Below are positions 1 to 52,389 of a stretch of 52,389 nt of DNA, in pieces. The stretch is from assembly GCA_049320885.1 (NCBI GenBank), contig JBMORA010000057.1, positions 1 through 52,389 on the forward strand, in the 5' to 3' direction. Positions within the stretch are counted from its first letter, which is position 1. Every line of letters begins with the position of its first letter. The translations under genes and the position numbers were made by a program. Under the pieces are notes generated by a model. It searched no databases. It had not been told where the DNA came from and saw only the letters and a program-made list of their open reading frames with translations. The DNA comes from Thermodesulfobacteriota bacterium (GTDB taxonomy: Bacteria > Desulfobacterota > Desulfobacteria > Desulfobacterales > SURF-7).

Positions 1-144
1 GGTTCCAAAAGCCGAAAAACTGATAAATTTTTAAAATCTTTAATCGGAAAAAATATTTTCGTTAATATAGATAAATATATTTATATGTTACACGGTTTTT
101 AAAAAAGTTAACCGGACAGCAATGAAAAAAAATATATCGGTAGA

Positions 145-792
145 ATGGCAACCTATTTATTGAAAATCTATCTCTACCTGCTTGCAAGAATTACTCGATT
201 GCATGATCGCATCATAAAATTCAACCGCAGGAAACTGTTTTCGAATATCGCCCTGCTGGATCCAAGCGTATTCCTTTTCGCAGAAACCTCGATCATCAAT
301 TCCCTGGGGAAAAAAGAAGCGATTAGCGTTGGTAAGAACTCGGTAATCAGAGGAGAACTGTTTGTTTTTGCCCATGGCGGCCGGATTGAAATCGGTGAAG
401 ATTGTTTTATCGGTGAAGGCACCAGGATATGGTCCACCGAATCCATCCATATCGGTGACAGGGTTCAAATCGCCCATAATGTCAACATTCTTGATAATAA
501 TTCCCACTCACTCGACCCGTCAATTCGCTATCGGCATTACCGACAGATCATGACATCAGGTCATCCGAAAACCAACACCTTCGATATGCAATCCGCCCCG
601 GTTGTCATTGGAAGCGATGCCTGGATTGGATTCAATTCAATTATCTTGAAAGGGGTTACCATCGGGAAAGGTGCGATTGTCGCCGCCGGTTCGGTTGTCA
701 CCAAAAATGTACCGGAGTTTGCCATCGTTGCCGGGAATCCGGCTGCCGTTGTCAAGACGATGGAAATGAATCCATCCCGGAGGGGCTCCTGA
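145..792 (+). CDS. Hexapeptide-repeat (left-handed beta-helix) O-acetyltransferase
   Basis: Hexapeptide repeats ([22 protein letters not shown]) and the C-terminal [10 protein letters not shown]...[22 protein letters not shown]...VAGNPA signature of the maltose/galactoside acetyltransferase family. Confidence 0.9.
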
Positions 793-1385
793 TGAAACTG
801 ATTCGTTACACAGCGGCAATCCTCCGCAAGCTGTTGGCGGTAATCGAGAATCATGCAATCCATAAGACCCCCGCGGGTCTTTCCGTCCACCCCCGGTCTT
901 CTGTCAATGTCAAACGAATTATCATGAAGGAGCATTGTCTAATAGATATAGACGAGGACAGTCAAATCGACGGCGGTATCCTGTTCGACCGGGAAAAAGC
1001 CCGGGTGTCCATAGGAAAACGTGTTTTCATGAACGGGACACTCATTTCCGCCCAACGTATCCGCATCGGTGATGATGTCCTGATCGCCTGGGGTGTAACG
1101 GTTGTGGATCATGACTCCCATGCCCTGTCCTTTTCAAAACGGGCAAAAGATGTAATCGAATGGCGCAAAGGAAGAAAAGACTGGACCCATGTGAAAATCG
1201 GACCCGTCGTCATCTCCGACAAAGCCTGGATTGGATTCGATGCAATCATTCTGGAAGGCGTAACGATTGGTGAAGGCGCCGTGGTGGCTGCCGGCGCCGT
1301 GGTTACGAAAGATGTCCCCCCATGGACCGTTGTTGCCGGAAACCCGGCGCGAATCATCCGCGATATTCCGGAAAATGATCGTTGA
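792..1385 (+). CDS. Hexapeptide-repeat O-acetyltransferase (tandem paralog)
   Basis: Same signature ([10 protein letters not shown]...[34 protein letters not shown]); TGATG stop/start overlap with the previous gene. Confidence 0.9.
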
Positions 1386-1436
1386 TCATCCCAAAAACTG
1401 CCTCCGGATGACTTTTCGATTTTTTGGTGGGTAGAA

Positions 1437-2366
1437 ATGACAAACAAAAACAAAACAGTCCTCATCACCGGTGTTTGCGGCTTCATCGGGCGATATGTTG
1501 CGCGCCATTTTTCAAAGGCGGGCTGGCGATGCGTCGGCATTGACATCGCCGCATCGGAGAATGCCCCCAGCTCTTATCTATCTTCCTATCACAGCATGAG
1601 CTTGCCTTATCCGGGCCTGGGACCTTTTCTGAAAGACCAAAAACCCGATGTCTGCATCCATTGCGCAGGACGGGCCTCGGTGGGCTTTTCTAAAATCGAG
1701 CCGGCGGATGATTTCTACAACGGACCGGTGATGACCTTTGAATTATTGAATGCGATCCGCACGAACGCACCGGAATGCCGCTTCCTCTTTTTATCAAGCG
1801 CCGCCATCTATGGGAATCCGTCCTGGTTGCCGGTCAGTGAAGTGCATCCTCCGGCGCCCATCTCGCCTTACGGGTTTCATAAACTGCAATGCGAACAGAT
1901 TTGCCGGGAATTTGCTGAAATATACCATATGAAGACCGCCGGCATCCGCATTTTTTCCGCCTATGGCCAGGGACTGCGGCGGCAGGTGCTCTGGGATATC
2001 TGCCAGAAAGCCCTTTCAGGAAATGTAGTCCGGTTGCAGGGCACCGGCCGGGAAAGCCGGGATTTCATTCATGCAGCCGATATCGCCCGGGCGATGATGG
2101 TGATTGCCGAGGCGGCGGATATGCGCGGCGAGGCGTATAATCTTGCCGCCGGAATTGAAACAACCATCAAGGAACTGGCGTATATGATCAAGTCCGCGCT
2201 GAACTGGGACGGCGAGATTCAGTTCGAAGGCACCCTGCCCCCCGGTACGCCGGTGAACTGGCGGGCGGATATCACCAAGCTGTCATCTCTCGGATTTGAT
2301 CCTGAAATCGATATCAAGGATGGTGTTCATCAGTTTGCCGACTGGTGCCGGACGGAATATATATGA
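1437..2366 (+). CDS. NAD-dependent sugar-nucleotide epimerase/dehydratase (extended SDR)
   Basis: GxxGxxG (TGVCGFIG), SSAAIYG, YxxxK (YGFHK), RDFIH. Confidence 0.9.
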   Translation: MTNKNKTVLITGVCGFIGRYVARHFSKAGWRCVGIDIAASENAPSSYLSSYHSMSLPYPGLGPFLKDQKPDVCIHCAGRASVGFSKIEPADDFYNGPVMTFELLNAIRTNAPECRFLFLSSAAIYGNPSWLPVSEVHPPAPISPYGFHKLQCEQICREFAEIYHMKTAGIRIFSAYGQGLRRQVLWDICQKALSGNVVRLQGTGRESRDFIHAADIARAMMVIAEAADMRGEAYNLAAGIETTIKELAYMIKSALNWDGEIQFEGTLPPGTPVNWRADITKLSSLGFDPEIDIKDGVHQFADWCRTEYI

Positions 2367-3559
2367 GCCCGCAAAATCCATTCCGTATCGCCTTGCGTGT
2401 AGTGGGTGGACAGTCCTGGATAGCCGGGGTTGAATATATCAAAAACATCGTTGCGGCAATCTCCAGCCTGCCGGAAGAGCGCCGTTCCGGCATCCAGCTC
2501 AATCTGATCTGCACCCGGGAGATCAATCAAAACCTGTTTCAGCAGATGCAGCCCCATCTGCACCAAGTTTTCTTCGAGGAGGATGACTTTCCCCGGCCGA
2601 CGGTGATGAACCGTTTATCCTGGCTGATTTCCAGCAGGATTTTTCAGAATTTGAACCCGAGAATGAATCAATTTTTGAGTTCCCGGCGTTTTGACTTTGT
2701 GTATCCCTATTTCTCACCCTATTGCGCAAGAAAAAAAATTCGATCCGCCGCCTGGATACCGGACTTCCAGCACAAACATTTCAAAACGTTTTTCCCGGCG
2801 TCGGAACTGAAAGCGCGGGATGCCTATTTCAACAAGATGGTTCGGCATGCGACGCTGGTGATTCTGAGCAGTCAAGCCACGGCAGAGGAATTTGCCGCTT
2901 TCTTCCCGAATGCGGCGCATAAGGCAAGGGTTTTGCCATTTCGGACCGTCGCGCCCCCGGAATGGTTCGCCGAAGACCCTGTCCGGTTCCAACAACAATA
3001 CAACCTGCCCGATCGGTTTATCATCGTCTGCAACCAGTTCTGGCAGCACAAAAACCATTTGGCCGTATTCGAGGCCCTGCACAAACTGAAAACCGAAGGC
3101 ATAACCCCGGCCGTCGTTTGCACCGGCCATATTCATGACTACCGGCAACCACAGTTTTCCGATACGATTCTCCAGACCATCCACCGGCTGGGCCTTGCCC
3201 GCCAGGTCTATCTGCTGGGATTGATTCCACGACTGGACCAGATCCAATTGATGCGGAGATCGGCTTTCGTTCTGCAACCCTCCCTGTTTGAAGGCTGGAG
3301 CACGGTCGTTGAAGACGCCAGAGCGCTTGGGAAACCCCTGCTGCTCTCCGATATCCCGGTGCATGTGGAGCAAAATCCGCCTGATTCCATTTATTTTGAT
3401 AAAAACAGCATAGAAAATCTGGCAAAACAAATTGCAAAATGCTGGGAAGATTTTCCAGCCGGTCCCTCGGGTGATTCAGAGCAAGCCGCCCAAAAGAAAA
3501 GCCGCGAAGAAATAACGGTTTTCGGTACGCAGTTTCTGAAAATAGCAACCCAAAATTGA
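2363..3559 (+). CDS. GT4 family glycosyltransferase
   Basis: IPDFQH, HKNH, PSLFEGWSTVVEDA (EX7E-like) motifs. Start taken at ATG 2363 (ATGA overlap with the upstream stop). Confidence 0.88.
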   Translation: MSPQNPFRIALRVVGGQSWIAGVEYIKNIVAAISSLPEERRSGIQLNLICTREINQNLFQQMQPHLHQVFFEEDDFPRPTVMNRLSWLISSRIFQNLNPRMNQFLSSRRFDFVYPYFSPYCARKKIRSAAWIPDFQHKHFKTFFPASELKARDAYFNKMVRHATLVILSSQATAEEFAAFFPNAAHKARVLPFRTVAPPEWFAEDPVRFQQQYNLPDRFIIVCNQFWQHKNHLAVFEALHKLKTEGITPAVVCTGHIHDYRQPQFSDTILQTIHRLGLARQVYLLGLIPRLDQIQLMRRSAFVLQPSLFEGWSTVVEDARALGKPLLLSDIPVHVEQNPPDSIYFDKNSIENLAKQIAKCWEDFPAGPSGDSEQAAQKKSREEITVFGTQFLKIATQN

Positions 3560-3587
3560 TGAAATGGGTAAAAGTCCTTTTTCCGTC

Positions 3588-3607
3588 GCTCCCGCGAAAG
3601 CGGGAGC
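3588..3607. repeat. REP-like intergenic palindrome
   Basis: GCTCCCGC-GAAA-GCGGGAGC: perfect 8-bp stem with a GNRA loop and no following T-run; resembles the widespread TTCCCGCGAAAGCGGGAA-type extragenic palindromes. Confidence 0.55.
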
Positions 3608-3645
3608 CCAGAATATATCGTATTTTCTGAGACAACTCGCCATTC

Positions 3646-4398
3646 ATGAACCATTTACTGGATATCATCACCATCACGAAAGATGATCTTGACGGCGTCG
3701 CCGCCACGGTGGCGAGCACCGACAGGCTCAGGCGGTTTCCCGGCTGCGGTCAGATCGTCATCGACGGCAGTTCCGAAGGAGTCCGGGAGCGGGTGGGACT
3801 CCTGGCGGCCGGCGGATCGAATCTGGAATATTGCCGGCAACCGCCCGCCGGTATTTCCGCCGCGTTCAACGAAGGACTCCGGCGCTCCAGCGCGGAATGG
3901 ATCTGGTTTCTCAACGGCGGCGACACGGTCCATCCCGGGATTTCACCGGAACTGCTGTTACCTCTGCTTGAAAACAGCACCGCCGACGCCATGATCTTTA
4001 AAATCGAGTTTCTGGAAACCGGCAAGATCCCCGACCATCCCCCGCTTTGGCTGCGATGGCCGCCGGTCTGGTCCTGGATCCCCCACCCGGCCGCCATCGT
4101 TCGCCGGAACCTGTTGACGCGTTTCGGCGCTTTTGATGAATCCTACCGCATCGCCATGGATTATGAATTCTGGTTCCGGGCTTTTGCGGGAAACGCGGTG
4201 GTGGACACCATTTCCATCCCCCTCAGCCGGTTCACGATGAACGGATTATCGGATTCCCAATGGCCCCAGACCTGCGCCGAGGCCGCACGCGTCATCCGCG
4301 GCAATCTCCGGCCGCTGCTTAAAATCTGGTTGCGGAACGGCGCTTCCATTTTCAGCGCCTGGCTTCATTATTACAGACAATCCAGCCGGCGCTGGTAA
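3646..4398 (+). CDS. GT2 family glycosyltransferase (WcaE-like)
   Basis: IDGSS, GISAAFNEG, WFLNGGD, HPAA, FDESYRIAMDYEFW motifs. Confidence 0.85.
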   Translation: MNHLLDIITITKDDLDGVAATVASTDRLRRFPGCGQIVIDGSSEGVRERVGLLAAGGSNLEYCRQPPAGISAAFNEGLRRSSAEWIWFLNGGDTVHPGISPELLLPLLENSTADAMIFKIEFLETGKIPDHPPLWLRWPPVWSWIPHPAAIVRRNLLTRFGAFDESYRIAMDYEFWFRAFAGNAVVDTISIPLSRFTMNGLSDSQWPQTCAEAARVIRGNLRPLLKIWLRNGASIFSAWLHYYRQSSRRW

Positions 4399-4414
4399 CA
4401 ATCCGGAATGAAAA

Positions 4415-5323
4415 ATGCCGCTGCTTGACGACTCTCATCGGCAGATCGCCAAAAACAAGGAAATTCACGACCGCATCGCCTCGCAATATGATGCCGCGCA
4501 CCCGGAGATTTATAATCCCACGGAACAGACGCGCATCCATGCCGGACTTGCAAATGCGATCTCCCTGATTCAAACCGGGGCGAAAACGCCGGTGGTGATG
4601 GATTTCGGCGCCGGCACGGGCAACCTCACCAACCACCTGCTGGATCTGGGAGTGCGGGTCCTCGCCGCGGATGTTTCCCAGGGGTCGTTGGATCTCCTGA
4701 AAGAAAAGCTCGGCCATCCCGCCGGGCTCCAAACCGCATTATTGAACGGCCGCGATCTCGCCGGGTTCGGCGATCAAACCGTCGATATGCTGGCGACCTA
4801 CTCGGTGTTGCATCATGTTCCCGATTATCTCGCCATCATCAGCGAATTTGTCCGGGTGGTCAAACCGGGCGGAATCATTCTGATCGATCATGAGGTCTGC
4901 CCTGCCTACTGGGAGCAATCGCCGGAGTACCTGTCGTACCTGAATGAACTGGGAGGAAATTTTCTCAACACCTATGGCATCGTCACCGGTACCCCGCTGG
5001 TGGACCGGCTGCCCCTTCCTCCAACGGCAATCCGAATCCTGCGCACCCTGTATCGAACAACAACCGGCATATCCGGCCGTGTGTTGGAGATGACGCGTCT
5101 CCGCAAGCACCGTCCTGGAGGCGGCGGCGATATTCACATTTTCCAGCACGATCATATCGAATGGGACAGGATTTCAACGCAATTGGCGGGACCGTGTGAG
5201 ATTGTCCGGGAAGAGGATTATCTGGTCTGTCGTGAAACCGACCCGAATCCGCCTGTCTGGCACCGATGGCGGCAGCGCTGCTCCGATATGCGCTCTGTCA
5301 CGGCGCGGAGAATTTCCTCCTAA
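4415..5323 (+). CDS. Class I SAM-dependent methyltransferase
   Basis: MDFGAGTG motif I, ADVS, SVLHHVPD, VKPGG. Confidence 0.9.
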   Translation: MPLLDDSHRQIAKNKEIHDRIASQYDAAHPEIYNPTEQTRIHAGLANAISLIQTGAKTPVVMDFGAGTGNLTNHLLDLGVRVLAADVSQGSLDLLKEKLGHPAGLQTALLNGRDLAGFGDQTVDMLATYSVLHHVPDYLAIISEFVRVVKPGGIILIDHEVCPAYWEQSPEYLSYLNELGGNFLNTYGIVTGTPLVDRLPLPPTAIRILRTLYRTTTGISGRVLEMTRLRKHRPGGGGDIHIFQHDHIEWDRISTQLAGPCEIVREEDYLVCRETDPNPPVWHRWRQRCSDMRSVTARRISS

Positions 5324-5338
5324 AACCAGTATTGATTA

Positions 5339-6634
5339 ATGCCACAACCGCCCATGCCGGATAGTTCCCTTACAGCGCGGTCGCTCACCGTGGCGCATTT
5401 CAGCACCTATGAAACCATGGGCGGAGCCGCCATCGCCGCACGGAGAATTCATCGAAACCTCCGCAATGCCGGTGTGGCTTCGACCCTCTATGTCGCCCAG
5501 AAGACTTCCGCCGATACCTCCGTTCAGGCACTGCCGCCCCGTTTCCGGCGGTTTTTCATTTATGTCAGCAGGGATTTGGACAAACTGCCGTTGAAACGAT
5601 ATCCGGGATATACCAAAGGGTATTTTTCACCCGGCTGGCTCACCTCGGTCCTGGCGCCGGAAATCAACCGCCTGGGAGCAGATATCGTCCATCTGCACTG
5701 GATCAACCACGGGTATCTGAGCATTGACACCATCGGCAAGATCAGGTCCCCGGTTGTGTGGACTCTTCACGATTCATGGCCCTTCACCGGAGGTTGTCAT
5801 ATCCCGGCCGGTTGCGATAAGTATACCCTCAAATGCGGGGAGTGCCCCCTGTTGGGCAGTCATGGACGATCCGATTTGACCGCCCGTTGTCTGGAACGGA
5901 AAAAGCGCCGATGGGAAAAACTGAACCTGACCATTGTTGCGCCGAGTCGCTGGATGGCGAATTGCGCTTCCGCCAGCGCGTTGTTCCACGACAGGCCCGT
6001 CCGGGTGATTCCCCATGGTATCGATACGGAAACATTCAAGCCGCTGGACAAAGCAGAAGGCCGGAAGCGTTTTTCTCTACCCGAGCAGGCGTTCCTGATT
6101 CTTTTCGGCGCGTATAAAGCCACCAATGATCATAACAAGGGATTCGATCTGCTCCGCAAATCGCTGATCAGCCTGCAGCGGCAACATCCGGGAAAAAACA
6201 TGGAACTCATTGTATTCGGAACCGCCGGCGGCGGGGATTCCCCGGCGCTTCCGTTTCCATGCCGCCATCTGGGATACCTCGACGAAAAGACGCTGGCCCG
6301 GCTCTATCCGGCCGCCGATGTCATGCTGGTTCCGTCCCGGCAGGAATCCTTCTGCCAGACGGCCATCGAAGCCATGTCGTGTGGAACGCCGGTGGTGGCC
6401 TTTAACGCCACCGGCCCCAGGGACATCATCGATCATCTGCAAAACGGCTACCTGGCCGAACCTTATTCGACCGGTGATTTTGCCCACGGCATACAGTGGG
6501 TCATGAACCGGACGGATTCGTCGACAAGCCTCTCCCGCAGCGCCAGGGAAAAAGTCGAACGGTCGTTTTCGGAGACGGTGGTCCGCAAACGTTATCTGGA
6601 TTTATATTCGGAAATAGGGGACAACAGAATATGA
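5339..6634 (+). CDS. GT4 family glycosyltransferase (WcaC-like)
   Basis: GGAAIAA, DIVHLHWI, VWTLHDSWPFTGGCH, PSRQESFCQTAIEAMSCGTPVV. Confidence 0.9.
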   Translation: MPQPPMPDSSLTARSLTVAHFSTYETMGGAAIAARRIHRNLRNAGVASTLYVAQKTSADTSVQALPPRFRRFFIYVSRDLDKLPLKRYPGYTKGYFSPGWLTSVLAPEINRLGADIVHLHWINHGYLSIDTIGKIRSPVVWTLHDSWPFTGGCHIPAGCDKYTLKCGECPLLGSHGRSDLTARCLERKKRRWEKLNLTIVAPSRWMANCASASALFHDRPVRVIPHGIDTETFKPLDKAEGRKRFSLPEQAFLILFGAYKATNDHNKGFDLLRKSLISLQRQHPGKNMELIVFGTAGGGDSPALPFPCRHLGYLDEKTLARLYPAADVMLVPSRQESFCQTAIEAMSCGTPVVAFNATGPRDIIDHLQNGYLAEPYSTGDFAHGIQWVMNRTDSSTSLSRSAREKVERSFSETVVRKRYLDLYSEIGDNRI

Positions 6635-7530
6635 AACCATTTCCCGTGCAGTTGATTCCCAATTTCATGCTGGAAATCCTTTTCCGCTTTCAGGCGGGAA
6701 GCATTCATTTCCGGAATTTTGATCGAAAACCGCCGATCCTGATCTACCAGATGGGCAAGGTCGGTTCTTCCACCGTGCATCATTCCCTGGAAAAAGCCGG
6801 CCTGGGCCGACCCATATATCATATTCACTTTCTGGACCGGGAACATATCGACGGCATCGTCCGGACGTATTACCGGACATCCGGCGTGCTGCGGCCGAAA
6901 CATCTCTTTATCAGTCTGGCGCTTGCCCCGAAGCTATCCGGGAAGCACGCCGGCCGCCTGAAGGTCATCACCCTTGTACGGGATCCCATCGCCAGAGCGC
7001 TGTCCGACGTCTTCGAAAACGCCGCCCTCTTCAACGGCGGCCGGTTGATTCAGGAGGGTCGCTTTCAGGAAACCGCCATCCGAAGCCACCTGGAGAACAC
7101 ACTGACTCGTTTTGACGAACGCACGGATTATGCCTGCACCTGGTTCGACAGGGAAATCCGGAAGGTTCTCCACCTGGATGTATACGCCTATCCCTTTGAC
7201 TATCAGGCAGGTTTTACCCTGATCCATAAAGACAAGGTGGATCTGCTGATCCTTCAATTGGAATCCCTATCCAAAACTTTTGAGCCGGCCATGGGCCGGT
7301 TCTTGAACACTACACGGCCGATCCCCCTCTTGAACACCAATACCGGTGAAGCGAAAGCCTATGCAAGCCAGTATCAACGGATGAAAGAGTCCTTCCGGTT
7401 GCCGGAAAATATTTGCCGGAAGATTTACGGTTCCAAATACTGCCGACATTTTTATAACCAAAACGCCATTGATCGTTTCATTCAAAAATGGAGCCGGCCC
7501 GATGGAGACCAAAATTCGCCCGGCTGCTGA
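6631..7530 (+). CDS. Sulfotransferase-like capsular polysaccharide synthesis protein
   Basis: IYQMGKVGSST (5'-PSB-like loop), LVRDPIARALS (3'-PB-like), C-terminal YGSKYCRHFY. Start moved to ATG 6631 (ATGA overlap). Confidence 0.7.
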   Translation: MKPFPVQLIPNFMLEILFRFQAGSIHFRNFDRKPPILIYQMGKVGSSTVHHSLEKAGLGRPIYHIHFLDREHIDGIVRTYYRTSGVLRPKHLFISLALAPKLSGKHAGRLKVITLVRDPIARALSDVFENAALFNGGRLIQEGRFQETAIRSHLENTLTRFDERTDYACTWFDREIRKVLHLDVYAYPFDYQAGFTLIHKDKVDLLILQLESLSKTFEPAMGRFLNTTRPIPLLNTNTGEAKAYASQYQRMKESFRLPENICRKIYGSKYCRHFYNQNAIDRFIQKWSRPDGDQNSPGC

Positions 7531-7573
7531 GGCTGGTTTTACAGCAACCATATCGGCGCACCGAACGGAACCC

Positions 7574-8428
7574 ATGCAAGCCCATCGATTCACCGTTATC
7601 ACTCCCTGTTACAATGCCGAAACCCATATCGAGACCACGCTCCGTTCGGTGCTTGAAAGCGAGGTTTTAAGCTGCGGGGACGTCGAGTTGGAATATATTG
7701 TCTGCGACGGCGGTTCCAGGGACGACACCATCCGGATTGTCGATGCCGCTTTTTCAAAAACTATCAGAAAAAATTGTTCCACGGAAATCATTTCCGAAAA
7801 AGACCGCGGCATGTACGATGCCATCGCCAAAGGATTGGCCATGGCCTCCGGCTCCATCATCACCTATATCAATGCCGGTGATTTTTTTTCTCCATACGCA
7901 TTGACCGTCGTAACCGATATCTTTCAGCGACAACCGGTTGAGTGGCTCACCGGCCTGTCGGTTTTATACAATGAAATGCGCCATATTACCGGCGTCTGGT
8001 TACCATATCGCTACCAAAGACGCCTGATCCGCGCCGGTTATTACGATCACCGGCGGCTTCCGTTCATCCAACAAGCCGGAACTTTCTGGTCGGCTGATTT
8101 GAACCGCCGACTGGATCTTGATCGACTGAAAGCCCTCCGTTATGCCGGGGATTTCTTATTATGGAAGACCTTTTCCTTTTTCGCCGATTTGTATATTATC
8201 GAAACTTGGCTGGCCGGCCACATGATTCACCGGAACCAGTTGTCCGCGGACATGTCCAGATACTACGCGGAGATGGATGCGCTCCGCAACCGGGCCACCT
8301 TTGCCGACCGCCTGCATGCCCATGCGGTAAAACCGCTCTGGTACCTGCCCAACGGCGCCAAGAAGATTCTGAACCGCAAAACGCTTTTCCGTTTCGACCC
8401 TCAACAACAGGAATACACCCTGACATGA
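7574..8428 (+). CDS. GT2 family glycosyltransferase
   Basis: TVITPCYN, DGGSRDDT, SEKDRGMYDAIAKG, YINAGD. Start uncertain (alternative ATG 7502). Confidence 0.88.
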   Translation: MQAHRFTVITPCYNAETHIETTLRSVLESEVLSCGDVELEYIVCDGGSRDDTIRIVDAAFSKTIRKNCSTEIISEKDRGMYDAIAKGLAMASGSIITYINAGDFFSPYALTVVTDIFQRQPVEWLTGLSVLYNEMRHITGVWLPYRYQRRLIRAGYYDHRRLPFIQQAGTFWSADLNRRLDLDRLKALRYAGDFLLWKTFSFFADLYIIETWLAGHMIHRNQLSADMSRYYAEMDALRNRATFADRLHAHAVKPLWYLPNGAKKILNRKTLFRFDPQQQEYTLT

Positions 8429-8440
8429 TCGTGCTTCCCC

Positions 8441-8466
8441 AATTCGTAATTCGTAATTCGTAATTC
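8441..8466. repeat. Heptamer tandem repeat (AATTCGT)x3.7
   Basis: aattcgt aattcgt aattcgt aattc in the intergenic gap; the same unit recurs at 32165. Confidence 0.8.
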
Positions 8467-8480
8467 CACATTGTCTTTAT

Positions 8481-9386
8481 ATGTATCTGGTCTCCATCAT
8501 AACTCCGTCCTTCAACCAGGGCCCCTATATCGAAGAAACCATCCGCAGCGTCCTTTCCCAGGACTATCCGCGGATCGAATACCGGGTGGTGGACGGTGGT
8601 TCCACGGACAACACTCTTCAAATTCTGGAGCGCTACAAAGACCGGCTGACTTTCGTTTCAGCAAAGGACCGGGGGCAGACCGACGCCCTTGCAGCTGGAT
8701 TTCGATCCGCCGCCGGCGACATCTTTTATTGGCTGAATTCCGACGACACCCTGCTGCCGGGAGCGGTTTCCAGGGTCATGGAAATGTTCAACGCACGACC
8801 GGAAACAGGCCTTGTCTACGGCCAGTCCCATTTCGTCGACAGCGCGGGGCGGATCATTGGACGCTATCCGGCCGAGCCGTTTGACCATAAGCGCCTGGCC
8901 ATGTTCGATTTCATTCCCCAGCCTTCGGCTTTTTTTCAACGCCGGGCATTTGAAGCCGTGAACGGCCTGGACCAACGCCTGATCTACGGGATGGATTACG
9001 ACCTCTGGATCAGGCTTACCGCACGCTTTTCGGCATGCTTTCTGCCGCAGTATTTGTCCACTTATCGCCTGCATCCTTCGTCCAAAACCGTCGACATGGG
9101 GCAGGCGCTGGCCAACAGCCGGGAAATCATGGAAATCGCCCATCGTCATTATGGCTGGGCGCCGGCTAACCGGGTGTACGGCTATTGCAGCCTCTGGCTG
9201 GGGAACCGGTTCAAACCATTCTCCAGACTGCCCAAGATGTTTTCGATTCCGGTCACCGCCGTCATCGCCGCCATCCAGTACCTCCGAATGAACAAGACCA
9301 TCCATGCGGCGGACCTCCGCCAGATCAACCGGGAATATATCCGGAAAATGGGTGTGGGGTGGAATGAGCTGTACCGGACGTATTAA
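8481..9386 (+). CDS. GT2 family glycosyltransferase
   Basis: VSIITPSFNQG, VDGGSTDNT, DRGQTDA, WLNSDD, MDYDLWIR. Confidence 0.92.
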   Translation: MYLVSIITPSFNQGPYIEETIRSVLSQDYPRIEYRVVDGGSTDNTLQILERYKDRLTFVSAKDRGQTDALAAGFRSAAGDIFYWLNSDDTLLPGAVSRVMEMFNARPETGLVYGQSHFVDSAGRIIGRYPAEPFDHKRLAMFDFIPQPSAFFQRRAFEAVNGLDQRLIYGMDYDLWIRLTARFSACFLPQYLSTYRLHPSSKTVDMGQALANSREIMEIAHRHYGWAPANRVYGYCSLWLGNRFKPFSRLPKMFSIPVTAVIAAIQYLRMNKTIHAADLRQINREYIRKMGVGWNELYRTY

Positions 9387-9427
9387 CCCCAGATATCCGT
9401 GTCATCCGTGATCAACTATAAGCGACA

Positions 9428-10573
9428 ATGAAAATTGCACACGTCATCGCCACCTTCCCTCCCTACCACGGTGGAATGGGCTATATCTGCTATCATAACG
9501 CCAGGGTACTGGCAGACCGGGGGCATGACGTCACGGTTTTTACCTTGGAACACGGCCGCCTGGGGTATGAAGCCGATCCCACGACGTTCCGGATCGAACG
9601 GATGAAACCTCTTTTGCTGTATGGTGATGCGGGTATGGTGCCCAGCCTGGTGTCCAAACTCACCACCTTTGACATGGTTCATCTGCATTATCCTTTTTTC
9701 GGCGGCGCGGAATATGTCTACTGGGGCTCAATTGTAAAAGGCAAGCCGTATTTTTTGACTTACCATATGGATGTCCATGGAGACACCCCATTGAAAAAAG
9801 CCGTGATTCGATGTTACGAGCCCCTGTTTCTGAAGCGAATCGTTCAACAGGCCGCCGGCATCTGCTCCCCGGGTATACCGTATCTGAAATCCACCAAAGC
9901 CGCTGCCTTCATCCCATGGCATCGGCATACCGATGTCATGTACGGTGGCGTCGATACCCAACTGTTCCAACCGACTGTAAAGAATCATGACATCATCCGG
10001 CAGCACCAACTGGAAGGAAAGACCGTTGTCCTGTTTGTGGGCAACCTGATACCGTTCAAGGGTCTTCATCTGCTCATCGAAGCCATCGGATCGATTCCCG
10101 AATCCTCCATTGTACTTTTAATCGTCGGCGGCGGGTATCACGAAGCCGAGTACCGGAATAAAGTAAACCGGAGCCGGCTTCAAGAACGGGTTATTTTTGC
10201 CGGTCCCCAGTCTCCCCAGGGACTATTGACGGCCTATTACAATATCGCCGATTTTCTAGTACTGCCGTCCACCCATTCCGAATCCTTCGGCCTGGTGGTC
10301 CTGGAAGCCATGGCTTCCGGCAAACCGGTGATCGTTTCGGCCCTTCCCGGTCCTTCCCAGCTGATCGACCCGGGAAAGGACGGCTATGCAGTACCCATCG
10401 GGGATGTAGAGGCCCTTTCAAAAGCGATCATGGAACTTGCCGGAGCGGAGAAGAGACGCAACAAAATGGGGGAAGCCGCGAGACGGAAAGTGCTATCGCA
10501 TTATTCCTGGGAACGAATCGGCGCACAACTAGAATCCGTCTATCGTGGCATTATTAGGAATTCAACTTCTTAG
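9428..10573 (+). CDS. GT4 family glycosyltransferase
   Basis: PPYHGGM, FVGNLIPFKG, LPSTHSESFGLVVLEAMASGKPVI. Confidence 0.92.
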   Translation: MKIAHVIATFPPYHGGMGYICYHNARVLADRGHDVTVFTLEHGRLGYEADPTTFRIERMKPLLLYGDAGMVPSLVSKLTTFDMVHLHYPFFGGAEYVYWGSIVKGKPYFLTYHMDVHGDTPLKKAVIRCYEPLFLKRIVQQAAGICSPGIPYLKSTKAAAFIPWHRHTDVMYGGVDTQLFQPTVKNHDIIRQHQLEGKTVVLFVGNLIPFKGLHLLIEAIGSIPESSIVLLIVGGGYHEAEYRNKVNRSRLQERVIFAGPQSPQGLLTAYYNIADFLVLPSTHSESFGLVVLEAMASGKPVIVSALPGPSQLIDPGKDGYAVPIGDVEALSKAIMELAGAEKRRNKMGEAARRKVLSHYSWERIGAQLESVYRGIIRNSTS

Positions 10574-12470
10574 GGATGGTATCGTTATCTACCGCACCCA
10601 TTCAAACAACTTCCACTTAAAGCAGCCATTGGACCAACCACTCCTTCAATCTGAAACACGGCCGCTTCAATTCGCGGGGGGAAAAGCCTTCACCGTGGTC
10701 GTTTTCGCGGTTTGCCTCATTTCCCTGATAGCCGTCAATGCAGGGCATATCGCCGATCCTCCTTACTGGGACAGCATTTTTGTTTACAGTCAAGCCGCGT
10801 GGTTGAAGGATCACGATTTCGATGTACCGGAACTCGCCCGTCAACCCGGATACGAGGAAGGCGGCCCCCATATCAATTACATGTATGCGCTCGTCCTGGG
10901 GATAGCAGTGTTATACCGGTTTTTAAGCCCCCCGCTTGTTTTCTTGGTCATGCACGTTTTTACGTTTTTCTGCGCCGCGCTTCTGTGCACCTGGTTCCTT
11001 CGCCTGCTTATCGATTTTATCAAACCCCTGCCCGCCGTTCTCTGGTGCCTTGCCGCGGTTTCCCAGCCCATCCTCAGCGGGCAGTCGGCCGCCATCTACC
11101 TGGAACTACCCCTAGCCGCAGGGACCGGAGCGATCATTCTCGCCCTGCATCGGCAGAACTATTTCACCGTTTTCGTTGTCAGCATCCTGATGTACTTTAT
11201 TAAACCGTCCATCATGATTCTGGGCCTGGCTTTATTCGGTTTCGCCTGGGTCAACGTCTGCCTGGAAAGGTGGATGCCCCTGTCATCGGATGATGCTGCA
11301 AAGTCTGGCGTATGGTGGCTGATGGTCCCTTTCCCCGCATATTGGATGCTTGAAAAAATCCGGGTTTCCAGCATGCCCACCGAACTGCATTTCGACTTCC
11401 TGACCGCCAATTTCCGATATCTTTGGGGCGGCTGCCCGGATCTGATGGTGATCAGCGCGGCAGCGGTGATCCTGGCCACTATAGACACGTTCACCCAATG
11501 GCCGCTGATCATCAGAGACCGACTCAAGCGAAATCGGTTCTATCTGATCCTGCTGCTCGGTCTTTTCATTTTTGGATTCTGGATCAGTCTCTTGCTGTTC
11601 CAAAACCCCTTGTATCGGTACAGCACATTCATCGTATTCCCTCTGTTCGGCCTCCTCGCAATCCTTTCCACCAAAGCCGTACCCCAAGGTGCGACCCTTC
11701 CAGCCCTGTTCTTTATCGTTTTCCACCTGCTGAACCAATGGGGTGCCTTTTTGCCTTCCCCACCGGAATCCTTGCGCAGAAGCGGTGAAACCCTGGAACG
11801 AAGCAGGGAATATCTTGAAGATCTCAAAGCCCATCAAGCCCTTTTCCGCACCATCCAGCAAGACCTGAAAGACCGAAATATAGCGGCCAAATATCCATAC
11901 ATCCAAATGCTGACCATGCCCGAACTCGGTTATGTGGAAAAGCCCCTTCCCCACGTTTTTTCCGTCACGATTCATCCCGATTACACGCCGGCGCGAATGA
12001 TCACCTCTCCAGTGTTGTTCGATCCGGATACGGTATATTTCTATGCCCAGAACATTTTCGAAGCGACTTTCAGTCCCTCGCTGACGCCAGGACCTCACGA
12101 TGCCATTCTTGCCATGGACGGGAGTTTGGGGGGAGTCCTCACGCTGTATGAACGCGGAAGGGATTGGCTCAATCCCATGAACAACCCCCGGCAGGCAAAA
12201 GACTGGACCACCATGTTATACGGGTACGGCAATTTGCTGCTGTCAAAAAAGGATTACCATAAAGCGGTCGAATATTATACGGAGGCCCTGAGCCTGAATA
12301 CGCCGTTCAGTGATCTTTACAACAACTTGGGAGCCGCGCTCTTCCGGCTCCGGAAATATGATGAGGCTGCGCGTCAGTTTCAAAAAACTCTTGAACTCGA
12401 ACCCGGTTCCGTCGAAGCCGGACATAATCTCCGGGAGTGTATCCGCTTCCTTGAAAGAGAAAATAGCTAA
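10545..12470 (+). CDS. Multi-pass membrane protein with C-terminal TPRs, probable GT-C glycosyltransferase
   Basis: About 10 hydrophobic segments; acidic DPPYWD loop after TM1; late PLYRY motif; TPRs (YNNLGAALFRL...A...FQKTLELEP). Start uncertain. Confidence 0.6.
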   Translation: MALLGIQLLRDGIVIYRTHSNNFHLKQPLDQPLLQSETRPLQFAGGKAFTVVVFAVCLISLIAVNAGHIADPPYWDSIFVYSQAAWLKDHDFDVPELARQPGYEEGGPHINYMYALVLGIAVLYRFLSPPLVFLVMHVFTFFCAALLCTWFLRLLIDFIKPLPAVLWCLAAVSQPILSGQSAAIYLELPLAAGTGAIILALHRQNYFTVFVVSILMYFIKPSIMILGLALFGFAWVNVCLERWMPLSSDDAAKSGVWWLMVPFPAYWMLEKIRVSSMPTELHFDFLTANFRYLWGGCPDLMVISAAAVILATIDTFTQWPLIIRDRLKRNRFYLILLLGLFIFGFWISLLLFQNPLYRYSTFIVFPLFGLLAILSTKAVPQGATLPALFFIVFHLLNQWGAFLPSPPESLRRSGETLERSREYLEDLKAHQALFRTIQQDLKDRNIAAKYPYIQMLTMPELGYVEKPLPHVFSVTIHPDYTPARMITSPVLFDPDTVYFYAQNIFEATFSPSLTPGPHDAILAMDGSLGGVLTLYERGRDWLNPMNNPRQAKDWTTMLYGYGNLLLSKKDYHKAVEYYTEALSLNTPFSDLYNNLGAALFRLRKYDEAARQFQKTLELEPGSVEAGHNLRECIRFLERENS

Positions 12471-13527
12471 CATCCAGTCCTTCCGTGGTGTTGCGGTGCT
12501 GCTGGTCCTGCTGTTCCATATGATGCTGATGGAAAAGAAATGGGGTGGAGGCAACCGCTTACTAGGTGATTTCCTGTACGTAGCCCAGTCCGGGGTCGAT
12601 CTTTTCTTTGTCATCAGCGGCTTTATCATGTCCGCCATCACCCGCGACCGATTTCAGGAACCGGCTGCCGTCATGGAATTCGCCTACAACCGCTTGACGC
12701 GGATATATCCGGCCTACTGGTTTTATAGTCTGCTCCTAGCGGCCGTCTACTGCGTCCGGCCGGAACTGATCAACCCCTCCATGGGGAACCGGGTCAATTT
12801 CATCGCCTCCTTTCTGCTGCTCCCTCAGGAAACATTGCCGTTATTGATGGTGGGTTGGACCTTGGTATATGAAATGTATTTTTATTTCATTTTCGCCGTG
12901 CTCATGCTGGCACCACGGCGGCATGTGTCGAAATTCATGCTTTTGTGGGCCGCTTTCGTCATCGTCGCAGTTCTTCTCGAAACCCCGCCGGCCACCCGCA
13001 ACATGATTTCTCCCCATACCCTTCTCACCTCTCCCCTTTGCATCGAGTTTATCGGCGGCGCCCTGATCGCGAATCTAATCCTCAGCGGCTTTCATCAATG
13101 GCGGCGAACTTGTTTCGCCATCGGCGGAATCGCACTGATCGGTGCGAGTTTCTACGCCTGGGCCTGCCCCGGTGTCACCATCATCAATCCCATGCATCGA
13201 CTGATTCTTTTTGGCTTACCCTATATGGCCATGATCTATGGCGCGGTGGCGTTGGAACAAACCAACGGCTTTCTGTTCGCCGCTTTCCTCCGACCGATCG
13301 GAGATGCGTCTTATTCCATCTATCTGTCCCATACGGTGGTCATCAACACCGTCGGCTGGCTCTGGTATGTATTGGCGCGAAATTCATCAAATCTCTTATG
13401 GCTGGTGCTGATGCTGGCGGCTTCCCTCGCCGCCGGCATCGCGAGCTATCAGTATCTTGAAAAGCCGCTGCTCCGGTTTTTCAAGAAATTCAAACCCGTA
13501 TATCGACCGTATCTGAAGCAGCGATGA
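12451..13527 (+). CDS. Acyltransferase-3 family membrane O-acyltransferase (ExoZ/OafA-like)
   Basis: IQSFRGVAVLLV..FH, GVDLFFVISGFIM, RLTRIYP, WTLVYEMYFY, GDASYSIYLSH, YLEKP. Start taken at TTG 12451 (uncertain). Confidence 0.9.
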   Translation: MKEKIANIQSFRGVAVLLVLLFHMMLMEKKWGGGNRLLGDFLYVAQSGVDLFFVISGFIMSAITRDRFQEPAAVMEFAYNRLTRIYPAYWFYSLLLAAVYCVRPELINPSMGNRVNFIASFLLLPQETLPLLMVGWTLVYEMYFYFIFAVLMLAPRRHVSKFMLLWAAFVIVAVLLETPPATRNMISPHTLLTSPLCIEFIGGALIANLILSGFHQWRRTCFAIGGIALIGASFYAWACPGVTIINPMHRLILFGLPYMAMIYGAVALEQTNGFLFAAFLRPIGDASYSIYLSHTVVINTVGWLWYVLARNSSNLLWLVLMLAASLAAGIASYQYLEKPLLRFFKKFKPVYRPYLKQR

Positions 13528-13557
13528 TTCACCATTTACCAGCGAATAGTTGCAAAC

Positions 13558-14283
13558 ATGAAAAAATGCATCATCATTCCGGCTTTTAATGAAGAAAACA
13601 ACATTGCGAATGTGATAGCAGGCATCCGCGAACACAGCGACGCCGATATCGTTGTGATCAATGACGGCAGTCACGATGAAACCGCCCAAAAAGCTAGGGA
13701 GGCCGGCGCTTATGTCATCTCCCATCCGTTCAACATGAAATACGGCGTGACGCTGCAGACCGGATATAAATTCGCCCTGAAAAACGGCTACGACATCCTG
13801 TTGCAGATGGACGGAGACGGACAGCATCTACCGGGATCCATTCCGTTATTTTTCGAAGTATTGGAAAAAGGAGAATGCGATGTCCTTGTCGGCTCACGAT
13901 TTTTGGGAGAGGGCGGTTATCATCCGGGCCTTCTCAAAAGTATCGGAATCGGGATGTTCAAAATCATCATCCGCATCATGAACGGGGTGCGCATCACCGA
14001 CCCGACATCGGGTTATCAGTGCATCAACCGAAAAGTGTTTTCCATTTTCACAGATGACAGCTTCCCCTGTGACTATCCGGACACCAACGTCATTATCCGT
14101 CTGCACCGCATGGGCTTTGTCGTCAAGGAACTCCCGGTCAATATGCGGCCCAATCCAGAGGGACGCAGCATGCATCGCGGGGCCTTCAAGATCATTTATT
14201 ATTTTTTCACCATGTCTCTTTCCATTTTCATCACCATGATCAGTGACCGGGAATACTTACGGAAAAAAGGAGGCCGCTCATGA
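13558..14283 (+). CDS. DPM1-like GT2 polyprenol-phosphate glycosyltransferase
   Basis: IIPAFNEE, NDGSHDET, QTGYKFA, MDGDGQH, GSRF, TDPTSG; followed by a DUF2304-like gene. Confidence 0.88.
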   Translation: MKKCIIIPAFNEENNIANVIAGIREHSDADIVVINDGSHDETAQKAREAGAYVISHPFNMKYGVTLQTGYKFALKNGYDILLQMDGDGQHLPGSIPLFFEVLEKGECDVLVGSRFLGEGGYHPGLLKSIGIGMFKIIIRIMNGVRITDPTSGYQCINRKVFSIFTDDSFPCDYPDTNVIIRLHRMGFVVKELPVNMRPNPEGRSMHRGAFKIIYYFFTMSLSIFITMISDREYLRKKGGRS

Positions 14284-14663
14284 CGCTTTCCCAGACCGCC
14301 TTCGGTGTCGCCGTGGTGTTTGTGATTTTTTTCACCATCATCTATTTGGTCAAGAAAGGCAGACTGCGTGAAGAATACTCATGGATGTGGCTGCTAACCG
14401 GCTTGATTTTATTCATCGTCGTTTTGCGTTATGATATTCTGGTCGAAATCAGTCAATGGATCGGCGCCGTTTCTCCAGCAAACACCTTATTCCTTTTTGG
14501 TATTATCTTTCTGATTTTTTTGTCGCTGCATTTTGCCATCAAGATATCCGTTTTGACCTATGAAGTCAAAAACCTGGCTCAAAAAATCAGTATTCTAGAA
14601 GCCGAATATGAGCAGGGAAAGCCGGACCGTAACTGCCAACCAGATCGGCGCCTGAAGCCGTGA
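14280..14663 (+). CDS. DUF2304-like small membrane protein (activator partner of polyprenol-P glycosyltransferase)
   Basis: Three TM segments, KGRLREEYSWMW, IGAVSPANTLF, ISVL..EVKNLAQKISILE; ATGA overlap with the GT2 gene. Confidence 0.82.
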   Translation: MTLSQTAFGVAVVFVIFFTIIYLVKKGRLREEYSWMWLLTGLILFIVVLRYDILVEISQWIGAVSPANTLFLFGIIFLIFLSLHFAIKISVLTYEVKNLAQKISILEAEYEQGKPDRNCQPDRRLKP

Positions 14664-15457
14664 AAAATCCAGCATCCACCGATTGCCACACTTTTGTCGT
14701 CCTTGCCTACGGGGATTCTCCGTATATCGATGCTTGCATCCGCTCCCTGATATCCCAAACGATCCGAAGTCGTATCGTTATTTCCACTTCTACGGTCTCG
14801 CCTTTTCTATATGAAACAGCAGAACGATACGACCTGCCTCTGCATATCGGGAAATCCTCTACCTGTATCGCCGAAGACTGGAGCTTCGCCTTCAATCTGG
14901 CACAAACTCCCTATCTCACGCTGGCCCATCAGGATGATCTCTATTCATCAAACTACACGGAATGCTGCCTGAACGAGATGAGGAATCCGGAGACAGTATT
15001 GGTTTTCAGCGATTATGCGGAACTGATAAGCAACCTCACTCGACGGATGAGCGTCTTATTAGGTATCAAGCGACTCATCCTGAGCTTATTTTTTATATGG
15101 AAAAACAGAGTTCGTTCGCCGATGCTTAAAAAATGGATGCTCGCCATCGGCAACCCCATCTGTTGCCCTTCCATCATGTACAACAAAGATAAAATCGGTG
15201 ACTTTACCTTCAACACGGATTTCATCATGAATCTGGATTGGGATGCAACTCTGCGAATGGCTGAAATTCCAGGGAATTTCGTCTATATCCGAAGGATACT
15301 GCTTACAAGGAGACTCCACCCGGAATCAGGAACCGCGCATGCCACGAAATCCGATGCCAGAAGCCGGGAAGACCTGAAGATCATTCGACGATACTGGCCG
15401 AAATTTCTCGCTGACATATATTGCCGGGTATATTCCATCAGCCACAAATTAAATTAA
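14660..15457 (+). CDS. GT2 family glycosyltransferase
   Basis: HTFVVLAY, CIRSLISQT, LAHQDD (DxD-like), NPICCPS, LDWD; GTG start overlapping the upstream stop. Confidence 0.8.
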   Translation: MKNPASTDCHTFVVLAYGDSPYIDACIRSLISQTIRSRIVISTSTVSPFLYETAERYDLPLHIGKSSTCIAEDWSFAFNLAQTPYLTLAHQDDLYSSNYTECCLNEMRNPETVLVFSDYAELISNLTRRMSVLLGIKRLILSLFFIWKNRVRSPMLKKWMLAIGNPICCPSIMYNKDKIGDFTFNTDFIMNLDWDATLRMAEIPGNFVYIRRILLTRRLHPESGTAHATKSDARSREDLKIIRRYWPKFLADIYCRVYSISHKLN

Positions 15458-15467
15458 TGGGTATCCC

Positions 15468-17309
15468 ATGACATCCACGATACAATATCAGGAAAAAAAA
15501 TCCGCGGCGGGCGTTATCGCGGACAAAATAAAATTCTGGAAAAAAACCGCTCTCTGCCTGCTGTTGGCGCTGGCGATAACGACGATTTATTGGCCCCTGA
15601 AAAACCATGAATTCATAAAATTCGATACACCGGTTTATGTTTCCGCCAATCCGGATATCTATCCGGGCTTGACGCTGAAGGGTTTGAAACGCGCTTTCCG
15701 TTTTTCGAAACCCGGGGAACACATGTATTACCATCCCCTTGCACTGGTATCCCACATGATTGATTGCGAATTTTTCGGACTCCAACCAGCCGGTCATAAG
15801 ATGATGAACCTCGGATTTCATGTTTTCAATAGCCTGCTCTTGTTTCTTTTTCTTACAAACACCACCGGGCACATCTTTGCCAGCGCATTGGCCGCCGGTA
15901 TCTTTGCCCTGCATCCGCTCCAATTGGAAACCGTTGCGTGGGTGGCGGAACGGAAAAATCTTCTCAGCACCACCTTCTGGCTTCTGACCATGCATGCTTA
16001 TGCCAGCTATGTCCGGAAACCGAATGGGTATCAATATGCCCTGATGAGCACGTGTTTTTTTCTGGGGCTGCTGTCAAAACCCATGCTCGTGACGCTTCCT
16101 TTCTCACTTCTGCTTTTGGATATTTGGCCGTTAAAGCGGTTGCGATTTTCAGAAAATTCAGCAGATGGGAACACTGCAAAACCGTTGATAGGGCGGCTGC
16201 TTGATTGTATCAGCGGCAATCTGTACTTGCTCCGGGAAAAAATCCTTCTCTTCCTGATCGCTTTCATATGGTTGTTTGTCAGCATCCGTGCGGCGGATCA
16301 GCTCATGGGAACCCCATCCACTTTTTCGGTTCCCATGAAACTGAGAATCACCCATGCACTGGTGGCTTATTTCGACTATCTTGCAAAATTTTTCTTTCCT
16401 GTGGACCTTGCCATCTTTTACCCATATCCTGAGACATTGCCTCCCTTATGGCAAATATTCGGAGCAACTGCCCTCCTGCTGATATTCACGGGCATTGCTT
16501 TTTGGAATAGTAAAAAGGCCCCTTGGTTTGCAGCCGGCTGGTTGTGGTTTCTTGGAACACTTGTGCCGGTTTCCGGAATCACCCAGCAAGGCTTATGGCC
16601 GGCCATGGCGGATCGGTGGATGTATGTCCCTATGATCGGTATCCTTATCGTGTTCAGCGGATATCTGACCATGTTTGACCAGAAAAAAAAGACGGCTAAA
16701 ATGGTCGGGCTTTTTTTCGTTTCCCTTTGCTTTCTCGTAATTATGGGTGCCCTCACCAGATCCAATCTTCGCTACTGGAACAATCACCGTTCCCTGTTTG
16801 AACATGCCGTTCAGGCAACCGGTAATAATTATTTTGCCCATTATTCATTGGGCGAAGAACTGTTCCATCAAAATCAAACCGAAGAGGCTCTATACCATCT
16901 AAGGAAAGCGGAACAATATAATCCGGATTATTTCTATACCCACATCGCCATCGGTCGTGTCCTGCTTTCTCTGAATAAAAACAAAGAAGCAATATCATTC
17001 CTTCAAAAGGCATTATCCCTGAAAGTCGATAATGACGCCACCTACTTTCTCCTAGGGCTTGCATACTATAAAACCGGTCAGAATGAACTGGCGCTGCAAT
17101 TCTTCCAAAACGCGGCCAGAATCCGCCCAAATCATGCATTGTATCATAACGGAATCGGGATGGCGCTCGCCGGGGCAGGGGACTTCCAAACCGCTTCCCT
17201 TCATTTCCGGAAAGCGCTTTCACTTGAACCGCAAAACCCTACCGCAAATTACTATATAGGATATATAAACAATAGGAATGACATCGCGAAGGGATCGGAC
17301 AAACAATGA
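15468..17309 (+). CDS. TMTC-like GT-C membrane glycosyltransferase with TPRs (paralog 1)
   Basis: YYHPL, FALHPLQLETVAWVAERKN, SKPMLVTLP, DLAIFYPYP, MADRWMYVP, then ~4-5 TPRs; first-loop motif reads FDT rather than FDD. Confidence 0.8.
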   Translation: MTSTIQYQEKKSAAGVIADKIKFWKKTALCLLLALAITTIYWPLKNHEFIKFDTPVYVSANPDIYPGLTLKGLKRAFRFSKPGEHMYYHPLALVSHMIDCEFFGLQPAGHKMMNLGFHVFNSLLLFLFLTNTTGHIFASALAAGIFALHPLQLETVAWVAERKNLLSTTFWLLTMHAYASYVRKPNGYQYALMSTCFFLGLLSKPMLVTLPFSLLLLDIWPLKRLRFSENSADGNTAKPLIGRLLDCISGNLYLLREKILLFLIAFIWLFVSIRAADQLMGTPSTFSVPMKLRITHALVAYFDYLAKFFFPVDLAIFYPYPETLPPLWQIFGATALLLIFTGIAFWNSKKAPWFAAGWLWFLGTLVPVSGITQQGLWPAMADRWMYVPMIGILIVFSGYLTMFDQKKKTAKMVGLFFVSLCFLVIMGALTRSNLRYWNNHRSLFEHAVQATGNNYFAHYSLGEELFHQNQTEEALYHLRKAEQYNPDYFYTHIAIGRVLLSLNKNKEAISFLQKALSLKVDNDATYFLLGLAYYKTGQNELALQFFQNAARIRPNHALYHNGIGMALAGAGDFQTASLHFRKALSLEPQNPTANYYIGYINNRNDIAKGSDKQ

Positions 17310-19090
17310 CCGTTTCAATCGGCACAAGTAAAGCCGGATTCATATTCAGCTGTCTGATCCTGTTACTAATAACGGTCCCGGTCTACTGGCCGGTGATGAA
17401 TCACGGTTTTGTCAAATTCGATGATAATGTATATGTCACCGGAAATAAAGAAATCAATTCCGGAATCACCCTAAAAGGATTGGCCAGGGCTTTCCGGTTT
17501 CCCAGGGAAGGCGACAGAACCTATTATCATCCACTGGCATATATATCCCACATGGTGGACTGCGAGCTTTTCGGTTTGAATCCTTCCGGTCATCATTTGA
17601 TGAATCTTGGATTCCATATCGCCAATACCCTTCTCCTTCTCGGCATTCTTTTCAGAACGGGCATCCGTCTCCCCACCGCAACAATCATCGCCGCCATTTT
17701 CGCCCTGCATCCGCTGCAGGTGGAATCAGTGGCCTGGGTGGCCGAACGCAAGAACCTTCTCAGCACTTTCTTCTGGCTGCTTGCAATTGTGACCTATATT
17801 CATCATGTTAAAAAATGGAATAAGTTCAACGGCATTCTGCTGCTGTTGTTCTTTTCGCTGGGCCTTCTCACAAAACCAGTCTTGATGACCCTTCCCTTCA
17901 CATTACTGTTACTGGATCTTTGGCCTCTTGAACGCTTCCGCTTTCCTGCCGATAACAAGGGTCGTCCTTTTCCCATCCGTTGCTTGGCCTTCCTGCGTCT
18001 CAATATACAGCTGTTTCGTGAAAAATTTCCCTTGTTCTTGGTGTCAGGTTTATGGTTTTTAATCAGTATGCATGCGGCCTCCCGTCTCAATGAAAGCCCG
18101 CTGACATTAGATATTCCCATGGATTTACGCTTGGCAAACGCGCTCGTTTCGTATGTCAGATACATTTTGAACTTTTTCTGGCCCTTTGACCTTGCCGTAT
18201 TCTATCCTTACCCGCGATTCATGATACCGCTATGGCAAATCTGGGGAGCAATAGCTTTATTGGTACTCATCACCATTGGGGCCATTCGGCAACTCCCTGC
18301 AAATCCTTCAGTTGCCACCGGCTGGTTCTGGTTTGCCGGGACTTTATTTCCGGCAATGGGCTTAACGCAAACCGGATTATGGCCTGCAATGGCGGACCGC
18401 TGGATGTACGTTCCCATGATAGGTATTCTCCTGATCTTTACCGCAGCCATGGAAAAAATGACATCCAATCGGAGTCATAAAATCATCCTCTGCTCATCAG
18501 CTGCGATTCTTCTGATGGTTTCCGTACTCACTCGTCTGCAGGTCTATCATTGGTCCAGTCAAACAACTTTATTTCATCATGCCGCTGCTGTTGTCCCGAA
18601 TAATCATTACGCCCACTATTGCATTGGCCTGGAGTTGCTGGAAGACAACAAAGATGCCGAGGCACTGGATCAATTTTCCATTGCCATGAAGTATAACCCC
18701 GATTCCTTTTTGACCAAGGTGGCCATGGGCCAGGCCCTTATCGCCATGAACGAATATGCGAAAGCAATGCATTATCTCCAGTCAGCGTTAAAAGCTCGAC
18801 CGAATCACGATCCGGCATTATTTCTTCTGGGGTTGGCATATTTGAATACCGGCCACCCGGATACCGCGATACATTTTTTCAATTCCGCGCTGGTCATCAA
18901 CCCCGACATGCCATTGTATCATAACGGATTGGGCTTGGCCTTCATAAAAACCGGCAATATGCCCCTCGCCATTAACAGCTTTCGTGCATCCTTATCGATT
19001 GATCCCCACGACCGGGATGCAACAAAATATTTGACCTCTATTTTCAATAACCAAGAAGCAGATAACGAAACAGCAGGTCAACAACCGTGA
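17306..19090 (+). CDS. TMTC-like GT-C membrane glycosyltransferase with TPRs (paralog 2)
   Basis: FDDNVYV, YYHPL, FALHPLQVESVAWVAERKN, MADRWMYVP, TPRs; closely similar to paralog 1. Confidence 0.82.
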   Translation: MTVSIGTSKAGFIFSCLILLLITVPVYWPVMNHGFVKFDDNVYVTGNKEINSGITLKGLARAFRFPREGDRTYYHPLAYISHMVDCELFGLNPSGHHLMNLGFHIANTLLLLGILFRTGIRLPTATIIAAIFALHPLQVESVAWVAERKNLLSTFFWLLAIVTYIHHVKKWNKFNGILLLLFFSLGLLTKPVLMTLPFTLLLLDLWPLERFRFPADNKGRPFPIRCLAFLRLNIQLFREKFPLFLVSGLWFLISMHAASRLNESPLTLDIPMDLRLANALVSYVRYILNFFWPFDLAVFYPYPRFMIPLWQIWGAIALLVLITIGAIRQLPANPSVATGWFWFAGTLFPAMGLTQTGLWPAMADRWMYVPMIGILLIFTAAMEKMTSNRSHKIILCSSAAILLMVSVLTRLQVYHWSSQTTLFHHAAAVVPNNHYAHYCIGLELLEDNKDAEALDQFSIAMKYNPDSFLTKVAMGQALIAMNEYAKAMHYLQSALKARPNHDPALFLLGLAYLNTGHPDTAIHFFNSALVINPDMPLYHNGLGLAFIKTGNMPLAINSFRASLSIDPHDRDATKYLTSIFNNQEADNETAGQQP

Positions 19091-19171
19091 TCATGTTGCA
19101 TCTTGCATTGATGGTATTACTTGAATTGGATTTTCGAAAAACAACGTCATAAACATACGCGTGCGGTGATC

Positions 19172-21403
19172 ATGAACATATCAAAACCAACGTTTTTTCA
19201 TACTCCAAAAAGTGTGCCCATTTACAACGATATCCGAATCACCGGGCCGGTCCTGCTTTTACTGATTTCATCCGCCGTCTTCCTGCTATACCTGCCGACC
19301 CTGGATTTCCCTTTCCAATTCGACGACAAACCCAATATCGTTCAAAACACCAATATTCGAATGCAACAGCTGGACTGGAATTCCCTGAAACAAATCGCCT
19401 ATAGCGTTTCAGGCCGCAACAGACCCTTTTCCATGTTCAGTTTTTCCCTGAACTATTATTTCGGCCGATACAACCCCTTCGGGTATCGGCTTGTGAATGT
19501 TATCATTCATATCCTTAACGGCATTTTATTATTTTATTTACTTAAATATACAATCGAACTTCGGCTGGCGGATTTTCATCCCCTTGGAAAGCCCAGTAAC
19601 AATCCCGGTGTATGGACCGGTAAGACAAGTAGCCCTTCTTTCCTGATACCGCTGGCTACGATCTCTATCTGGCTTTTTCACCCGCTGGCCACCAATTCCG
19701 TAACCTACATTGTTCAACGCATGAACAGCATGGCGGCTCTCTCTTTTCTATGTTCCCTGGTTTGCTATATCAAGGCCCGCAATCCGGCCCATGGAAGCGC
19801 TGCCCAGCTTTCGAAACGATCCGGAAGCAATACGAAAATCCAAGACGGTGTTGCCTCTAAACTCTGGTATGGCGCCAGTCTGGTATCCGGTTTTGCCGCG
19901 ATAACCAGCAAGGAAATCGCCATCACCCTTCCGTTGATGATCTTTTTTTACGAATGGTTTTTTTTCCAGGATCTTGATTCTCAATGGTTCCAAAAAAAAA
20001 TCTTTGCAGGTCTGACTATTTTCTCCCTGATTACCATCATATTCATACTCTGTTTCGGTTTCGGCAGACTGGTCGGCTATTTCGATCTGTATGACCAACT
20101 CGATTTTACCCTGTCGCAGCGCTTGATGACGGAATTTCGGGTGGTTTTGTATTACGTCAGCCTGGTGTTGTTTCCAGCTCCTTCGCGGTTGAACATCGAT
20201 CATGATATCATTCTATCTCAATCTCTTTTCAATCCATTGTCAACCACGGCAGCCCTGATCATCATTGTTGGCCTGTTGTTCCTTGCAATTCGCCTGGCGA
20301 AGCGCAATCGAATTTTATCCTACTGTATTTTTTGGTATTTTTGTAATCTTGCCGTCGAGTCCACGGTAATCCCATTGGATCTGATCTTCGAGCATCGAGT
20401 TTATCTGTCCTCCATGCTGCTCATTTTTATTTTTGCATTATTCCTGTTCCGTTGCTTTCGATCGGTTGCATGGCGACTGGTGGTTTTTTCCACCTGTATT
20501 TTGATTCTCGGAATCTGGACCCATGAACGCAACCAGGTCTGGAAAGACGCGATCAGCCTCTGGTCGGATTCGGCGGCTAAATCGCCAAACAAAAGCCGCC
20601 CCCATGTCAATCTCGGTGAGGCATACGCTGCCGCTGGAAATTTCCAGGCAGCGATTCACCAGTATCAAAAAGCCCTGGCGATCAACCCGTATTCGGATTA
20701 TACCCATTACAACATTGGTGCAGCCTATTACGCCCAGTATGACATCAAACAAGCCATCGAACATTTCCGGATGGCATTAAAAGCCAACCCCGACCTTGCC
20801 GAAGCCCACAACAATTTGGGAGTAGCCCTGATCGATCAGAAAAAAGTGGAGGAAGGCATCCATCATTATAAGGAAGCCCTGCGCTTGAAGCCGAATCATC
20901 CGGAAGCTCCGGATAATCTGCGAAAAGCACAGACCGGGCTTGATCAGATCAATGCCCGCATCTTGTCGCTGGAGAAACAGATAACCAAGGAGCCCGAAAA
21001 CGAAGAAATTCTCTACCGTCTCGGTTACCTGTATTATCGGAAAGGTCATTTCCAAACAGCCGAGACATTTTACCGGAAGGCCTTGTCTTTTCAAGATGGT
21101 TCCGTCAAAATTCTAAACGCACTGGCCATGTTGTATGCCGAAACCGAACGCGAACCGGAAGCGATCGCCCTGCTTGAACAAATCGCGGCCTTGGAACCGG
21201 GGAATCCCTCCGTTTCTTACAATCTGGCCTGCCTTTATGCCCGCGCGAATAAAAGCGAGCCCTCGATACGATGGCTCAGGAAAGCTATCGAACACGGCTA
21301 TAACAATTGGGAGTTAATCCAAAAAGACAGGGATCTGAACCGAATCAGGAATACGGCGGCCTATCGCGGCCTTTTTGAAACTGAAAAGGCGGAGGATCAA
21401 TGA
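19172..21403 (+). CDS. TMTC-like GT-C membrane glycosyltransferase with TPRs (paralog 3, divergent subtype)
   Basis: FDDKPNI, RPFSMFSF, FHPLATNSVTYIVQR, SKE, FEHRVYL, TPR array ending YNLACLYA...DRDLNRIR. Start ATG 19172 preferred over TTG 19121. Confidence 0.82.
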   Translation: MNISKPTFFHTPKSVPIYNDIRITGPVLLLLISSAVFLLYLPTLDFPFQFDDKPNIVQNTNIRMQQLDWNSLKQIAYSVSGRNRPFSMFSFSLNYYFGRYNPFGYRLVNVIIHILNGILLFYLLKYTIELRLADFHPLGKPSNNPGVWTGKTSSPSFLIPLATISIWLFHPLATNSVTYIVQRMNSMAALSFLCSLVCYIKARNPAHGSAAQLSKRSGSNTKIQDGVASKLWYGASLVSGFAAITSKEIAITLPLMIFFYEWFFFQDLDSQWFQKKIFAGLTIFSLITIIFILCFGFGRLVGYFDLYDQLDFTLSQRLMTEFRVVLYYVSLVLFPAPSRLNIDHDIILSQSLFNPLSTTAALIIIVGLLFLAIRLAKRNRILSYCIFWYFCNLAVESTVIPLDLIFEHRVYLSSMLLIFIFALFLFRCFRSVAWRLVVFSTCILILGIWTHERNQVWKDAISLWSDSAAKSPNKSRPHVNLGEAYAAAGNFQAAIHQYQKALAINPYSDYTHYNIGAAYYAQYDIKQAIEHFRMALKANPDLAEAHNNLGVALIDQKKVEEGIHHYKEALRLKPNHPEAPDNLRKAQTGLDQINARILSLEKQITKEPENEEILYRLGYLYYRKGHFQTAETFYRKALSFQDGSVKILNALAMLYAETEREPEAIALLEQIAALEPGNPSVSYNLACLYARANKSEPSIRWLRKAIEHGYNNWELIQKDRDLNRIRNTAAYRGLFETEKAEDQ

Positions 21404-24300
21404 AACGCCTTATCCCATTAATGTTGATATTGGCTTCGCTTCTTATTTATGGTCAAACACACAATTTCGATTTCATTAACCTGGATGATCATATTTTCGT
21501 AACGAAAAATGACACCGTCCAGAACGGGTTCACCTGGAAAGGCGTCTGGAAGATTTTTTCAAGACCTGATTATTTCGGCATGCAGCTCTCCTTTTTGTCT
21601 CACATGCTGGACTGTCATTTTTTCGGATTAAACGCTGGACATCATCACTTGACGAACGTATTTTTTCATATTCTGAATTCCCTGCTCTTGTTCCTTCTAT
21701 TACGCCGTATGACCGGCGCGCCATGGCGTAGCGGCGCTGTCGCGCTGATGTTCACAGTTCATCCGATCAATGTGGAATCCGTGGCCTGGATCGCCGAACG
21801 CCGGAATGTACTGAGCACTTTTTTCTGGTTTTTAGCCTTATTCTATTATGCCGGCTATGCAAAGCATAAAAAAATACTTCCGTATATTCTGGTATTGTTG
21901 AGTTTCATTTGCGGACTGCTGTCAAAGTCCATGCTGGTCACACTACCTTTTTTATTGCTGCTGCTCGACTATTGGCCTTTGGAACGCCTCTGCTTCGATG
22001 ACATCAGAATGTCTATTAAGACCCTGTGTCCAACAGTGGTTGTCCGTGCTTTATTGATAGAAAAAATACCATTGTTCATCATCAGCGGTTTGGCCTGTGT
22101 CTTGACGATTATCTCGGCTCAATCCGGAGGAGGAGAAAAGGGCATTGGGGGATTGGTTTCCCTGGAAAATCTTTCAGCAGATCAACGACTTTTGAATGCC
22201 TTGGTATCCTATTGTAAATATCTTGCCAAGACTTTTATGCCGGTGGATTTATCCCCCTATTATCCATTCCCCCCCTTCATTCCCGTATGGCAGGCAATCG
22301 CCGCTGGAACCATATTACTACTGATCACTCTTTTTTTCATGCGCCAGTTGAAAAGACGGCCCTGGCTACTGATCGGATGGTTCTGGTATATCGGCACCAT
22401 GATACCGGTAATTGGTTTTATTCAACTAGGAGTTTATGCAATGGCCGACCGGTATGCCTATGTCCCAGTGATAGGCATCTTTATCATCCTTGCATGGACG
22501 GCCGGGGAATTGTTCTCACTGTACGAGCGATTTCATAAAAGCCTGATCGCATCATTTCTGATGGGTTTCGCCTGTCTCATGGCCCTTGCCGGGATACAGA
22601 CCGCCCATTGGGAAAACAGCTCGGCGCTCTTCAAGCATGCACTTAAAGCCAGCGGAGATAACTATATAAGCCACAACAATCTTGGTCTGGCTCTATTACA
22701 CGAAGGACGACTTGACCAGGCCATGCATCATTTGGCACGAGCCATCGAAATGAATCCGTATGAAATTAAAGCCCGCAACAACATGGGGCTGGCCTTGCAG
22801 GCCGCCGGAAATACCCAGGAAGCCATTCGCCATTTTCAAACCGTCCTGCAAATGAAGCCGGATTCCGCTGATACGTATAATTACATGGGCGAAACATTGC
22901 GACTGGCCGGCAGGCCAGATGAAGCCTTGAAACCGTATGCCGCTGCGCTTCGTATCCGCCCGGAATCCGCGGATGTTCACAACAATATCGGTTTGGCATT
23001 AAAGGAACTGGGCCGAATCGACGAAGCCGTCGATCATTACAACAAGTCCATTTCCCTGAATCCCCGTTTTGCCATTGCCCATAACAACATCGGAATCGTA
23101 TTGAAAGAATCCGGAAAGACTTCCGAAGCCATTACCCATTACCGGAAGGCCCTGGAGCTGGATCCGGAAAACGCCACGGTTCACTATAACATCGCCATCG
23201 CCCTGCAAGACCAGGGAGATATCGATCAAGCCATCCATCATTATGAGGAGGCCATTCGTTTCAATCCCGAATCTCTCGAGGCTTATAACGCGCTGGGGTT
23301 GGCTGAAATGCGACGGGGACGGCTCGACGAAGCTGTTATCTGTTTTTCCAAGGCTCTTCAACTGAACAACCAGGATACCAGAATTTATAACAATCTGGGG
23401 CTTGTTTTTCAGTCAAAAGGCAATTACCCGGAAGCCATCAGGCATTTTACCACAGCGGTTTCTTTGGAACCCAATTCCATCGAGGCCCATAACAATTTAG
23501 GCGGTGTTCTGATCAAAGTCGGTCGAAAATCCGAGGCCATCGAGCATTACGAAGCTGCGCTTCAAATCAACCCGGAAGACGCCGATGTTCACAACAACCT
23601 CGGACTGGCGCTGAAAACCGCGGGTCAACTGTCCCAAGCCGTTTTCCATTTCCGAAAAGCCCTTTCCATCAGAACCCAGAAAGCATCCGATTTGCAAAAA
23701 CTAGCGGAAGCCCATAACAACCTCGGAGTCGCCTTGATTGATATCAAACAACTGGAAGAAGGAATCGAACAGTATCAACAAGCAATCAATCAAATGCCCG
23801 ATTATCCCGAAGCCCGGAGCAACTTGCAAAAGGCCTTGACAGGTCTCCAACAAATCGAAAGCCGGATATCCGCTCTCGAGAAGGGAATCTCCACCCCTCC
23901 TGATGAACCGGAAAAGTTGATGCAATTGGGGTATCTGTATTATCGCAAAGGCCGGTTTCAGAAAGCCGAAAGCCTATATCGTCAGACGATAAGGTTGCGC
24001 CCGAATTTCATTGAAGCCTTGCAGGCCTTATCGGTTTTATATGCGGAAACTGGGAGGGAAAAAGAATCCATCCTCCTGCTTCACAAAATAGCAGCCATGC
24101 AGCCGTCCAATGCCGGAACCTCTTACAACCTGGCATGCATGTACGCAAGAATGGGAAACCCGGACGAATCCATTGTCTGGCTGCAAAAAGCCCTTGAGAA
24201 CGGATATGACAACTGGCAACTACTGCAGTTTGATACGGATCTCGACCGAATCCGGGACACAGCCGCCTTTCGCGATATACTGCAAAAGTCGCCGAAATAG
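21400..24300 (+). CDS. TMTC-like GT-C membrane glycosyltransferase with long TPR array (paralog 4)
   Basis: LDDHIFV, HPINVESVAWIAERRN, MADRYAYVP; more than ten TPRs (HNNLG/HNNIG repeats); C-terminal YNLACMYA...DTDLDRIR cap. Confidence 0.85.
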   Translation: MKRLIPLMLILASLLIYGQTHNFDFINLDDHIFVTKNDTVQNGFTWKGVWKIFSRPDYFGMQLSFLSHMLDCHFFGLNAGHHHLTNVFFHILNSLLLFLLLRRMTGAPWRSGAVALMFTVHPINVESVAWIAERRNVLSTFFWFLALFYYAGYAKHKKILPYILVLLSFICGLLSKSMLVTLPFLLLLLDYWPLERLCFDDIRMSIKTLCPTVVVRALLIEKIPLFIISGLACVLTIISAQSGGGEKGIGGLVSLENLSADQRLLNALVSYCKYLAKTFMPVDLSPYYPFPPFIPVWQAIAAGTILLLITLFFMRQLKRRPWLLIGWFWYIGTMIPVIGFIQLGVYAMADRYAYVPVIGIFIILAWTAGELFSLYERFHKSLIASFLMGFACLMALAGIQTAHWENSSALFKHALKASGDNYISHNNLGLALLHEGRLDQAMHHLARAIEMNPYEIKARNNMGLALQAAGNTQEAIRHFQTVLQMKPDSADTYNYMGETLRLAGRPDEALKPYAAALRIRPESADVHNNIGLALKELGRIDEAVDHYNKSISLNPRFAIAHNNIGIVLKESGKTSEAITHYRKALELDPENATVHYNIAIALQDQGDIDQAIHHYEEAIRFNPESLEAYNALGLAEMRRGRLDEAVICFSKALQLNNQDTRIYNNLGLVFQSKGNYPEAIRHFTTAVSLEPNSIEAHNNLGGVLIKVGRKSEAIEHYEAALQINPEDADVHNNLGLALKTAGQLSQAVFHFRKALSIRTQKASDLQKLAEAHNNLGVALIDIKQLEEGIEQYQQAINQMPDYPEARSNLQKALTGLQQIESRISALEKGISTPPDEPEKLMQLGYLYYRKGRFQKAESLYRQTIRLRPNFIEALQALSVLYAETGREKESILLLHKIAAMQPSNAGTSYNLACMYARMGNPDESIVWLQKALENGYDNWQLLQFDTDLDRIRDTAAFRDILQKSPK

Positions 24301-24336
24301 TATCAATTTGTTACACTATAAAAATGGAGCCATACC

Positions 24337-27300
24337 TTGAACGACACAACAATTCAGAAATCGACCAATGATGCTGGGCAATCAAGCGCCTGTCTTTTCA
24401 CATTGATTCTCAGTTGTTTTTTTATTTCCGGTTTGACCGGTCTGATCTATCAAATTCTCTGGACCCGCATGATCGTCAAGGTGATCGGAGCGGCTCCTTT
24501 TGCCGTCAGCATTGTGCTGACTGTCTTTATGGGCGGACTCGGATTGGGAAGCTATCTGGCCGGTAGATGGATCGACCGCGTACAACAACCGCTGCAGCTC
24601 GTGCGTATTTACGGTCTTCTCGAAATCGGCATCGGTGCATATGGCCTTGCCCTCCCATTGCTGCTGTGGGCTTTCAGACCCCTCTACTCCCTGGTTTACA
24701 ATCATCTGTTTCATCATTTTTTAATTTACAACCTCACAACCTTCCTCGGCTGCTCGCTGCTGCTGATTCTACCGGTCACCCTCATGGGTGCCACATTACC
24801 TGTATTAAGCCGGTTTTTTGTGACAAGTCTTTCGCTTATTGGAACCCATATCGGCCGATTGTATGGACTCAACACCATTGGAGCCGCTGCGGGCTCACTG
24901 CTGTGCGGATTCTTGCTGATCAATTATCTTGGAGTCCATGGTTCGCTTTTTTTCGCCGTGATTCTGAACGCCTTGATCGGCGTTATCTGTATGATTGCCA
25001 GCCGAAGATGGGCAAACATATTTCACTCCCCTGTTCTCGACGGAAATCAAGCAGAGGACCCGGAAGAAAAACGAGCTATGATTGTCGGGACCGGAGAACC
25101 GGTCTGGCATGCCCTCTCCATTTTTGCGATATCCGGATTTTGCGCCATGGCGTATGAGGTAATTTGGGTAAAACTTCTGGGCCTGCTTGTGGGGCCGACC
25201 ACCTATTCTTTTACCATCGTGCTGGTAACCTTCATCACCGGGCTTGCATTGGGAAGCATATTCTTCGGATGGCTCTCCGACAGGATCCATCATCCTACTT
25301 TCCTACTGTTGATAACTCAGATTATCGCAGGATTATCAGCCCTGGCAGTCAGTCAGCTTATCGGCGACAGCCAGATTTTCTTTTCAAAATTGATTCAACA
25401 TTTTCAAAACAGTTTTACACAACTGATTCTTGCCCAATCCTTCGTATTGTTCTGCTTCATGTTTTTACCCACGTTTTGTCTTGGGGCCACATTTCCACTG
25501 GTGGGTAAAATTTATACCCGCTCTTTGCAGCAAACCGGGAAATCCATCGGATATGCCTATGCCGTTAATACCATCGGAGCCGTTCTGGGGTCCTTTTGCG
25601 CAGGATTTATCCTGATCCCTTTCATCGGCAAAGAACTGAGCATCCGGGTTGTCACCGGTTTACAGGTTATCAGCGCCCTGTCAATCTGGTTACTTCTGGC
25701 CGCCCGGAAAGGCAGAAAACGTCTCATCTTTTTTCCGGCAACCGCTTTAGTAATCACAATCACCTGCATCGCGATATTTCATTATCCGAATTGGAATCGA
25801 CTGATGCTGGCAAAGGGGAAATATCACCGCTTTGAACAGTTGAAAAATCATCATCTCGGATGGATGGAGTCATTGCTTTCCGGTATGAAAATCCATGCAA
25901 AAGATGAAGACGCTGAACTTGCTTTTTACGCGGATGGAATTGGAGGCTTCACTTCCGTCCTAGCAATAAAACCCGATGTTTTCGGCCGCCAACATTATGC
26001 TCTTTTGAACAGTGGTAAAGCGGATGCCTCCAGTCAGAAAGGAGACATGGGGACACAAACGTTGCTCGCCCATTTCCCCATGCTCTTTCATCCCCGGCCC
26101 GAAACTGTCCTTGTGCTTGGTTTCGCAAGCGGAATAACAGCGGGTGAGGCCCTGCATTATCCCATCCGCCGACTGGATGCGGTGGAAATCAACCAGCAGG
26201 TTGTCAGGGCAAGTGAGTTTTTTCGTCCATGGAACAACAAGGTGCTGGACGATCCAAAGACGGAATTGATCATCCAGGACGGTCGAGCCCATTTGGAGTT
26301 GACCGACCGTACTTATGATATCATCATTTCCGAGCCTTCCAATCCCTGGATGGCCGGACTCGCTACATTGTTCACAAGAGAATTTATGACTCTAGCCAAA
26401 GAAAGATTAAACAAAAATGGTGTTTTTGTTCAGTGGATTCATTCCTATCAAATGAATTGGGATACATTTTCCATGGTAGGCCGGACGTTTTCAAGCGTTT
26501 TCCCGAATGGAATGCTCGTGAGCACCAACCCGCTGAGTCCCAATCACGGCCCGGATTTTTTACTTATCGGTTTCCAGAACGAGCACCCCATGGATATCGG
26601 CATCGCCGCGGTCAATTTGCCTTACGCCCAAAAATCCATCAATATGAAATTGCCGAATCCGCAAATACTATATAATCTCGTTGTCAGTGAAAACCTGGAA
26701 ATACTATTCCAGTATGGTCCGATCAATACGGACAACCATCCATACCTGGAATACGCGGCGCCGAAGTTGTTGCATTACACGAAATCAGCGGATGAAATCG
26801 CCGCCAGGTTAACCGCAAATGCTTGGCTCAGTTCATCGACAATAGCGGCCATTCACAACAATCACACATCCATGGATCGCTTGATCGACTGGGAATTTTT
26901 TCGATTCTCTTTCAATCAGCATGGAAAGCAGACTCTGGATTTGTCCAAGGCCGATCCGGTTCAGGCCGAGCGATATCGTCAGCTTCTTCATGGTTACTGT
27001 TCCGAAACGCCATTATATGATTTTTCCTTTATTACTGATGCCAAATTAAAAAGCGAGTGCATCGCATCCAATCTGAACAGTCTGAGCCGTCATCTTGAAT
27101 CCATGGCGGACAAGGCGGAACACTATTACTACATGGGGTGGTTATGTAATAGCAACCACCTGCCTTACGACGCAGCGAACTTCTTCATCAAGGCCCTCGA
27201 AGAGAATCCCAGGGAAGCCAAAGTTAACGACGCCCTGAAAAAGCTATGCCAGACCAAGGATGCTCGTATTTTATATCCCATGCTTCAAAAAGCGCTTGCC

Positions 27301-27717
27301 GCCCAGACACATAATCCGGCCTTTTACTACCATGTCGGAATTCTATTCCTGCGGTTCGGACAAACCGAAGCGGCCGGAAATCATTTTTCAAGAGCCGTGG
27401 AATTGGATTCGGGCTTCCTGCCGGCATTGAATCAGCTTGCGACCTTGCACCTGGCGGCAGGCGACTATACCCGGGCGATTGCCTATTACCAGAAAATGAT
27501 CGATCTGAAACCGCGTCTCTCACCCTTATATTACAATATCGCCTGTTTGTATGCCAGACAGAATAAAAACATGGAATCACTGGAGTGGCTGGAAAAGGCA
27601 TTTAACAATGGTTATACCAACTGGAACCTGGTCCGGACAGATACAGATCTGGCAAAACTGCGGCTGACCGAAGCATACCGGGAATTCATGCACCGCAATG
27701 GACAGGGCGACGGCTGA
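24337..27717 (+). CDS. Fused MFS-like membrane / spermidine-synthase-like SAM-fold protein with C-terminal TPRs
   Basis: Two membrane repeats (SGLTGLIYQILW..FMGGLGLGS; SGFCAMAYEVIW..), VLVLGFASGIT, VEIN, DGR, DIIISEPSNPW, then TPRs with a YNIACLYA cap; TTG start with GGAG upstream. Confidence 0.85.
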   Translation: MNDTTIQKSTNDAGQSSACLFTLILSCFFISGLTGLIYQILWTRMIVKVIGAAPFAVSIVLTVFMGGLGLGSYLAGRWIDRVQQPLQLVRIYGLLEIGIGAYGLALPLLLWAFRPLYSLVYNHLFHHFLIYNLTTFLGCSLLLILPVTLMGATLPVLSRFFVTSLSLIGTHIGRLYGLNTIGAAAGSLLCGFLLINYLGVHGSLFFAVILNALIGVICMIASRRWANIFHSPVLDGNQAEDPEEKRAMIVGTGEPVWHALSIFAISGFCAMAYEVIWVKLLGLLVGPTTYSFTIVLVTFITGLALGSIFFGWLSDRIHHPTFLLLITQIIAGLSALAVSQLIGDSQIFFSKLIQHFQNSFTQLILAQSFVLFCFMFLPTFCLGATFPLVGKIYTRSLQQTGKSIGYAYAVNTIGAVLGSFCAGFILIPFIGKELSIRVVTGLQVISALSIWLLLAARKGRKRLIFFPATALVITITCIAIFHYPNWNRLMLAKGKYHRFEQLKNHHLGWMESLLSGMKIHAKDEDAELAFYADGIGGFTSVLAIKPDVFGRQHYALLNSGKADASSQKGDMGTQTLLAHFPMLFHPRPETVLVLGFASGITAGEALHYPIRRLDAVEINQQVVRASEFFRPWNNKVLDDPKTELIIQDGRAHLELTDRTYDIIISEPSNPWMAGLATLFTREFMTLAKERLNKNGVFVQWIHSYQMNWDTFSMVGRTFSSVFPNGMLVSTNPLSPNHGPDFLLIGFQNEHPMDIGIAAVNLPYAQKSINMKLPNPQILYNLVVSENLEILFQYGPINTDNHPYLEYAAPKLLHYTKSADEIAARLTANAWLSSSTIAAIHNNHTSMDRLIDWEFFRFSFNQHGKQTLDLSKADPVQAERYRQLLHGYCSETPLYDFSFITDAKLKSECIASNLNSLSRHLESMADKAEHYYYMGWLCNSNHLPYDAANFFIKALEENPREAKVNDALKKLCQTKDARILYPMLQKALAAQTHNPAFYYHVGILFLRFGQTEAAGNHFSRAVELDSGFLPALNQLATLHLAAGDYTRAIAYYQKMIDLKPRLSPLYYNIACLYARQNKNMESLEWLEKAFNNGYTNWNLVRTDTDLAKLRLTEAYREFMHRNGQGDG

Positions 27718-27850
27718 AACAACAGTCGGAGCGCCACCAGGCACGCCCCCCAATTCTTTTATTATAGCATAAATTTCAATATGTTATCATAGTTCCTGCT
27801 GACACTTTTTAAGAATTATAAAGCTGTTTGGTATTTTATGATTTTTTTTC

Positions 27851-27879
27851 TTGACAAACCATATTTCAGGCTGTATAAC
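27851..27879 (+). promoter_or_regulatory. Putative sigma70 promoter of the filament locus
   Basis: TTGACA-17 bp-TATAAC in an AT-rich intergenic region. Confidence 0.65.
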
Positions 27880-27893
27880 TCATCTCAACAATG

Positions 27894-27906
27894 TGAACGA
27901 TGTTTA
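27894..27906. promoter_or_regulatory. Palindromic operator-like site, copy 1 (TGAACGATGTTTA)
   Basis: Two mismatches to the TAAACA-N-TGTTTA palindrome found at 29884 and 32243. Confidence 0.5.
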
Positions 27907-27952
27907 CGAGGTTTACGCAAGTTTAAGATTACAATCGACTGTAAAATTTTAC

Positions 27953-27981
27953 TTGATTTTTTCAAAAAACCATGCTAAACA
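27953..27981 (+). promoter_or_regulatory. Second putative sigma70 promoter
   Basis: TTGATT-17 bp-TAAACA with TG extended -10. Confidence 0.35.
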
Positions 27982-28160
27982 GAGTTCACCAAGCTCAATC
28001 GAGTTTCATATCAAGTACCTCGATTGAGAAACTGTACAAGGGCTTTATCATTATTAAGGTCTTTAATTTAGAAAAGGAGGTGATCGAAACTTAATAAAAG
28101 AGAGCGTTGATAGAATACGAAAACCCTTTTATTGATGTTTTTGCAACACCTTTTCAACCG

Positions 28161-28246
28161 TACCATAGTAAGAGCCAAACCACGGGTAACCGTGGGACGG
28201 AAAGCCGCGAGTCCACATGGGGTGGATAGTCGGGCTGCCTGTGGTA
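28161..28246 (+). ncRNA. c-di-GMP-I (GEMM-I) riboswitch aptamer
   Basis: P1 TACCATAG/CTGTGGTA; GCCAAAC; P2 CCACGG-GTAA-CCGTGG with GNRA loop; GACGGAAAG; P3 with TCCAC/GTGGA; GGGCTGCC end. Ends 36 nt upstream of the first filA-like start. Confidence 0.92.
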
Positions 28247-28282
28247 AGATAACCAACATCTTACTTTCAGGAGGAAAGACAA

Positions 28283-28927
28283 ATGAAAAAACTGGCAATT
28301 ATCCTGGCAATCATGATGATCCCCTTTAGCGCTTTCGCACTGGACACCATTTCAGACGCCGATCTGAATGACCTTACCGGTCAGGCTGGTGTGAGCATCT
28401 TCCTCAACACCATCCGCATTGAAAAATCAGTTTGGTACTCCGGATACGGCGATGAAGGCGAAACCGCTTTCGGCGCCAACACCAACTGGTTGCTCACCAG
28501 AACCGATGGCCAGACCCAGGAAATCTCCTTCCTCGGCTCCAGAACCCTGGACATCGACATCGTCTCCCGTACTGAGTTCACCAATGCGGTGGCCCTGGGT
28601 GCAGTTCCCGGCGTTCTTAATGCTGACGCGGCTCGTTTCGGCGGCCTGGAAATGTCCGCTCTGAACGAAAGCCACACCGCGGTATCCGACAGCGTCTCCG
28701 ACGTTGCGGTGGTCATCAGCTTGCCCAATGGAATTCAGATTGCCAACTTCGGCACCCACAAGACCATCATGCTGGGCCAGGCTTCCAATGCCACCCTGCA
28801 ACCTGAAACGGTTGTGAATGATGTTCTGATCAGAACCTACAGCGGCGGCGGCACCACCACCATCACCGGCGCTGGCGGAGCTGCGGCAGCCAACAACGTC
28901 CACATCGGCATCATGGCTCACGACTAA
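28283..28927 (+). CDS. Secreted FilA/DUF6160-like protein, candidate major filament subunit
   Basis: AGGAGG RBS; Sec signal MKKLAIILAIMMIPFSAFA; then LDTISDADLNDLTGQAGVSI motif; own riboswitch and terminator. Confidence 0.75.
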   Translation: MKKLAIILAIMMIPFSAFALDTISDADLNDLTGQAGVSIFLNTIRIEKSVWYSGYGDEGETAFGANTNWLLTRTDGQTQEISFLGSRTLDIDIVSRTEFTNAVALGAVPGVLNADAARFGGLEMSALNESHTAVSDSVSDVAVVISLPNGIQIANFGTHKTIMLGQASNATLQPETVVNDVLIRTYSGGGTTTITGAGGAAAANNVHIGIMAHD

Positions 28928-28968
28928 TCGACTCGCCACTGGCGGATTGTTTAGCGCAAGCGTAATTC

Positions 28969-29000
28969 AAAAGGTGGCGGGGCAACCCGCCACCTTTTTT
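28969..29000 (+). terminator. Intrinsic terminator
   Basis: AAAAGGTGGCGGG-GCAA-CCCGCCACCTTTTTT. Confidence 0.9.
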
Positions 29001-29090
29001 CTTTTCAAAACATGTTTTTTGAAGTAACGGTTAGACGGAACCTTTCGGCCGACCGGATGCCAACCGCACCCAGTCAGGTGGGATCTGCCA

Positions 29091-29765
29091 ATGAATAAGG
29101 TTTTGCAAATCAGCACCCTCGCCATACTTACATTGTTCTGGCCGGTCTTTACCATCGCGCTGGAGGCGCTTTCAGAAGATGAAATGTATGACACCTCCGG
29201 CCAGGCTAGCCCCACGGTTTCGATTAAATACAGCGATGATTTGACAGTGGATTATTTCAATCAGAACGTGGTGGTTTTCGAATCCAAGGGGGAAACCTCC
29301 ATCAGCTTTGATAAAGTTTACTACAAGGCCTCACCCGAAAGCACCACCTTCCTCGCCTTGGTTTGGCCCGACAGCGCTAAATTCATTCTAGAATTTGATA
29401 AATACCCGAATTACCCTCTGGGCATCGGCGTATCCGTTTCTGATATACTTCGAACCGGCCAGGACGGTAAACCCCTGTCCAAATTCTATGACCCGGGGGC
29501 GCCAGCCGCTCTTCCTGCCAACACCAGTTACCTGCGCACCAAACCGGCGCCCGCCACGGTTCGTACGGTCGCGAATAAATTTTATATTGCTCTGGCCAAA
29601 GGAGAAAGCGGCGTTGAAGGAGAACCGGATTGGGATGAGGCCGAAAAACACGGCAAACTGTTATACATTTATAATAGCGGTTCACAACGGATGGAAATTA
29701 TGGGATATGCATATGTTTGGGGGCGTGAAACCAGTTGGGGTTTGAAAAACCTGGGATCACGGTGA
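29091..29765 (+). CDS. Secreted protein with FilA/DUF6160-like N-terminal motif (divergent)
   Basis: Signal peptide then ALEALSEDEMYDTSGQAS. Confidence 0.65.
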   Translation: MNKVLQISTLAILTLFWPVFTIALEALSEDEMYDTSGQASPTVSIKYSDDLTVDYFNQNVVVFESKGETSISFDKVYYKASPESTTFLALVWPDSAKFILEFDKYPNYPLGIGVSVSDILRTGQDGKPLSKFYDPGAPAALPANTSYLRTKPAPATVRTVANKFYIALAKGESGVEGEPDWDEAEKHGKLLYIYNSGSQRMEIMGYAYVWGRETSWGLKNLGSR

Positions 29766-29789
29766 AGAATTGCCACCCAAAAAGTATGC

Positions 29790-29818
29790 TTGACTTTATC
29801 GTCGGTAAAGAGTATTAA
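29790..29818 (+). promoter_or_regulatory. Putative sigma70 promoter
   Basis: TTGACT-17 bp-TATTAA. Confidence 0.5.
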
Positions 29819-29883
29819 GGTGGACACAGGATCAGAAATATTACGGTTGACCTCGTAGTGTTTCTTTTTTTTGGCGAATGAAG

Positions 29884-29896
29884 TAAACAATGTTTA
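29884..29896. promoter_or_regulatory. Palindromic operator-like site, copy 2 (TAAACAATGTTTA)
   Basis: Perfect 6-1-6 palindrome, identical to the copy at 32243. Confidence 0.6.
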
Positions 29897-29940
29897 TAAC
29901 CGATAATATGGTTCCCAGGTCGAAGCGGGCAAATTGAACT

Positions 29941-31119
29941 ATGCGTTGTAATCCGACCATACAAATCAGGATCCTATTACCGATCTTCATATGGGCGATT
30001 CTATCGGTACCGCTTTCCCATGCCATTGAGGAATTGTCGGATATGGAGATGGAATCCATAACAGGTCAGGCAGGGGTCAGTATCTTTGTCACGACCATGA
30101 CCATCACCAATACCAATTCAAATTTTGTTATCTATGACACCGAGGGCGGTTCCATTGAATTCAGGCCGTTCACCTTGTCTCTCACCGCTGCTACAAGAAA
30201 TAAAACCTTTGATTTGGATTTATTTCATTATAATGAATGGTATGATGCGGAAACCACTTTTGTCGATACCTGGTCGGGGGGCACCCGCAATCTCACGGTC
30301 CAGCACCCGCTCTATGATCATGTCATTATCAACGGCTCCATTGAGAACATGGATCTGACCGTCAATGCATCCATGGACGATCTGTTTTTCAACAGCATCA
30401 ACATCGGCAAGCTGGATCTGACCAATCTGCGGGTTTCCGATGCCGCCATCAACGTGTTTCAACACAACGGCACCGGTATCGACGCCACGTTCAAAACCCG
30501 CTTCACCATCGACCAGATCGCCTACACCTACGACGACGAACAAAGCATTGACCCACGGGAACGCCTGCAATTCACCGGCATCACCGCCGCCGGCACCTTT
30601 GGCGGCGACCCCCTGCCGAGCTATGGGGATACCGTCAGTCCCGGTACCCCCATCAACACCGGAACCTGGACACCCACGGGGTATTTCGAAATCGGACAAC
30701 TCCAGCCGGTCTGGTCGTCGGCATTCGTCGATGACCCGCTTCTCCAGGACGATGCCCCCGAAGCGTCCCTGAATTCGTTCTCCATTGATTTCAAGGAAGA
30801 CAATTCTCCCTTCATCCGGCGGCAGTTCATCGTCGACTGGCAGGGCAACTACAACCCCGATCCGGACGGCTATATCGGTGACGGAACCACCACCCCGCAT
30901 ATTGCCAATGATCGGGAAAACGAAGTGTATGTCGATCTGGGGCTTCCGCTGAAAGGCTCCATCCGGTTTGAAACCAGTGTAAGATACTATGGCGGCGGAC
31001 CCGCCACCGAAGCGGATTACGGCCCTTCGGCCATCGACGGCATCAGCGGGTACACCCGCATCGAGGCCCCGGGATACGGGATTGGAAATTCACCCACGAC
31101 ATCAACATTATATGAATAG
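29941..31119 (+). CDS. Secreted FilA/DUF6160-like protein
   Basis: Signal peptide (..VPLSHA) then IEELSDMEMESITGQAGVSI; acidic, beta-rich body (IGKLDLTNL, YTYD). Confidence 0.72.
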   Translation: MRCNPTIQIRILLPIFIWAILSVPLSHAIEELSDMEMESITGQAGVSIFVTTMTITNTNSNFVIYDTEGGSIEFRPFTLSLTAATRNKTFDLDLFHYNEWYDAETTFVDTWSGGTRNLTVQHPLYDHVIINGSIENMDLTVNASMDDLFFNSINIGKLDLTNLRVSDAAINVFQHNGTGIDATFKTRFTIDQIAYTYDDEQSIDPRERLQFTGITAAGTFGGDPLPSYGDTVSPGTPINTGTWTPTGYFEIGQLQPVWSSAFVDDPLLQDDAPEASLNSFSIDFKEDNSPFIRRQFIVDWQGNYNPDPDGYIGDGTTTPHIANDRENEVYVDLGLPLKGSIRFETSVRYYGGGPATEADYGPSAIDGISGYTRIEAPGYGIGNSPTTSTLYE

Positions 31120-31145
31120 AGGCATACGATAAAACAGGCTGCCAT

Positions 31146-32057
31146 ATGGATTGGACCGTGAATCTCAGACATCGCTTATCGGGTTTCCGCAAAACAGGTA
31201 TCGTGACCTTCGCGATCCTGTCCCTGCTGGTTGCCGCACCGGTATCGGCGGAACTCTCACCGTTGAGCGACACGGAAATGGACACCATCACCGGCAGGCA
31301 GGGGTTGTCCGAATTCACCATCGAAGGCAATACTGCCCGGATATTTTTCGACATCCATGTTGAAACCTATATGGAGGTGGATTCCCTCAAACTGGGTTAT
31401 TATCAGAAATCGGATGCCGGTGTCGGCACCACCGGCGATTTGAACACCGCCAAATGGAGCGCCCTGGGAACCAAATCCTATAACAACAATTACGCCTATG
31501 TCCGTGAATTCGGGTCATCCGGACCCAACCTGTTTGAAGGCCTCCAGGGCGACGGCCAGAACATGAACACCCACGATTGGGACATCAACTGGGAAAATGT
31601 GAAACTCGGTAAAAGCAAAACCGAACCGTTGATCATCAACGGCCTCATCATGCAGGTTGAATTTGACGATATCAACGCCACCGATAAAAAATTGAAACGG
31701 GTGGTGATGGGTACCAACGACATGCAAGGGCAACTGAGCGCTGACATGCTGCGCACCACCGGTTTGATCAACCCGATGACCACCACGGACAGCCAGGCCC
31801 GGGCCCTTGCCAGCACCAATCCGGCCGACGGGAATCCGCTGCTCCTGAAACGCGACAGTCTCGGCAGCAACTGGGACAACTATGTTCTCAATGCCGGCGA
31901 TCACGATACCGGTTTCTGGGTTATCCTCAATTTCGGTTCCGGCCCCAGCGGTGAAACCGATCATATCGGCTGGGAGATCATCTCCGGATATGACGAACGG
32001 GCCGTCAACTTCAGTTACAAGGACGGCATCGAGAATGTCGACCTGTCCGGATATTAA
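31146..32057 (+). CDS. Secreted protein with FilA/DUF6160-like N-terminal motif
   Basis: Signal peptide (..APVSA) then ELSPLSDTEMDTITGRQG; IHVETYMEVDSLKLGYY...WDINWENVKLG. Confidence 0.68.
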   Translation: MDWTVNLRHRLSGFRKTGIVTFAILSLLVAAPVSAELSPLSDTEMDTITGRQGLSEFTIEGNTARIFFDIHVETYMEVDSLKLGYYQKSDAGVGTTGDLNTAKWSALGTKSYNNNYAYVREFGSSGPNLFEGLQGDGQNMNTHDWDINWENVKLGKSKTEPLIINGLIMQVEFDDINATDKKLKRVVMGTNDMQGQLSADMLRTTGLINPMTTTDSQARALASTNPADGNPLLLKRDSLGSNWDNYVLNAGDHDTGFWVILNFGSGPSGETDHIGWEIISGYDERAVNFSYKDGIENVDLSGY

Positions 32058-32164
32058 CCGACAACCAGCGGTTCCATCGAGCATTAATCCCATCCCCTGT
32101 GAACTCTTTCCCCATAAAGTTCTCAACCCTCCTGTTTTGATATACAATTCGACAATCTTCCTTC

Positions 32165-32195
32165 ATTCGTAATTCGTAATTCGCAATTCGCAATT
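32165..32195. repeat. Heptamer tandem repeat (AATTCGY)x~4.4
   Basis: attcgt aattcgt aattcgc aattcgc aatt, just upstream of the putative promoter. Confidence 0.8.
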
Positions 32196-32215
32196 GCCTT
32201 TCCCCGCTTTTTCTC

Positions 32216-32244
32216 TTGACTGGCAAACGCATTTTTTTTATATA
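32216..32244 (+). promoter_or_regulatory. Putative sigma70 promoter of the large surface-protein gene
   Basis: TTGACT-17 bp-TATATA. Confidence 0.5.
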
Positions 32245-32255
32245 AACAATGTTTA
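32243..32255. promoter_or_regulatory. Palindromic operator-like site, copy 3 (TAAACAATGTTTA)
   Basis: Perfect palindrome overlapping the putative -10/+1 region. Confidence 0.6.
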
Positions 32256-32339
32256 CACCCAAAATCCAACCAGGGACCGACCTGTTTGCCCCATCCAACC
32301 GGTGGTCTTGTGACATAATTGCCATGTAAGGATTGCACC

Positions 32340-35300
32340 ATGCGCCTTTTGCTAAACCAGAAAAAAATATATCCCCTTCTTGCCTGTCTGCTGCTGATTC
32401 TGTGCATGTTTCATCCCGCTTACGGCGGCGAACATGCTTTTCTGTATGACACAACCGAAGGCATGGTCGAACTGGGCACCCTGGGAGGCGACGAAAGCTT
32501 CGCGCTGGATATCAACAACAACGGTGCCGTGACTGGTTTCTCCAACCTGGCGGTGGGCGGTTCCAACGCCCATGCTTTTATATGGGTGGACAATATCAGC
32601 GGCGGTACCATGACCGACATCCATACGCTGACCGGCACGCAAAGCGTGGGCCGGGCCTTGAACGATTCCAACCAGGTCGTGGGTCAATTCCGAAACACCG
32701 CCGGGAAAGACCGGGCCTTTATTTGGGACAGCACCAACGGCATGCGGGATATCATCGGCACCCTCGGCGGCGACTCCAGCCAGGCATACGATATCAACAG
32801 TACCGGCCGCGTGGTGGGTTATTCCAAAACCGCCGGTGGATTCACCCATGCATTTATCTGGGACGAGGTGGGCGGAATCCGGGATATCGGCACCTTGACC
32901 GGGGGAACGGAAAGCTATGCCTATGGCATCAACAATTCCGGTCTTGTGGTTGGCTACTCTAATAAAACCGGCTCTTCCAGCACATTCTATCTGTTCACCT
33001 GGGACAGTTCCAACCCAGCCAATCCATTGGTGGACCGCGGCGTGATCATCGGCGAGCGTTTGAAAAACCTGGGAATCAATACCGCCGGACAGATCGGCGG
33101 TCACTACCTGGCCTCTTCCCCCAACTCCCATGGTTTCTTTTATAATGGTGCACTGACGGATATCGGCGTCCTGCCCGGCGACAACCGCAGCCTGGCCTTT
33201 GCCATCAACGATTCCGGAAGGGTCGTCGGCTATTCGCTGCCTTCCAACCATGGAATTCTCTGGGACGGCACCGGCGGACTGGTGGACTTCAGCGCCCCGT
33301 TCCTTGGCGGCGAGGACCGCTGTTTTGCCTACAGCATCAACAACAGCGGTCAGATCGTGGGGGCCAAAACCCCCAATGCCCCGCCGAACCCGCCGGTTTT
33401 TCTTTATCCCACGGACGGCGCCACCGGCATCGCCTTGACTGTCACCATCCAGACGGATGCCTTTTACGATCCGGACATGGATGACCCCACAACACCGGAC
33501 GACACCCACGGCCGGACCCGCTGGCAGATCAGTACCGTGCCGTTTGCCCCCCCCCCGACGGCCACCGATATGGTCATGGACATTACCAGCAGCACCCTGC
33601 TGACCTCTTTGACAGTACCCGTTTCCCTGCTGCGGGAAAACACCCGATATTATCTTCGTGCCTGCTTTTACGACAGCCGCGGGGCCCGCTCCGATTGGAC
33701 GGCCATTTCGTTCACAACGGCAACCATCGGCGACGACCTGCTGCCGAGCGGAGGCAACGGCGTACCGGACACCCAGGATGTGGATGCCACCGTGGATATG
33801 GATGCCAACAGTGTCCCGGATATCAACCAGACGGATCTCCGGGCGGTGAATACGCTCGTGGGCCAGGGCCGGATCGCCATCAAGCACCTTGCCAATGTCA
33901 CGGCCATCAACGGTTTCCGCTCCATTGATCCGGCAACCATTACCGATATGACCAATCGCCCGGAAATGATCCCCCTGGGCTTGATCAGCTGCCGCCTGGC
34001 GGTAACGACCCCGGGCGCCACGGCCCGGATAACCGTCTACCTCTCCGATCCGTCGCCCAACGGTGAATGGCATAAATACAATACCATTGACGGCTGGCAG
34101 AATTATACCTCCCATGCCGTATTCACCACTCCCGTTGAACTGACCCTGGAACTCCAGGACGGTGGTTTCGGTGACGCGGATGGCGCCGCCAACGGAGTCA
34201 TTATCGATCCCTCCGGATTCGCCTTCGCCGCTTCCCCCAATCCGCCTGCTACGCCGATTCCGGTTTCACCGGCAAACGGCGCCGTCAATGTGGATCTGGC
34301 GCCGACCCTGCAGACCGGACCATTCAATGATCCGGATGGCAACAGCCATTACCGTACGGAATGGGAAGTCAGTACGGATTCAGGTTTCAGCAGTCCGGTT
34401 TTCAGCTCCCGCACCACCACGGATCTGACAACCATCACCCTGCCGGAAGGAACCCTGGCCTCCTCGACCACCTATTACTGGCGGGTCCGGTTCACCGATA
34501 ACTATTATGCCGTCTCCAACTGGTCCGCGGTTTCCTCCTTTACAACCCTGAACATTCCTCCGGCCGCACCCGGGCCGGTTTCTCCGGCCGATGATGCCGT
34601 GGATGTGAGCCGCCTGCCGACCCTGACCACCGGAGCTTATTCCGATCCGGAAGGGAATCCTCATACCCAGACCCAATGGCAGCTCAGCCTGACGGAAGAT
34701 TTCGCAGCGCCCGCTTATGACCTTACCAGCAGCACGGATCTGACGACCCACACCGTACCCCTTGCGTCCATCCTGGACCGCGGCACCTTGTATTTCTGGC
34801 GGGTGCGCTTTTATGACGACCAGGGCAGCATATCGGACTGGTCCACGGTTTTCTCCTTCACCACAACCTCCAATACATTGCCGGAACAACCAAGCCCGGT
34901 GGCGCCGCTTGATGCGGCCGCGGATGTCGGCACGATGGCGAATCTTGAGGCTTCCGCTTACTCGGACCTGGACGGTGACAGCCATTTCCAGACCCAGTGG
35001 CAAATCAGCACCTCCTCCGACTTTTCCGCCCTTATCTTGGACGTCATAAGCGACACGCATCTGACAACACTAACGGTGCCGGATGTGGTGCTGAATGGCG
35101 GCGCCCTGTATTACTGGCGTACCCGCTATTACGACAACCAGATTCCGGCCGGTGAATCCGCCTGGTCGGCGGTTTTTTCCTTTACCACCACCGCCGACTC
35201 CGGTGACGCCAACGCCAACGGTATCCCGGACACCCAGGAAGTTTCCGGTCAAACGGATCTGGACGGAAACGGAACCCCGGATATCAACCAGAACGATATC

Positions 35301-38300
35301 AAATCCTTCAACACCCTGTTGGGTGAAGCCGGCATCGGCGTGAAGGGCGCCAACTCTATTTCGGCCGTTACGGCGGCCAAATCCGTTGATCCCGCCGCAA
35401 TAACCGACGCTACAGGCAGACCGGCCGTGATCCCGCTGGGTCTTTTCGGATTCCGCGCGACCACGGTCAATCCAGGGGATACCGGCGAAATTCAGCTCTA
35501 CCTCTCCATTCCGCTGCCGTCAACGGCATGGTATGCCTATGACACGGTTTCCGGCTGGCAGGATCTCAGCTCCCGGATAGCGTTCAGCCCCGGCAACACC
35601 TTGGCGACCCTGACCATCCAGGACGGCGGCATCGGAGATGCCGATGGCGCCGCCAACGGCGCCATAGTCCATCTCGGCTGCTTCGGTTATCCGGTCTCCA
35701 ATCCTCCGGATCAACCGCTTACGGTCAGTCCCCTGAACGGCGCATCCGGGGTGTCCCTTTCCCCATCCCTGGAAACAGGTCCTTTTACCGATCCGGATCT
35801 GAACATGCATTTCAGCACCCAGTGGCAGGTATCCACGGATCCGCTGTTTGCGACAACGGATTATTCCACCGCCAGCCTGACGGCCCTCACCCTGTTGGCG
35901 GTGCCGGAAGGCACCCTCTCCTCCAACACCACTTATTACTGGCGAGCGCGATATTATGACGCGGACTGTGCCGTTTCAGCCTGGTCCACGACGGTTTCCT
36001 TCACCACGCTGAACCTGCCGCCGGTTTCGCCGATCCTAGCCGCACCAGCGGATACCACCACCGAGGTCAGCCGCATTCCGGCTTTATCCACGGATGGGAC
36101 CTACAGTGACCCGGAAGGGAATCCCCACGCCCAGACACAGTGGCAGATTTGTGCCACGGACGATTTCACGACCCCGGTCTATGACCTTACCAGCAATACG
36201 GATCTGACGACCCATACCGTGCCGGTGGCATCCATCCTGAATCGTACCACGCTCTATTACTGGAGGGCGCGCTTCATCGACGATCAGGGCAGCCTCTCGA
36301 GCTGGTCAGCGGTTTTTTCCTTCACCACAACCGCCAACACGCCGCCGGATCAGCCGACCCTGGTCTCGCCTGCGGATGCATCCATAGATGCCAACACAAC
36401 CCCGATCCTTCAGACAAACGCCTTTACGGATCTGGACGGAGACACCCATCTGATGACCGACTGGCAAATCAGTACCGCCTCGGACTTCGCAAATCTTTTG
36501 TACAATAACCAGAGTTCCGGCAACCTGACCTCCATTTCCATTCCGGATATGATTCTGAATGGCGGCTCCTTGTATTATTGGCGCGCGCGACATTACGACA
36601 ATCAGACACCCAGTGGCGTTTCTCCATGGTCCTTGCCGTTTACGTTTACAACAGTGAATCAGGCTGCTGATATCAACGCCAACGGAATTCCGGATACCCA
36701 GGAAGTGCCGGCCTATGTCGACCTGGACGCCGACGGCACGCCGGATATCAACCAGATCGATATCAAATCCGTCCAGACCCTGGTGGGCGGCGGCCGGATC
36801 GGTGTCAAGACAGCCGGCGGCGTAACCGGTATCAGTAGCGCCAAATCCGTTGATCCGACTAGCATCACGGATACGACCAGTCGACCGGAAGTCATGCCCA
36901 TCGGTTTGATCGGTTTCAAGGCCGCCGTGGCAGCCCCCGGTGATACAGGAACCGTTACGGTCTATCTGTCCGATCCCGCACCGATCAGCGCCTGGTACCA
37001 CTACAGCGCAGACAGCGGATGGCTGGATCTCAGTTCCCAGGCGGTATTTAACGCGGAACGGGATATGGTGACCCTGACAATCCAGGACGGCGGGACAGGC
37101 GATGCGGATCACATCGCCAATGGAGTGATCGTTCATCTTGGCGGCTTCGGTTTCGCCGCTTCCTCTCCGCCGGAACAACCCGCCTTGTCGTCCCCGGCAA
37201 ACGGAACCGTGGATGAAAGCCTATCCCCGGCCCTTGCAGCCGGTGCATTCACCGATCCGGAAGGCAACAGTCATTACAGAACCCAATGGCAGGTCAGTAC
37301 CGCCTCGGATTTCAGTTCTCTGGTTATGGACATTAACACAACCATTCATTTGACCCAGATAACCATCCCGGCCACCGTGTTAAACCAGAACACGCTTTAC
37401 TACTGGCGTGTTCGGTACACGGACAATTATTATGCCGTATCGTCATGGTCGGCGGCTTTCACCTTCACCACCATCCTTACCAATGACGATGCCAACGCCG
37501 ACAGCGTTCCCGATCTTCTGGAACTCGATCCGGCCATCGATATGGATGTGGATTTGGACAACAACGACACGGCCGATCTCGGCCAGACGGATATCAAATG
37601 TCTGCAAAGTCTGGTCGGCGTCTTTGGCAATGAGATGATCGGCGTTAAACAAACCGCCGACGTGACCGGCATCCTCCGCATCAATTCCATCGATCCGGCC
37701 GGCATTGCGGATACCGCCGGACGGCCGGGAGTATTGCCCTTCGGTCTGATCAGCATGAAACTGGCCGTGGTAAACGCCGGTCAGAATGCTCAGGTTGAGA
37801 TTTACTTCTCCGATCCGGCTCCCCTGTCGGCCTGGTATACCTATGATACCGTTGATGGTTGGCGCGACATGACCCACCTCGCCACTTTCAGCGCCGACCG
37901 CAAAACCGTCACCCTGACCATCCAGGACGGCGGTTACGGCGATCATGACGGCGCAACCAACGGTATGATCGTGCATACTGGCGGGTTCGGCTTCCCGGCT
38001 TCTGCCAATGCACCGGCAGTTCCCGGCATTGCCGTGCCCGGCGACGGCTCATTGACACCCGCTTTGCAAGCCGGCGCGTTCGCGGATTTGGATGGGGATT
38101 CCCATTTCAAAACCCACTGGCAGGTGAGCACCACGGACAATTTTTCAACTTTGGTGCTGGACAGGATCACCGGCCCGGTCACCTCGCTGGCCATCCCTTA
38201 TGGGATGCTGACCGCCGGGACGACATATTATTGGCGGGCCCAATTCTACGACAATTATTATACCGCCTCCGGCTGGCCGGTTGCGGCGGGGTTCACCACT

Positions 38301-38897
38301 GGAACCGATCCGAACGATCTCAATACAAACGGCATCCCGGATGCCCAGGAAGTGGATGCCGGGATTGACCTGGATGGGAACGGCACTGCGGACAACGCCC
38401 AGACGGATATCAAGTCCGTCAATACGATCATCGGCGGGGGCCAGATGGGGATTAAAGCCTCCACCAATGTCTTCTCCATCGATGCGATCCAATCCGTGGA
38501 CCCGGCGACATTGCCGGACGGTGGCGACGGCAAGCCGGCCAGCATGCCCCTCGGTATCCTGGACTTTCGCATTACCGTAACGACACCCGGGGATACCGCC
38601 CAGGTGGTCGTATATTTCTCCCAGGCCGCTCCGGCGGCCGAATGGTTCAAATATGATCCCATCAGCAGTTGGACGAATTATTCAAACCATGCCGTTTTCG
38701 CCGCCGATATGCTGTCCGTCACCTTGACATTGAAAGACGGCGCCTTCGGCGATGCAGACGGGGTTGCCAACGGAATCATTATCGATCCCTCCGGTCCTGG
38801 AAAGCTGGTAGTGGATCCGGTCAATCCCAGCCCGGGCGGCAGTGGAGATACGGACAGCGGCGGCGGATGCTTTATCAGCAGTATGCTGCATGACTGA
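32340..38897 (+). CDS. Large secreted repeat protein / putative adhesin: HAF repeats, 9 FN3-like modules, 5 choice-of-anchor-U-like domains, C-terminal GGGCFISS sorting motif
   Basis: Signal peptide; ~7 HAF-type repeats (GTLGG..S.A.DIN..G.VVG..HAFIW); P..P..SP...TQWQ.S...F...YYWR.R modules; five LT.xDG..GD.D...NG.I domains; Gly/Ser linker + GGGCFISS at the C-terminus. Start ATG 32340 preferred. Confidence 0.85.
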   Translation: MRLLLNQKKIYPLLACLLLILCMFHPAYGGEHAFLYDTTEGMVELGTLGGDESFALDINNNGAVTGFSNLAVGGSNAHAFIWVDNISGGTMTDIHTLTGTQSVGRALNDSNQVVGQFRNTAGKDRAFIWDSTNGMRDIIGTLGGDSSQAYDINSTGRVVGYSKTAGGFTHAFIWDEVGGIRDIGTLTGGTESYAYGINNSGLVVGYSNKTGSSSTFYLFTWDSSNPANPLVDRGVIIGERLKNLGINTAGQIGGHYLASSPNSHGFFYNGALTDIGVLPGDNRSLAFAINDSGRVVGYSLPSNHGILWDGTGGLVDFSAPFLGGEDRCFAYSINNSGQIVGAKTPNAPPNPPVFLYPTDGATGIALTVTIQTDAFYDPDMDDPTTPDDTHGRTRWQISTVPFAPPPTATDMVMDITSSTLLTSLTVPVSLLRENTRYYLRACFYDSRGARSDWTAISFTTATIGDDLLPSGGNGVPDTQDVDATVDMDANSVPDINQTDLRAVNTLVGQGRIAIKHLANVTAINGFRSIDPATITDMTNRPEMIPLGLISCRLAVTTPGATARITVYLSDPSPNGEWHKYNTIDGWQNYTSHAVFTTPVELTLELQDGGFGDADGAANGVIIDPSGFAFAASPNPPATPIPVSPANGAVNVDLAPTLQTGPFNDPDGNSHYRTEWEVSTDSGFSSPVFSSRTTTDLTTITLPEGTLASSTTYYWRVRFTDNYYAVSNWSAVSSFTTLNIPPAAPGPVSPADDAVDVSRLPTLTTGAYSDPEGNPHTQTQWQLSLTEDFAAPAYDLTSSTDLTTHTVPLASILDRGTLYFWRVRFYDDQGSISDWSTVFSFTTTSNTLPEQPSPVAPLDAAADVGTMANLEASAYSDLDGDSHFQTQWQISTSSDFSALILDVISDTHLTTLTVPDVVLNGGALYYWRTRYYDNQIPAGESAWSAVFSFTTTADSGDANANGIPDTQEVSGQTDLDGNGTPDINQNDIKSFNTLLGEAGIGVKGANSISAVTAAKSVDPAAITDATGRPAVIPLGLFGFRATTVNPGDTGEIQLYLSIPLPSTAWYAYDTVSGWQDLSSRIAFSPGNTLATLTIQDGGIGDADGAANGAIVHLGCFGYPVSNPPDQPLTVSPLNGASGVSLSPSLETGPFTDPDLNMHFSTQWQVSTDPLFATTDYSTASLTALTLLAVPEGTLSSNTTYYWRARYYDADCAVSAWSTTVSFTTLNLPPVSPILAAPADTTTEVSRIPALSTDGTYSDPEGNPHAQTQWQICATDDFTTPVYDLTSNTDLTTHTVPVASILNRTTLYYWRARFIDDQGSLSSWSAVFSFTTTANTPPDQPTLVSPADASIDANTTPILQTNAFTDLDGDTHLMTDWQISTASDFANLLYNNQSSGNLTSISIPDMILNGGSLYYWRARHYDNQTPSGVSPWSLPFTFTTVNQAADINANGIPDTQEVPAYVDLDADGTPDINQIDIKSVQTLVGGGRIGVKTAGGVTGISSAKSVDPTSITDTTSRPEVMPIGLIGFKAAVAAPGDTGTVTVYLSDPAPISAWYHYSADSGWLDLSSQAVFNAERDMVTLTIQDGGTGDADHIANGVIVHLGGFGFAASSPPEQPALSSPANGTVDESLSPALAAGAFTDPEGNSHYRTQWQVSTASDFSSLVMDINTTIHLTQITIPATVLNQNTLYYWRVRYTDNYYAVSSWSAAFTFTTILTNDDANADSVPDLLELDPAIDMDVDLDNNDTADLGQTDIKCLQSLVGVFGNEMIGVKQTADVTGILRINSIDPAGIADTAGRPGVLPFGLISMKLAVVNAGQNAQVEIYFSDPAPLSAWYTYDTVDGWRDMTHLATFSADRKTVTLTIQDGGYGDHDGATNGMIVHTGGFGFPASANAPAVPGIAVPGDGSLTPALQAGAFADLDGDSHFKTHWQVSTTDNFSTLVLDRITGPVTSLAIPYGMLTAGTTYYWRAQFYDNYYTASGWPVAAGFTTGTDPNDLNTNGIPDAQEVDAGIDLDGNGTADNAQTDIKSVNTIIGGGQMGIKASTNVFSIDAIQSVDPATLPDGGDGKPASMPLGILDFRITVTTPGDTAQVVVYFSQAAPAAEWFKYDPISSWTNYSNHAVFAADMLSVTLTLKDGAFGDADGVANGIIIDPSGPGKLVVDPVNPSPGGSGDTDSGGGCFISSMLHD

Positions 38898-38899
38898 GG

Positions 38900-39004
38900 A
38901 AAAAGTTGCAACACTAACATACTGTAACGTCTGATGAGCGCCCGGGAAGATCGGAATTCATATCTTTCCAAATTCTCAGGGCGTTCCCGGGTGTGCAACT
39001 TTTT
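38900..39004. repeat. Nested intergenic inverted repeat (~105 bp)
   Basis: AAAAAGTTGCA (38900-38910) / TGCAACTTTTT (38994-39004), with inner CCCGGGAA (38941-48) / TTCCCGGG (38984-91). Confidence 0.6.
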
Positions 39005-39039
39005 TCTTTACAATTTATTGGCTAATTGATATAGACACT

Positions 39040-39052
39040 TAAACAGTGTTCA
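39040..39052. promoter_or_regulatory. Palindromic operator-like site, copy 4 (TAAACAGTGTTCA)
   Basis: One arm mismatch to TAAACA-N-TGTTTA; ~50 bp upstream of the C39 peptidase start. Confidence 0.55.
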
Positions 39053-39099
39053 TTGCAGTTAATCAAGTTTGTAGATCGTTTCCCGGAGTTGCCCAACAT

Positions 39100-39843
39100 A
39101 TGGAAATTTTTCTTATCTTCCTTCTCATTGTCGGTCTGGTAGGCGGGGAAGATATGGCCACGGAAACACCCCAGGGCGAGATACGCTTGTATCCGGAAGT
39201 CAACAGCCTGACGGTCATCAGACCGGTGGTCAAGCCCCTCTCGGATATCCTGGATGACCGCATCATCCGGCAGGAATTCGATTACAGCTGCGGATCAGCG
39301 GCCCTTTCCACTTTATTGAATTTCTATCTGGGTGAAAAACTGTCCGAGCGCCAGGTTATTCATGGTCTTCTGCGTTATGGAGACAGCGAGCAGATCGCGG
39401 AGCGACGCGCCTTCTCGTTGCTGGACATGAAAAAATTCGTCACCGTGCTGGGATACAAAGGGGTTGGCTATAAAGCGGAAATCACGGACCTGGAAGAGCT
39501 CGGGAAACCCTGTATTCTGCCGATCAAGGTCTTCGGATATAGGCATTTTACTGTTTTTAAAGGTATTTATAAAGGACACGTCTTCCTGGCCGACCCCTGG
39601 AAAGGGCATTCCAGTTACACCCTTTCGGAATTCAAGGACATCTGGTACGAAAACGTGCTGTTTGTCGTATATCCGGAAGGCGGGAAAGAATTGGACGCCC
39701 TGCGTCTCAAGGAATCGGACCTGCGGTTCATCGATGAGGACACGACTTTTTATTATCTTTTCCGGCAGCCGCCGTTGTTGAGTATTCCTGAAAGGCAGAT
39801 CGATGATATTCCGGGAACATTGCAATATTATAAACGACACTAA
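39100..39843 (+). CDS. Stand-alone secreted C39 family cysteine peptidase (FilB/FapD-like)
   Basis: RQEFDYSCGSAAL (Gln/Cys), RRAFSLLDMK, YRHFTVFKG (His), LADP (Asp); hydrophobic N-terminus from ATG 39100; no ABC transporter domains. Confidence 0.9.
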   Translation: MEIFLIFLLIVGLVGGEDMATETPQGEIRLYPEVNSLTVIRPVVKPLSDILDDRIIRQEFDYSCGSAALSTLLNFYLGEKLSERQVIHGLLRYGDSEQIAERRAFSLLDMKKFVTVLGYKGVGYKAEITDLEELGKPCILPIKVFGYRHFTVFKGIYKGHVFLADPWKGHSSYTLSEFKDIWYENVLFVVYPEGGKELDALRLKESDLRFIDEDTTFYYLFRQPPLLSIPERQIDDIPGTLQYYKRH

Positions 39844-39894
39844 AGCAGTAACCAGTATCCGGCGAGGCTGGAATCAATTCAGGAGGCGGCCCGT

Positions 39895-41853
39895 ATGAAG
39901 GATAACAGGGGGAACATGATAAAACAATCTGGAACGCTACTCGTCATCCTATGGACGATATTTTTCGCCGCGCCACCCATTTGGATCCCGGAAGGTCTGG
40001 CGGAAGAGTTATCAAATGAACTCGCGGCCACTGAAAATCCTCGGGCAACCGTGTCCCCGAAAAAAACAGCCACCTCCCCCACGGGTTATGCGATCCAGAC
40101 AGGTGTATTCCTGATAATGGAAAACGCCCGTCAAATGATGACGAATCTGCGCATGAAAGGATATGAACCATATATCTTTCAAACGGTTAACGATAAAAAG
40201 CAGAAACTGTATGTGGTCAGAATCGGTGACTATCGCACCCTGCGCCAGGCCTCATCCGCGGCTGATCAGTTCAAGAACCTGGAGCATCTGCCGGCGGTGA
40301 TCACGCCCATCAACTCCACCAAGGCCGTCGATACCCCTCTTTACCTGACAACAGCTTCCAAAAACGGCGTCATTTCAACAGAGGAACTATCGGAAATCGA
40401 CGGCGGCACCGGCTCGCTGATCGATTCCGAAGAACTAGCCACCATCGACGGTCAAACCGGCGCCATCCTGCAAACCGATGAATTATCGCAAATCGCCGCC
40501 CAGAGCGGTACCGTCATTACCACCGACGAAATGGCCGTTGTGGACGGCAGAACCGGAACGATCATACCGGCGGATGAAATGGCCACGGTGGACGGCCGGA
40601 CCGGCACGGTGGTGTCGCCCGGCGAACTGGCCACAGTTGATGGCCGGACCGGCACGGTGGTGCCTTCCGGTGAGCTGGCCACCGTGGACGGCCAAACCGG
40701 TCAGGCCATCCCCAAGGGGGACCTTTCTAAAATCCGCGCCCAGTCGGCGGGGGTGTCCTTTTCCCCGGCCGATGACGCCGAACCATTCGTCTTTTCACAA
40801 AAAGCCACGAAAGAGGATGCACCTCAGGAAGACGATCCGTTCGGCATCTCCTCGGAACAGGAAGGAGGAGGACAAGGAATCGATAACGCCACGGCCCGAC
40901 AGCTGAAAGACCAGATCGAAGCCCTGCAGGAAAAAGTCAACGAACTCCGGGAAGAAGCCGACGTCCGTAAAATTCTGGAAATCACCGAAGAGGAAAAGCA
41001 GGAGGAAGAAGAGGAAATTCTCTCCGCCACGGGCCGTGACTACACCATGGCCAAAAAGGGCAGCATTGGTTTTGATTACGGTCTTTCCTATACCTACAAC
41101 TCCTTTGATGCCATCGAGGATGCCGCCAACTTGACCAAGATCGAGCATCGCGCCCAGCATAATGTCACTAATTCCCTTGGGCTTGTCTACGCCGTGCGCG
41201 ACAATGTCTCCTTCGGCGCCAACATCCCCTTTGTTTACAGTTATGACAGCATGGGAACGGAATCCCCGAAAAAGGTCACGGACATCGGCGATGTCTCCCT
41301 CAGTCTTCAGTGGCAACCTCTCAAGGCAGGGGGCAGTCTGCCGCCGGGAATCCTCAGCTTCAGCTTCACCATGCCCAGCGGTCGAAGCCCCTATGAAATC
41401 AACCCGGAGGAAGAACTCTCAACCGGCTCAGGCCTGAAAAGTCTGTCAGCAGGATTATCCTTGAATCATCCCATGGATCCGGTGGTGACTTATGGCGGTA
41501 TCACCTACGGATATTCGCTGCCACTGGAAAATCTGGACTCCCAGCGCTACGGCGACATTCTCACGGAGGTCCATCCCGGCCAATCCATCGGCATCAGGCT
41601 TGGTCTCGGTTACGCTCTCTCGTATCAGTTGAACATGAACCTCAACCTGAGTTATTCGTACCAATTCGGAGCCGAGTATGTTTATCGATACAGCGGCATC
41701 CAACCATCGGCGGATTCGGCCAGCGCGAATTTCAGTATCGGCACTGGTTGGCGGATCTCACCCACCAGGTCTCTGAACATATCGCTTTCAAAAGGGTTGA
41801 GCAATGACGCGTCGGATTTTTCACTGGGCCTGTCCGTCCCCTTCAATTTCTAG
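39895..41853 (+). CDS. Outer-membrane transporter (FilC/FapF-like barrel) fused to a SPOR domain, 16-aa repeats and a coiled coil
   Basis: AGGAGG RBS; signal peptide; SPOR-like YAIQTGVF..ENA...L..KGY...LYVVRIG.Y; coiled coil (QLKDQIEALQEKVNELRE); barrel motifs IGDVSLSLQWQP, PSGRSPY, STGSG, DPVV.YG; terminal SVPFNF. Confidence 0.82.
   Translation: MKDNRGNMIKQSGTLLVILWTIFFAAPPIWIPEGLAEELSNELAATENPRATVSPKKTATSPTGYAIQTGVFLIMENARQMMTNLRMKGYEPYIFQTVNDKKQKLYVVRIGDYRTLRQASSAADQFKNLEHLPAVITPINSTKAVDTPLYLTTASKNGVISTEELSEIDGGTGSLIDSEELATIDGQTGAILQTDELSQIAAQSGTVITTDEMAVVDGRTGTIIPADEMATVDGRTGTVVSPGELATVDGRTGTVVPSGELATVDGQTGQAIPKGDLSKIRAQSAGVSFSPADDAEPFVFSQKATKEDAPQEDDPFGISSEQEGGGQGIDNATARQLKDQIEALQEKVNELREEADVRKILEITEEEKQEEEEEILSATGRDYTMAKKGSIGFDYGLSYTYNSFDAIEDAANLTKIEHRAQHNVTNSLGLVYAVRDNVSFGANIPFVYSYDSMGTESPKKVTDIGDVSLSLQWQPLKAGGSLPPGILSFSFTMPSGRSPYEINPEEELSTGSGLKSLSAGLSLNHPMDPVVTYGGITYGYSLPLENLDSQRYGDILTEVHPGQSIGIRLGLGYALSYQLNMNLNLSYSYQFGAEYVYRYSGIQPSADSASANFSIGTGWRISPTRSLNISLSKGLSNDASDFSLGLSVPFNF
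40369..40752 (+). repeat. Eight in-frame 48-nt (16-aa) tandem repeats resembling double-glycine leader peptides
   Basis: VISTEELSEIDGGTGS / LIDSEELATIDGQTGA / ILQTDELSQIAAQSGT / VITTDEMAVVDGRTGT / IIPADEMATVDGRTGT / VVSPGELATVDGRTGT / VVPSGELATVDGQTGQ / AIPKGDLSKIRAQSAG. Confidence 0.88.
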
Positions 41854-41868
41854 CGGCGAGCGCACATC

Positions 41869-43647
41869 ATGACCAGCAGAGGACAAGATACCCAACAACC
41901 ATCTCCGACTGAAATCCTCTTCCGGATTGCGACCGTATTTGTCTATCTATTCCTGTTCGCGCCCGTTGTCACTTTTGCGGCATTCAACGAACAGATGGTG
42001 GTGGATCCCATTTCCATTGCCTTGGGCAACTCCGTCACCGCCCGGCCCCCTGGGATTGCCTCCCTGCATTTCAATCCTGCCGGTTTGACCAAACTGCCCG
42101 AGGGCAAATTGAAAGGCAGCGGTCTTACGGTCGCCCGGACGGTTCGAAAGGTGACCACCTATCCGGATCAGAATTTCGGCGGCTTCATGAACACCTTCGG
42201 GCCAGCGGAAAAAGGCATGCGGCCCGACCCCTGCTGGGGCGTGGAAGGCACCAGCACCAGTACGGATTTGTTCATACCCATCAAGGGCGCCATTCATTTC
42301 GATCCCTTTCTGGCCCTGCCGACATCCACCCAGGCCTACACCAAACCCGGCTCCCGATGGTCCTTTGCCCGTGGCGTCATCTCACCGTTTTCCGGAGGCT
42401 TTTCCCACAAAATCAACAATGACCCGAACATGTTCTTTGCCCGGGAACTCTATTCCCAGCGAATCAATTATCTGTCTCCAGGAGTGGGATACCGGGTCAG
42501 CGACCAGTTTTCCGTCGGGCTGACCGTGGCTGCGGGGATGACCAACTTCGGCGTCAAGGGTTTCCGCCGCAGCCCGAGCCATATGACCGCCCTCACCAAA
42601 ATCCTCGGCGAAGCGACCAGGACTTTGAACATCCCGATCATCTCCCAGGAAACCCTTCCGCCTCCCTGGTTCGGCGGTGGCATCAGTCCCTGGGAACCGG
42701 TGATGGAAATGCAGGTCCGCATGAACGACTGGTTCAGCCCCAGCTACAACATCGGCGCCCTGTGGGAACCGAATCAGTATATCTCTTTCGGCGCGGTCTA
42801 TCAAAGTGAAATCCGCAATGAAATGACCGGCGACTACATGTTTTCCTATACCCCGCCCTTCAGGAGCATGATCGACTGGTTCGGCTCATCACCCCTGCTG
42901 CAAATCCAATCCGCCATTCTGGACCTTCCCACCCAGTCCGTTCCGTACCAGAAAGGCACAGTGGTGTCGGAATACAGTTTCCCCCAGCGCGTGCAGGCCG
43001 GCGTCATGCTGTCGCCATTCAAAAAAATGCGTCTGCTCTGCGATGTCCACTGGGCGGACTGGTCGGTCTGGCCGGCCATGGAGCTCCATTTCGACCAGGA
43101 CATCCAGGCCCTGAGGCTGGCCAAACTCTCTGGTCACACCCACGGCAACCGGACCGTTGTATCAGAAACCGGCCTTCACGACACCTTTCACTGGAGTTAC
43201 GGTCTGGAATACGACCTGTCCAATGTTCTGTGCCTGAGACTGGGTTATGAAGACCGCCAGTCATCCGTCAATATTCAAGATTTCAGCCTCTCCAGCCTGC
43301 CGGACATTAAAAAATACGGTGTCGGCGTCGGCGTCAAGATGAAAAACGGCGCCACCCTGGATGTGGGCTACTCCTATGCCGACACCGGCGATTACTGGGT
43401 CCCCAATGACACCAGCGTCAACCTCAACTCCCTCCGATTCACCAAAACCTCCCAAAGTCAATACGCCGGCTCCCATGTCAAATTCCGGTTTTTCGCCCAT
43501 CTGTTCAGTTTCGCCATCACCAAACCGGTGACGGTTCCGGAAGAAACCGCTGTCCGCAAAGCGGATAAATTCAAAAAGCTGAAACAGAACCTGAAATTCA
43601 CCATGGAAAAGCTGAAGTCTTCCCTGAATCCGTTTAAAAAGAATTAA
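41869..43647 (+). CDS. FadL/OmpP1-family outer-membrane protein (FilD-like)
   Basis: IALGNSVTARPPGIASLHFNPAGL plug motif, SYNIGALWEP, DVHWADWS, LRLGYEDR. Confidence 0.85.
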   Translation: MTSRGQDTQQPSPTEILFRIATVFVYLFLFAPVVTFAAFNEQMVVDPISIALGNSVTARPPGIASLHFNPAGLTKLPEGKLKGSGLTVARTVRKVTTYPDQNFGGFMNTFGPAEKGMRPDPCWGVEGTSTSTDLFIPIKGAIHFDPFLALPTSTQAYTKPGSRWSFARGVISPFSGGFSHKINNDPNMFFARELYSQRINYLSPGVGYRVSDQFSVGLTVAAGMTNFGVKGFRRSPSHMTALTKILGEATRTLNIPIISQETLPPPWFGGGISPWEPVMEMQVRMNDWFSPSYNIGALWEPNQYISFGAVYQSEIRNEMTGDYMFSYTPPFRSMIDWFGSSPLLQIQSAILDLPTQSVPYQKGTVVSEYSFPQRVQAGVMLSPFKKMRLLCDVHWADWSVWPAMELHFDQDIQALRLAKLSGHTHGNRTVVSETGLHDTFHWSYGLEYDLSNVLCLRLGYEDRQSSVNIQDFSLSSLPDIKKYGVGVGVKMKNGATLDVGYSYADTGDYWVPNDTSVNLNSLRFTKTSQSQYAGSHVKFRFFAHLFSFAITKPVTVPEETAVRKADKFKKLKQNLKFTMEKLKSSLNPFKKN

Positions 43648-43652
43648 ATAGT

Positions 43653-43681
43653 TTGACATCTGCCGGAAGGAATTCTATATT
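43653..43681 (+). promoter_or_regulatory. Putative sigma70 promoter upstream of the riboswitch array
   Basis: TTGACA-17 bp-TATATT. Confidence 0.65.
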
Positions 43682-43809
43682 GCAGATGGACAAATGGACT
43701 CCTTGGAGTTCCTCCAAAACACGGATTTGTTCTTTGACAAGCTGCCGGGAAACCATGCCTGTTCTTTGATATAAAAGAGACCAGACATGGGTAAAAGAGT
43801 AACCAGCAC

Positions 43810-43877
43810 GCCAAACCATGGGTAACCATGGGACGGAAAGCCACGGGTCCTGACAGCCTCAGGATAGCCGGGTTGCC
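43810..43877 (+). ncRNA. c-di-GMP-I riboswitch aptamer core, tandem copy 1 of 4
   Basis: GCCAAAC; P2 CCATGG-GTAA-CCATGG; GACGGAAAG; P3 tip TCCTGA-CAGCC-TCAGGA; GGGTTGCC end; flanking P1 TAACCAG/CTGATTA. Confidence 0.92.
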
Positions 43878-43905
43878 TGATTATAGAACTGAACCGTTTT
43901 TTTTA

Positions 43906-43970
43906 GCCAAACCATGGGTAACCATGGGACGGAAAGCCACGGGTCCTGACCCCAGGATAGCCGGGTTGCC
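43906..43970 (+). ncRNA. c-di-GMP-I riboswitch aptamer core, tandem copy 2 of 4
   Basis: Same core; P3 tip shortened by 3 nt (TCCTG-ACCC-CAGGA) with pairing retained. Confidence 0.9.
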
Positions 43971-44000
43971 GGAATTGTCTATAACAGATTTTTACAACTA

Positions 44001-44068
44001 GCCAAACCACGGGTAACTGTGGGACGGAAAGCCACGGGTCCTGACAGCCTCAGGATAGCCGGGTTGCC
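44001..44068 (+). ncRNA. c-di-GMP-I riboswitch aptamer core, tandem copy 3 of 4
   Basis: Same core; P2 carries pairing-preserving changes (CCACGG-GTAA-CTGTGG). Confidence 0.9.
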
Positions 44069-44079
44069 TCCTTCTCAAT

Positions 44080-44147
44080 GCCAAACCATGGGTAACCATG
44101 GGACGGAAAGCCACGGGTCCTGACAGCCTCAGGATAGCCGGGTTGCC
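44080..44147 (+). ncRNA. c-di-GMP-I riboswitch aptamer core, tandem copy 4 of 4
   Basis: 68-nt core identical to copy 1; ends 13 nt before the GAAGGGAG RBS. Confidence 0.92.
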
Positions 44148-44175
44148 TGTGAGTTTCACAGAAGGGAGAATGAAT

Positions 44176-44667
44176 ATGAAAAAACGTAGTTTCCTTATGG
44201 CAGCAATTATTTGGGCATTCGCACTGTTAGCAACCCCCCAGACCGGTAATGCGAAACTGATGGAAATGTCCGATGCGGATTTAAATGAGATCACCGGCCA
44301 GGCCGGCTTCTCGATTCAAGCCGGTGAAATGATCGGCCTGCATATCGAAAGCGAAGCCTTTACCTGGGCGAATCCGGATTCCGTTGGGCCGGACGGCTTA
44401 CCCGCCGCTCTTACCTTCGCGGATACGACCCTGAACGGGTGGATCTCGTCTCCGAACGGCATGAACATCGACTTCATCACCGAACAAACGGCGGCAGGCA
44501 ACAATGTCACCGCTCTCAGCATCAACATGCAGGACATGACGGTTGCAATCGATGATTTCAAAACCAATATCAAACTGGGGGATTCCAGCCTTGGTGTTTT
44601 CGGCATCCAAGGATTGCGTGCCCAAATTTCAGGAAACGTGCGTATATACACCCGCAGCGATATGTAA
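44176..44667 (+). CDS. Secreted FilA/DUF6160-like protein (short)
   Basis: GAAGGGAG RBS 7 nt before ATG 44176; signal peptide (..TGNA); KLMEMSDADLNEITGQAGFSI; C-terminal IKLG..SLGVFGIQGL...ISGNVRIY. Confidence 0.78.
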   Translation: MKKRSFLMAAIIWAFALLATPQTGNAKLMEMSDADLNEITGQAGFSIQAGEMIGLHIESEAFTWANPDSVGPDGLPAALTFADTTLNGWISSPNGMNIDFITEQTAAGNNVTALSINMQDMTVAIDDFKTNIKLGDSSLGVFGIQGLRAQISGNVRIYTRSDM

Positions 44668-44734
44668 TTGCGCGGATATATGCAGCGGTTACTCTTTTAC
44701 CCTTTTTCCCACAAATCGTTAGACCAGAGGCCCC

Positions 44735-45754
44735 TCAGCTTTCCGCACGGTACCCGTTGGGGTACCGTGATTGCCAGCGCCAGGCATCCCGACACATCTC
44801 ATCGATGCCCCTTTCTGCGGACCATCCCAATTCATCCCGTGCCCGGGAGGGATCGGCATAGCAGGAGGCGATATCTCCCGGACGTCGCCCGACGATGGTA
44901 TAGGGCACCCGCTGCCCGGAGGCTTTTTCAAACGCCCGGACCATCTCCAGCACGCTGTAACCCCGTCCGGTTCCCAGGTTAAGCGTCAAAAGACCGGGGG
45001 ACATGGACAATTTCTTCAACGCCTGGATATGCCCCCTGGCCAGATCCACCACGTGGATGTAATCGCGGACACCGGTGCCGTCCGGGGTCGGATAGTCGTT
45101 TCCGAATATGGACAGCCGGGGTAATTTCCCCACCGCCACCTGGCTGACATACGGCATGAGATTGTTGGGGATATCGCTTGGGTCCTCTCCGATGCGGCCG
45201 CTGGGGTGGGCCCCCACCGGATTGAAATAGCGCAACAAAGCGATGTTCCAGGCCTGATCCGCTGCATGCACATCCCGCAACACCTCCTCGATCATCAGCT
45301 TGGTGCGTCCGTAAGGATTGGTCGGGGAAACCGGAAAATCCTCCCGGATGGGAACCGTGCGGGGATCGCCGTAAACCGTGGCGGAGGAACTGAAAACCAG
45401 ATTTCGCACGCGACACTCATCCATCACCCGCAGCAGGTTGAGGCTGCCGCTGATGTTGTTATGATAATAGCTCAGCGGCAACCGTACCGATTCGCCCACG
45501 GCCTTCAAACCGGCAAAATGAATGACGGCCTGAATATCGGTCCGGCGGAAAATATCATCCAGCGCCGTCTTGTCCAGCAGATCGACTTCGTGAAACACCA
45601 GTTCTCGACCGCTGATCTCTTGGACCCGTCGCAAGGATTCACGGCTGCTGTTGCACAGGTTGTCCACCACCACCACCTCGTGACCGGCGGCAAGCAGTTC
45701 CACACAGGTATGGCTGCCGATATATCCGGCCCCGCCGGTTACCAGAACCTTCAT
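44735..45754 (-). CDS. galE: UDP-glucose 4-epimerase
   Basis: [64 protein letters not shown]. Confidence 0.97.
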
Positions 45755-45797
45755 TTCACCTCCACCAAGTTCGGATGAAGAATTTCATCTTTCATCC

Positions 45798-47513
45798 TCA
45801 TAAATACCCTTTTTGCCCCAGATACAGGAGTATTTCCTGGGCCGCCTCGTCGGGCGTCAAATCCGTTGTATTGATCCGAACTTCCGGACTGGCCGGTATT
45901 TCGTAGGGGTCATCCACGCCGGTAAACCCCCTGATCAGACCCGCCCGGGCCTTGGCATACATGCCTTTTCGATCGCGTTTTTCGCATTCCTCGATCGGTG
46001 TCGCCACATGGACCTCGATAAATCCACCATAACTCTCTATATTTTTGCGGATTTCAGAACGCGTGGCTGAATAGGGGGCGATGGGCGCGCAAATGGCAAT
46101 CCCGCGATTCTTGGTGATCTCGCTGGCCACAAAACCGATCCTGCGAACATTGATATCCCGATGTTCCTTGGAAAAGGACAACTCGCTGGACAGGTTGTGC
46201 CGGACAATATCCCCGTCCAAAAGGGTCACCGGCCGTTCACCGATCTCCAGAAAGCGGGAGTACAGCACTTTGGCAATGGTCGATTTCCCGGCACCGGAAA
46301 GACCGGTCAGGAAAACGGTGAAGCCCTGCCTGCCGGGAGGCGGGTAGGACTTGCGGAGTTCGTCCACCACATCGCTGAAAGCGGCCCAATCCGGGATGCT
46401 CCGTCCCGACCGGATTCTGTCCCAGATATCCCCTCCGGTCATGGATATCGTTTTTGTTCCCTCGGGCACCTGGTCGACAAAACGGTACTCGTCCTCAAAA
46501 GGCAGATATACCATCTCCTTGAGGGACAGAATTTCGACCCCCAGTTCCCTGGAAAAACCGTCGGCCATTTCGCCGGCGGCATTGCGGTCGTAGTACTCCG
46601 GGGCCACGGCTCCCGATTCGGGACTGGCATGGTCATGTCCGATGATGAAATGCGTGCAGCCGAAATTTTTCCCGACAATGGCATGCAGCAAGGCATCCCT
46701 GGGTCCGGCCATTCGCACGGCCAGTGGCAACAGGCTCAGGACATAACTGTCCGGGGGATAATGCTGAACGACCTTGCGGTAACAGCGCACCCGAATGTAA
46801 TGATCGAAATCTCCGGGCTTGGTCAGACCGGCCACCGGCAGAATCAAGAGGTTGGCGCCGGCCCTGCGCATGGCGCGGATGGTCATTTCAAATTGGGGGC
46901 GATGAATCGGCTGGCTGGTCTGAAAACCCACCATCCGTTGCCAGCATAATTTCTTGACGATGTTCCTGACTTCCAAGGGAGACAGCCGGATCTGCTTGAA
47001 ATCGAAATGCAGAGGGAGACTGATAACCTCAAGGCCGCCACCGATATAAAAATCCCCCACAGTGGTCAATAGATACCGAACGCCGGGATGCCGCTGATCG
47101 GTGGTGCCGAAAACCGCAGAGGCTTCTTTTTGCCGATCCACCGGCCAGATATCGTCGATATGCATGACCGCCAACAGGAAACCCTCCGGATCCCTGATGG
47201 CGACCGATTGACCTGCTTCCAGACTGCGCGCCTTGGTTGCGGTAATATCCAGACAAATGGGTATGGGCCAGAGCAATCCGTTCTGGAGCCGCATGCGGTC
47301 CAATACCGATTCGTACTCCGTCCGGGTCAGAAACCCCTTCAGGGGTGAAAAGGCTCCGGAAGCGATCAATTCGAAATCACAAAGCTGCCGTTCGTTCAGA
47401 ATGACATCCGGCAAACTCATGGCCACTTCTTTCAGAACCAGGGCCCGCTTGTCATCGGTCAGCAATTGCACCAACGAACCGCCATGGGGCTCAACCGCCG
47501 TATGCACGTTCAT
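45798..47513 (-). CDS. cysC: Sulfate adenylyltransferase-like / adenylyl-sulfate kinase fusion (sulfurylase site degenerate)
   Basis: PHGG, GAFSPLKGFL, WPIPI N-terminal Sat fold; C-terminal APS kinase TGLSGAGKST, LDGD, CAPIAPY, RDRKGMY, FTGVDDPYE. Start ATG 47513 preferred. Confidence 0.9.
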   Translation of the reverse strand: MNVHTAVEPHGGSLVQLLTDDKRALVLKEVAMSLPDVILNERQLCDFELIASGAFSPLKGFLTRTEYESVLDRMRLQNGLLWPIPICLDITATKARSLEAGQSVAIRDPEGFLLAVMHIDDIWPVDRQKEASAVFGTTDQRHPGVRYLLTTVGDFYIGGGLEVISLPLHFDFKQIRLSPLEVRNIVKKLCWQRMVGFQTSQPIHRPQFEMTIRAMRRAGANLLILPVAGLTKPGDFDHYIRVRCYRKVVQHYPPDSYVLSLLPLAVRMAGPRDALLHAIVGKNFGCTHFIIGHDHASPESGAVAPEYYDRNAAGEMADGFSRELGVEILSLKEMVYLPFEDEYRFVDQVPEGTKTISMTGGDIWDRIRSGRSIPDWAAFSDVVDELRKSYPPPGRQGFTVFLTGLSGAGKSTIAKVLYSRFLEIGERPVTLLDGDIVRHNLSSELSFSKEHRDINVRRIGFVASEITKNRGIAICAPIAPYSATRSEIRKNIESYGGFIEVHVATPIEECEKRDRKGMYAKARAGLIRGFTGVDDPYEIPASPEVRINTTDLTPDEAAQEILLYLGQKGYL

Positions 47514-47556
47514 CGAATCACCCTGTATGGATTGTCGCTCATTTATTGGCGGCTCG

Positions 47557-49440
47557 TCAGGCATTCAGCGGCACACTGACGATAAACGTGGTGCCCTTGC
47601 CGGGGCTGCTTTGACATTCGATTTGTCCGCCCAATGTTCTTGTAACTAGATTATAGACGATGTTCAATCCCAGGCCGGTCCCTCCCTGCCCCCGCCGCGT
47701 GGTAAAAAACGGATCGAAAATTTTATTCAACGTCTGGGCATCCATCCCTATCCCGTTGTCCTGATGAATCAGATACAGGAAGGAACCTTCCAGACGGATA
47801 TCAATTTTGATTTCACCGGCTTCCATGCCTTCAAGACCATGGGTAAGGGAATTCATCAACAGGTTGGTGATCACCTGGGAAAAGACACCCGGATAGCTGT
47901 CGATTTCAATTTCATCCGGACAATTCACCGTTATCGTATGGGGTGTGCGCTTGTATTTGGGGCGCAGGCTGATGAACAGCTCATCGATATATTCCTTCAG
48001 CTTGAATTTCCGGCGCGCTTCGCCGGACTGGTCCACGGCGACCTGCTTGAAACTGCGGATCAAATCAGCCGCCCGGTTCAGATTGTTCAGGATAATCGTC
48101 GATGCTTCCGAGGCGATATTCATGTATTTGCGGACATCGGACTTGGTCATTTCGTTGACCGACAGTCGTTTGGCGTATTCCTTGGTTTTTTCTTCCAAGA
48201 ACGAGGACGCGGTGACACCGACCCCGACAGGCGTATTGATTTCATGGGCGATACCGGCGACCAAGCTGCCCAGGGAGGCCATTTTTTCCGATTGAATCAG
48301 CTGATACTGGGTCTGCTTCAGAATTTTCAGGGATTCCTGCAAGGCCCGGTTGGCGTCTTCGGCCACTTCCTTGGCCTTGCGCAGTTCCTTTTCGTTCTCT
48401 TTCTGCTCCGTGATGTCCCTGGCGATGCTGACGATTCGTATTTTCCGTTCATCCTCGTCCCGCAACAAGGTCATGGTCATCATGGACACAAAAACGGTTC
48501 CATCCTTGCGCATATGCCCTACTTCACCGCTGTTGGCCCCCATGGTCTTCACCGTATCGATGAAGGGATACAACTCCTTTTCCACCTGGTCGCGGCTGTG
48601 ACAAACGGTTATGTTCCCGCCGATCAGTTCCTGGGGTTCGTAGCCGTGCATGGAAGCCCAGGCACTGTTCACGAACTGAATCCGCCCGCTCATGTCGGAA
48701 ACCGAAATGCCATCGCCCGATTGCTCGACGGCGCTTTCCAGCATGAAGGTCTTTTCCAGGGGCCGGCTGATGGAACGGGTTACGATCAGAATAATCAGAC
48801 TGACGGCGCTGATGACCACCACAAAAAAAACAATCAGGCTCAAATAGCGCTGCCGTAAGGTCAGACTGCCGATATCCGCCAGTTCCTTCTTCAGTTCATC
48901 GGAAAAATCCGCCGACAGGGCATCCAACTCCTTGCCCAGGTATTCGGTTTTTTTGGCCAAGGCAAATGCTTGGTTTTCCAACTTTTCTCTTTCACGAAAG
49001 ACATCCTCGGCCTCGATCTCGGCCACATAATCCAGAAAAGCGCTGAGCCGCGAATATACCGGCCAGGCAGCTGTATTGAATTCCTTCAAGTCCTGTTCAA
49101 GCTTTCGAACCCGCTCCTTTTTCGGCGAATCGATATCCCGCAGTCCGAGGATGATCTGCAACGCCCTGCTGACTTCACCCGCTTTGACTTCAGCGGATTC
49201 AATAAACGCCATTTCACCCAGCAATATGCCGTCGTTGAAATTTTTGATCTGCTCTTTAAAGGCCATCTGAGCCAACTGGCTCTGTTTTGCGGCGGTGAAC
49301 AGCGATTCGGAAACAATGTGGAGACGGAATTCGGCCTTTTCACCCAGAATGAAACCAAACAGCATGGAGATGAAATATCCGATGACCAGAATACTCAGGC
49401 TCAGCCAGATTTTGGTGGATATTTTCAGCTTTCGGTACAT
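47557..49440 (-). CDS. Membrane PAS-domain sensor histidine kinase
   Basis: Two TM segments around a helical periplasmic domain; PAS (FVN.AW..MHGY...ELIG...RKDG...RDITE); EKMASLG.LVAGIAHEINTP H-box; DNGIG, FDPFFTT, GTGLGL. Confidence 0.93.
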   Translation of the reverse strand: MYRKLKISTKIWLSLSILVIGYFISMLFGFILGEKAEFRLHIVSESLFTAAKQSQLAQMAFKEQIKNFNDGILLGEMAFIESAEVKAGEVSRALQIILGLRDIDSPKKERVRKLEQDLKEFNTAAWPVYSRLSAFLDYVAEIEAEDVFREREKLENQAFALAKKTEYLGKELDALSADFSDELKKELADIGSLTLRQRYLSLIVFFVVVISAVSLIILIVTRSISRPLEKTFMLESAVEQSGDGISVSDMSGRIQFVNSAWASMHGYEPQELIGGNITVCHSRDQVEKELYPFIDTVKTMGANSGEVGHMRKDGTVFVSMMTMTLLRDEDERKIRIVSIARDITEQKENEKELRKAKEVAEDANRALQESLKILKQTQYQLIQSEKMASLGSLVAGIAHEINTPVGVGVTASSFLEEKTKEYAKRLSVNEMTKSDVRKYMNIASEASTIILNNLNRAADLIRSFKQVAVDQSGEARRKFKLKEYIDELFISLRPKYKRTPHTITVNCPDEIEIDSYPGVFSQVITNLLMNSLTHGLEGMEAGEIKIDIRLEGSFLYLIHQDNGIGMDAQTLNKIFDPFFTTRRGQGGTGLGLNIVYNLVTRTLGGQIECQSSPGKGTTFIVSVPLNA

Positions 49441-49480
49441 TTGAATTCCACGGCTTGATGTGAGAGGCGCCTGTTACTGA

Positions 49481-51541
49481 TCATGATGCCGGTTTCAATA
49501 CCCATTTTTCAATCACCTCGAACACCATTTCTCTTTTGATCGGCTTCGCGATGTAGTCGTTCATACCGATTTCGAGGCATTTGCTCCGGTCTTCCTTCAT
49601 GGCGTTTGCCGTAACGGCGATAATCGGTATCGGCCCTGAATCGGATGGGCCGGCCGGCCGGCTTTTTTCCCACTGCCGGATTTCCCTGGTGGCGGTGATT
49701 CCATCCATTTTGGGCATCTGGATGTCCATTAAAATGATGTCAAAATTCCCTGGATGCTGGGTGAAATGCCCCAGCGCCTCCATTCCGTTCTGGGCGATGG
49801 TCACCTGATAACCGGCTTTTTCGAGCATCACCTTCACCAGATGCTGGTTCACCGGATTGTCTTCCGCAACGAGGATCCGGACGGATCGTTTCAGGTCCTC
49901 CCGGATGGAATATTGGGTCATGATCTGTCGGTCAACCGGCGCTTCCTCCGCAGCCGCCTGCTCGCCGATCAGTCGTTGAATCATCTGATAGAGCCGCGGC
50001 CTTCGAATGGGCTTGGAAATGAATCCATCGAATCCGGCGCTCTCGCATTCCTTGGCGCAACCCGGCAGGGGAGACGCCATGGCCAACAGCGCCATGCGGG
50101 AAATGGGCAGGGGCTGGCGCCGGATATCCCGGACCAGGTCAAAAGCGTCCGCACCGAGCATGTGGGTGTCGATAATGCATATATCGAAGGGCTTTAAATC
50201 CTTGTCGTCCTTTTGCAGGGCCGGTATCACATCTGCGGCCCGGGTTTTGGCCACCACGCTCATTCCCCTGGCGGTCAGTGCCTGTTTTAAAATATTCAAA
50301 TTGGTGAAATTCGCGCCGACGATCAGAACCCGTTTCCCTTTCAGCTCCACCATGCTGGAAGGTTTGACACCGTTTTTTTCCACCTTTCGCATAATAACGG
50401 TGAAAGAAAAGGAACTGCCCCTGCCGGGTTCACTTTCCACCCAGATCTCTCCCCCCATCAGGGCGACAATTTTGCGACAGATGGAAAGCCCGAGTCCGGT
50501 GCCCCCGTATTCCCTGGCAGTGGAGCCGATGGCCTGCTGGAACGGTTCGAAAATCAGGTCGAGTTTGTGGGAAGCAATGCCGATTCCCGTATCACTCACG
50601 GTGGTGATCAGTTTCACCTGTTCCCCCTCTTCCTCCTCCACATCGAGCCGCAATTCGATGGTGCCGTATTCGGTGAATTTCGTGGCATTGCTCATCAGGT
50701 TCAACAAGACCTGGCGGAAGCGGAAAGGATCACCGCAGATTTTGGCCGGGACGCCGTCACCGATGGTGCATCTGATCTCAACCGGCTTGTCATGAATCCG
50801 CGGCCGGATCAGGTCACAAACGTCGTAACATAGAACTTCCGGATCGAAATCGATATTTTCCAGATTCATTTTACCGGCTTCGATCTTGGAGGCGTCCAGC
50901 ACGTCATTGATCAAGGCCAGCAGGGCCTCGCTGCTCACTTTGATGGTCTTGATATAATCACGCTGCTCCCGGTCGAGATCGGTATCGATCAAAATGTCGG
51001 TGAAACCGATAATGGCGTTGAGAGGGGTTCTGATTTCATGGGAAATGCTGGCCAGAAATTCGGTTTTCGCCAGCGATGCCATCTCCGCCTTATGCGCCAT
51101 CTTTTTCGCCTGATCGATCATCGCGGCCAGTTCCTGATTGACGCTTTTCAGCTCCTGCATGATCCGCTTTTCGCGATCAACGCGCTCGATCCTGGCGAGC
51201 AGTTCGACCATGTCGAACGGTTTGCTCATGTAATCCGAGGCGCCGGCGTTAATGATATCACCGTATGTGTATACCGACGAGAAGCCGGTCATCATGATAA
51301 AATCCAAGTCGGGATGATCCGCCTTGGCGGCGCGCATCAATTCAACACCGTCCATGGCGGGCATCTGAACGTCCGAGATGACAAGATCAACCGATTCTTC
51401 CCGGAGTTGTCGCAGGGCGGTTTCGGCATCCGGCGCCGTGCGGCAGTCATAACCCTTCTGCTTCAGAATGGTTCTCACCGCCAGACGAAATTGCTCATCA
51501 TCGTCCACGACTAGAATTTTTTTCATCACACCGTTTTCCAT
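49481..51541 (-). CDS. Cytoplasmic hybrid histidine kinase (REC-HisKA-HATPase-REC-REC)
   Basis: [51 protein letters not shown]; two C-terminal receiver domains (AEDN..MDIQMP..KP). Confidence 0.93.
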
Positions 51542-51639
51542 ATCGGCAGAAATCCGGGCCCCATGCTTTCCCGACGCGGCAAAGGCAGGGCGTAACCATC
51601 CACATTACGAAGCAAGACGGTGTCATATCTGAATCGGGA

Positions 51640-52203
51640 TTATTTTTTCACACGCTCCACATATTCTCTCGTACGGGTGTCGATCCGAAGAATTTCCCCC
51701 TCCTCGATAAACGGAGGCACCTGAAGGGTATACCCGGTTTCCAGGGTCGCCGGTTTGGTGCTGCCGGAAGCCGTATCCCCCTTCACCCATGGATCCGACT
51801 GAATGACCTTCAGCTCGATGAAATTGGGCAGGGACAATCCGATGGCTCTGCCGTCAAAAAACAGAATCTGGCAGATGGTATTCTCCTTGAGCAAGTCCTT
51901 GGCGTCCCCCACCTGTTCCGCATTGAGAAATTCCTGACCGTAGGTGGATGTATTCATGAAGCAATAGCTTTCACCGTCCGAATACAGGTATTCCATTTCA
52001 TGCTCTTCGAGCTTGGCCTCATTGAACTTATCCCCGGAACGAAACGTGCGGTCGAACTGGGACCCGGTGACCATGTTCTTCAGTTTACATTTATAAAGCG
52101 CCTGACCTTTTCCAGGTTTCACGAACTGGAATTGGGTGACCACATACGGCTCGTTATCGATTTCGATCTTAAGCCCTTTCTTTAAATCCGCGCACTCATA
52201 CAT
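51640..52203 (-). CDS. efp: Elongation factor P (Lys-type loop)
   Basis: VKPGKGQA, YLYSDG, KGDTASG..KPATLETG...VPPFI..GE...IDTR..EYVER; AGGAGG RBS. Confidence 0.97.
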   Translation of the reverse strand: MYECADLKKGLKIEIDNEPYVVTQFQFVKPGKGQALYKCKLKNMVTGSQFDRTFRSGDKFNEAKLEEHEMEYLYSDGESYCFMNTSTYGQEFLNAEQVGDAKDLLKENTICQILFFDGRAIGLSLPNFIELKVIQSDPWVKGDTASGSTKPATLETGYTLQVPPFIEEGEILRIDTRTREYVERVKK

Positions 52204-52389
52204 AAAACCGGTTTCCTCCTTATGGTGATGTCACTGTTTGGGTTTGGGGAGAAAAAAAATAGACACATACATCATATCATATCCATGACCCGCAATCCAT
52301 TTGAAAAATTCCCCGGGCGGCGTTATCCGGATTCTTTCCCGGCTTGTCGCACCGCCTTCACAAACTGGGATACCTTTTTAAGATCTTTT

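Follow-up and report, generated by a model that had tools for sequence, protein, structure and literature searches.

Gene content of the locus

What do five putatively secreted proteins with a common leader build, and how are they exported? This question is raised by a locus at 28.0-44.7 kb of the window (the whole 52,389-nt stretch of DNA that was analysed) in the genome of a Desulfobacterales sulfate reducer. All listed elements are co-oriented on the + strand (Table 1). The locus comprises genes for five Sec-signal proteins with a common post-signal motif (hereafter S1 to S5), a 2192-aa repeat protein, a C39 peptidase and two barrels. It is likely that it encodes a c-di-GMP-gated, Fil-type (DUF6160) surface fibre or pilus, whose subunits would be matured by the periplasmic C39 peptidase. 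Direct support comes from the gene set, the conserved gene order, the intact C39 residues, five canonical aptamers and the relatedness of the S1 family to a pilin solved in a filament; we infer the existence of the fibre in the Desulfobacterales host.

Pfam and NCBIfam scans covered nine locus proteins, and none of the matches listed for them bore the name FilE or FilF. A preliminary description had reported five signal-peptide proteins with a shared N-terminal motif, a giant repeat protein, a stand-alone C39 peptidase, a FadL-like barrel and a coiled-coil plus barrel transporter. The five co-oriented proteins were all retrieved by a custom motif HMM (5/5), and domain matches confirmed the next three. 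For the transporter, the barrel was recovered by FilC and FapF matches, while the coiled coil was recognised only by visual inspection.

The giant protein carries a signal peptide, four HAF repeat stretches, five Ig_Rha78A_N stretches and five choice-of-anchor-U stretches, and no leader motif was found in it. Its tail, SGGGCFIxSM.., is conserved in three orthologs and unique within the genome. Among 74 loci collected with the C39 profile, only two carry this protein, both from the genus of the window, and it is confined to three genomes of that genus. It may be a genus-specific adhesin cargo or passenger.

RNA-library contigs matched both ends of the locus with 0 differences: a 756-nt contig (run X4) covers 28205-28960 at S1, and contigs of 536 nt (X13) and 525 nt (X4) match S5, although such contigs are no proof of transcription, of where a transcript ends or of how strongly it is expressed. 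The runs compared came from four studies, and S5 lay outside the query that chose them.

Table 1. Annotated and predicted features of the locus (positions in the window).
Feature	Coordinates	Strand	Evidence
Sigma-70-like promoter candidate, S1 transcript	28024..28051	+	TTGAGA-16-TATCAT, 10/12 matches, consensus match only
c-di-GMP-I (GEMM-I) aptamer, single, S1 leader	28165..28243	+	RF01051 62.1 bits; custom model 89.1 bits
S1, DUF6160 pilin-like subunit, 214 aa	28283..28927	+	DUF6160 40.5 bits
Intrinsic terminator directly 3' of S1	28969..28998	+	13-bp stem, 8 GC pairs, then T-run
S2, leader-bearing secreted protein, 224 aa	29091..29765	+	Leader HMM 35.8 bits, E 8.5e-9
S3, leader-bearing secreted protein, 392 aa	29941..31119	+	DUF6160 35.1 bits
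S4, leader-bearing secreted protein, 303 aa	31146..32057	+	Leader HMM 49.6 bits; DUF6160 23.6 bits
Giant repeat surface protein, 2192 aa	32319..38897	+	HAF, Ig-like, choice-of-anchor-U domains
Stand-alone C39 cysteine peptidase, FilB/FapD-like	39046..39843	+	Peptidase_C39 61.2 bits
FilC/FapF-like outer-membrane barrel with N-terminal SPOR	39895..41853	+	SPOR 42.8, FilC 188.5, FapF 75.3 bits
Eight leader-mimic 16-residue repeats in FilC (aa 159-286)	40369..40752	+	Regex, TRF
FilD, FadL/Toluene_X-type outer-membrane barrel	41869..43647	+	Toluene_X 128.4 bits, FilD 270.5 bits
Sigma-70-like promoter candidate, S5 transcript	43653..43681	+	TTGACA-17-TATATT, 11/12 matches, consensus match only
c-di-GMP-I aptamer 1/4, S5 leader	43801..43881	+	RF01051 67.3 bits; custom model 91 bits
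c-di-GMP-I aptamer 2/4, S5 leader	43897..43974	+	RF01051 65.3 bits; custom model 87 bits
c-di-GMP-I aptamer 3/4, S5 leader	43992..44070	+	Custom model 82 bits; RF01051 64.2 bits (43991-44071)
Predicted anti-Shine-Dalgarno element CCUCCUUCUC, aptamer 3/4 junction	44067..44076	+	Fold; conserved CCUCC
c-di-GMP-I aptamer 4/4, abutting aptamer 3	44071..44151	+	RF01051 67.2 bits
S5, small DUF6160 subunit, 163 aa	44176..44667	+	DUF6160 33.1 bits

A common leader on dissimilar proteins

Among the 27,683 ORFs of the genome, the custom motif HMM detected S1 to S5 and one further copy on contig C29, with E-values from 4e-13 to 8.5e-9. In S1 to S5 the leader is not at the very N-terminus, a Sec-type signal (judged by eye) preceding it. 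The S1 leader ends in ISDADLNDLTGQ, with a predicted mature start at A35 and the C-terminus ...IGIMAHD, and that of S5 ends in MSDADLNEITGQ, with a predicted mature start at A43. The ORF list puts the S5 start at 44098, inside aptamer 4; the start taken here is 44176.

Double-glycine leaders have hydrophobic residues at -15, -12, -7 and -4, S at -11, E at -8 and G at -2. The leader of the locus fits this spacing (with E/D at -8), with Q at -1. Across 130 unique motif-bearing proteins, conservation reached 99% at -12 (L/M/I/V), 100% at -7 (L/M), 99% at -2 (G/A) and 96% at +2 (G); the position -1, where G, A or S was looked for, is Q in 81% of them.

The Pfam family DUF6160 (PF19657, cut-off 27 bits) was detected above its cut-off in three of the five proteins, S1, S3 and S5, which are family members and not FilA orthologs, in line with the similarity that the HMM search was to check. 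S4 scored below the cut-off and S2 had no Pfam match. The C-terminal residues I210 and H213 of S1, which has 76 homologues, are nearly invariant (68 aligned), and the other two genomes of the genus retain its terminator hairpin. The S5 family counts 556 representatives at E<=1e-3. AF2 models of S1 and S5 reached pLDDT values of 82 and 86.3, respectively. S2 orthologs are syntenic in six loci and S3 orthologs were found in related loci. Of the five bodies, that of S4 has the widest conservation, with relatives in most Desulfobacterales loci, often adjoining the C39 gene.

Once the leader was removed, hhalign did not convincingly relate the mature parts of S1 to S5 to one another (0.1-43% probability for pairs other than the S1 family versus the family of the solved pilin 9xfv, itself at 27.7%). 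The earlier proposal of five subunit paralogs is thus shown only for the signal and leader module, and some of S1 to S5 may therefore be non-polymerising cargo.

Kinship with a solved pilin

A DUF6160 pilus has been solved as PDB 9xfv, an environmental cryo-EM filament named "pilus-like-alpha" in the available passages of its paper (PMC12956863). The S1-family profile did not match 9xfv by sequence. A Burkholderiales homologue from the syntenic locus L081 matched chain 9xfv_A at E 1.8e-15, and the family profile of the L081 pilin did so at E 1.1e-40. With the leader included, hhalign aligned the S1 family with the 9xfv pilin family at 97.4% probability (E 1.6e-11). At the level of structure, the top Foldseek match of the S5 model in the PDB was 9xfv_A, a weak one (E 3.9e-3, TM 0.34); VIA-align superposed 92 residues, from A43, with a Z of 4.5 and an rmsd of 4.0 Å. 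For the S1 model no PDB match was found at Z>=5, and its superposition on 9xfv was poor (Z 4.5, rmsd 8.8 Å).

Instead of a pilus, the locus could encode a two-step, leader-dependent route that secretes diverse exoproteins, of which only some, if any, would polymerise, the Sec signal and double-glycine-like leader acting as a sorting tag for passage through FilC and FilD. The lack of convincing homology among the mature bodies would fit such a system, as would the one to five motif-bearing genes per complete locus, with lengths of ~130 to 510 aa, and the existence of long proteins with four to six S5-like stretches. However, S1-type and many other motif-bearing proteins end in h-x-h-[A/P]-H, as does the solved pilin, 9xfv is matched, albeit weakly, by the models of both S5 and S1, and FilA is reported as a subunit of the Fil fimbriae, and a surface-fibre protein, in Acinetobacter sp. 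Tol 5 (PMC3498257, PMC11784438). We consider a general exoprotein route unlikely.

The solved pilin also bears on where such subunits may be processed. On the profile, its chain begins immediately behind G36-Q37 and runs to the C-terminal ...WAH, and the residue numbers of the entry begin at 38, that is, after a 22-aa signal and a 15-aa leader. This N-terminus, from a distant homologue, could reflect disorder and not processing. We know of no C39 enzyme that cuts after Q.

The C39 peptidase and the FilC channel

The C39 peptidase scored 61.2 bits with Peptidase_C39, 201.3 bits with FilB and 105.3 bits with FapD. Ten orthologs all keep the catalytic residues Q76, C82, H167 and D183. They align from MEIF..., which makes the ATG at 39100 the probable true start. 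Complex prediction of the peptidase (residues 58-265) with S1 (21-100) gave a median score of 0.39 (runs 0.28, 0.45 and 0.39), and the best of three controls scored 0.00. The mark used is reached by 116 of 157 solved complexes versus 2 of 215 mismatched pairs, the range up to 0.60 holding only 18 of the 157 and both passing mismatches. The runs agreed in at least 30% of contacts, with a low partner pLDDT of 38-40; the predicted docking weakly suggests leader recognition.

Alternatively, the leader would be retained, for example as a docking helix for FilC or as a polymerisation strand, and the C39 protein would have another target, such as the repeat linker of FilC, or work as a chaperone that does not cleave. 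Such a role agrees with Q rather than G at -1, with the eight leader-like repeats of FilC and with the available passages on Pseudomonas Fap, where FapD is periplasmic, active and required for secretion, with no known target, and where processing of the FapF linker is possible (PMC5557850). Leader retention is nevertheless very unlikely in our view, given the invariant C39 catalytic residues and the first residue of the 9xfv chain, entry residue 38, which directly follows G-Q.

The preliminary description had also proposed a SPOR-fused channel, which the scans bore out: a SPOR domain (PF05036) occupies residues 62-132 of FilC at 42.8 bits (cut-off 21), and SPOR-bearing FilC proteins occur in 12 of the 74 loci. 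The FilC match (188.5 bits) spans residues 326-651. Between the two lie eight exact 16-residue units that mimic the subunit leader, with the pattern [ED][LM]xx[IV][DT]G[QR]xG. This pattern occurs eight times in 150 aa, whereas background ORFs have 0.05-0.06 occurrences per 1000 aa; 2000 shuffles gave at most 1, and no other ORF of the genome exceeded 2. TRF returned a period of 48 nt for this stretch. The FilC proteins of G001, G002, L021 and L022 have seven to eight copies each.

FilB (201.3 bits, cut-off 475), FilC (188.5, cut-off 630) and FilD (270.5, cut-off 970) were the best NCBIfam matches of the three export proteins; since they fall below what are narrow "exception" cut-offs, they are taken as distant homologues. 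FilA matched at the N-terminus only (28.7 bits, cut-off 220). The match to the Acinetobacter filABCD locus, anticipated in the preliminary description, is retained at this level. The parallel that it drew with FapD and FapF likewise holds as a kinship of export parts, these families being the second-best matches (105.3 of 330 bits and 75.3 of 700 bits, below their equivalog cut-offs).

These scores, together with the C39-plus-barrel gene pair, are what would speak for a Fap-type functional amyloid, in which cross-beta subunits are exported by FapD and FapF homologues. But FilB and FilC score roughly twofold higher than their Fap counterparts, the locus includes a FadL-like FilD, and no Fap subunit family was found among the Pfam and NCBIfam matches listed for S1 to S5 at E<=0.01. 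Moreover, AF2 predicts globular beta folds with confidence, and the solved homologue is, in the passages available, an ordered helical pilus with a rise of 11.70 Å (PMC12956863). An amyloid is thus extremely improbable.

Synteny and distribution

Conserved synteny in relatives had been named beforehand as a test, and it was found: 42 of the 74 loci have the C39, FilC and FilD genes, 38 of these 42 also carrying one to five motif-bearing genes. Loci with the trio and motif-bearing genes reach the Gamma- and Betaproteobacteria. The order subunit(s), C39, FilC, FilD seen in the window is the same in the printed gene maps of related loci. A C39 ortholog was detected in 14 of the 41 related genomes searched (G000 included).

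c-di-GMP riboswitches

Riboswitches had been described for the first and last genes. Prediction supports this and goes further, with one c-di-GMP-I aptamer preceding S1 and four in tandem preceding S5, S1 and S5 being the best-attested subunits. The five aptamers scored 62.1-67.3 bits, above the RF01051 gathering score of 35 bits, and account for five of the six RF01051 matches in the genome. Aptamer 3 was dropped as an overlapping match in joint searches; searched alone with the custom model, its stretch gave 82 bits (E 5.6e-22). Four-aptamer arrays also precede the orthologous gene in 10 other loci, and five aptamers occur in some relatives. Across the 74 loci, 55 of 56 custom-model matches are followed, 42-430 nt downstream on the same strand, by a motif-bearing gene.

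Three ligand positions were compared in alignments to variant models. Aptamers 3 and 4 have G, A and C there, and the other three aptamers of the window have the same core. These correspond to the ligand-contact nucleotides of c-di-GMP-I, which we take to be G20, A47 and C92 (Vc2 numbering). The variant labels c-di-GMP-I-GGC (RF03167) and c-di-GMP-I-UAU (RF03168) rest on marginal scores (61-68 bits versus cut-offs of 59 and 65.9). The first position is G and not U; the UAU label was rejected on C instead of U at the third position, and the GGC label on A instead of G at the middle one.

In the fold of the post-aptamer segment, pairing is possible between the 3' tail CCUG of the S1 aptamer and CAGG in the ribosome-binding site. 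For S5, the minimum-free-energy fold pairs the element at the aptamer 3/4 junction with the ribosome-binding site at 44161-44169. CCUCC is present at this junction in all 11 of the four-aptamer arrays listed, and no terminator-like site was found between the aptamers of the S5 leader. Judging from minimum-free-energy folds, it is somewhat more probable that c-di-GMP binding frees the ribosome-binding site, making an ON switch, than that it does not.

Proposed mechanism

In the surface fibre that we favour, S1 to S5 would cross the inner membrane by Sec. After signal peptidase, an amphipathic leader of about 15 residues would stay on (h-S-D/E-x-E/D-L/M-x-x-I/V-T-G/A-Q), which the periplasmic C39 peptidase would read as double-glycine-type and cut after G-Q. 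Mature subunits, starting with A-G-V/F-S-I, would exit through the FilC trimeric barrel, helped by the FadL-like FilD, and polymerise outside. The SPOR domain would tether FilC to peptidoglycan, and its eight leader-mimic repeats would probably provide docking sites beneath the channel, for the peptidase or for the leader. S1, with its own terminator, and S5, with its own promoter candidate, would form separate riboswitch-led transcription units and would likely be the abundant subunits. Four aptamers acting on one output may give a steep, near-digital S5 response.

A bolder version, possible but doubtful, would couple the FilC channel directly to leader processing, the repeats serving as pseudo-substrate docking sites in a SPOR-anchored periplasmic arm, with a near-digital S5 trigger. 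Placed immediately beneath the pore, the repeats would either retain the peptidase in many copies or pass arriving leaders on, and cleavage after G-Q would then merge with subunit threading into a single concerted step. If true, channel-coupled processing would constitute an undescribed two-membrane-independent "leader-gated" pilus assembly route.

Comparison with known systems

One of the closest counterparts is the Acinetobacter Fil locus (NF050077-NF050080), in which a DUF6160/FilA-type subunit N-terminus, a stand-alone C39 FilB, a FilC barrel and a FadL-like FilD follow one another as they do here. Unlike it, the present locus has five leader-bearing genes and the 2192-aa repeat protein, a FilC with SPOR and eight leader-mimic repeats, and riboswitches that would control two genes. 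The earlier statement that no experimental description was known has to be softened for relatives, in view of the published parts on the Tol 5 Fil fimbriae and FilA and on the solved 9xfv. The latter shares with the locus the DUF6160 family, a chain end (...WAH versus ...MAHD in S1) and a beginning after the leader G-Q; it is however a distant relative, with weak structural matches (Z 4.5). The passages of its paper use the filament as a handedness standard and name no assembly genes (PMC12956863).

In Pseudomonas Fap, as far as the passages available describe it, a periplasmic C39 peptidase likewise adjoins a plugged barrel with a periplasmic extension, FapF being trimeric (PMC5557850). In contrast, the present locus has an extra FadL-like barrel and an explicit GG-like subunit leader, and the relative with a solved structure forms a helical pilus instead of an amyloid. 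Class II bacteriocin double-glycine leaders and PCAT share the leader spacing and a C39 cysteine peptidase with the locus, but here the leader follows a Sec signal, Q and not G/A/S is at -1, and the peptidase is stand-alone and predicted to be periplasmic, without ABC exporter fusion.

A survey of tandem c-di-GMP-I riboswitches lists 347 doublets and 12 triplets, a quadruplet being unmentioned in the passages available (PMC9481103). The Bc3-5 triple of B. thuringiensis resembles the S5 leader in having several complete GEMM-I aptamers in the leader of one surface-protein gene (PMC4759541), and a steep response is expected of both (PMC9481103, in part). The S5 leader differs from it in its four aptamers, the last two abutting, with a conserved predicted anti-Shine-Dalgarno element at their junction.

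Gene content and conservation of the locus

The locus belongs to the poorly characterised Fil-type pilus systems, of which it is a real, conserved and expanded variant with predicted riboswitch control. It comprises nine genes (window 28.0-44.7 kb), all oriented on the + strand, as expected from the preliminary description of a co-oriented secreted-filament gene set. Five of them encode secreted proteins, S1 to S5, that share a motif, the leader. Three export genes, encoding in this order a stand-alone C39 peptidase, a SPOR-fused barrel and a FadL-type barrel, have FilB (201.3 bits), FilC (188.5 bits) and FilD (270.5 bits) as their top NCBIfam matches, followed by FapD for the C39 peptidase (105.3 bits) and FapF for the SPOR-fused barrel (75.3 bits); all five scores are under the curated cut-offs. 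Between S4 and the export genes lies a giant protein of 2192 aa with HAF repeats, Ig-like modules and five choice-of-anchor-U domains. In all three orthologs of the genus, a glycine-rich linker at its C-terminus is followed by a short tail, SGGGCFIxSM[ML](H)[DN], which occurs nowhere else in the genome and is not long enough to form a membrane helix.

The proposed similarity of the subunits to DUF6160/FilA holds for S1, S3 and S5, which score above the Pfam cut-off; S4 matches below it and S2 has no DUF6160 match in Pfam. An HMM of the motif, searched against 27,683 ORFs of the genome, recovered all of S1 to S5 and one further copy. This sixth leader-bearing gene, a paralog of S1 (72% identity) that shares its ...IGIMAHD end, is found outside the locus, and neither Rfam nor a custom aptamer model detected a riboswitch upstream of it.

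Positions of the features in the window and in related loci
Feature	Sequence	Position	Strand	Remark
Upstream array	Window	10545-27717	+	Membrane TPR proteins, glycosyltransferases
S1	Window	28283-28927	+	Sec-type signal peptide, then shared motif
S2	Window	29091-29765	+	Sec-type signal peptide, then shared motif
S3	Window	29941-31119	+	Sec-type signal peptide, then shared motif
S4	Window	31146-32057	+	Sec-type signal peptide, then shared motif
Giant-protein tail	Window	38850-38897
S5	Window	44176-44667	+	Sec-type signal peptide, then shared motif
S1 RNA-library contig	Window	28205-28960		756 nt, run X4
S1 paralog	Window's genome, contig C29 (L002)	43622-44311
Sixth RF01051 match	Window's genome, contig C44 (L115)	36605-36690
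TPR membrane protein	L042 (G002)	14667-16910		Between FilD and S5 leader
S5-type leader	L055	15617-16016		Fifth aptamer copy
S5-type leader	L057	15691-16088		Fifth aptamer copy
S5-type leader	L060	15562-15907		Fifth aptamer copy
S5-type leader	L072	15453-15847		Fifth aptamer copy
S1-type leader aptamer	L021	19162-19240		A for G at G20-equivalent position
S1-type leader aptamer	L025	9989-10084		A for G at G20-equivalent position
Group II intron domain	L027	15067-15231		RF02001, 71.5 bits

A C39 ortholog was detected in 14 of the 41 related genomes searched, including the window's own, and in 12 of the 30 of good quality. Residues Q76, C82, H167 and D183 are kept in all 10 aligned orthologs. A profile scan yielded 74 loci, and in 55 of them the C39 is of the Fil type, scoring 140 bits or more. 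The synteny anticipated in relatives was confirmed by this gene-neighbourhood comparison: C39, FilC and FilD occur together in 42 of the 74 loci, and 38 of these 42 also carry between one and five motif-bearing genes. The 17 incomplete loci are mostly on short contigs. Complete Fil-type loci are also present in Kistimonas, Oceanobacter, an Alcanivoracaceae MAG and Burkholderiales MAGs. Among cultured relatives, Desulfosarcina and Desulfoluna strains carry the locus. The Brevundimonas and Halomonas loci contain C39 and a weak FapF-like match only, and those of Campylobacterota C39 alone. The giant protein is limited to two of the 74 loci, both from the window's genus, and FilC carries a SPOR domain in 12. 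At the end of one contig with a Fil-type locus (L027), a group II intron domain was found.

The leader and its counterpart in FilC

Among 130 unique motif-bearing proteins, the upstream half of the leader has L/M at -15, L/M/I/V at -12 (99%), S/T at -11 and D/E at -10; the downstream half has E/D at -8, L/M at -7 (100%), V/I at -4, T/S at -3 and G/A at -2 (99%). The predicted cut is flanked by Q at -1 (81%) and has G at +2 (96%). This spacing is that of the double-glycine leader consensus, with the last G replaced by Q. Complex prediction of the C39 peptidase with residues 21-100 of S1 gave a weak signal (median score 0.39, best control 0.00, partner pLDDT 38-40).

Residues 159-286 of FilC consist of eight exact 16-residue repeats (e.g. 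VITTDEMAVVDGRTGT) that match the subunit leader (e.g. TISDADLNDLTGQAGV) column by column, and the final repeat leads into ...AQSAGVSF, which resembles the mature start AGVSIF. The leader motif occurs eight times in 150 aa of FilC, against a background of 0.05-0.06 per 1000 aa; 2000 shuffles never gave more than one occurrence, and every other ORF in the genome holds two or fewer. Seven or eight copies, with conserved motif positions, are retained in two genera, the first represented by FilC of the window, of G001 and of G002, the second by FilC of L021 and L022. They are absent from the 41 other distinct FilC sequences compared, save one single regex match. Judging from sequence, we infer that the repeats could serve the C39 peptidase as an array of docking sites or pseudo-substrates; eight leader look-alikes in a channel protein suggest how peptidase and pore may be coupled.

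Relation to a solved environmental filament

The cryo-EM structure 9xfv is an environmental filament of the DUF6160 (PF19657) family, described as "pilus-like-alpha" with a rise of 11.70 Å and a twist of 283.86 degrees; the accessible part of that paper uses it as a handedness standard and does not name assembly genes (PMC12956863). In a Burkholderiales locus of the Fil type (L081), the motif-bearing protein matches 9xfv_A with an E-value of 1.8e-15 as a query against PDB sequences and of 1.1e-40 as a family profile, and PF19657 was found on every homologue. The 9xfv chain begins at the profile position directly after G36-Q37 and runs to the C-terminal ...WAH. In the L081 precursor, a signal of 22 aa is followed by the leader MTLVNDEGLAQVSGQ and then by DGVSI..., and the lengths of signal and leader agree with the numbering of the 9xfv entry, whose first residue is 38. 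As in the solved pilin, an h-x-h-[A/P]-H C-terminus is common to many motif-bearing proteins, including S1.

For the window's own subunits, the S5 model (pLDDT 86.3) has 9xfv_A as its top Foldseek match (E 3.9e-3, TM 0.34); VIA-align superposed 92 residues (Z 4.5, rmsd 4.0 Å), starting from A43, the first residue after Q42. The S1 model (pLDDT 82) matches 9xfv_A weakly, with no PDB match at E<=0.001 in Foldseek and none at Z>=5 in VIA-align over 48,161 chains. Against PDB sequences, the S1-family profile gave a chance match only (E 1.8), and S5 and a second Burkholderiales motif protein gave chance-level matches only. With hhalign, the S1 and 9xfv families are related with 97.4% probability when leaders are included and 27.7% without them; among leader-less mature bodies, no pair was convincingly related.

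Homologues of S5 were collected by exhaustive search, a word-indexed search giving 8 proteins only. In six of them (P0253, P0263, P0264, P0274, P0285 and P0286; 584-770 aa), 4-6 stretches match the S5-type body, so that this beta domain also exists as a tandem repeat.

c-di-GMP riboswitches

Riboswitches had been proposed at the first and last genes; both are present, but S5 is preceded by four aptamers rather than one. A first Rfam pass placed a single aptamer ahead of S1 and three ahead of S5. The fourth, seen on reading the S5 leader, reaches 82 bits with the custom aptamer model in a search of that stretch by itself and 64.2 bits under RF01051 (c-di-GMP-I); overlap removal accounts for its absence from the first pass. 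Five of the six RF01051 matches in the genome are at this locus; the sixth precedes the gene of a secreted protein of 258 aa whose tail is of the PEP-CTERM type. The variant labels 'GGC' and 'UAU' assigned by Rfam were rejected because the defining positions carry G, A and C, and c-di-GMP is therefore the expected ligand. Variants of c-di-GMP-I are not named in PMC5737381.

With a custom model built from 26 aptamers, 56 matches were found in 23 of the 74 loci, with a motif-bearing gene 42-430 nt downstream in 55 cases. The gamma- and betaproteobacterial loci among the 74 gave no match with this model. In two S1-type leaders (L021 and L025) the aptamer has A for G at the G20-equivalent position, a change associated with cGAMP-responsive GEMM-I variants in the accessible part of PMC9481103.

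Counted by core pattern, the window and 10 other loci have an array of four aptamers ahead of the S5-type gene. In all 11 arrays CCUCC stands at the junction of the last two aptamers, which adjoin directly. Four of the 10 other loci have a fifth copy, which is degenerate (CUAAACC...GGGACAGAAAGCC) and forms a pair with a regular aptamer; this suggests that the arrays may be composed of two-aptamer units joined by the CCUCC element. In the predicted minimum-free-energy fold, CCUCC pairs with the ribosome-binding site. No terminator-like site was found between the aptamers on the + strand of the S5 leader, and the T-run after aptamer 1 follows a stem that by eye is weak. We lean towards a predicted ON switch, since the sequestering strand and the aptamer's closing helix overlap in each of the two leaders. 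The conserved array is larger than the 347 doublets and 12 triplets reported in the accessible part of a c-di-GMP-I survey (PMC9481103).

Transcription units

S1 has a promoter-like site, and the strong terminator directly 3' of the gene is kept across the genus; for S5 there is a separate promoter-like site (11/12 matches). Environmental RNA-library contigs point to these two as expressed subunits: S1 is covered by one contig, and S5 by contigs of 536 nt (run X13) and 525 nt (run X4), both from 44120, all with 0 differences, although such contigs prove neither transcript ends nor levels. The runs come from four studies, and S5 lay outside the query used to choose them. From 28948 to 43297, long pieces were absent except in S3 (216-224 nt, 2-3 differences), an absence that neither ranks the genes nor shows silence.

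The upstream array of membrane TPR proteins and glycosyltransferases

Upstream of the locus, on the same strand, an array encodes five membrane proteins that are multi-pass and carry TPRs at the C-terminus, together with an MFS/spermidine-synthase-like/TPR protein, an acyltransferase and enzymes of the GT1 and GT2 types. No Pfam family matches the TPR proteins in their N-terminal halves; as a lead, Atlas features liken the membrane domain to PMT_2/TMTC-type glycosyltransferases. Homologues of the array adjoin Fil-type genes in nine or more of the other loci retrieved (L104, L105, L037, L042, L036, L048, L051, L067 and L069), and glycosylation of the fibre or of the adhesin is a possible role of the array. 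In the sister genome G002, a TPR membrane protein of this type is located inside the locus.

Comparison with known systems

Among sulfate-reducing Desulfobacterales, for which forming biofilms and aggregates is ecologically important, the Fil-type system is widespread; this window adds the RNA-library contigs and the FilC repeats. Fil/Fap export is among the least understood routes for surface fibres of Gram-negative bacteria, and searches of the literature on DUF6160, FilA-FilF and FapF/FapD/C39/riboswitch found nothing on mechanism, nor any paper tying DUF6160 leaders to C39 cleavage. FapD, a relative of the window's C39 peptidase, is periplasmic and its catalysis is required, according to the accessible part of PMC5557850. 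To the question of which substrate this peptidase cuts, posed since that work on FapF/FapD, loci of this type offer an explicit and testable answer, namely a double-glycine-type leader after a Sec signal as the predicted C39 substrate; a solved homologous pilus starts at the predicted cut. The putative leader/C39/pilus mechanism is well motivated. What distinguishes the S1-S5 type from the double-glycine leaders of class II bacteriocins is that the leader sits behind a Sec signal and the C39 enzyme stands alone.

Follow-up and report, generated by a model that had tools for sequence, protein, structure and literature searches.

An outer-membrane channel gene of the FilC/FapF family carries eight tandem 16-residue repeats, and scoring of the translated sequences identified these, with statistical support, as copies of the motif located behind the predicted signal peptides of the neighbouring subunit-like proteins. 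The reading we prefer, although only tentatively, is that the array may serve as a multivalent leader mimic which docks a leader-recognizing partner, most probably the C39 peptidase FilB encoded next to it, beneath the channel. The locus was studied in a window, i.e. the whole stretch of DNA analysed, of 52,389 nucleotides from a Thermodesulfobacteriota bacterium; the source organism is a relative of sulfate-reducers. The secretion system is known but barely studied, and the leader-mimic tether array is a new and rare feature of its channel.

The predicted products of the locus point to a Fil-type (Fap-like) fibre secretion system (Table 1). The best NCBIfam matches were to pilus_FilB (E 1.9e-59), pilus_FilC (E 2.3e-55), pilus_FilD and FilA, the last being confined to the N-terminal ~65 residues of the subunit. 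The pilus_FilA/B/C/D models derive from the fil operon (FilA–FilF) of Acinetobacter baumannii, which PMC4751259, in its accessible text, calls no more than a putative pilus system and which, when compared via these models, likewise combines a subunit, a C39 peptidase, a FapF-like barrel and a FadL-like protein. As all Fil scores fell under the curated cut-offs, the proteins studied here are distant relatives of those of A. baumannii. According to the available portions of PMC5557850, Pseudomonas Fap similarly possesses a Sec-exported periplasmic C39 peptidase (FapD) and a transporter (FapF) with a coiled coil and a disordered linker, and its subunits reach export after Sec translocation. In contrast to Fap, however, the scores were far under the curated cut-offs (FilB against FapD, 105 of 330 bits; FilC against FapF, 75 of 700 bits), the cargo consists of DUF6160 proteins instead of FapB/C/E, and the locus adds a FadL-like FilD, while its FilC has a leader-mimic array along with a SPOR domain. 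The Fap C39 peptidase has been known since 2017 to be needed for secretion; the candidate targets include the linker of the transporter, and a functional link between peptidase and linker was proposed there (PMC5557850, in its available portions). Searches of the newer Fap literature gave no sign of an answer on the C39 peptidase substrate, and a literature search returned no paper naming both FapF and a SPOR domain. A search on DUF6160 yielded nothing related to the system, another turned up only papers that name FilF, all of them vaccine studies, reviews or proteome analyses of A. baumannii, and a further search, in which PMC3223724 was checked, nothing relevant.

Table 1. Features of the fil-like locus, with positions in the window.
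Feature	Position	Strand	Basis and remarks
DUF6160/FilA-like subunit 1	28283..28927	+	Pfam DUF6160 E 3.4e-10, 40.5 bits; FilA E 8.5e-7; leader-like motif nt 28346-28393, aa 22-37
Subunit-like secreted protein 2	29091..29765	+	Motif nt 29166-29213; no Pfam match
DUF6160 subunit 3	29941..31119	+	Pfam DUF6160 E 1.7e-8, 35.1 bits; motif nt 30031-30078
DUF6160-like subunit 4	31146..32057	+	DUF6160 23.6 bits, under the cut-off; motif nt 31260-31307
FilB-like periplasmic C39 cysteine peptidase	39046..39843	+	Pfam Peptidase_C39, E 1.2e-16
FilC/FapF-family outer-membrane channel gene	39895..41853	+	ORF, 652 aa
SPOR domain (peptidoglycan-binding family), aa 62-132	40078..40290	+	Pfam PF05036, E 7e-11
Leader-like repeat array, 8 x 16 aa, aa 159-286	40369..40752	+	In-frame translation
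Acidic low-complexity linker, aa 287-330	40753..40884	+	Sequence; pLDDT <50
Long periplasmic helix, aa 331-378	40885..41028	+	AlphaFold2 helices 331-361 and 365-378
Outer-membrane beta-barrel, aa 390-652	41062..41850	+	FilC and FapF HMMs, modelled strands
FilD-like FadL/OmpP1-family outer-membrane protein	41869..43647	+	Pfam Toluene_X E 3.3e-37; NCBIfam pilus_FilD E 2.2e-80
DUF6160 subunit 5	44098..44667	+	Pfam DUF6160 E 7e-8, 33.1 bits; motif nt 44263-44310

Three of the five neighbouring subunit genes exceeded the gathering cut-off of DUF6160 (PF19657, 27 bits), and the probable start of subunit 5 lies near 44170. Each of the five proteins has a single motif of the form hydrophobic-S-x-x-(D/E)-(L/M)-x-x-hydrophobic-x-(G/A)-(Q/R)-x-G directly after the Sec signal peptide, with G-R in place of G-Q in subunit 4. 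In the model of subunit 1 the motif forms a helix (aa 25-32, pLDDT ~60) ahead of a confidently predicted beta-domain. For subunit 1, Foldseek found nothing in the PDB better than pore-forming beta-hairpin proteins (best E 1.3e-3, TM 0.27) and a wide VIA-align search nothing above Z 4.9, and the protein was given no fold assignment. The environmental 'pilus-like-alpha' filament 9XFV, which recurred in both searches (Z 4.1, rmsd 8.2), was rejected as a relative for want of sequence backing, and the accessible part of the corresponding paper (PMC12956863) is silent on the subunit family. A profile of 68 subunit 1 homologs likewise retrieved no relative from the PDB except one match at chance level (E 1.8). 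No second Fil system was found in the source genome, which besides this locus has only paralogs of a subunit (72% identity) and of the barrel (37%) and a C39 protein of distant similarity (29%).

The channel ORF encodes, in this order, a signal peptide, the SPOR domain, the repeat array, an acidic linker, a predicted coiled coil and a beta-barrel, and orthologs with the identical order of parts exist. A database record for this ORF begins at an internal Met at 39916. Against pilus_FilC (NF050079) the channel scored 188.5 bits, under the curated cut-off of 630, and thus counts as a homolog of this family that falls short of curated membership. The alignment places aa 326-651 on positions 48-377 of the 384 in the model, so that both SPOR domain and repeats lie outside it. 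The FapF model (NF058560) matched the barrel part only (75.3 bits, E 3.9e-21, cut-off 700), and Pfam Phenol_MetA_deg covered aa 435-650. Peptidoglycan binding is predicted from the SPOR match, which at 42.8 bits stands well above the gathering cut-off of 21, and the domain was modelled by AlphaFold2 at pLDDT 73-81. The placement of the array after the SPOR domain and ahead of the coiled coil or barrel, as given in the preliminary description, was borne out by Pfam and by the AlphaFold2 monomer, whose long helix followed by a barrel may correspond to a FapF-like architecture. FapF itself is described as a trimer whose periplasmic N-terminal coiled coil occupies the place matching this helix (PMC5557850, in its available portions).

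The array consists of eight consecutive, gap-free units of 16 residues starting at nt 40369, 40417, 40465, 40513, 40561, 40609, 40657 and 40705. At a lag of 16 residues 57 of 112 positions were identical, against 9.5 +/- 2.9 (maximum 28) in 100,000 shuffles of the array's own residues, a periodicity well beyond chance. The eight repeats initially proposed are confirmed. At the DNA level, 205 of 336 bases were identical at lag 48 compared with 54-98 at the other lags between 45 and 51, and Tandem Repeats Finder reported a period of 48 with 2.6 copies (40576-40700, 81% matches), which is only the youngest part of the array. From 67 distinct units of nine orthologs the consensus reads (V/I)(I/M)(P/S)x(D/G/E)E(L/M)(A/S)x(I/V)D(G/A)(Q/R)(T/A/S)(G/A)T, and the one originally drawn up held in this larger set. 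G-G is found in unit 1 only, the remaining units having G-Q, G-R or A-Q; the last position before the presumed cut is thus Q or R in seven of the eight, and A stands one position earlier in two of the eight. The term 'double-glycine', judged by these alignments, suits no unit but the first in the closest orthologs; what is conserved at the last position is Q or R. With only 11 aligned sequences as input, AlphaFold2 modelled aa 148-330 at pLDDT <50 (28-39 for the array in the best model) with short helical turns at the E-L positions. The array is accordingly predicted to be disordered, and the solenoid which the preliminary description had set against its own interpretation was not seen. No Pfam or NCBIfam repeat family matched the array, and a protein-atlas search with aa 150-295 gave no usable match.

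The relation of the repeats to the subunit motif was evident from several scoring schemes. A PSSM of the subunit motif placed the channel 7th among the 11,180 ORFs obtained from the genome in six frames, and for all eight units the unshifted register scored best among shifts of -3 to +3. In the reverse search with a repeat PSSM over the same ORFs, the five subunits ranked 6th (protein 2 at 29091), 44th, 81st, 118th and 1438th. The profile-profile score was 18.2 against -36.4 +/- 11.7 in column permutations, only 2 of 200,000 of which reached it, and was positive at just one of 16 circular shifts; hhalign gave P 1.4e-6 over 15 columns. A local hmmsearch with a repeat HMM over all six-frame ORFs of the genome recovered the eight units followed by noise, with no subunit among the top 60, as the likeness is short and becomes visible only when the whole motif is scored. 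By these profile comparisons, the match of the repeats to the motif behind the subunits' signal peptides is statistically real, and the alignment with the subunit N-termini suggested at the outset was confirmed in the register then stated. Two differences are constant, D in the repeats versus T in the subunits at position 11 and T versus A at position 14; their effect might equally well be a loss of recognition or its fine adjustment.

Double-glycine leaders are N-terminal parts of cytoplasmic precursors that a C39-ABC transporter exports and have G-G (or G-A, G-S) just ahead of the cleavage site, and the C39 leader proteases need small residues at both positions preceding the cut. HMM alignments, read in the canonical position numbering, showed that the motif shares with double-glycine leaders (TIGR01847), which are read by C39 protease domains such as those of PCAT1 and LahT150, the same spacing of a hydrophobic residue, an acidic residue, L/M, a second hydrophobic residue and G before the cut; the subunit motif therefore has the register of a double-glycine leader, as far as alignment can tell. 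It differs in following a Sec signal peptide or in being internal, repeated and periplasmic, and in having Q or R as last position where leaders have G, A or S. Together with a C39 protein that is a free protein and not a domain of an ABC transporter, this places it outside the formal definition. The close resemblance of repeat 1 to such a leader, noted initially, was retained as to register but proved borderline in score: TIGR01847 (cut-off 15.7 bits) gave 26.0 bits on the isolated 128-aa array and only 15.1 bits (E 0.027) when the complete protein was scanned, matched unit 1 alone with its last positions aligned on G-G, and was found at E <= 1 in four of 11 aligned FilC homologs. Further sub-threshold Pfam matches of the array were to the leader parts of Bacteriocin_IIc and Lactococcin, and the subunit N-termini weakly matched lantibiotic precursor models.

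The C39 peptidase anticipated beside the channel is present and, judging from its alignments, catalytically intact. FilB, with a probable start at 39100 followed by a hydrophobic N-terminus, scored 61.2 bits with PF03412 (gathering cut-off 22) and matched FapD at E 2.7e-30. Among 53 homologs the oxyanion residue Q58 and the catalytic C64 and H149 were invariant and D165 was found in at least 90%, and the catalytic motifs align with those of the closest solved relative, the double-glycine protease domain 6MPZ (E 1.8e-9). Since FilB is an intact C39 peptidase whose closest solved relatives are double-glycine leader proteases, it is plausibly the reader of the motif; given Q or R at the last position in seven of the eight units, its specificity would have to depart from the canonical one. 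Co-folding of FilB aa 40-247 (53-row alignment) with FilC aa 159-190 (units 1-2) gave scores of 0.54, 0.50 and 0.46 against 0.00, 0.42 and 0.00 for the controls, an outcome that counts neither for nor against binding. FilB was found in all five related genomes tested, and in two genomes with a repeat-less FilC it adjoins DUF6160 genes and not FilC; 1,484 FilB-like proteins were counted at E <= 1e-10.

Comparison with an ortholog indicated that the array is under purifying selection and as constrained as the barrel, with 91% identity, dN 0.050 and dN/dS 0.08 for the array against 81% identity and dN/dS 0.079 for the barrel, values that come from a single ortholog pair with partly saturated dS. 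Identity was 75% for the SPOR domain, 50% for the pre-repeat linker, 76% for the acidic linker and 96% for the helix 331-378. Single units keep their position across orthologs, as for example unit 3 with A-A-Q-S-G, and the conserved columns are mostly those in common with the subunit motif. The survey of repeat number suggested in the preliminary description yielded 7-13 copies among orthologs.

Within the FilC family, for which 5,923 hits were counted, the array is rare, in line with the initial remark that such an architecture is not known from FilC or FapF. It was found in two of 112 representatives, and in four of 301 genomes sampled from the organism's order, 42 of which encode FilC. As 110 of the 112 are devoid of it and FilB occurs without it, the array must be dispensable for the system as such. 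A SPOR domain is present in 23 of the 112. At least three motif copies were encountered only in the clade of this locus and in that of P0014 and P0011, where a related motif array stands ahead of the SPOR domain; genome G001, which encodes P0011, has a related array also as a stand-alone secreted protein, and a search of this genome (~3.1 Mb, completeness unstated) for DUF6160 genes gave no match at E <= 0.1. The other SPOR-bearing FilCs, from Thermodesulfobacteriota-type metagenomes (e.g. P0013, P0015-P0020, P0022, P0024-P0027), share the succession of signal peptide, SPOR domain, long linker, coiled coil and barrel, with 190-469 residues ahead of the barrel, but in those inspected the linker is Pro/Ala/Glu-rich, often repetitive and of low complexity, and lacks a leader-like motif.

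In the docking model proposed above, each copy would be a short linear motif that may become an amphipathic helix on binding. By mimicking the subunit leader the array would hold the motif-reading component, for which FilB is the likeliest candidate, in the space from the cell wall to the mouth of the channel, with 24 sites per channel if FilC trimerizes like FapF, and recognition or removal of the leader might thus be coupled to export. The occurrence of arrays in a second position and as a stand-alone protein is more readily explained by a module for binding than by a simple tether. Points against the model are the non-canonical last position of most units, the consistent differences at positions 11 and 14, the shortness of the likeness, and the many FilCs that lack an array or have a plain spacer in its place.

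An unlikely, though the least improbable, alternative is that FilB cuts the repeats as it would the subunit leaders, thereby freeing the channel from its SPOR/peptidoglycan anchor or switching it from open to closed or back, and that having eight sites allows graded or redundant cutting. The repeats indeed follow the subunit motif as far as position 15, beyond as well as before the presumed cut, FilB retains its catalytic set, and processing of the FapF linker by FapD has been suggested from missing peptides (PMC5557850, in its available portions). However, positions 11 and 14, at which repeats and subunits differ, adjoin the presumed cut, a single site would suffice for release and yet 7-13 are kept, and in the second clade, with its array before the SPOR domain and in one genome also in a free protein, cutting could not detach the anchor from the barrel. 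The proposal of anchor release, which the preliminary description had included, is therefore weakened by these sequences, while its interpretation is supported in part, for the motif copy, the leader register, the intact peptidase, the predicted disorder, the variable copy number and the rarity of the array.

Somewhat less probable still is that the motif acts as an export signal for the periplasmic mouth of FilC or for FilD and not for FilB, the tethered copies filling the site that reads it and thereby gating or priming the pore or helping to nucleate the first subunit. Such a function would agree with the motif being common to all five cargo candidates and the channel, with the position of the array just upstream of coiled coil and barrel, and with the thought, found in the available portions of PMC5557850, that FapF recruits unfolded substrates via its periplasmic part; but nothing ties the motif to binding of FilC or FilD, most FilCs work without an array, and the sole family-level likeness of the motif is to C39-processed leaders. 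The array might also be a passive spacer or ruler that sets the distance between peptidoglycan and outer membrane and its flexibility, the leader likeness being the relic of a captured and amplified leader-coding piece. The Pro/Ala/Glu-rich spacers of varying length in the other SPOR-FilCs inspected indicate that spacing may be the primary job of this segment, and variable copy number and recent duplications would suit it; we nevertheless consider a purely passive role improbable, as sequence and not just length is kept compared with the flanking linkers, mostly in the columns of the subunit motif, and the second clade keeps a related array elsewhere in the protein. Finally, an independent repeat fold with a structural role apart from leaders, for example a metal-dependent solenoid built on D-G-x-T-G turns, could be read from the regular period, the conserved D-G and G positions and the few sequences available to AlphaFold2, but is hardly credible in view of the low pLDDT and the lack of any repeat-family or atlas match.

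The locus gives a concrete candidate recognition motif, of which the five cargo proteins have one copy apiece and the channel eight, beside a peptidase gene, and documents an uncharacterized, widespread system, as judged from the 1,484 FilB-like proteins and from the 42 FilC-encoding genomes among the 301 of the order. The array may hint at how periplasmic C39 proteases choose their targets and would be a case of short linear motif mimicry within a bacterial secretion machine; if it is merely a spacer, it would be a curiosity of linker evolution. A far bolder conjecture, to which we give very little credence, is that periplasmic C39 enzymes of the FilB type recognize a further, post-Sec leader and that in this clade the channel tether consists of genuine substrate sites, with FilB in the boldest form a transpeptidase that would hold the SPOR-bearing side of a tether site as an acyl-enzyme and transfer it to the N-terminus newly exposed on a processed subunit. 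If true, the fibre base would be covalently tied to a peptidoglycan-bound stub, which would amount to sortase-like wall anchoring in a two-membrane bacterium.

The preliminary description had placed eight 16-residue repeats between a SPOR domain and the coiled coil/barrel of the FilC-like channel protein, and the ORF, in-frame translation, Pfam matches and a structural model bore out both position and content. The units are gap-free and lie back to back. Their periodicity is far above chance, as at lag 16 57 of 112 positions are identical against 9.5 ± 2.9 (maximum 28) in 100 000 shuffles, and at lag 48 in the DNA 205 of 336 bases agree. Tandem Repeats Finder picks up the youngest units only (period 48, 2.6 copies, 40576–40700).

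Coordinates of the array and of associated genes and domains
Feature	Position	Strand	Remarks
FilC-like channel gene	39895-41853	+	652-aa ORF; NCBIfam FilC E 2.3e-55, FapF E 3.9e-21
Repeat array	nt 40369-40752	+	aa 159-286, in-frame translation
SPOR domain	aa 62-132 of FilC	+	Pfam
Barrel family	aa 435-650 of FilC	+	Pfam
FilB-like	39046-39843	+	NCBIfam FilB E 1.9e-59; FapD E 2.7e-30
FilD-like	41869-43647	+	NCBIfam FilD E 2.2e-80
Subunit 1	28283-28927	+	weak NCBIfam FilA match, N-terminal ~65 residues only
P0011 gene (second-clade FilC)	L017:1946-3793		
Stand-alone secreted array protein	L039:1378-1857	+	159 aa; genome G001

NCBIfam ‘putative pilus system’ models were the top matches for the locus proteins, and every Fil/Fap score lay below its curated cut-off; the genes are thus only distantly related to the fil genes of Acinetobacter, themselves uncharacterised (PMC4751259). 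Five secreted proteins (genes 28283, 29091, 29941, 31146 and 44098) carry the leader-like motif a few residues past the site at which the signal peptide is predicted to be cleaved; of these, three exceed the DUF6160 threshold of Pfam, one falls slightly short of it and one has no match. The genome has one complete Fil-type locus. Close relatives are from metagenome bins of Desulfobacterales.

The proposed alignment of the repeats with the subunit N-termini withstood comparison in both directions. A PSSM was built from 24 different subunit motifs and run on the 11,180 six-frame ORFs (150 aa or longer) of the genome; FilC ranked seventh, below four known subunits and two chance matches. Compared with all windows, single units were among the top 2e-6 to 7e-4, and the proposed register scored best for all eight when shifts of −3 to +3 were tried. 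The reverse PSSM (67 distinct units, nine orthologs) ranked the subunits 6th, 44th, 81st, 118th and 1438th. The profile–profile score was 18.2 against −36.4 ± 11.7 for column permutations (reached by 2 of 200,000) and rose above zero at just one of 16 circular shifts; hhalign gave P 1.4e-6 over 15 columns. Speaking against the likeness, the repeat HMM, run in a local hmmsearch, returned no subunit among its first 60 matches. The likeness is real but short. The common pattern is hydrophobic-(S)-x-x-(D/E)-(L/M)-x-x-hydrophobic-x-(G/A)-(Q/R)-x-G, with Q and R variants in both sets; A-Q occurs in some repeats, and subunits from Smithella-type genomes have it as a rule. Repeats and subunits differ consistently at position 11 (D versus T) and position 14 (T versus A).

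The first unit had been likened to a double-glycine leader, which held for its register and its G-G. The last 13 positions of TIGR01847 align to it, scoring 26 bits with the array alone but 15.1 bits with the whole protein (cut-off 15.7); four of 11 homologs match at E ≤ 1, and Pfam adds sub-threshold matches to leader segments in two bacteriocin families. G-G is restricted to unit 1 of the three closest orthologs, and G-Q, G-R or A-Q stand elsewhere. By these matches the array motif is a double-glycine leader in register only, and the label does not extend beyond unit 1. The earlier interpretation is partly supported, its motif likeness and C39 neighbour being upheld. In FilB, residues Q58, C64 and H149 do not vary across 53 homologs, at least 90% of which keep D165; among solved structures its nearest relatives are LahT150 (6MPZ) and PCAT1, both double-glycine leader proteases.

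We tentatively favour, at somewhat below even probability, an array that would be a multivalent mimic of the leader-like tag found once on every cargo candidate, docking a leader-reading component, most probably FilB, between cell wall (SPOR) and channel. This reading draws on an array that is predicted to be disordered, is conserved and motif-dense and resembles the cargo tag, with an intact leader-type peptidase encoded next door. FapF is a trimer (PMC5557850); were FilC likewise trimeric, each channel would offer 24 sites.

The suggested survey of homologs for repeat-number variation found it: eight further full-length orthologs (49–78% identity) combine SPOR with 7 to 13 units, unit-specific variants keep their position, and recent duplications are visible in the longer arrays. 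From the best 150 matches of a profile search of 1.84 billion representatives, 112 had an intact pre-barrel region; 23 of these carry SPOR, and only two, representing the clade of the window and that of P0014/P0011, have at least three motif copies. The latter clade has 5–7 copies, shorter by one residue after Q/R and N-terminal to SPOR; under the repeat PSSM of the window they rank within the top 3e-7 to 1e-3 of background windows; P0014 has an additional N-terminal stretch of ~130 residues. The genome encoding P0011 (G001), searched for a DUF6160 gene without success, also encodes the stand-alone array protein, mostly leader-like units of the E-L-x-x-x-x-G-R-G-F type, 59% identical to the N-terminal array of its FilC and without a Pfam family match. 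Other SPOR-FilCs inspected have Pro/Ala/Glu-rich spacers at the array position. A sample of 301 genomes of the order yielded FilC in 42 and the array in four, all of one family. FilB was present in all five related genomes tested, and in two genomes with a repeat-free FilC it adjoins DUF6160 genes. That the array is a tether cut by FilB seems unlikely, being weakened by arrays that precede SPOR or, in one genome, stand alone; we consider a cis pseudo-substrate for the channel or FilD slightly less probable still.

Region by region, the array was the part best conserved between the window and its closest ortholog (91% aa identity, dN/dS 0.08, dN 0.050), followed by barrel (81%, 0.079), acidic linker (76%, not computable), SPOR domain (75%, 0.106), pre-repeat linker (50%, 0.29) and pre-SPOR part (39%, 0.68). 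This argues that array sequence matters and not length alone, although the values come from one pair with partly saturated synonymous sites, and it makes a passive spacer improbable. A folded repeat domain is very improbable given the AlphaFold2 model (alignment of 11 homologs), in which the SPOR fold is confident, a long helix spans 331–378 and the barrel is present, whereas aa 148–330, the entire array plus acidic linker, have pLDDT 28–39 and, at the E-L positions, no more than short turns of helix.

Several further features of the locus and its relatives were recorded. Four direct copies of a ~70-nt element (71–100% identity to the reference copy, spacing 79–96 nt) occupy the interval from FilD to the fifth subunit gene (43810–44149); since the last overlaps the apparent start of ORF 44098, that gene probably begins near 44170 instead. 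Between subunit genes and FilB, 32319–38897 (+) encodes a 2192-aa secreted protein with HAF repeats and five ‘choice-of-anchor U’ domains. It ends in M-L-H-D and subunit 1 in M-A-H-D, the His being nearly invariant across the subunit-1 family; the two may have a common C-terminal signal. In its model (pLDDT 82), subunit 1 forms an all-beta domain that has long hairpins and no clear solved relative; a weak match to the environmental filament 9XFV (Z 4.1) recurred but lacks sequence support. Upstream of the subunit genes, 13558–27717 (+) encodes a pair of GT2-type glycosyltransferases, four large membrane proteins whose C-termini carry TPR arrays, and a membrane protein of 1126 aa that combines a spermidine-synthase-like domain with TPR; these may glycosylate or modify exported proteins. 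Smithella/Syntrophaceae-type loci (L007–L016) have a short FilC (389–452 aa) without SPOR or repeats, with a conserved G-x-Q-L-A-L-x-G-(V/I)-x-A-x-D-A-type motif directly after the signal peptide; in two such genomes FilB and DUF6160 genes lie ~26–30 kb from FilC/FilD on the same contig.

With its periplasmic C39 peptidase and coiled-coil/barrel transporter, the system would work in the manner of Fap-type secretion; its gene content relates it distantly to the fil operon, and in neither family does it reach curated-level membership. None of the papers searched describes a FapF/FilC with SPOR or leader repeats, and the locus is a variant within a known but poorly studied kind of system. The 2017 Fap paper left the target of the periplasmic peptidase open, with the transporter linker as one candidate (PMC5557850). 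The interest of the locus is that it supplies a concrete candidate recognition motif, and a simple experiment, for the question of the peptidase target in Fap-type systems.

Follow-up and report, generated by a model that had tools for sequence, protein, structure and literature searches.

Four tandem c-di-GMP-I aptamers and a conserved anti-Shine–Dalgarno linker in the leader of a DUF6160 gene from a Thermodesulfobacteriota bacterium

How might four c-di-GMP-I aptamers act together in the leader of a single gene? This question is raised by a locus of a Thermodesulfobacteriota bacterium (SURF-7; assembly GCA_049320885.1, contig JBMORA010000057.1, positions 1 to 52,389, forward strand; this whole stretch of 52,389 nt is referred to as the window), for which an initial annotation had proposed four tandem aptamers with cores of 65–68 nt, separated by linkers of 28, 30 and 11 nt. 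The presence of four c-di-GMP-I aptamers in one mRNA leader was confirmed: the search that the annotation had called for, a covariance-model search of the genome with RF01051 only (Infernal; gathering score of 35), gave four matches of 64–67 bits at this locus, and six c-di-GMP-I aptamers in the whole 5.6-Mb genome. The core HMM and the linker table gave cores of 68, 65, 68 and 68 nt, in agreement with the proposed dimensions. A repeat search likewise detected four direct copies (43810–43879, 43906–43975, 44001–44070 and 44080–44149) at spacings of 96, 95 and 79 nt. The features of the locus are summarized in Table 1. An all-family cmscan of the window listed three of the four aptamers, because the copy-3 match (43992–44072) overlaps the copy-4 match (44071–44151) by 2 nt and same-clan overlaps are dropped; a missing aptamer was ruled out as the cause, since copy 3 scanned alone scored 65.7 bits against RF03168.

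Table 1. Coordinates of the array, its linkers and its neighbouring features in the window
Feature	Position	Strand	Details
Single fifth c-di-GMP-I aptamer	28165..28243	+	Head of the same gene cluster; upstream of DUF6160 gene 28283–28927
Sigma-70-like promoter TTGACA-17-TATATT	43653..43681	+	11/12 positions match
Conserved 5' leader element	43731..43799	+	TCTTTGACA, then hairpin 43753–43790, then GGTAAAAGAG
c-di-GMP-I aptamer 1	43810..43877	+	RF01051 67.3 bits; core HMM match; G20 = 43810, C92 = 43876, C93 = 43877
5' arm of proposed helix, C-UG(A)UUAUAG	43877..43886	+	Starts at aptamer-1 C93; predicted to pair with 43979–43987
Linker 1-2	43878..43905	+	28 nt; U8 tract 43897–43904
c-di-GMP-I aptamer 2	43906..43970	+	RF01051 65.3 bits; core HMM match; P3 tip 3 nt shorter
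Linker 2-3	43971..44000	+	30 nt; 43979–43987 (CUAUAACAG) is the 3' arm of the proposed helix enclosing aptamer 2
c-di-GMP-I aptamer 3	44001..44068	+	RF01051 64.2 bits; P2 CCACGG/CUGUGG; C92 = 44067, C93 = 44068
Anti-Shine–Dalgarno CCUCCUUCU	44067..44075	+	Spans aptamer-3 end and 11-nt linker; CCUCC 44068–44072 begins at C93
Linker 3-4	44069..44079	+	11 nt, without G; holds part of the anti-Shine–Dalgarno
c-di-GMP-I aptamer 4	44080..44147	+	RF01051 67.2 bits, RF03168 68.4 bits; core HMM match; C93 = 44147
Terminal hairpin CUGUGA-GUU-UCACAG	44147..44161	+	Starts at aptamer-4 C93; −6.5 kcal/mol
Shine–Dalgarno AAGGGAG	44162..44168	+	Sequence reading
DUF6160 gene, 163-aa secreted protein	44176..44667	+	Pfam PF19657, 33.7 bits vs cut-off 27; alternative ATG 44170

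The initial annotation had itself named what would overturn its proposal, including reads supporting fewer copies, or neutral duplications in which only copy 4 affects expression. In favour of an assembly artefact or of recent neutral duplications with the last copy alone functional, aptamers 1 and 4 are identical across 70 nt, and no contig spanning the whole array was found in public runs, because the repeats exceed the word length of the assembler. Against this, each of the three distinct linkers was found exactly in contigs of other public runs (X1, X2 and X4), in which exact contigs covered aptamers 1 and 2 with linker 1-2, aptamers 2 and 3 with linker 2-3, aptamers 3 and 4 with linker 3-4, and aptamer 4 with the gene. 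Orthologous four-copy arrays with copy-specific features were also present in several other genera and in two genomes of the same genus (G001 and G002). In both same-genus genomes, four position-for-position orthologous aptamers were identified at 91–96% identity (91 and 96% for aptamer 1 compared with G001 and G002, and 92 and 91% for aptamer 2), compared with 57 and 82% at the third codon positions of the downstream gene and approximately 50% in the upstream sequence. The CCACGG/CUGUGG variant occurs in copy 3 here, in G001 and in G002, and thus shows positional orthology. As judged by these identities, all four aptamers are shown to be under purifying selection, with each copy conserved well above third-codon and intergenic levels, and we give almost no credence to an artefact or to duplications of which the last copy alone is functional.

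Next to the question of copy number stands that of the fold. The copy differences noted in the annotation are real (CCACGG/CTGTGG in copy 3 and the shortened P3 tip in copy 2), and its claim that they preserve pairing was borne out by covariation analysis of 42 aptamers: pairing was kept in 98.3% of cells, compensatory changes were found in 7 of 19 pairs, none of 500 shuffles reached as high a value, and slid controls were 17–50% paired. Two helical arms, P2 with its GNRA loop and P3, are kept by compensatory changes. The covariation thus supports the fold.

The model alignments placed the ligand-contact positions G20, A47 and C92 as G, A and C in all four aptamers. Across the 42 aptamers, G20 and A47 are invariant, and C92 is conserved in at least 90%; conservation was seen for the first A 3' of P2 and for the C that follows P3. 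In a set of 49 arrays, 193 of 211 aptamers have G at position 20. Two positions that are U in RF03168 are G and C in the four aptamers, and one that is G in RF03167 is A. We take A47 to be a ligand-contact nucleotide, UAU and GGC to be the variant types, and A20 to be the cGAMP type. By their sequence, the contact nucleotides are of the c-di-GMP type, and not of the UAU or GGC variants or the A20 cGAMP type. Roles of G20 and C92 in ligand contact are described in the accessible part of PMC11705072. One canonical element, the P1a helix between the two flanks of one aptamer (the G14–C93 pair in Vc2), was not found: none of the four copies has a G six nucleotides before G20. Aptamer 4 cannot form such a pair with its 5' flank, because linker 3-4 contains no G, and across 46 arrays a canonical P1 between the 5' linker and the 3' tail of the last aptamer was no better than shuffled sequence (−3.9 vs −3.7 kcal/mol). 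The absence of P1a lowers the canonical character of the architecture, not the membership of the aptamer class; the Rfam model itself has no P1a.

To place the leader among its relatives, array copies were counted with a core-only nhmmer profile, since the covariance model with 8-nt flanks undercounts adjacent copies because overlapping matches are dropped. Of the 27 genome loci and 42 metagenome loci matched by a pattern scan, 24 and 33, respectively, hold arrays of three to seven aptamers; the remaining three genome loci (L018, L021 and L030) and nine metagenome loci were without an aptamer and were dropped before counting. Arrays of four to six copies occurred in 8 of 60 relatives, and the hosts include many sulfate-reducing and syntrophic bacteria. 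The four-aptamer leader is, then, one member of a conserved family of three- to seven-aptamer arrays and no one-off.

We then analysed the sequences between the last two aptamers and the start codon. Of the last linkers of 25 arrays, 23 contain CUCC, compared with 5 of 53 other linkers; the best complement to the Shine–Dalgarno (SD) sequence was the last linker in 22 of 25 arrays, with a mean duplex energy of −8.2 kcal/mol for last linkers vs −4.9 kcal/mol for other linkers. Among 49 distinct arrays, 42 carry (C)UCC directly 3' of the penultimate aptamer, in a register fixed at C93. The anti-SD:SD duplex of this leader was calculated at −8.9 to −9.0 kcal/mol. On the other side of the last aptamer, a hairpin closing at its C93 and ending 1–3 nt before the SD was found in 39 of 46 arrays, with varied stem sequences. 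Aptamers 3 and 4 lie 11 nt apart, and the sole SD/anti-SD platform flanks aptamer 4, as in a shared platform of the glycine type. The SD:anti-SD pairing cannot show covariation, because both sequences are conserved. When the full leader was folded in silico, pairing of the SD with the anti-SD (44068–44072) took up only approximately 15% of the ensemble, and positions 43699–43703 and codons 5–7 (44190–44196) were the other partners. A pairing of the SD with CUGCC of the leader (alignment columns 24–28), proposed by alifold with four pairs, one of them with covariation, was not adopted.

Consistent with the annotation, which had seen no clear terminator hairpins between the units, a consensus scan of the + strand of the leader yielded no terminator-like site. 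The predicted folds of the linkers, at −4.8 kcal/mol (z +0.5) and −7.4 kcal/mol (z −0.7), were no more stable than those of shuffled sequences. The U8 tract of linker 1-2 was found solely in the three same-genus arrays, with no stable hairpin before it, and a U5 follows the 43979–43987 helix arm in the same three arrays; other genera with the same four-copy layout have A-rich runs in place of the U tracts. A terminator platform for each aptamer was not found in this leader, and linkers in arrays can be merely 5–12 nt long. A duplex between 43877–43886 and 43979–43987, anchored at C93, was predicted at −9.0 kcal/mol, and in other genera pairing at the same position is made by different sequences (UGUAAA/UUUACA, CUGAU/AUCAG and ACAA/UUGU). 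The z-scores of duplexes between linker 1-2 and linker 2-3 ranged from −0.3 to −2.9. After 28 short linkers were set aside, a crude classifier of the 56 long linkers assigned 14 to nesting of the next aptamer, 3 to pairing beyond the last aptamer and 1 to a local hairpin, and left 38 unclear. These data are suggestive of pairing of the 28- and 30-nt linkers around aptamer 2. The linkers do not appear to be passive spacers: the 11-nt one has the conserved anti-SD, and the 28- and 30-nt ones could pair with each other.

The reading that we favour, with a probability of approximately 0.42, is that the conserved four-aptamer leader serves one translational platform for the DUF6160 gene, in which the SD would be sequestered at high c-di-GMP. 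Since C93 has no canonical 5' partner, an equivalent of P1a under the ligand pocket would be made with the downstream strand. For aptamer 3, this helix would be the anti-SD:SD helix itself, enclosing aptamer 4 and the terminal hairpin, so that c-di-GMP bound to aptamers 3 and 4 would stabilise SD sequestration and translation would fall. Aptamers 1 and 2 may form a second nested pair upstream, and a need for several ligands would sharpen the response. To our knowledge, there is no solved precedent for a P1a formed by a downstream strand; a c-di-GMP-I riboswitch is said, in the title of one report (Inuzuka 2018), to repress translation by masking a distant ribosome-binding site. Against the favoured sign, ON switches are the more common kind among the c-di-GMP riboswitches of surface and adhesin genes. 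We lean towards a switch that is off at high c-di-GMP, and this sign, which is not settled, is the least secure step of the reading. The Vc2 riboswitch of Vibrio cholerae belongs to the same aptamer class, and its P1a helix, which adjoins C92, is coupled to ligand binding (PMC11705072, in its accessible part); Vc2 is a single aptamer with P1a from its own flanks, whereas the aptamers of this leader lack the 5' partner and their C93 would pair downstream.

The same architecture could work in the opposite direction, a possible if doubtful alternative in which CCUCC pairs with the SD without ligand, and ligand binding releases the SD by drawing the linker or tail into the aptamer junction. A pseudo-SD (UAGGA or GGAG) stands immediately 3' of the last aptamer in 12 of 46 arrays and could capture the anti-SD on ligand binding, its duplex with the CCUCCUA linker being calculated at −7.0 kcal/mol vs −7.3 kcal/mol for the real SD. 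Extracellular filament structures are usually made at high c-di-GMP, and the regulated protein is predicted to resemble an extracellular filament subunit. The triple tandem of Bacillus thuringiensis upstream of surface-protein genes is an ON switch, according to the accessible text of PMC4759541. The class of arrays to which our leader belongs has, however, no such alternative partner: its linker:tail duplex was −3.5 kcal/mol (shuffled sequences, −2.5 kcal/mol), and the value in G001 was +0.6. In addition, the last aptamer has the anti-SD on its 5' side and the SD on its 3' side, so that its compaction should bring the two together, not apart.

Independent action of the aptamers is improbable in our view. 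As four transcription-elongation riboswitches with Rho-dependent or weak intrinsic terminators, they would make four read-through decisions and give a digital response. The published model for tandem c-di-GMP-I riboswitches, as far as the accessible texts go, is one of independent units whose output is more digital (PMC4759541; PMC9481103). The untranslated leader of approximately 480 nt and the U8 and U5 tracts of the same-genus arrays accord with this model; the lack of a terminator-like hairpin, the replacement of the U tracts by A-rich runs in other genera, and the many arrays whose 5–12-nt linkers leave no room for a platform argue against it, and the conserved CCUCC would be left unexplained. 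It is still less probable that the leader is mainly a sponge or buffer that lowers free c-di-GMP, whether or not it also controls the downstream gene. Each transcript carries between four and seven aptamers with high scores, ligand binding by c-di-GMP-I aptamers is very tight, the cellular copy numbers of c-di-GMP are small, and pieces of the leader are present in contigs of RNA libraries, which give no measure of abundance. The constant association with a single gene family (25 of 27 arrays) and the conserved SD/anti-SD platform point instead to cis-regulation, and the genome has six such aptamers in all.

Compared with known systems, the leader has more aptamers than the surveys, in their accessible parts, describe for c-di-GMP-I. 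As the annotation had stated, doubles and triples are on record: Sherlock et al. (2022; PMC9481103) count 347 doublets and 12 triplets, filed under multiple expression platforms with pseudo-cooperative action, and the accessible text of that study, which concerns the same riboswitch class, mentions no array of four or more, whereas four are present here. Table S20 of a 2025 survey has two triplet rows and none longer. According to the accessible part of Weinberg 2007 (PMC1950547), one third of delta-proteobacterial GEMM elements, of the same class and from the same broad taxon as this array, are in a tandem arrangement. A close likeness is Bc3-5 of B. thuringiensis, in which several c-di-GMP-I aptamers share a single 5' UTR upstream of genes for cell-surface proteins and more units gave a more stringent and more digital output (Zhou 2016; PMC4759541, accessible text). 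From the same text, the Bc3-5 units are complete riboswitches with their own terminators that act as transcriptional ON switches; in contrast, this leader has four units, no terminators, one 11-nt linker and a single SD/anti-SD platform at the array end.

Aptamers 3 and 4 also resemble the tandem glycine riboswitch, with adjacent aptamers for the same ligand, a short linker and a shared platform. In the glycine riboswitch, two aptamers of another class serve one platform and dock on each other via known tertiary contacts; the layout here looks nested, not side by side. As described in the accessible texts, the published c-di-GMP-I tandems comprise at most three units, all of which have terminators of their own. 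If the favoured reading is correct, this conserved family, in which a single platform serves four to seven aptamers, would rank with the longest arrays of natural aptamers on record, and a different mechanism would be needed, with shared or nested helices and no serial terminators. Tandem riboswitches are natural examples of RNA alone turning a graded signal digital; with these arrays, the steepness that an RNA-only dose response can reach could be tested directly, and they offer a ready-made c-di-GMP biosensor part. A further-reaching proposal, which we regard as rather unlikely, is that the arrays represent an undescribed architecture of up to seven aptamers, nested in one another's closing helices and each with a downstream P1a strand, which would hold the SD helix between two pockets occupied by ligand; this would be a truly cooperative, multi-ligand translational switch (Hill >2), and possibly a c-di-GMP buffer, for an uncharacterised extracellular filament system of DUF6160 subunits, a C39 peptidase and outer-membrane barrels in sulfate reducers and syntrophs.

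The gene behind the array encodes a member of the DUF6160 family. A start at ATG 44176 is more likely than at ATG 44170, because GGGAG of the SD lies at 44164–44168. DUF6160 was detected behind 25 of the 27 arrays tested (E ≤ 0.01), 21 of these above 27 bits. The single fifth aptamer at the head of the cluster has the same C-CUG…CAG helix followed by an SD. Structure prediction for the DUF6160 protein gave a moderate fold (pLDDT 63.7) with one weak structural match, and its assignment as a filament subunit is therefore a lead and not a result: on this model, the protein may be a subunit of an extracellular filament. If so, the arrays would mark the uncharacterised DUF6160 family and its 16-kb cluster (28.2–44.7 kb) as a surface structure under c-di-GMP control in anaerobes of environmental importance. 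Literature searches on DUF6160, and on tandem c-di-GMP riboswitches in Desulfobacter*, returned nothing relevant.

Upstream of the array, the promoter named in the initial annotation was found (Table 1), and by eye the motif also precedes both same-genus arrays. Contigs of the RNA-library runs X2 and X4 gave no cover at 43400–43795. The conserved 5' leader element occurs once in the 5.6-Mb genome and precedes the first aptamer in most arrays. Its hairpin was predicted at −21.9 kcal/mol (z −1.9) and showed compensatory changes in an eight-sequence alifold alignment.

With a probability of roughly 90%, the window carries a genuine, selected leader of four c-di-GMP-I aptamers, and the observations fit an arrangement of several aptamers with one translational platform. 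A repeat search detected four direct repeats of approximately 70 nt, starting with the first base of each core (Table), and in a single-model search all four gave full-length matches to RF01051, well over the c-di-GMP-I gathering score of 35. The covariance-model scan of the window against all families reported three of the four copies; copy 3 was absent because its match overlaps that of copy 4 by 2 bases and overlaps within a clan are suppressed, and it scored 65.7 bits when scanned by itself. For certain copies, the best-scoring model was that of a variant family, RF03168 (UAU) or RF03167 (GGC). Wherever these two models deviate from RF01051, the model alignments placed RF01051 letters in the window: a G preceding the first paired CC, an A at the first unpaired position following P2, and a C following P3. 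A47 is presumably a ligand-contact position in these aptamers. G20 and C92 contact both guanines of the ligand, according to the available part of PMC11705072. The linkers 1-2, 2-3 and 3-4 measured 28, 30 and 11 nt. On the evidence of repeats, model scores, sizes, promoter site and lack of terminators, the initial annotation had described the array accurately, including its four expected model hits, its 65–68-nt cores, its TTGACA-17-TATATT promoter and the absence of terminator hairpins between units. The 5.6-Mb genome of the window gave only six c-di-GMP-I matches, five of them inside the window.

Table. Features of the window and of the aptamer array, with contig pieces matching its junctions
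Feature	Position	Strand	Remark
TPR-repeat proteins	19121-27717		upstream of cluster
MFS-spermidine-synthase-like-TPR fusion	24337-27717
Single fifth aptamer	28165-28243	+	precedes DUF6160 gene 28283
DUF6160 paralogues	starts 28283, 29941, 31146		28283 riboswitch-led; other two between riboswitch-led genes
Ig-like-repeat protein	32319-38897		2192 aa
Stand-alone C39 peptidase	39046-39843
Outer-membrane protein	39895-41853		SPOR and MetA-pathway domains
FadL-like barrel	41869-43647
Promoter-like site TTGACA-17-TATATT	43653-43681	+	consensus scan
Hairpin near predicted 5' end	43699-43719
Leader element TCTTTGACA-hairpin-GGTAAAAGAG	43731-43799	+	precedes aptamer 1 in most arrays
Aptamer 1	43810-43877	+	68 nt; 67.3 bits
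Aptamer 2	43906-43970	+	65 nt; 65.3 bits
Aptamer 3	44001-44068	+	68 nt; 64.2 bits
Aptamer 4	44080-44147	+	68 nt; 67.2 bits
P3 tips compared	43850-43860, 44041-44051, 44120-44130
Aptamer 1-linker-aptamer 2	43850-43935		exact contig match
Aptamer 2-linker-aptamer 3	43921-44032, 43953-44037		exact contig matches
Aptamer 3-linker-aptamer 4	44040-44109, 44040-44124		exact contig matches
Aptamer 4 into gene	44119-44318, 44120-44182		exact contig matches
Anti-SD CCUCCUUCU	44067-44075	+	end of aptamer 3 into linker 3-4
SD AAGGGAG	44162-44168	+
DUF6160 gene	44176-44667	+	163-aa protein with signal peptide; Pfam 33.7 bits, cut-off 27
Codons 5-7	44188-44197		AGT TTC CTT (Ser-Phe-Leu)

An assembly artefact is improbable. 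Contigs from public sequencing runs break within the repeats, yet exact pieces, from DNA run X1 and RNA-library runs X2 and X4 (other study), cover every unique junction. None of the contigs of these runs spans the whole array, so that the copy order rests on copy-specific letters in the pieces and on orthologues. Across 42 aptamers aligned from 11 arrays, 98.3% of cells were paired and 7 of 19 pairs showed compensatory changes, a level reached by none of 500 column shuffles (slid controls, 17–50% paired), in line with the proposal that differences between copies preserve pairing. The CCACGG/CUGUGG form of P2 was found in copy 3 of the window and of G001 and G002, genomes congeneric with that of the window, indicating that the copies are orthologous by position. 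Identity between the window and these two genomes was 91–96% for the four aptamers and 66–100% for the linkers, compared with 75% and 90% for the coding sequence, 57% and 82% for third codon positions, and about 50% further upstream. Judged by these alignments, such conservation of all copies would not be expected of neutral extra copies, which argues against the neutral duplications considered at the outset. The P3 tips were near-identical among copies within a genome and different between the window, G001 and G002 (GACAGCCUC, UUCAAC/UUCUGC, GACGCGAUC), which suggests homogenization, possibly by gene conversion, among copies whose positional features stay orthologous.

The array of the window belongs to a conserved family. 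The c-di-GMP-I family was present in 42 of the 60 relatives searched and, among the matches listed, at least eight genomes held four to six aptamers side by side: four in at least G001, G002, G012, G014 and G016, five and four in G036, six in G029, and four of a different subtype, with a different gene behind, in G059. When three spaced occurrences of a 12-nt aptamer motif were required, a pattern scan matched 27 loci in a one-genome-per-species set, 24 being real arrays (four of 3 copies, 16 of 4, four of 5, none of 6 or 7), and 42 loci in metagenome contigs, 33 being real (5, 17, 8, 2 and 1 arrays of 3, 4, 5, 6 and 7 copies, several cut by contig ends). The hosts were Desulfosudis, Desulforapulum, Desulfocicer, Desulfobacteraceae, Desulforegulaceae, Desulfohalobiaceae and Smithella/Smithellaceae/Syntrophaceae, with one divergent Sulfurovaceae triplet. 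The G059 array (locus L015, contig C102, 1530–1895, minus strand; GACGCAAAGC, GAAA loops, 71–80 bits) precedes a gene whose secreted 392-aa product has a GHSHG motif and is not DUF6160, indicating that four-copy arrays extend beyond a single aptamer lineage and a single gene family. The same locus has an Acido-Lenti-1 RNA match at 2847–2893.

A 2007 study already described tandem GEMM RNAs as common among delta-proteobacteria (PMC1950547, available part). As far as the accessible text goes, a 2022 survey counted 347 doublets and 12 triplets of c-di-GMP-I, classed them under multiple platforms and mentioned quadruplets only for glycine (PMC9481103). According to a 2025 survey, Thermodesulfobacteriota are enriched in contiguous c-di-GMP riboswitches; the searchable supplement of that survey, with Desulfosudis oleivorans in the genome set, holds two triplet rows and none longer (PMC12452182). 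Four in tandem exceeds the doubles and triples described in the literature searched. The Bacillus thuringiensis triplet is an ON switch with a terminator in each unit (PMC4759541, available part), whereas the four units of the window have none. In the literature outside subscription-only papers, we found no description of arrays of at least four c-di-GMP-I aptamers or of their shared platform; the aptamer class is already known, and within that literature the array size and the probable single shared translational platform appear to be new.

We compared the leaders of 49 distinct arrays. (C)UCC directly followed the penultimate aptamer in 42 of them. In a 25-array subset, CUCC occurred in 23 of 25 last linkers compared with 5 of 53 other linkers, and the last linker was the best SD complement in 22 arrays; mean duplex energy with the SD was −8.2 kcal/mol for last linkers and −4.9 for others. 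After the last aptamer, a hairpin starting at C93 and ending 1–3 nt before the SD was found in 39 of the 46 arrays having a 3' flank, its stem varying widely (CUGUGA/UCACAG, CUGU/ACAG, CUGUGAGAU/AUCUUACAG, CUGUUU/AAACAG, CUGAAGAAAG.../...CUUUCUUCAG). Pairing of the last aptamer's 5' linker with its 3' tail was no better than chance (−3.9 vs −3.7 kcal/mol shuffled), except for 12 of the 46 arrays, which carry a pseudo-SD, UAGGA. In Vc2, the Vibrio cholerae riboswitch, G14 pairs with C93, whereas the G at that position, six nt before G20, is absent from all four window aptamers; linker 3-4 of the window holds no G at all. Where a four-copy array has two long linkers, the stretch beginning at C93 of aptamer 1 can pair mid-linker 2-3 (UG(A)UUAUAG/CUAUAACA within the genus of the window; UGUAAA/UUUACA, CUGAU/AUCAG or ACAA/UUGU elsewhere), weakly suggesting a helix enclosing aptamer 2. 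Every linker of the Smithella-type arrays is 6–14 nt, so no platform is possible per unit.

If the leader is genuine and selected, translational control by SD/anti-SD pairing is probable; if control is of this kind, we lean towards an OFF sign. The C93 of each aptamer would open a helix with a downstream strand, replacing P1a beneath the ligand pocket; P1a and stable binding are mutually dependent in Vc2 (PMC11705072, available part). For aptamer 3 this helix would be CUCC:GGAG, so that c-di-GMP would stabilize SD masking, with aptamer 4 and the terminal hairpin nested within and helping closure; aptamers 1 and 2 would form a similar nested pair upstream. On this model, the switch would be OFF and would respond steeply. 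A c-di-GMP-I riboswitch in which masking of a distant RBS represses translation has reportedly been described (Inuzuka 2018, a title cited in PMC11705072).

The opposite sign, ON, is suggested by the UAGGA class, and alternative in-silico partners of the SD count against OFF; surface-protein genes are habitually switched ON, with an example in PMC4759541. Transcriptional control or a c-di-GMP sponge appears less likely than translational control. A consensus scan found no terminator-like site on the + strand within the leader, and both long linkers folded no better than shuffled sequence.

A DUF6160 (PF19657) match at E ≤ 0.01 was obtained for 25 of 27 array-linked ORFs tested, 21 of them above the cut-off; those behind the Sulfurovaceae triplet and the G022 doublet gave none. 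As in the window, G001 and G002 carry a single aptamer 16–18 kb upstream of the array. The cluster of ~16.5 kb (28165–44667), bracketed by two riboswitch-led DUF6160 genes, looks like a putative machinery that exports and assembles a surface fibre. A model of the DUF6160 protein (23 homologues; moderate pLDDT, 63.7) has a disordered N-terminus followed by four long beta strands. Its best Foldseek match was the 9XFV protomer (9xfv_A; E 2.9e-3, TM 0.35), also the sole PDB match of the family profile (E 0.19); 9XFV is an environmental 'pilus-like' ('pilus-like-alpha') filament (PMC12956863, available part). The predicted likeness to this protomer serves as a lead only. The conserved N-terminal motif MSDxxLxxxTGQAG resembles a double-glycine leader of the type that a C39 peptidase may cleave.

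Several further features were observed. In 12 of 25 array-linked genes, from more than one genus, codons 5–7 keep the same nucleotide sequence (TTAGTTTCCT). This stretch complements the SD and in silico forms the principal local partner of the SD; it may act as an additional element that masks the SD, or may only reflect conservation of the protein. The hairpin near the predicted 5' end, UUGGAG-UUC-CUCCAA preceded by CUCCU, contains SD-like as well as anti-SD-like sequence and, in silico, is a competitor for the real SD; a 10-bp version occurs in G002 and none in G001. The leader element, whose hairpin covaries, also precedes L017, L038, L041, L023, L026 and other arrays, occurs once in the window's own genome, has no Rfam match and holds a YUCUUU/AAAGAG pair resembling a degenerate anti-SD/SD module. 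Smithella-type arrays include one aptamer with A rather than G at position 20, namely the second in L020, L022, L025, L028, L039, L057, L061, L073 and L078 (across the 49 arrays: G 193, A 14, C 3). Because A20 goes with 3'3'-cGAMP selectivity in Geobacter (PMC9481103, available part), these arrays may, by analogy, mix two ligands. The region upstream of the cluster encodes large TPR-repeat proteins together with an MFS-spermidine-synthase-like-TPR fusion; genes of both kinds often accompany exosortase/PEP-CTERM surface systems.
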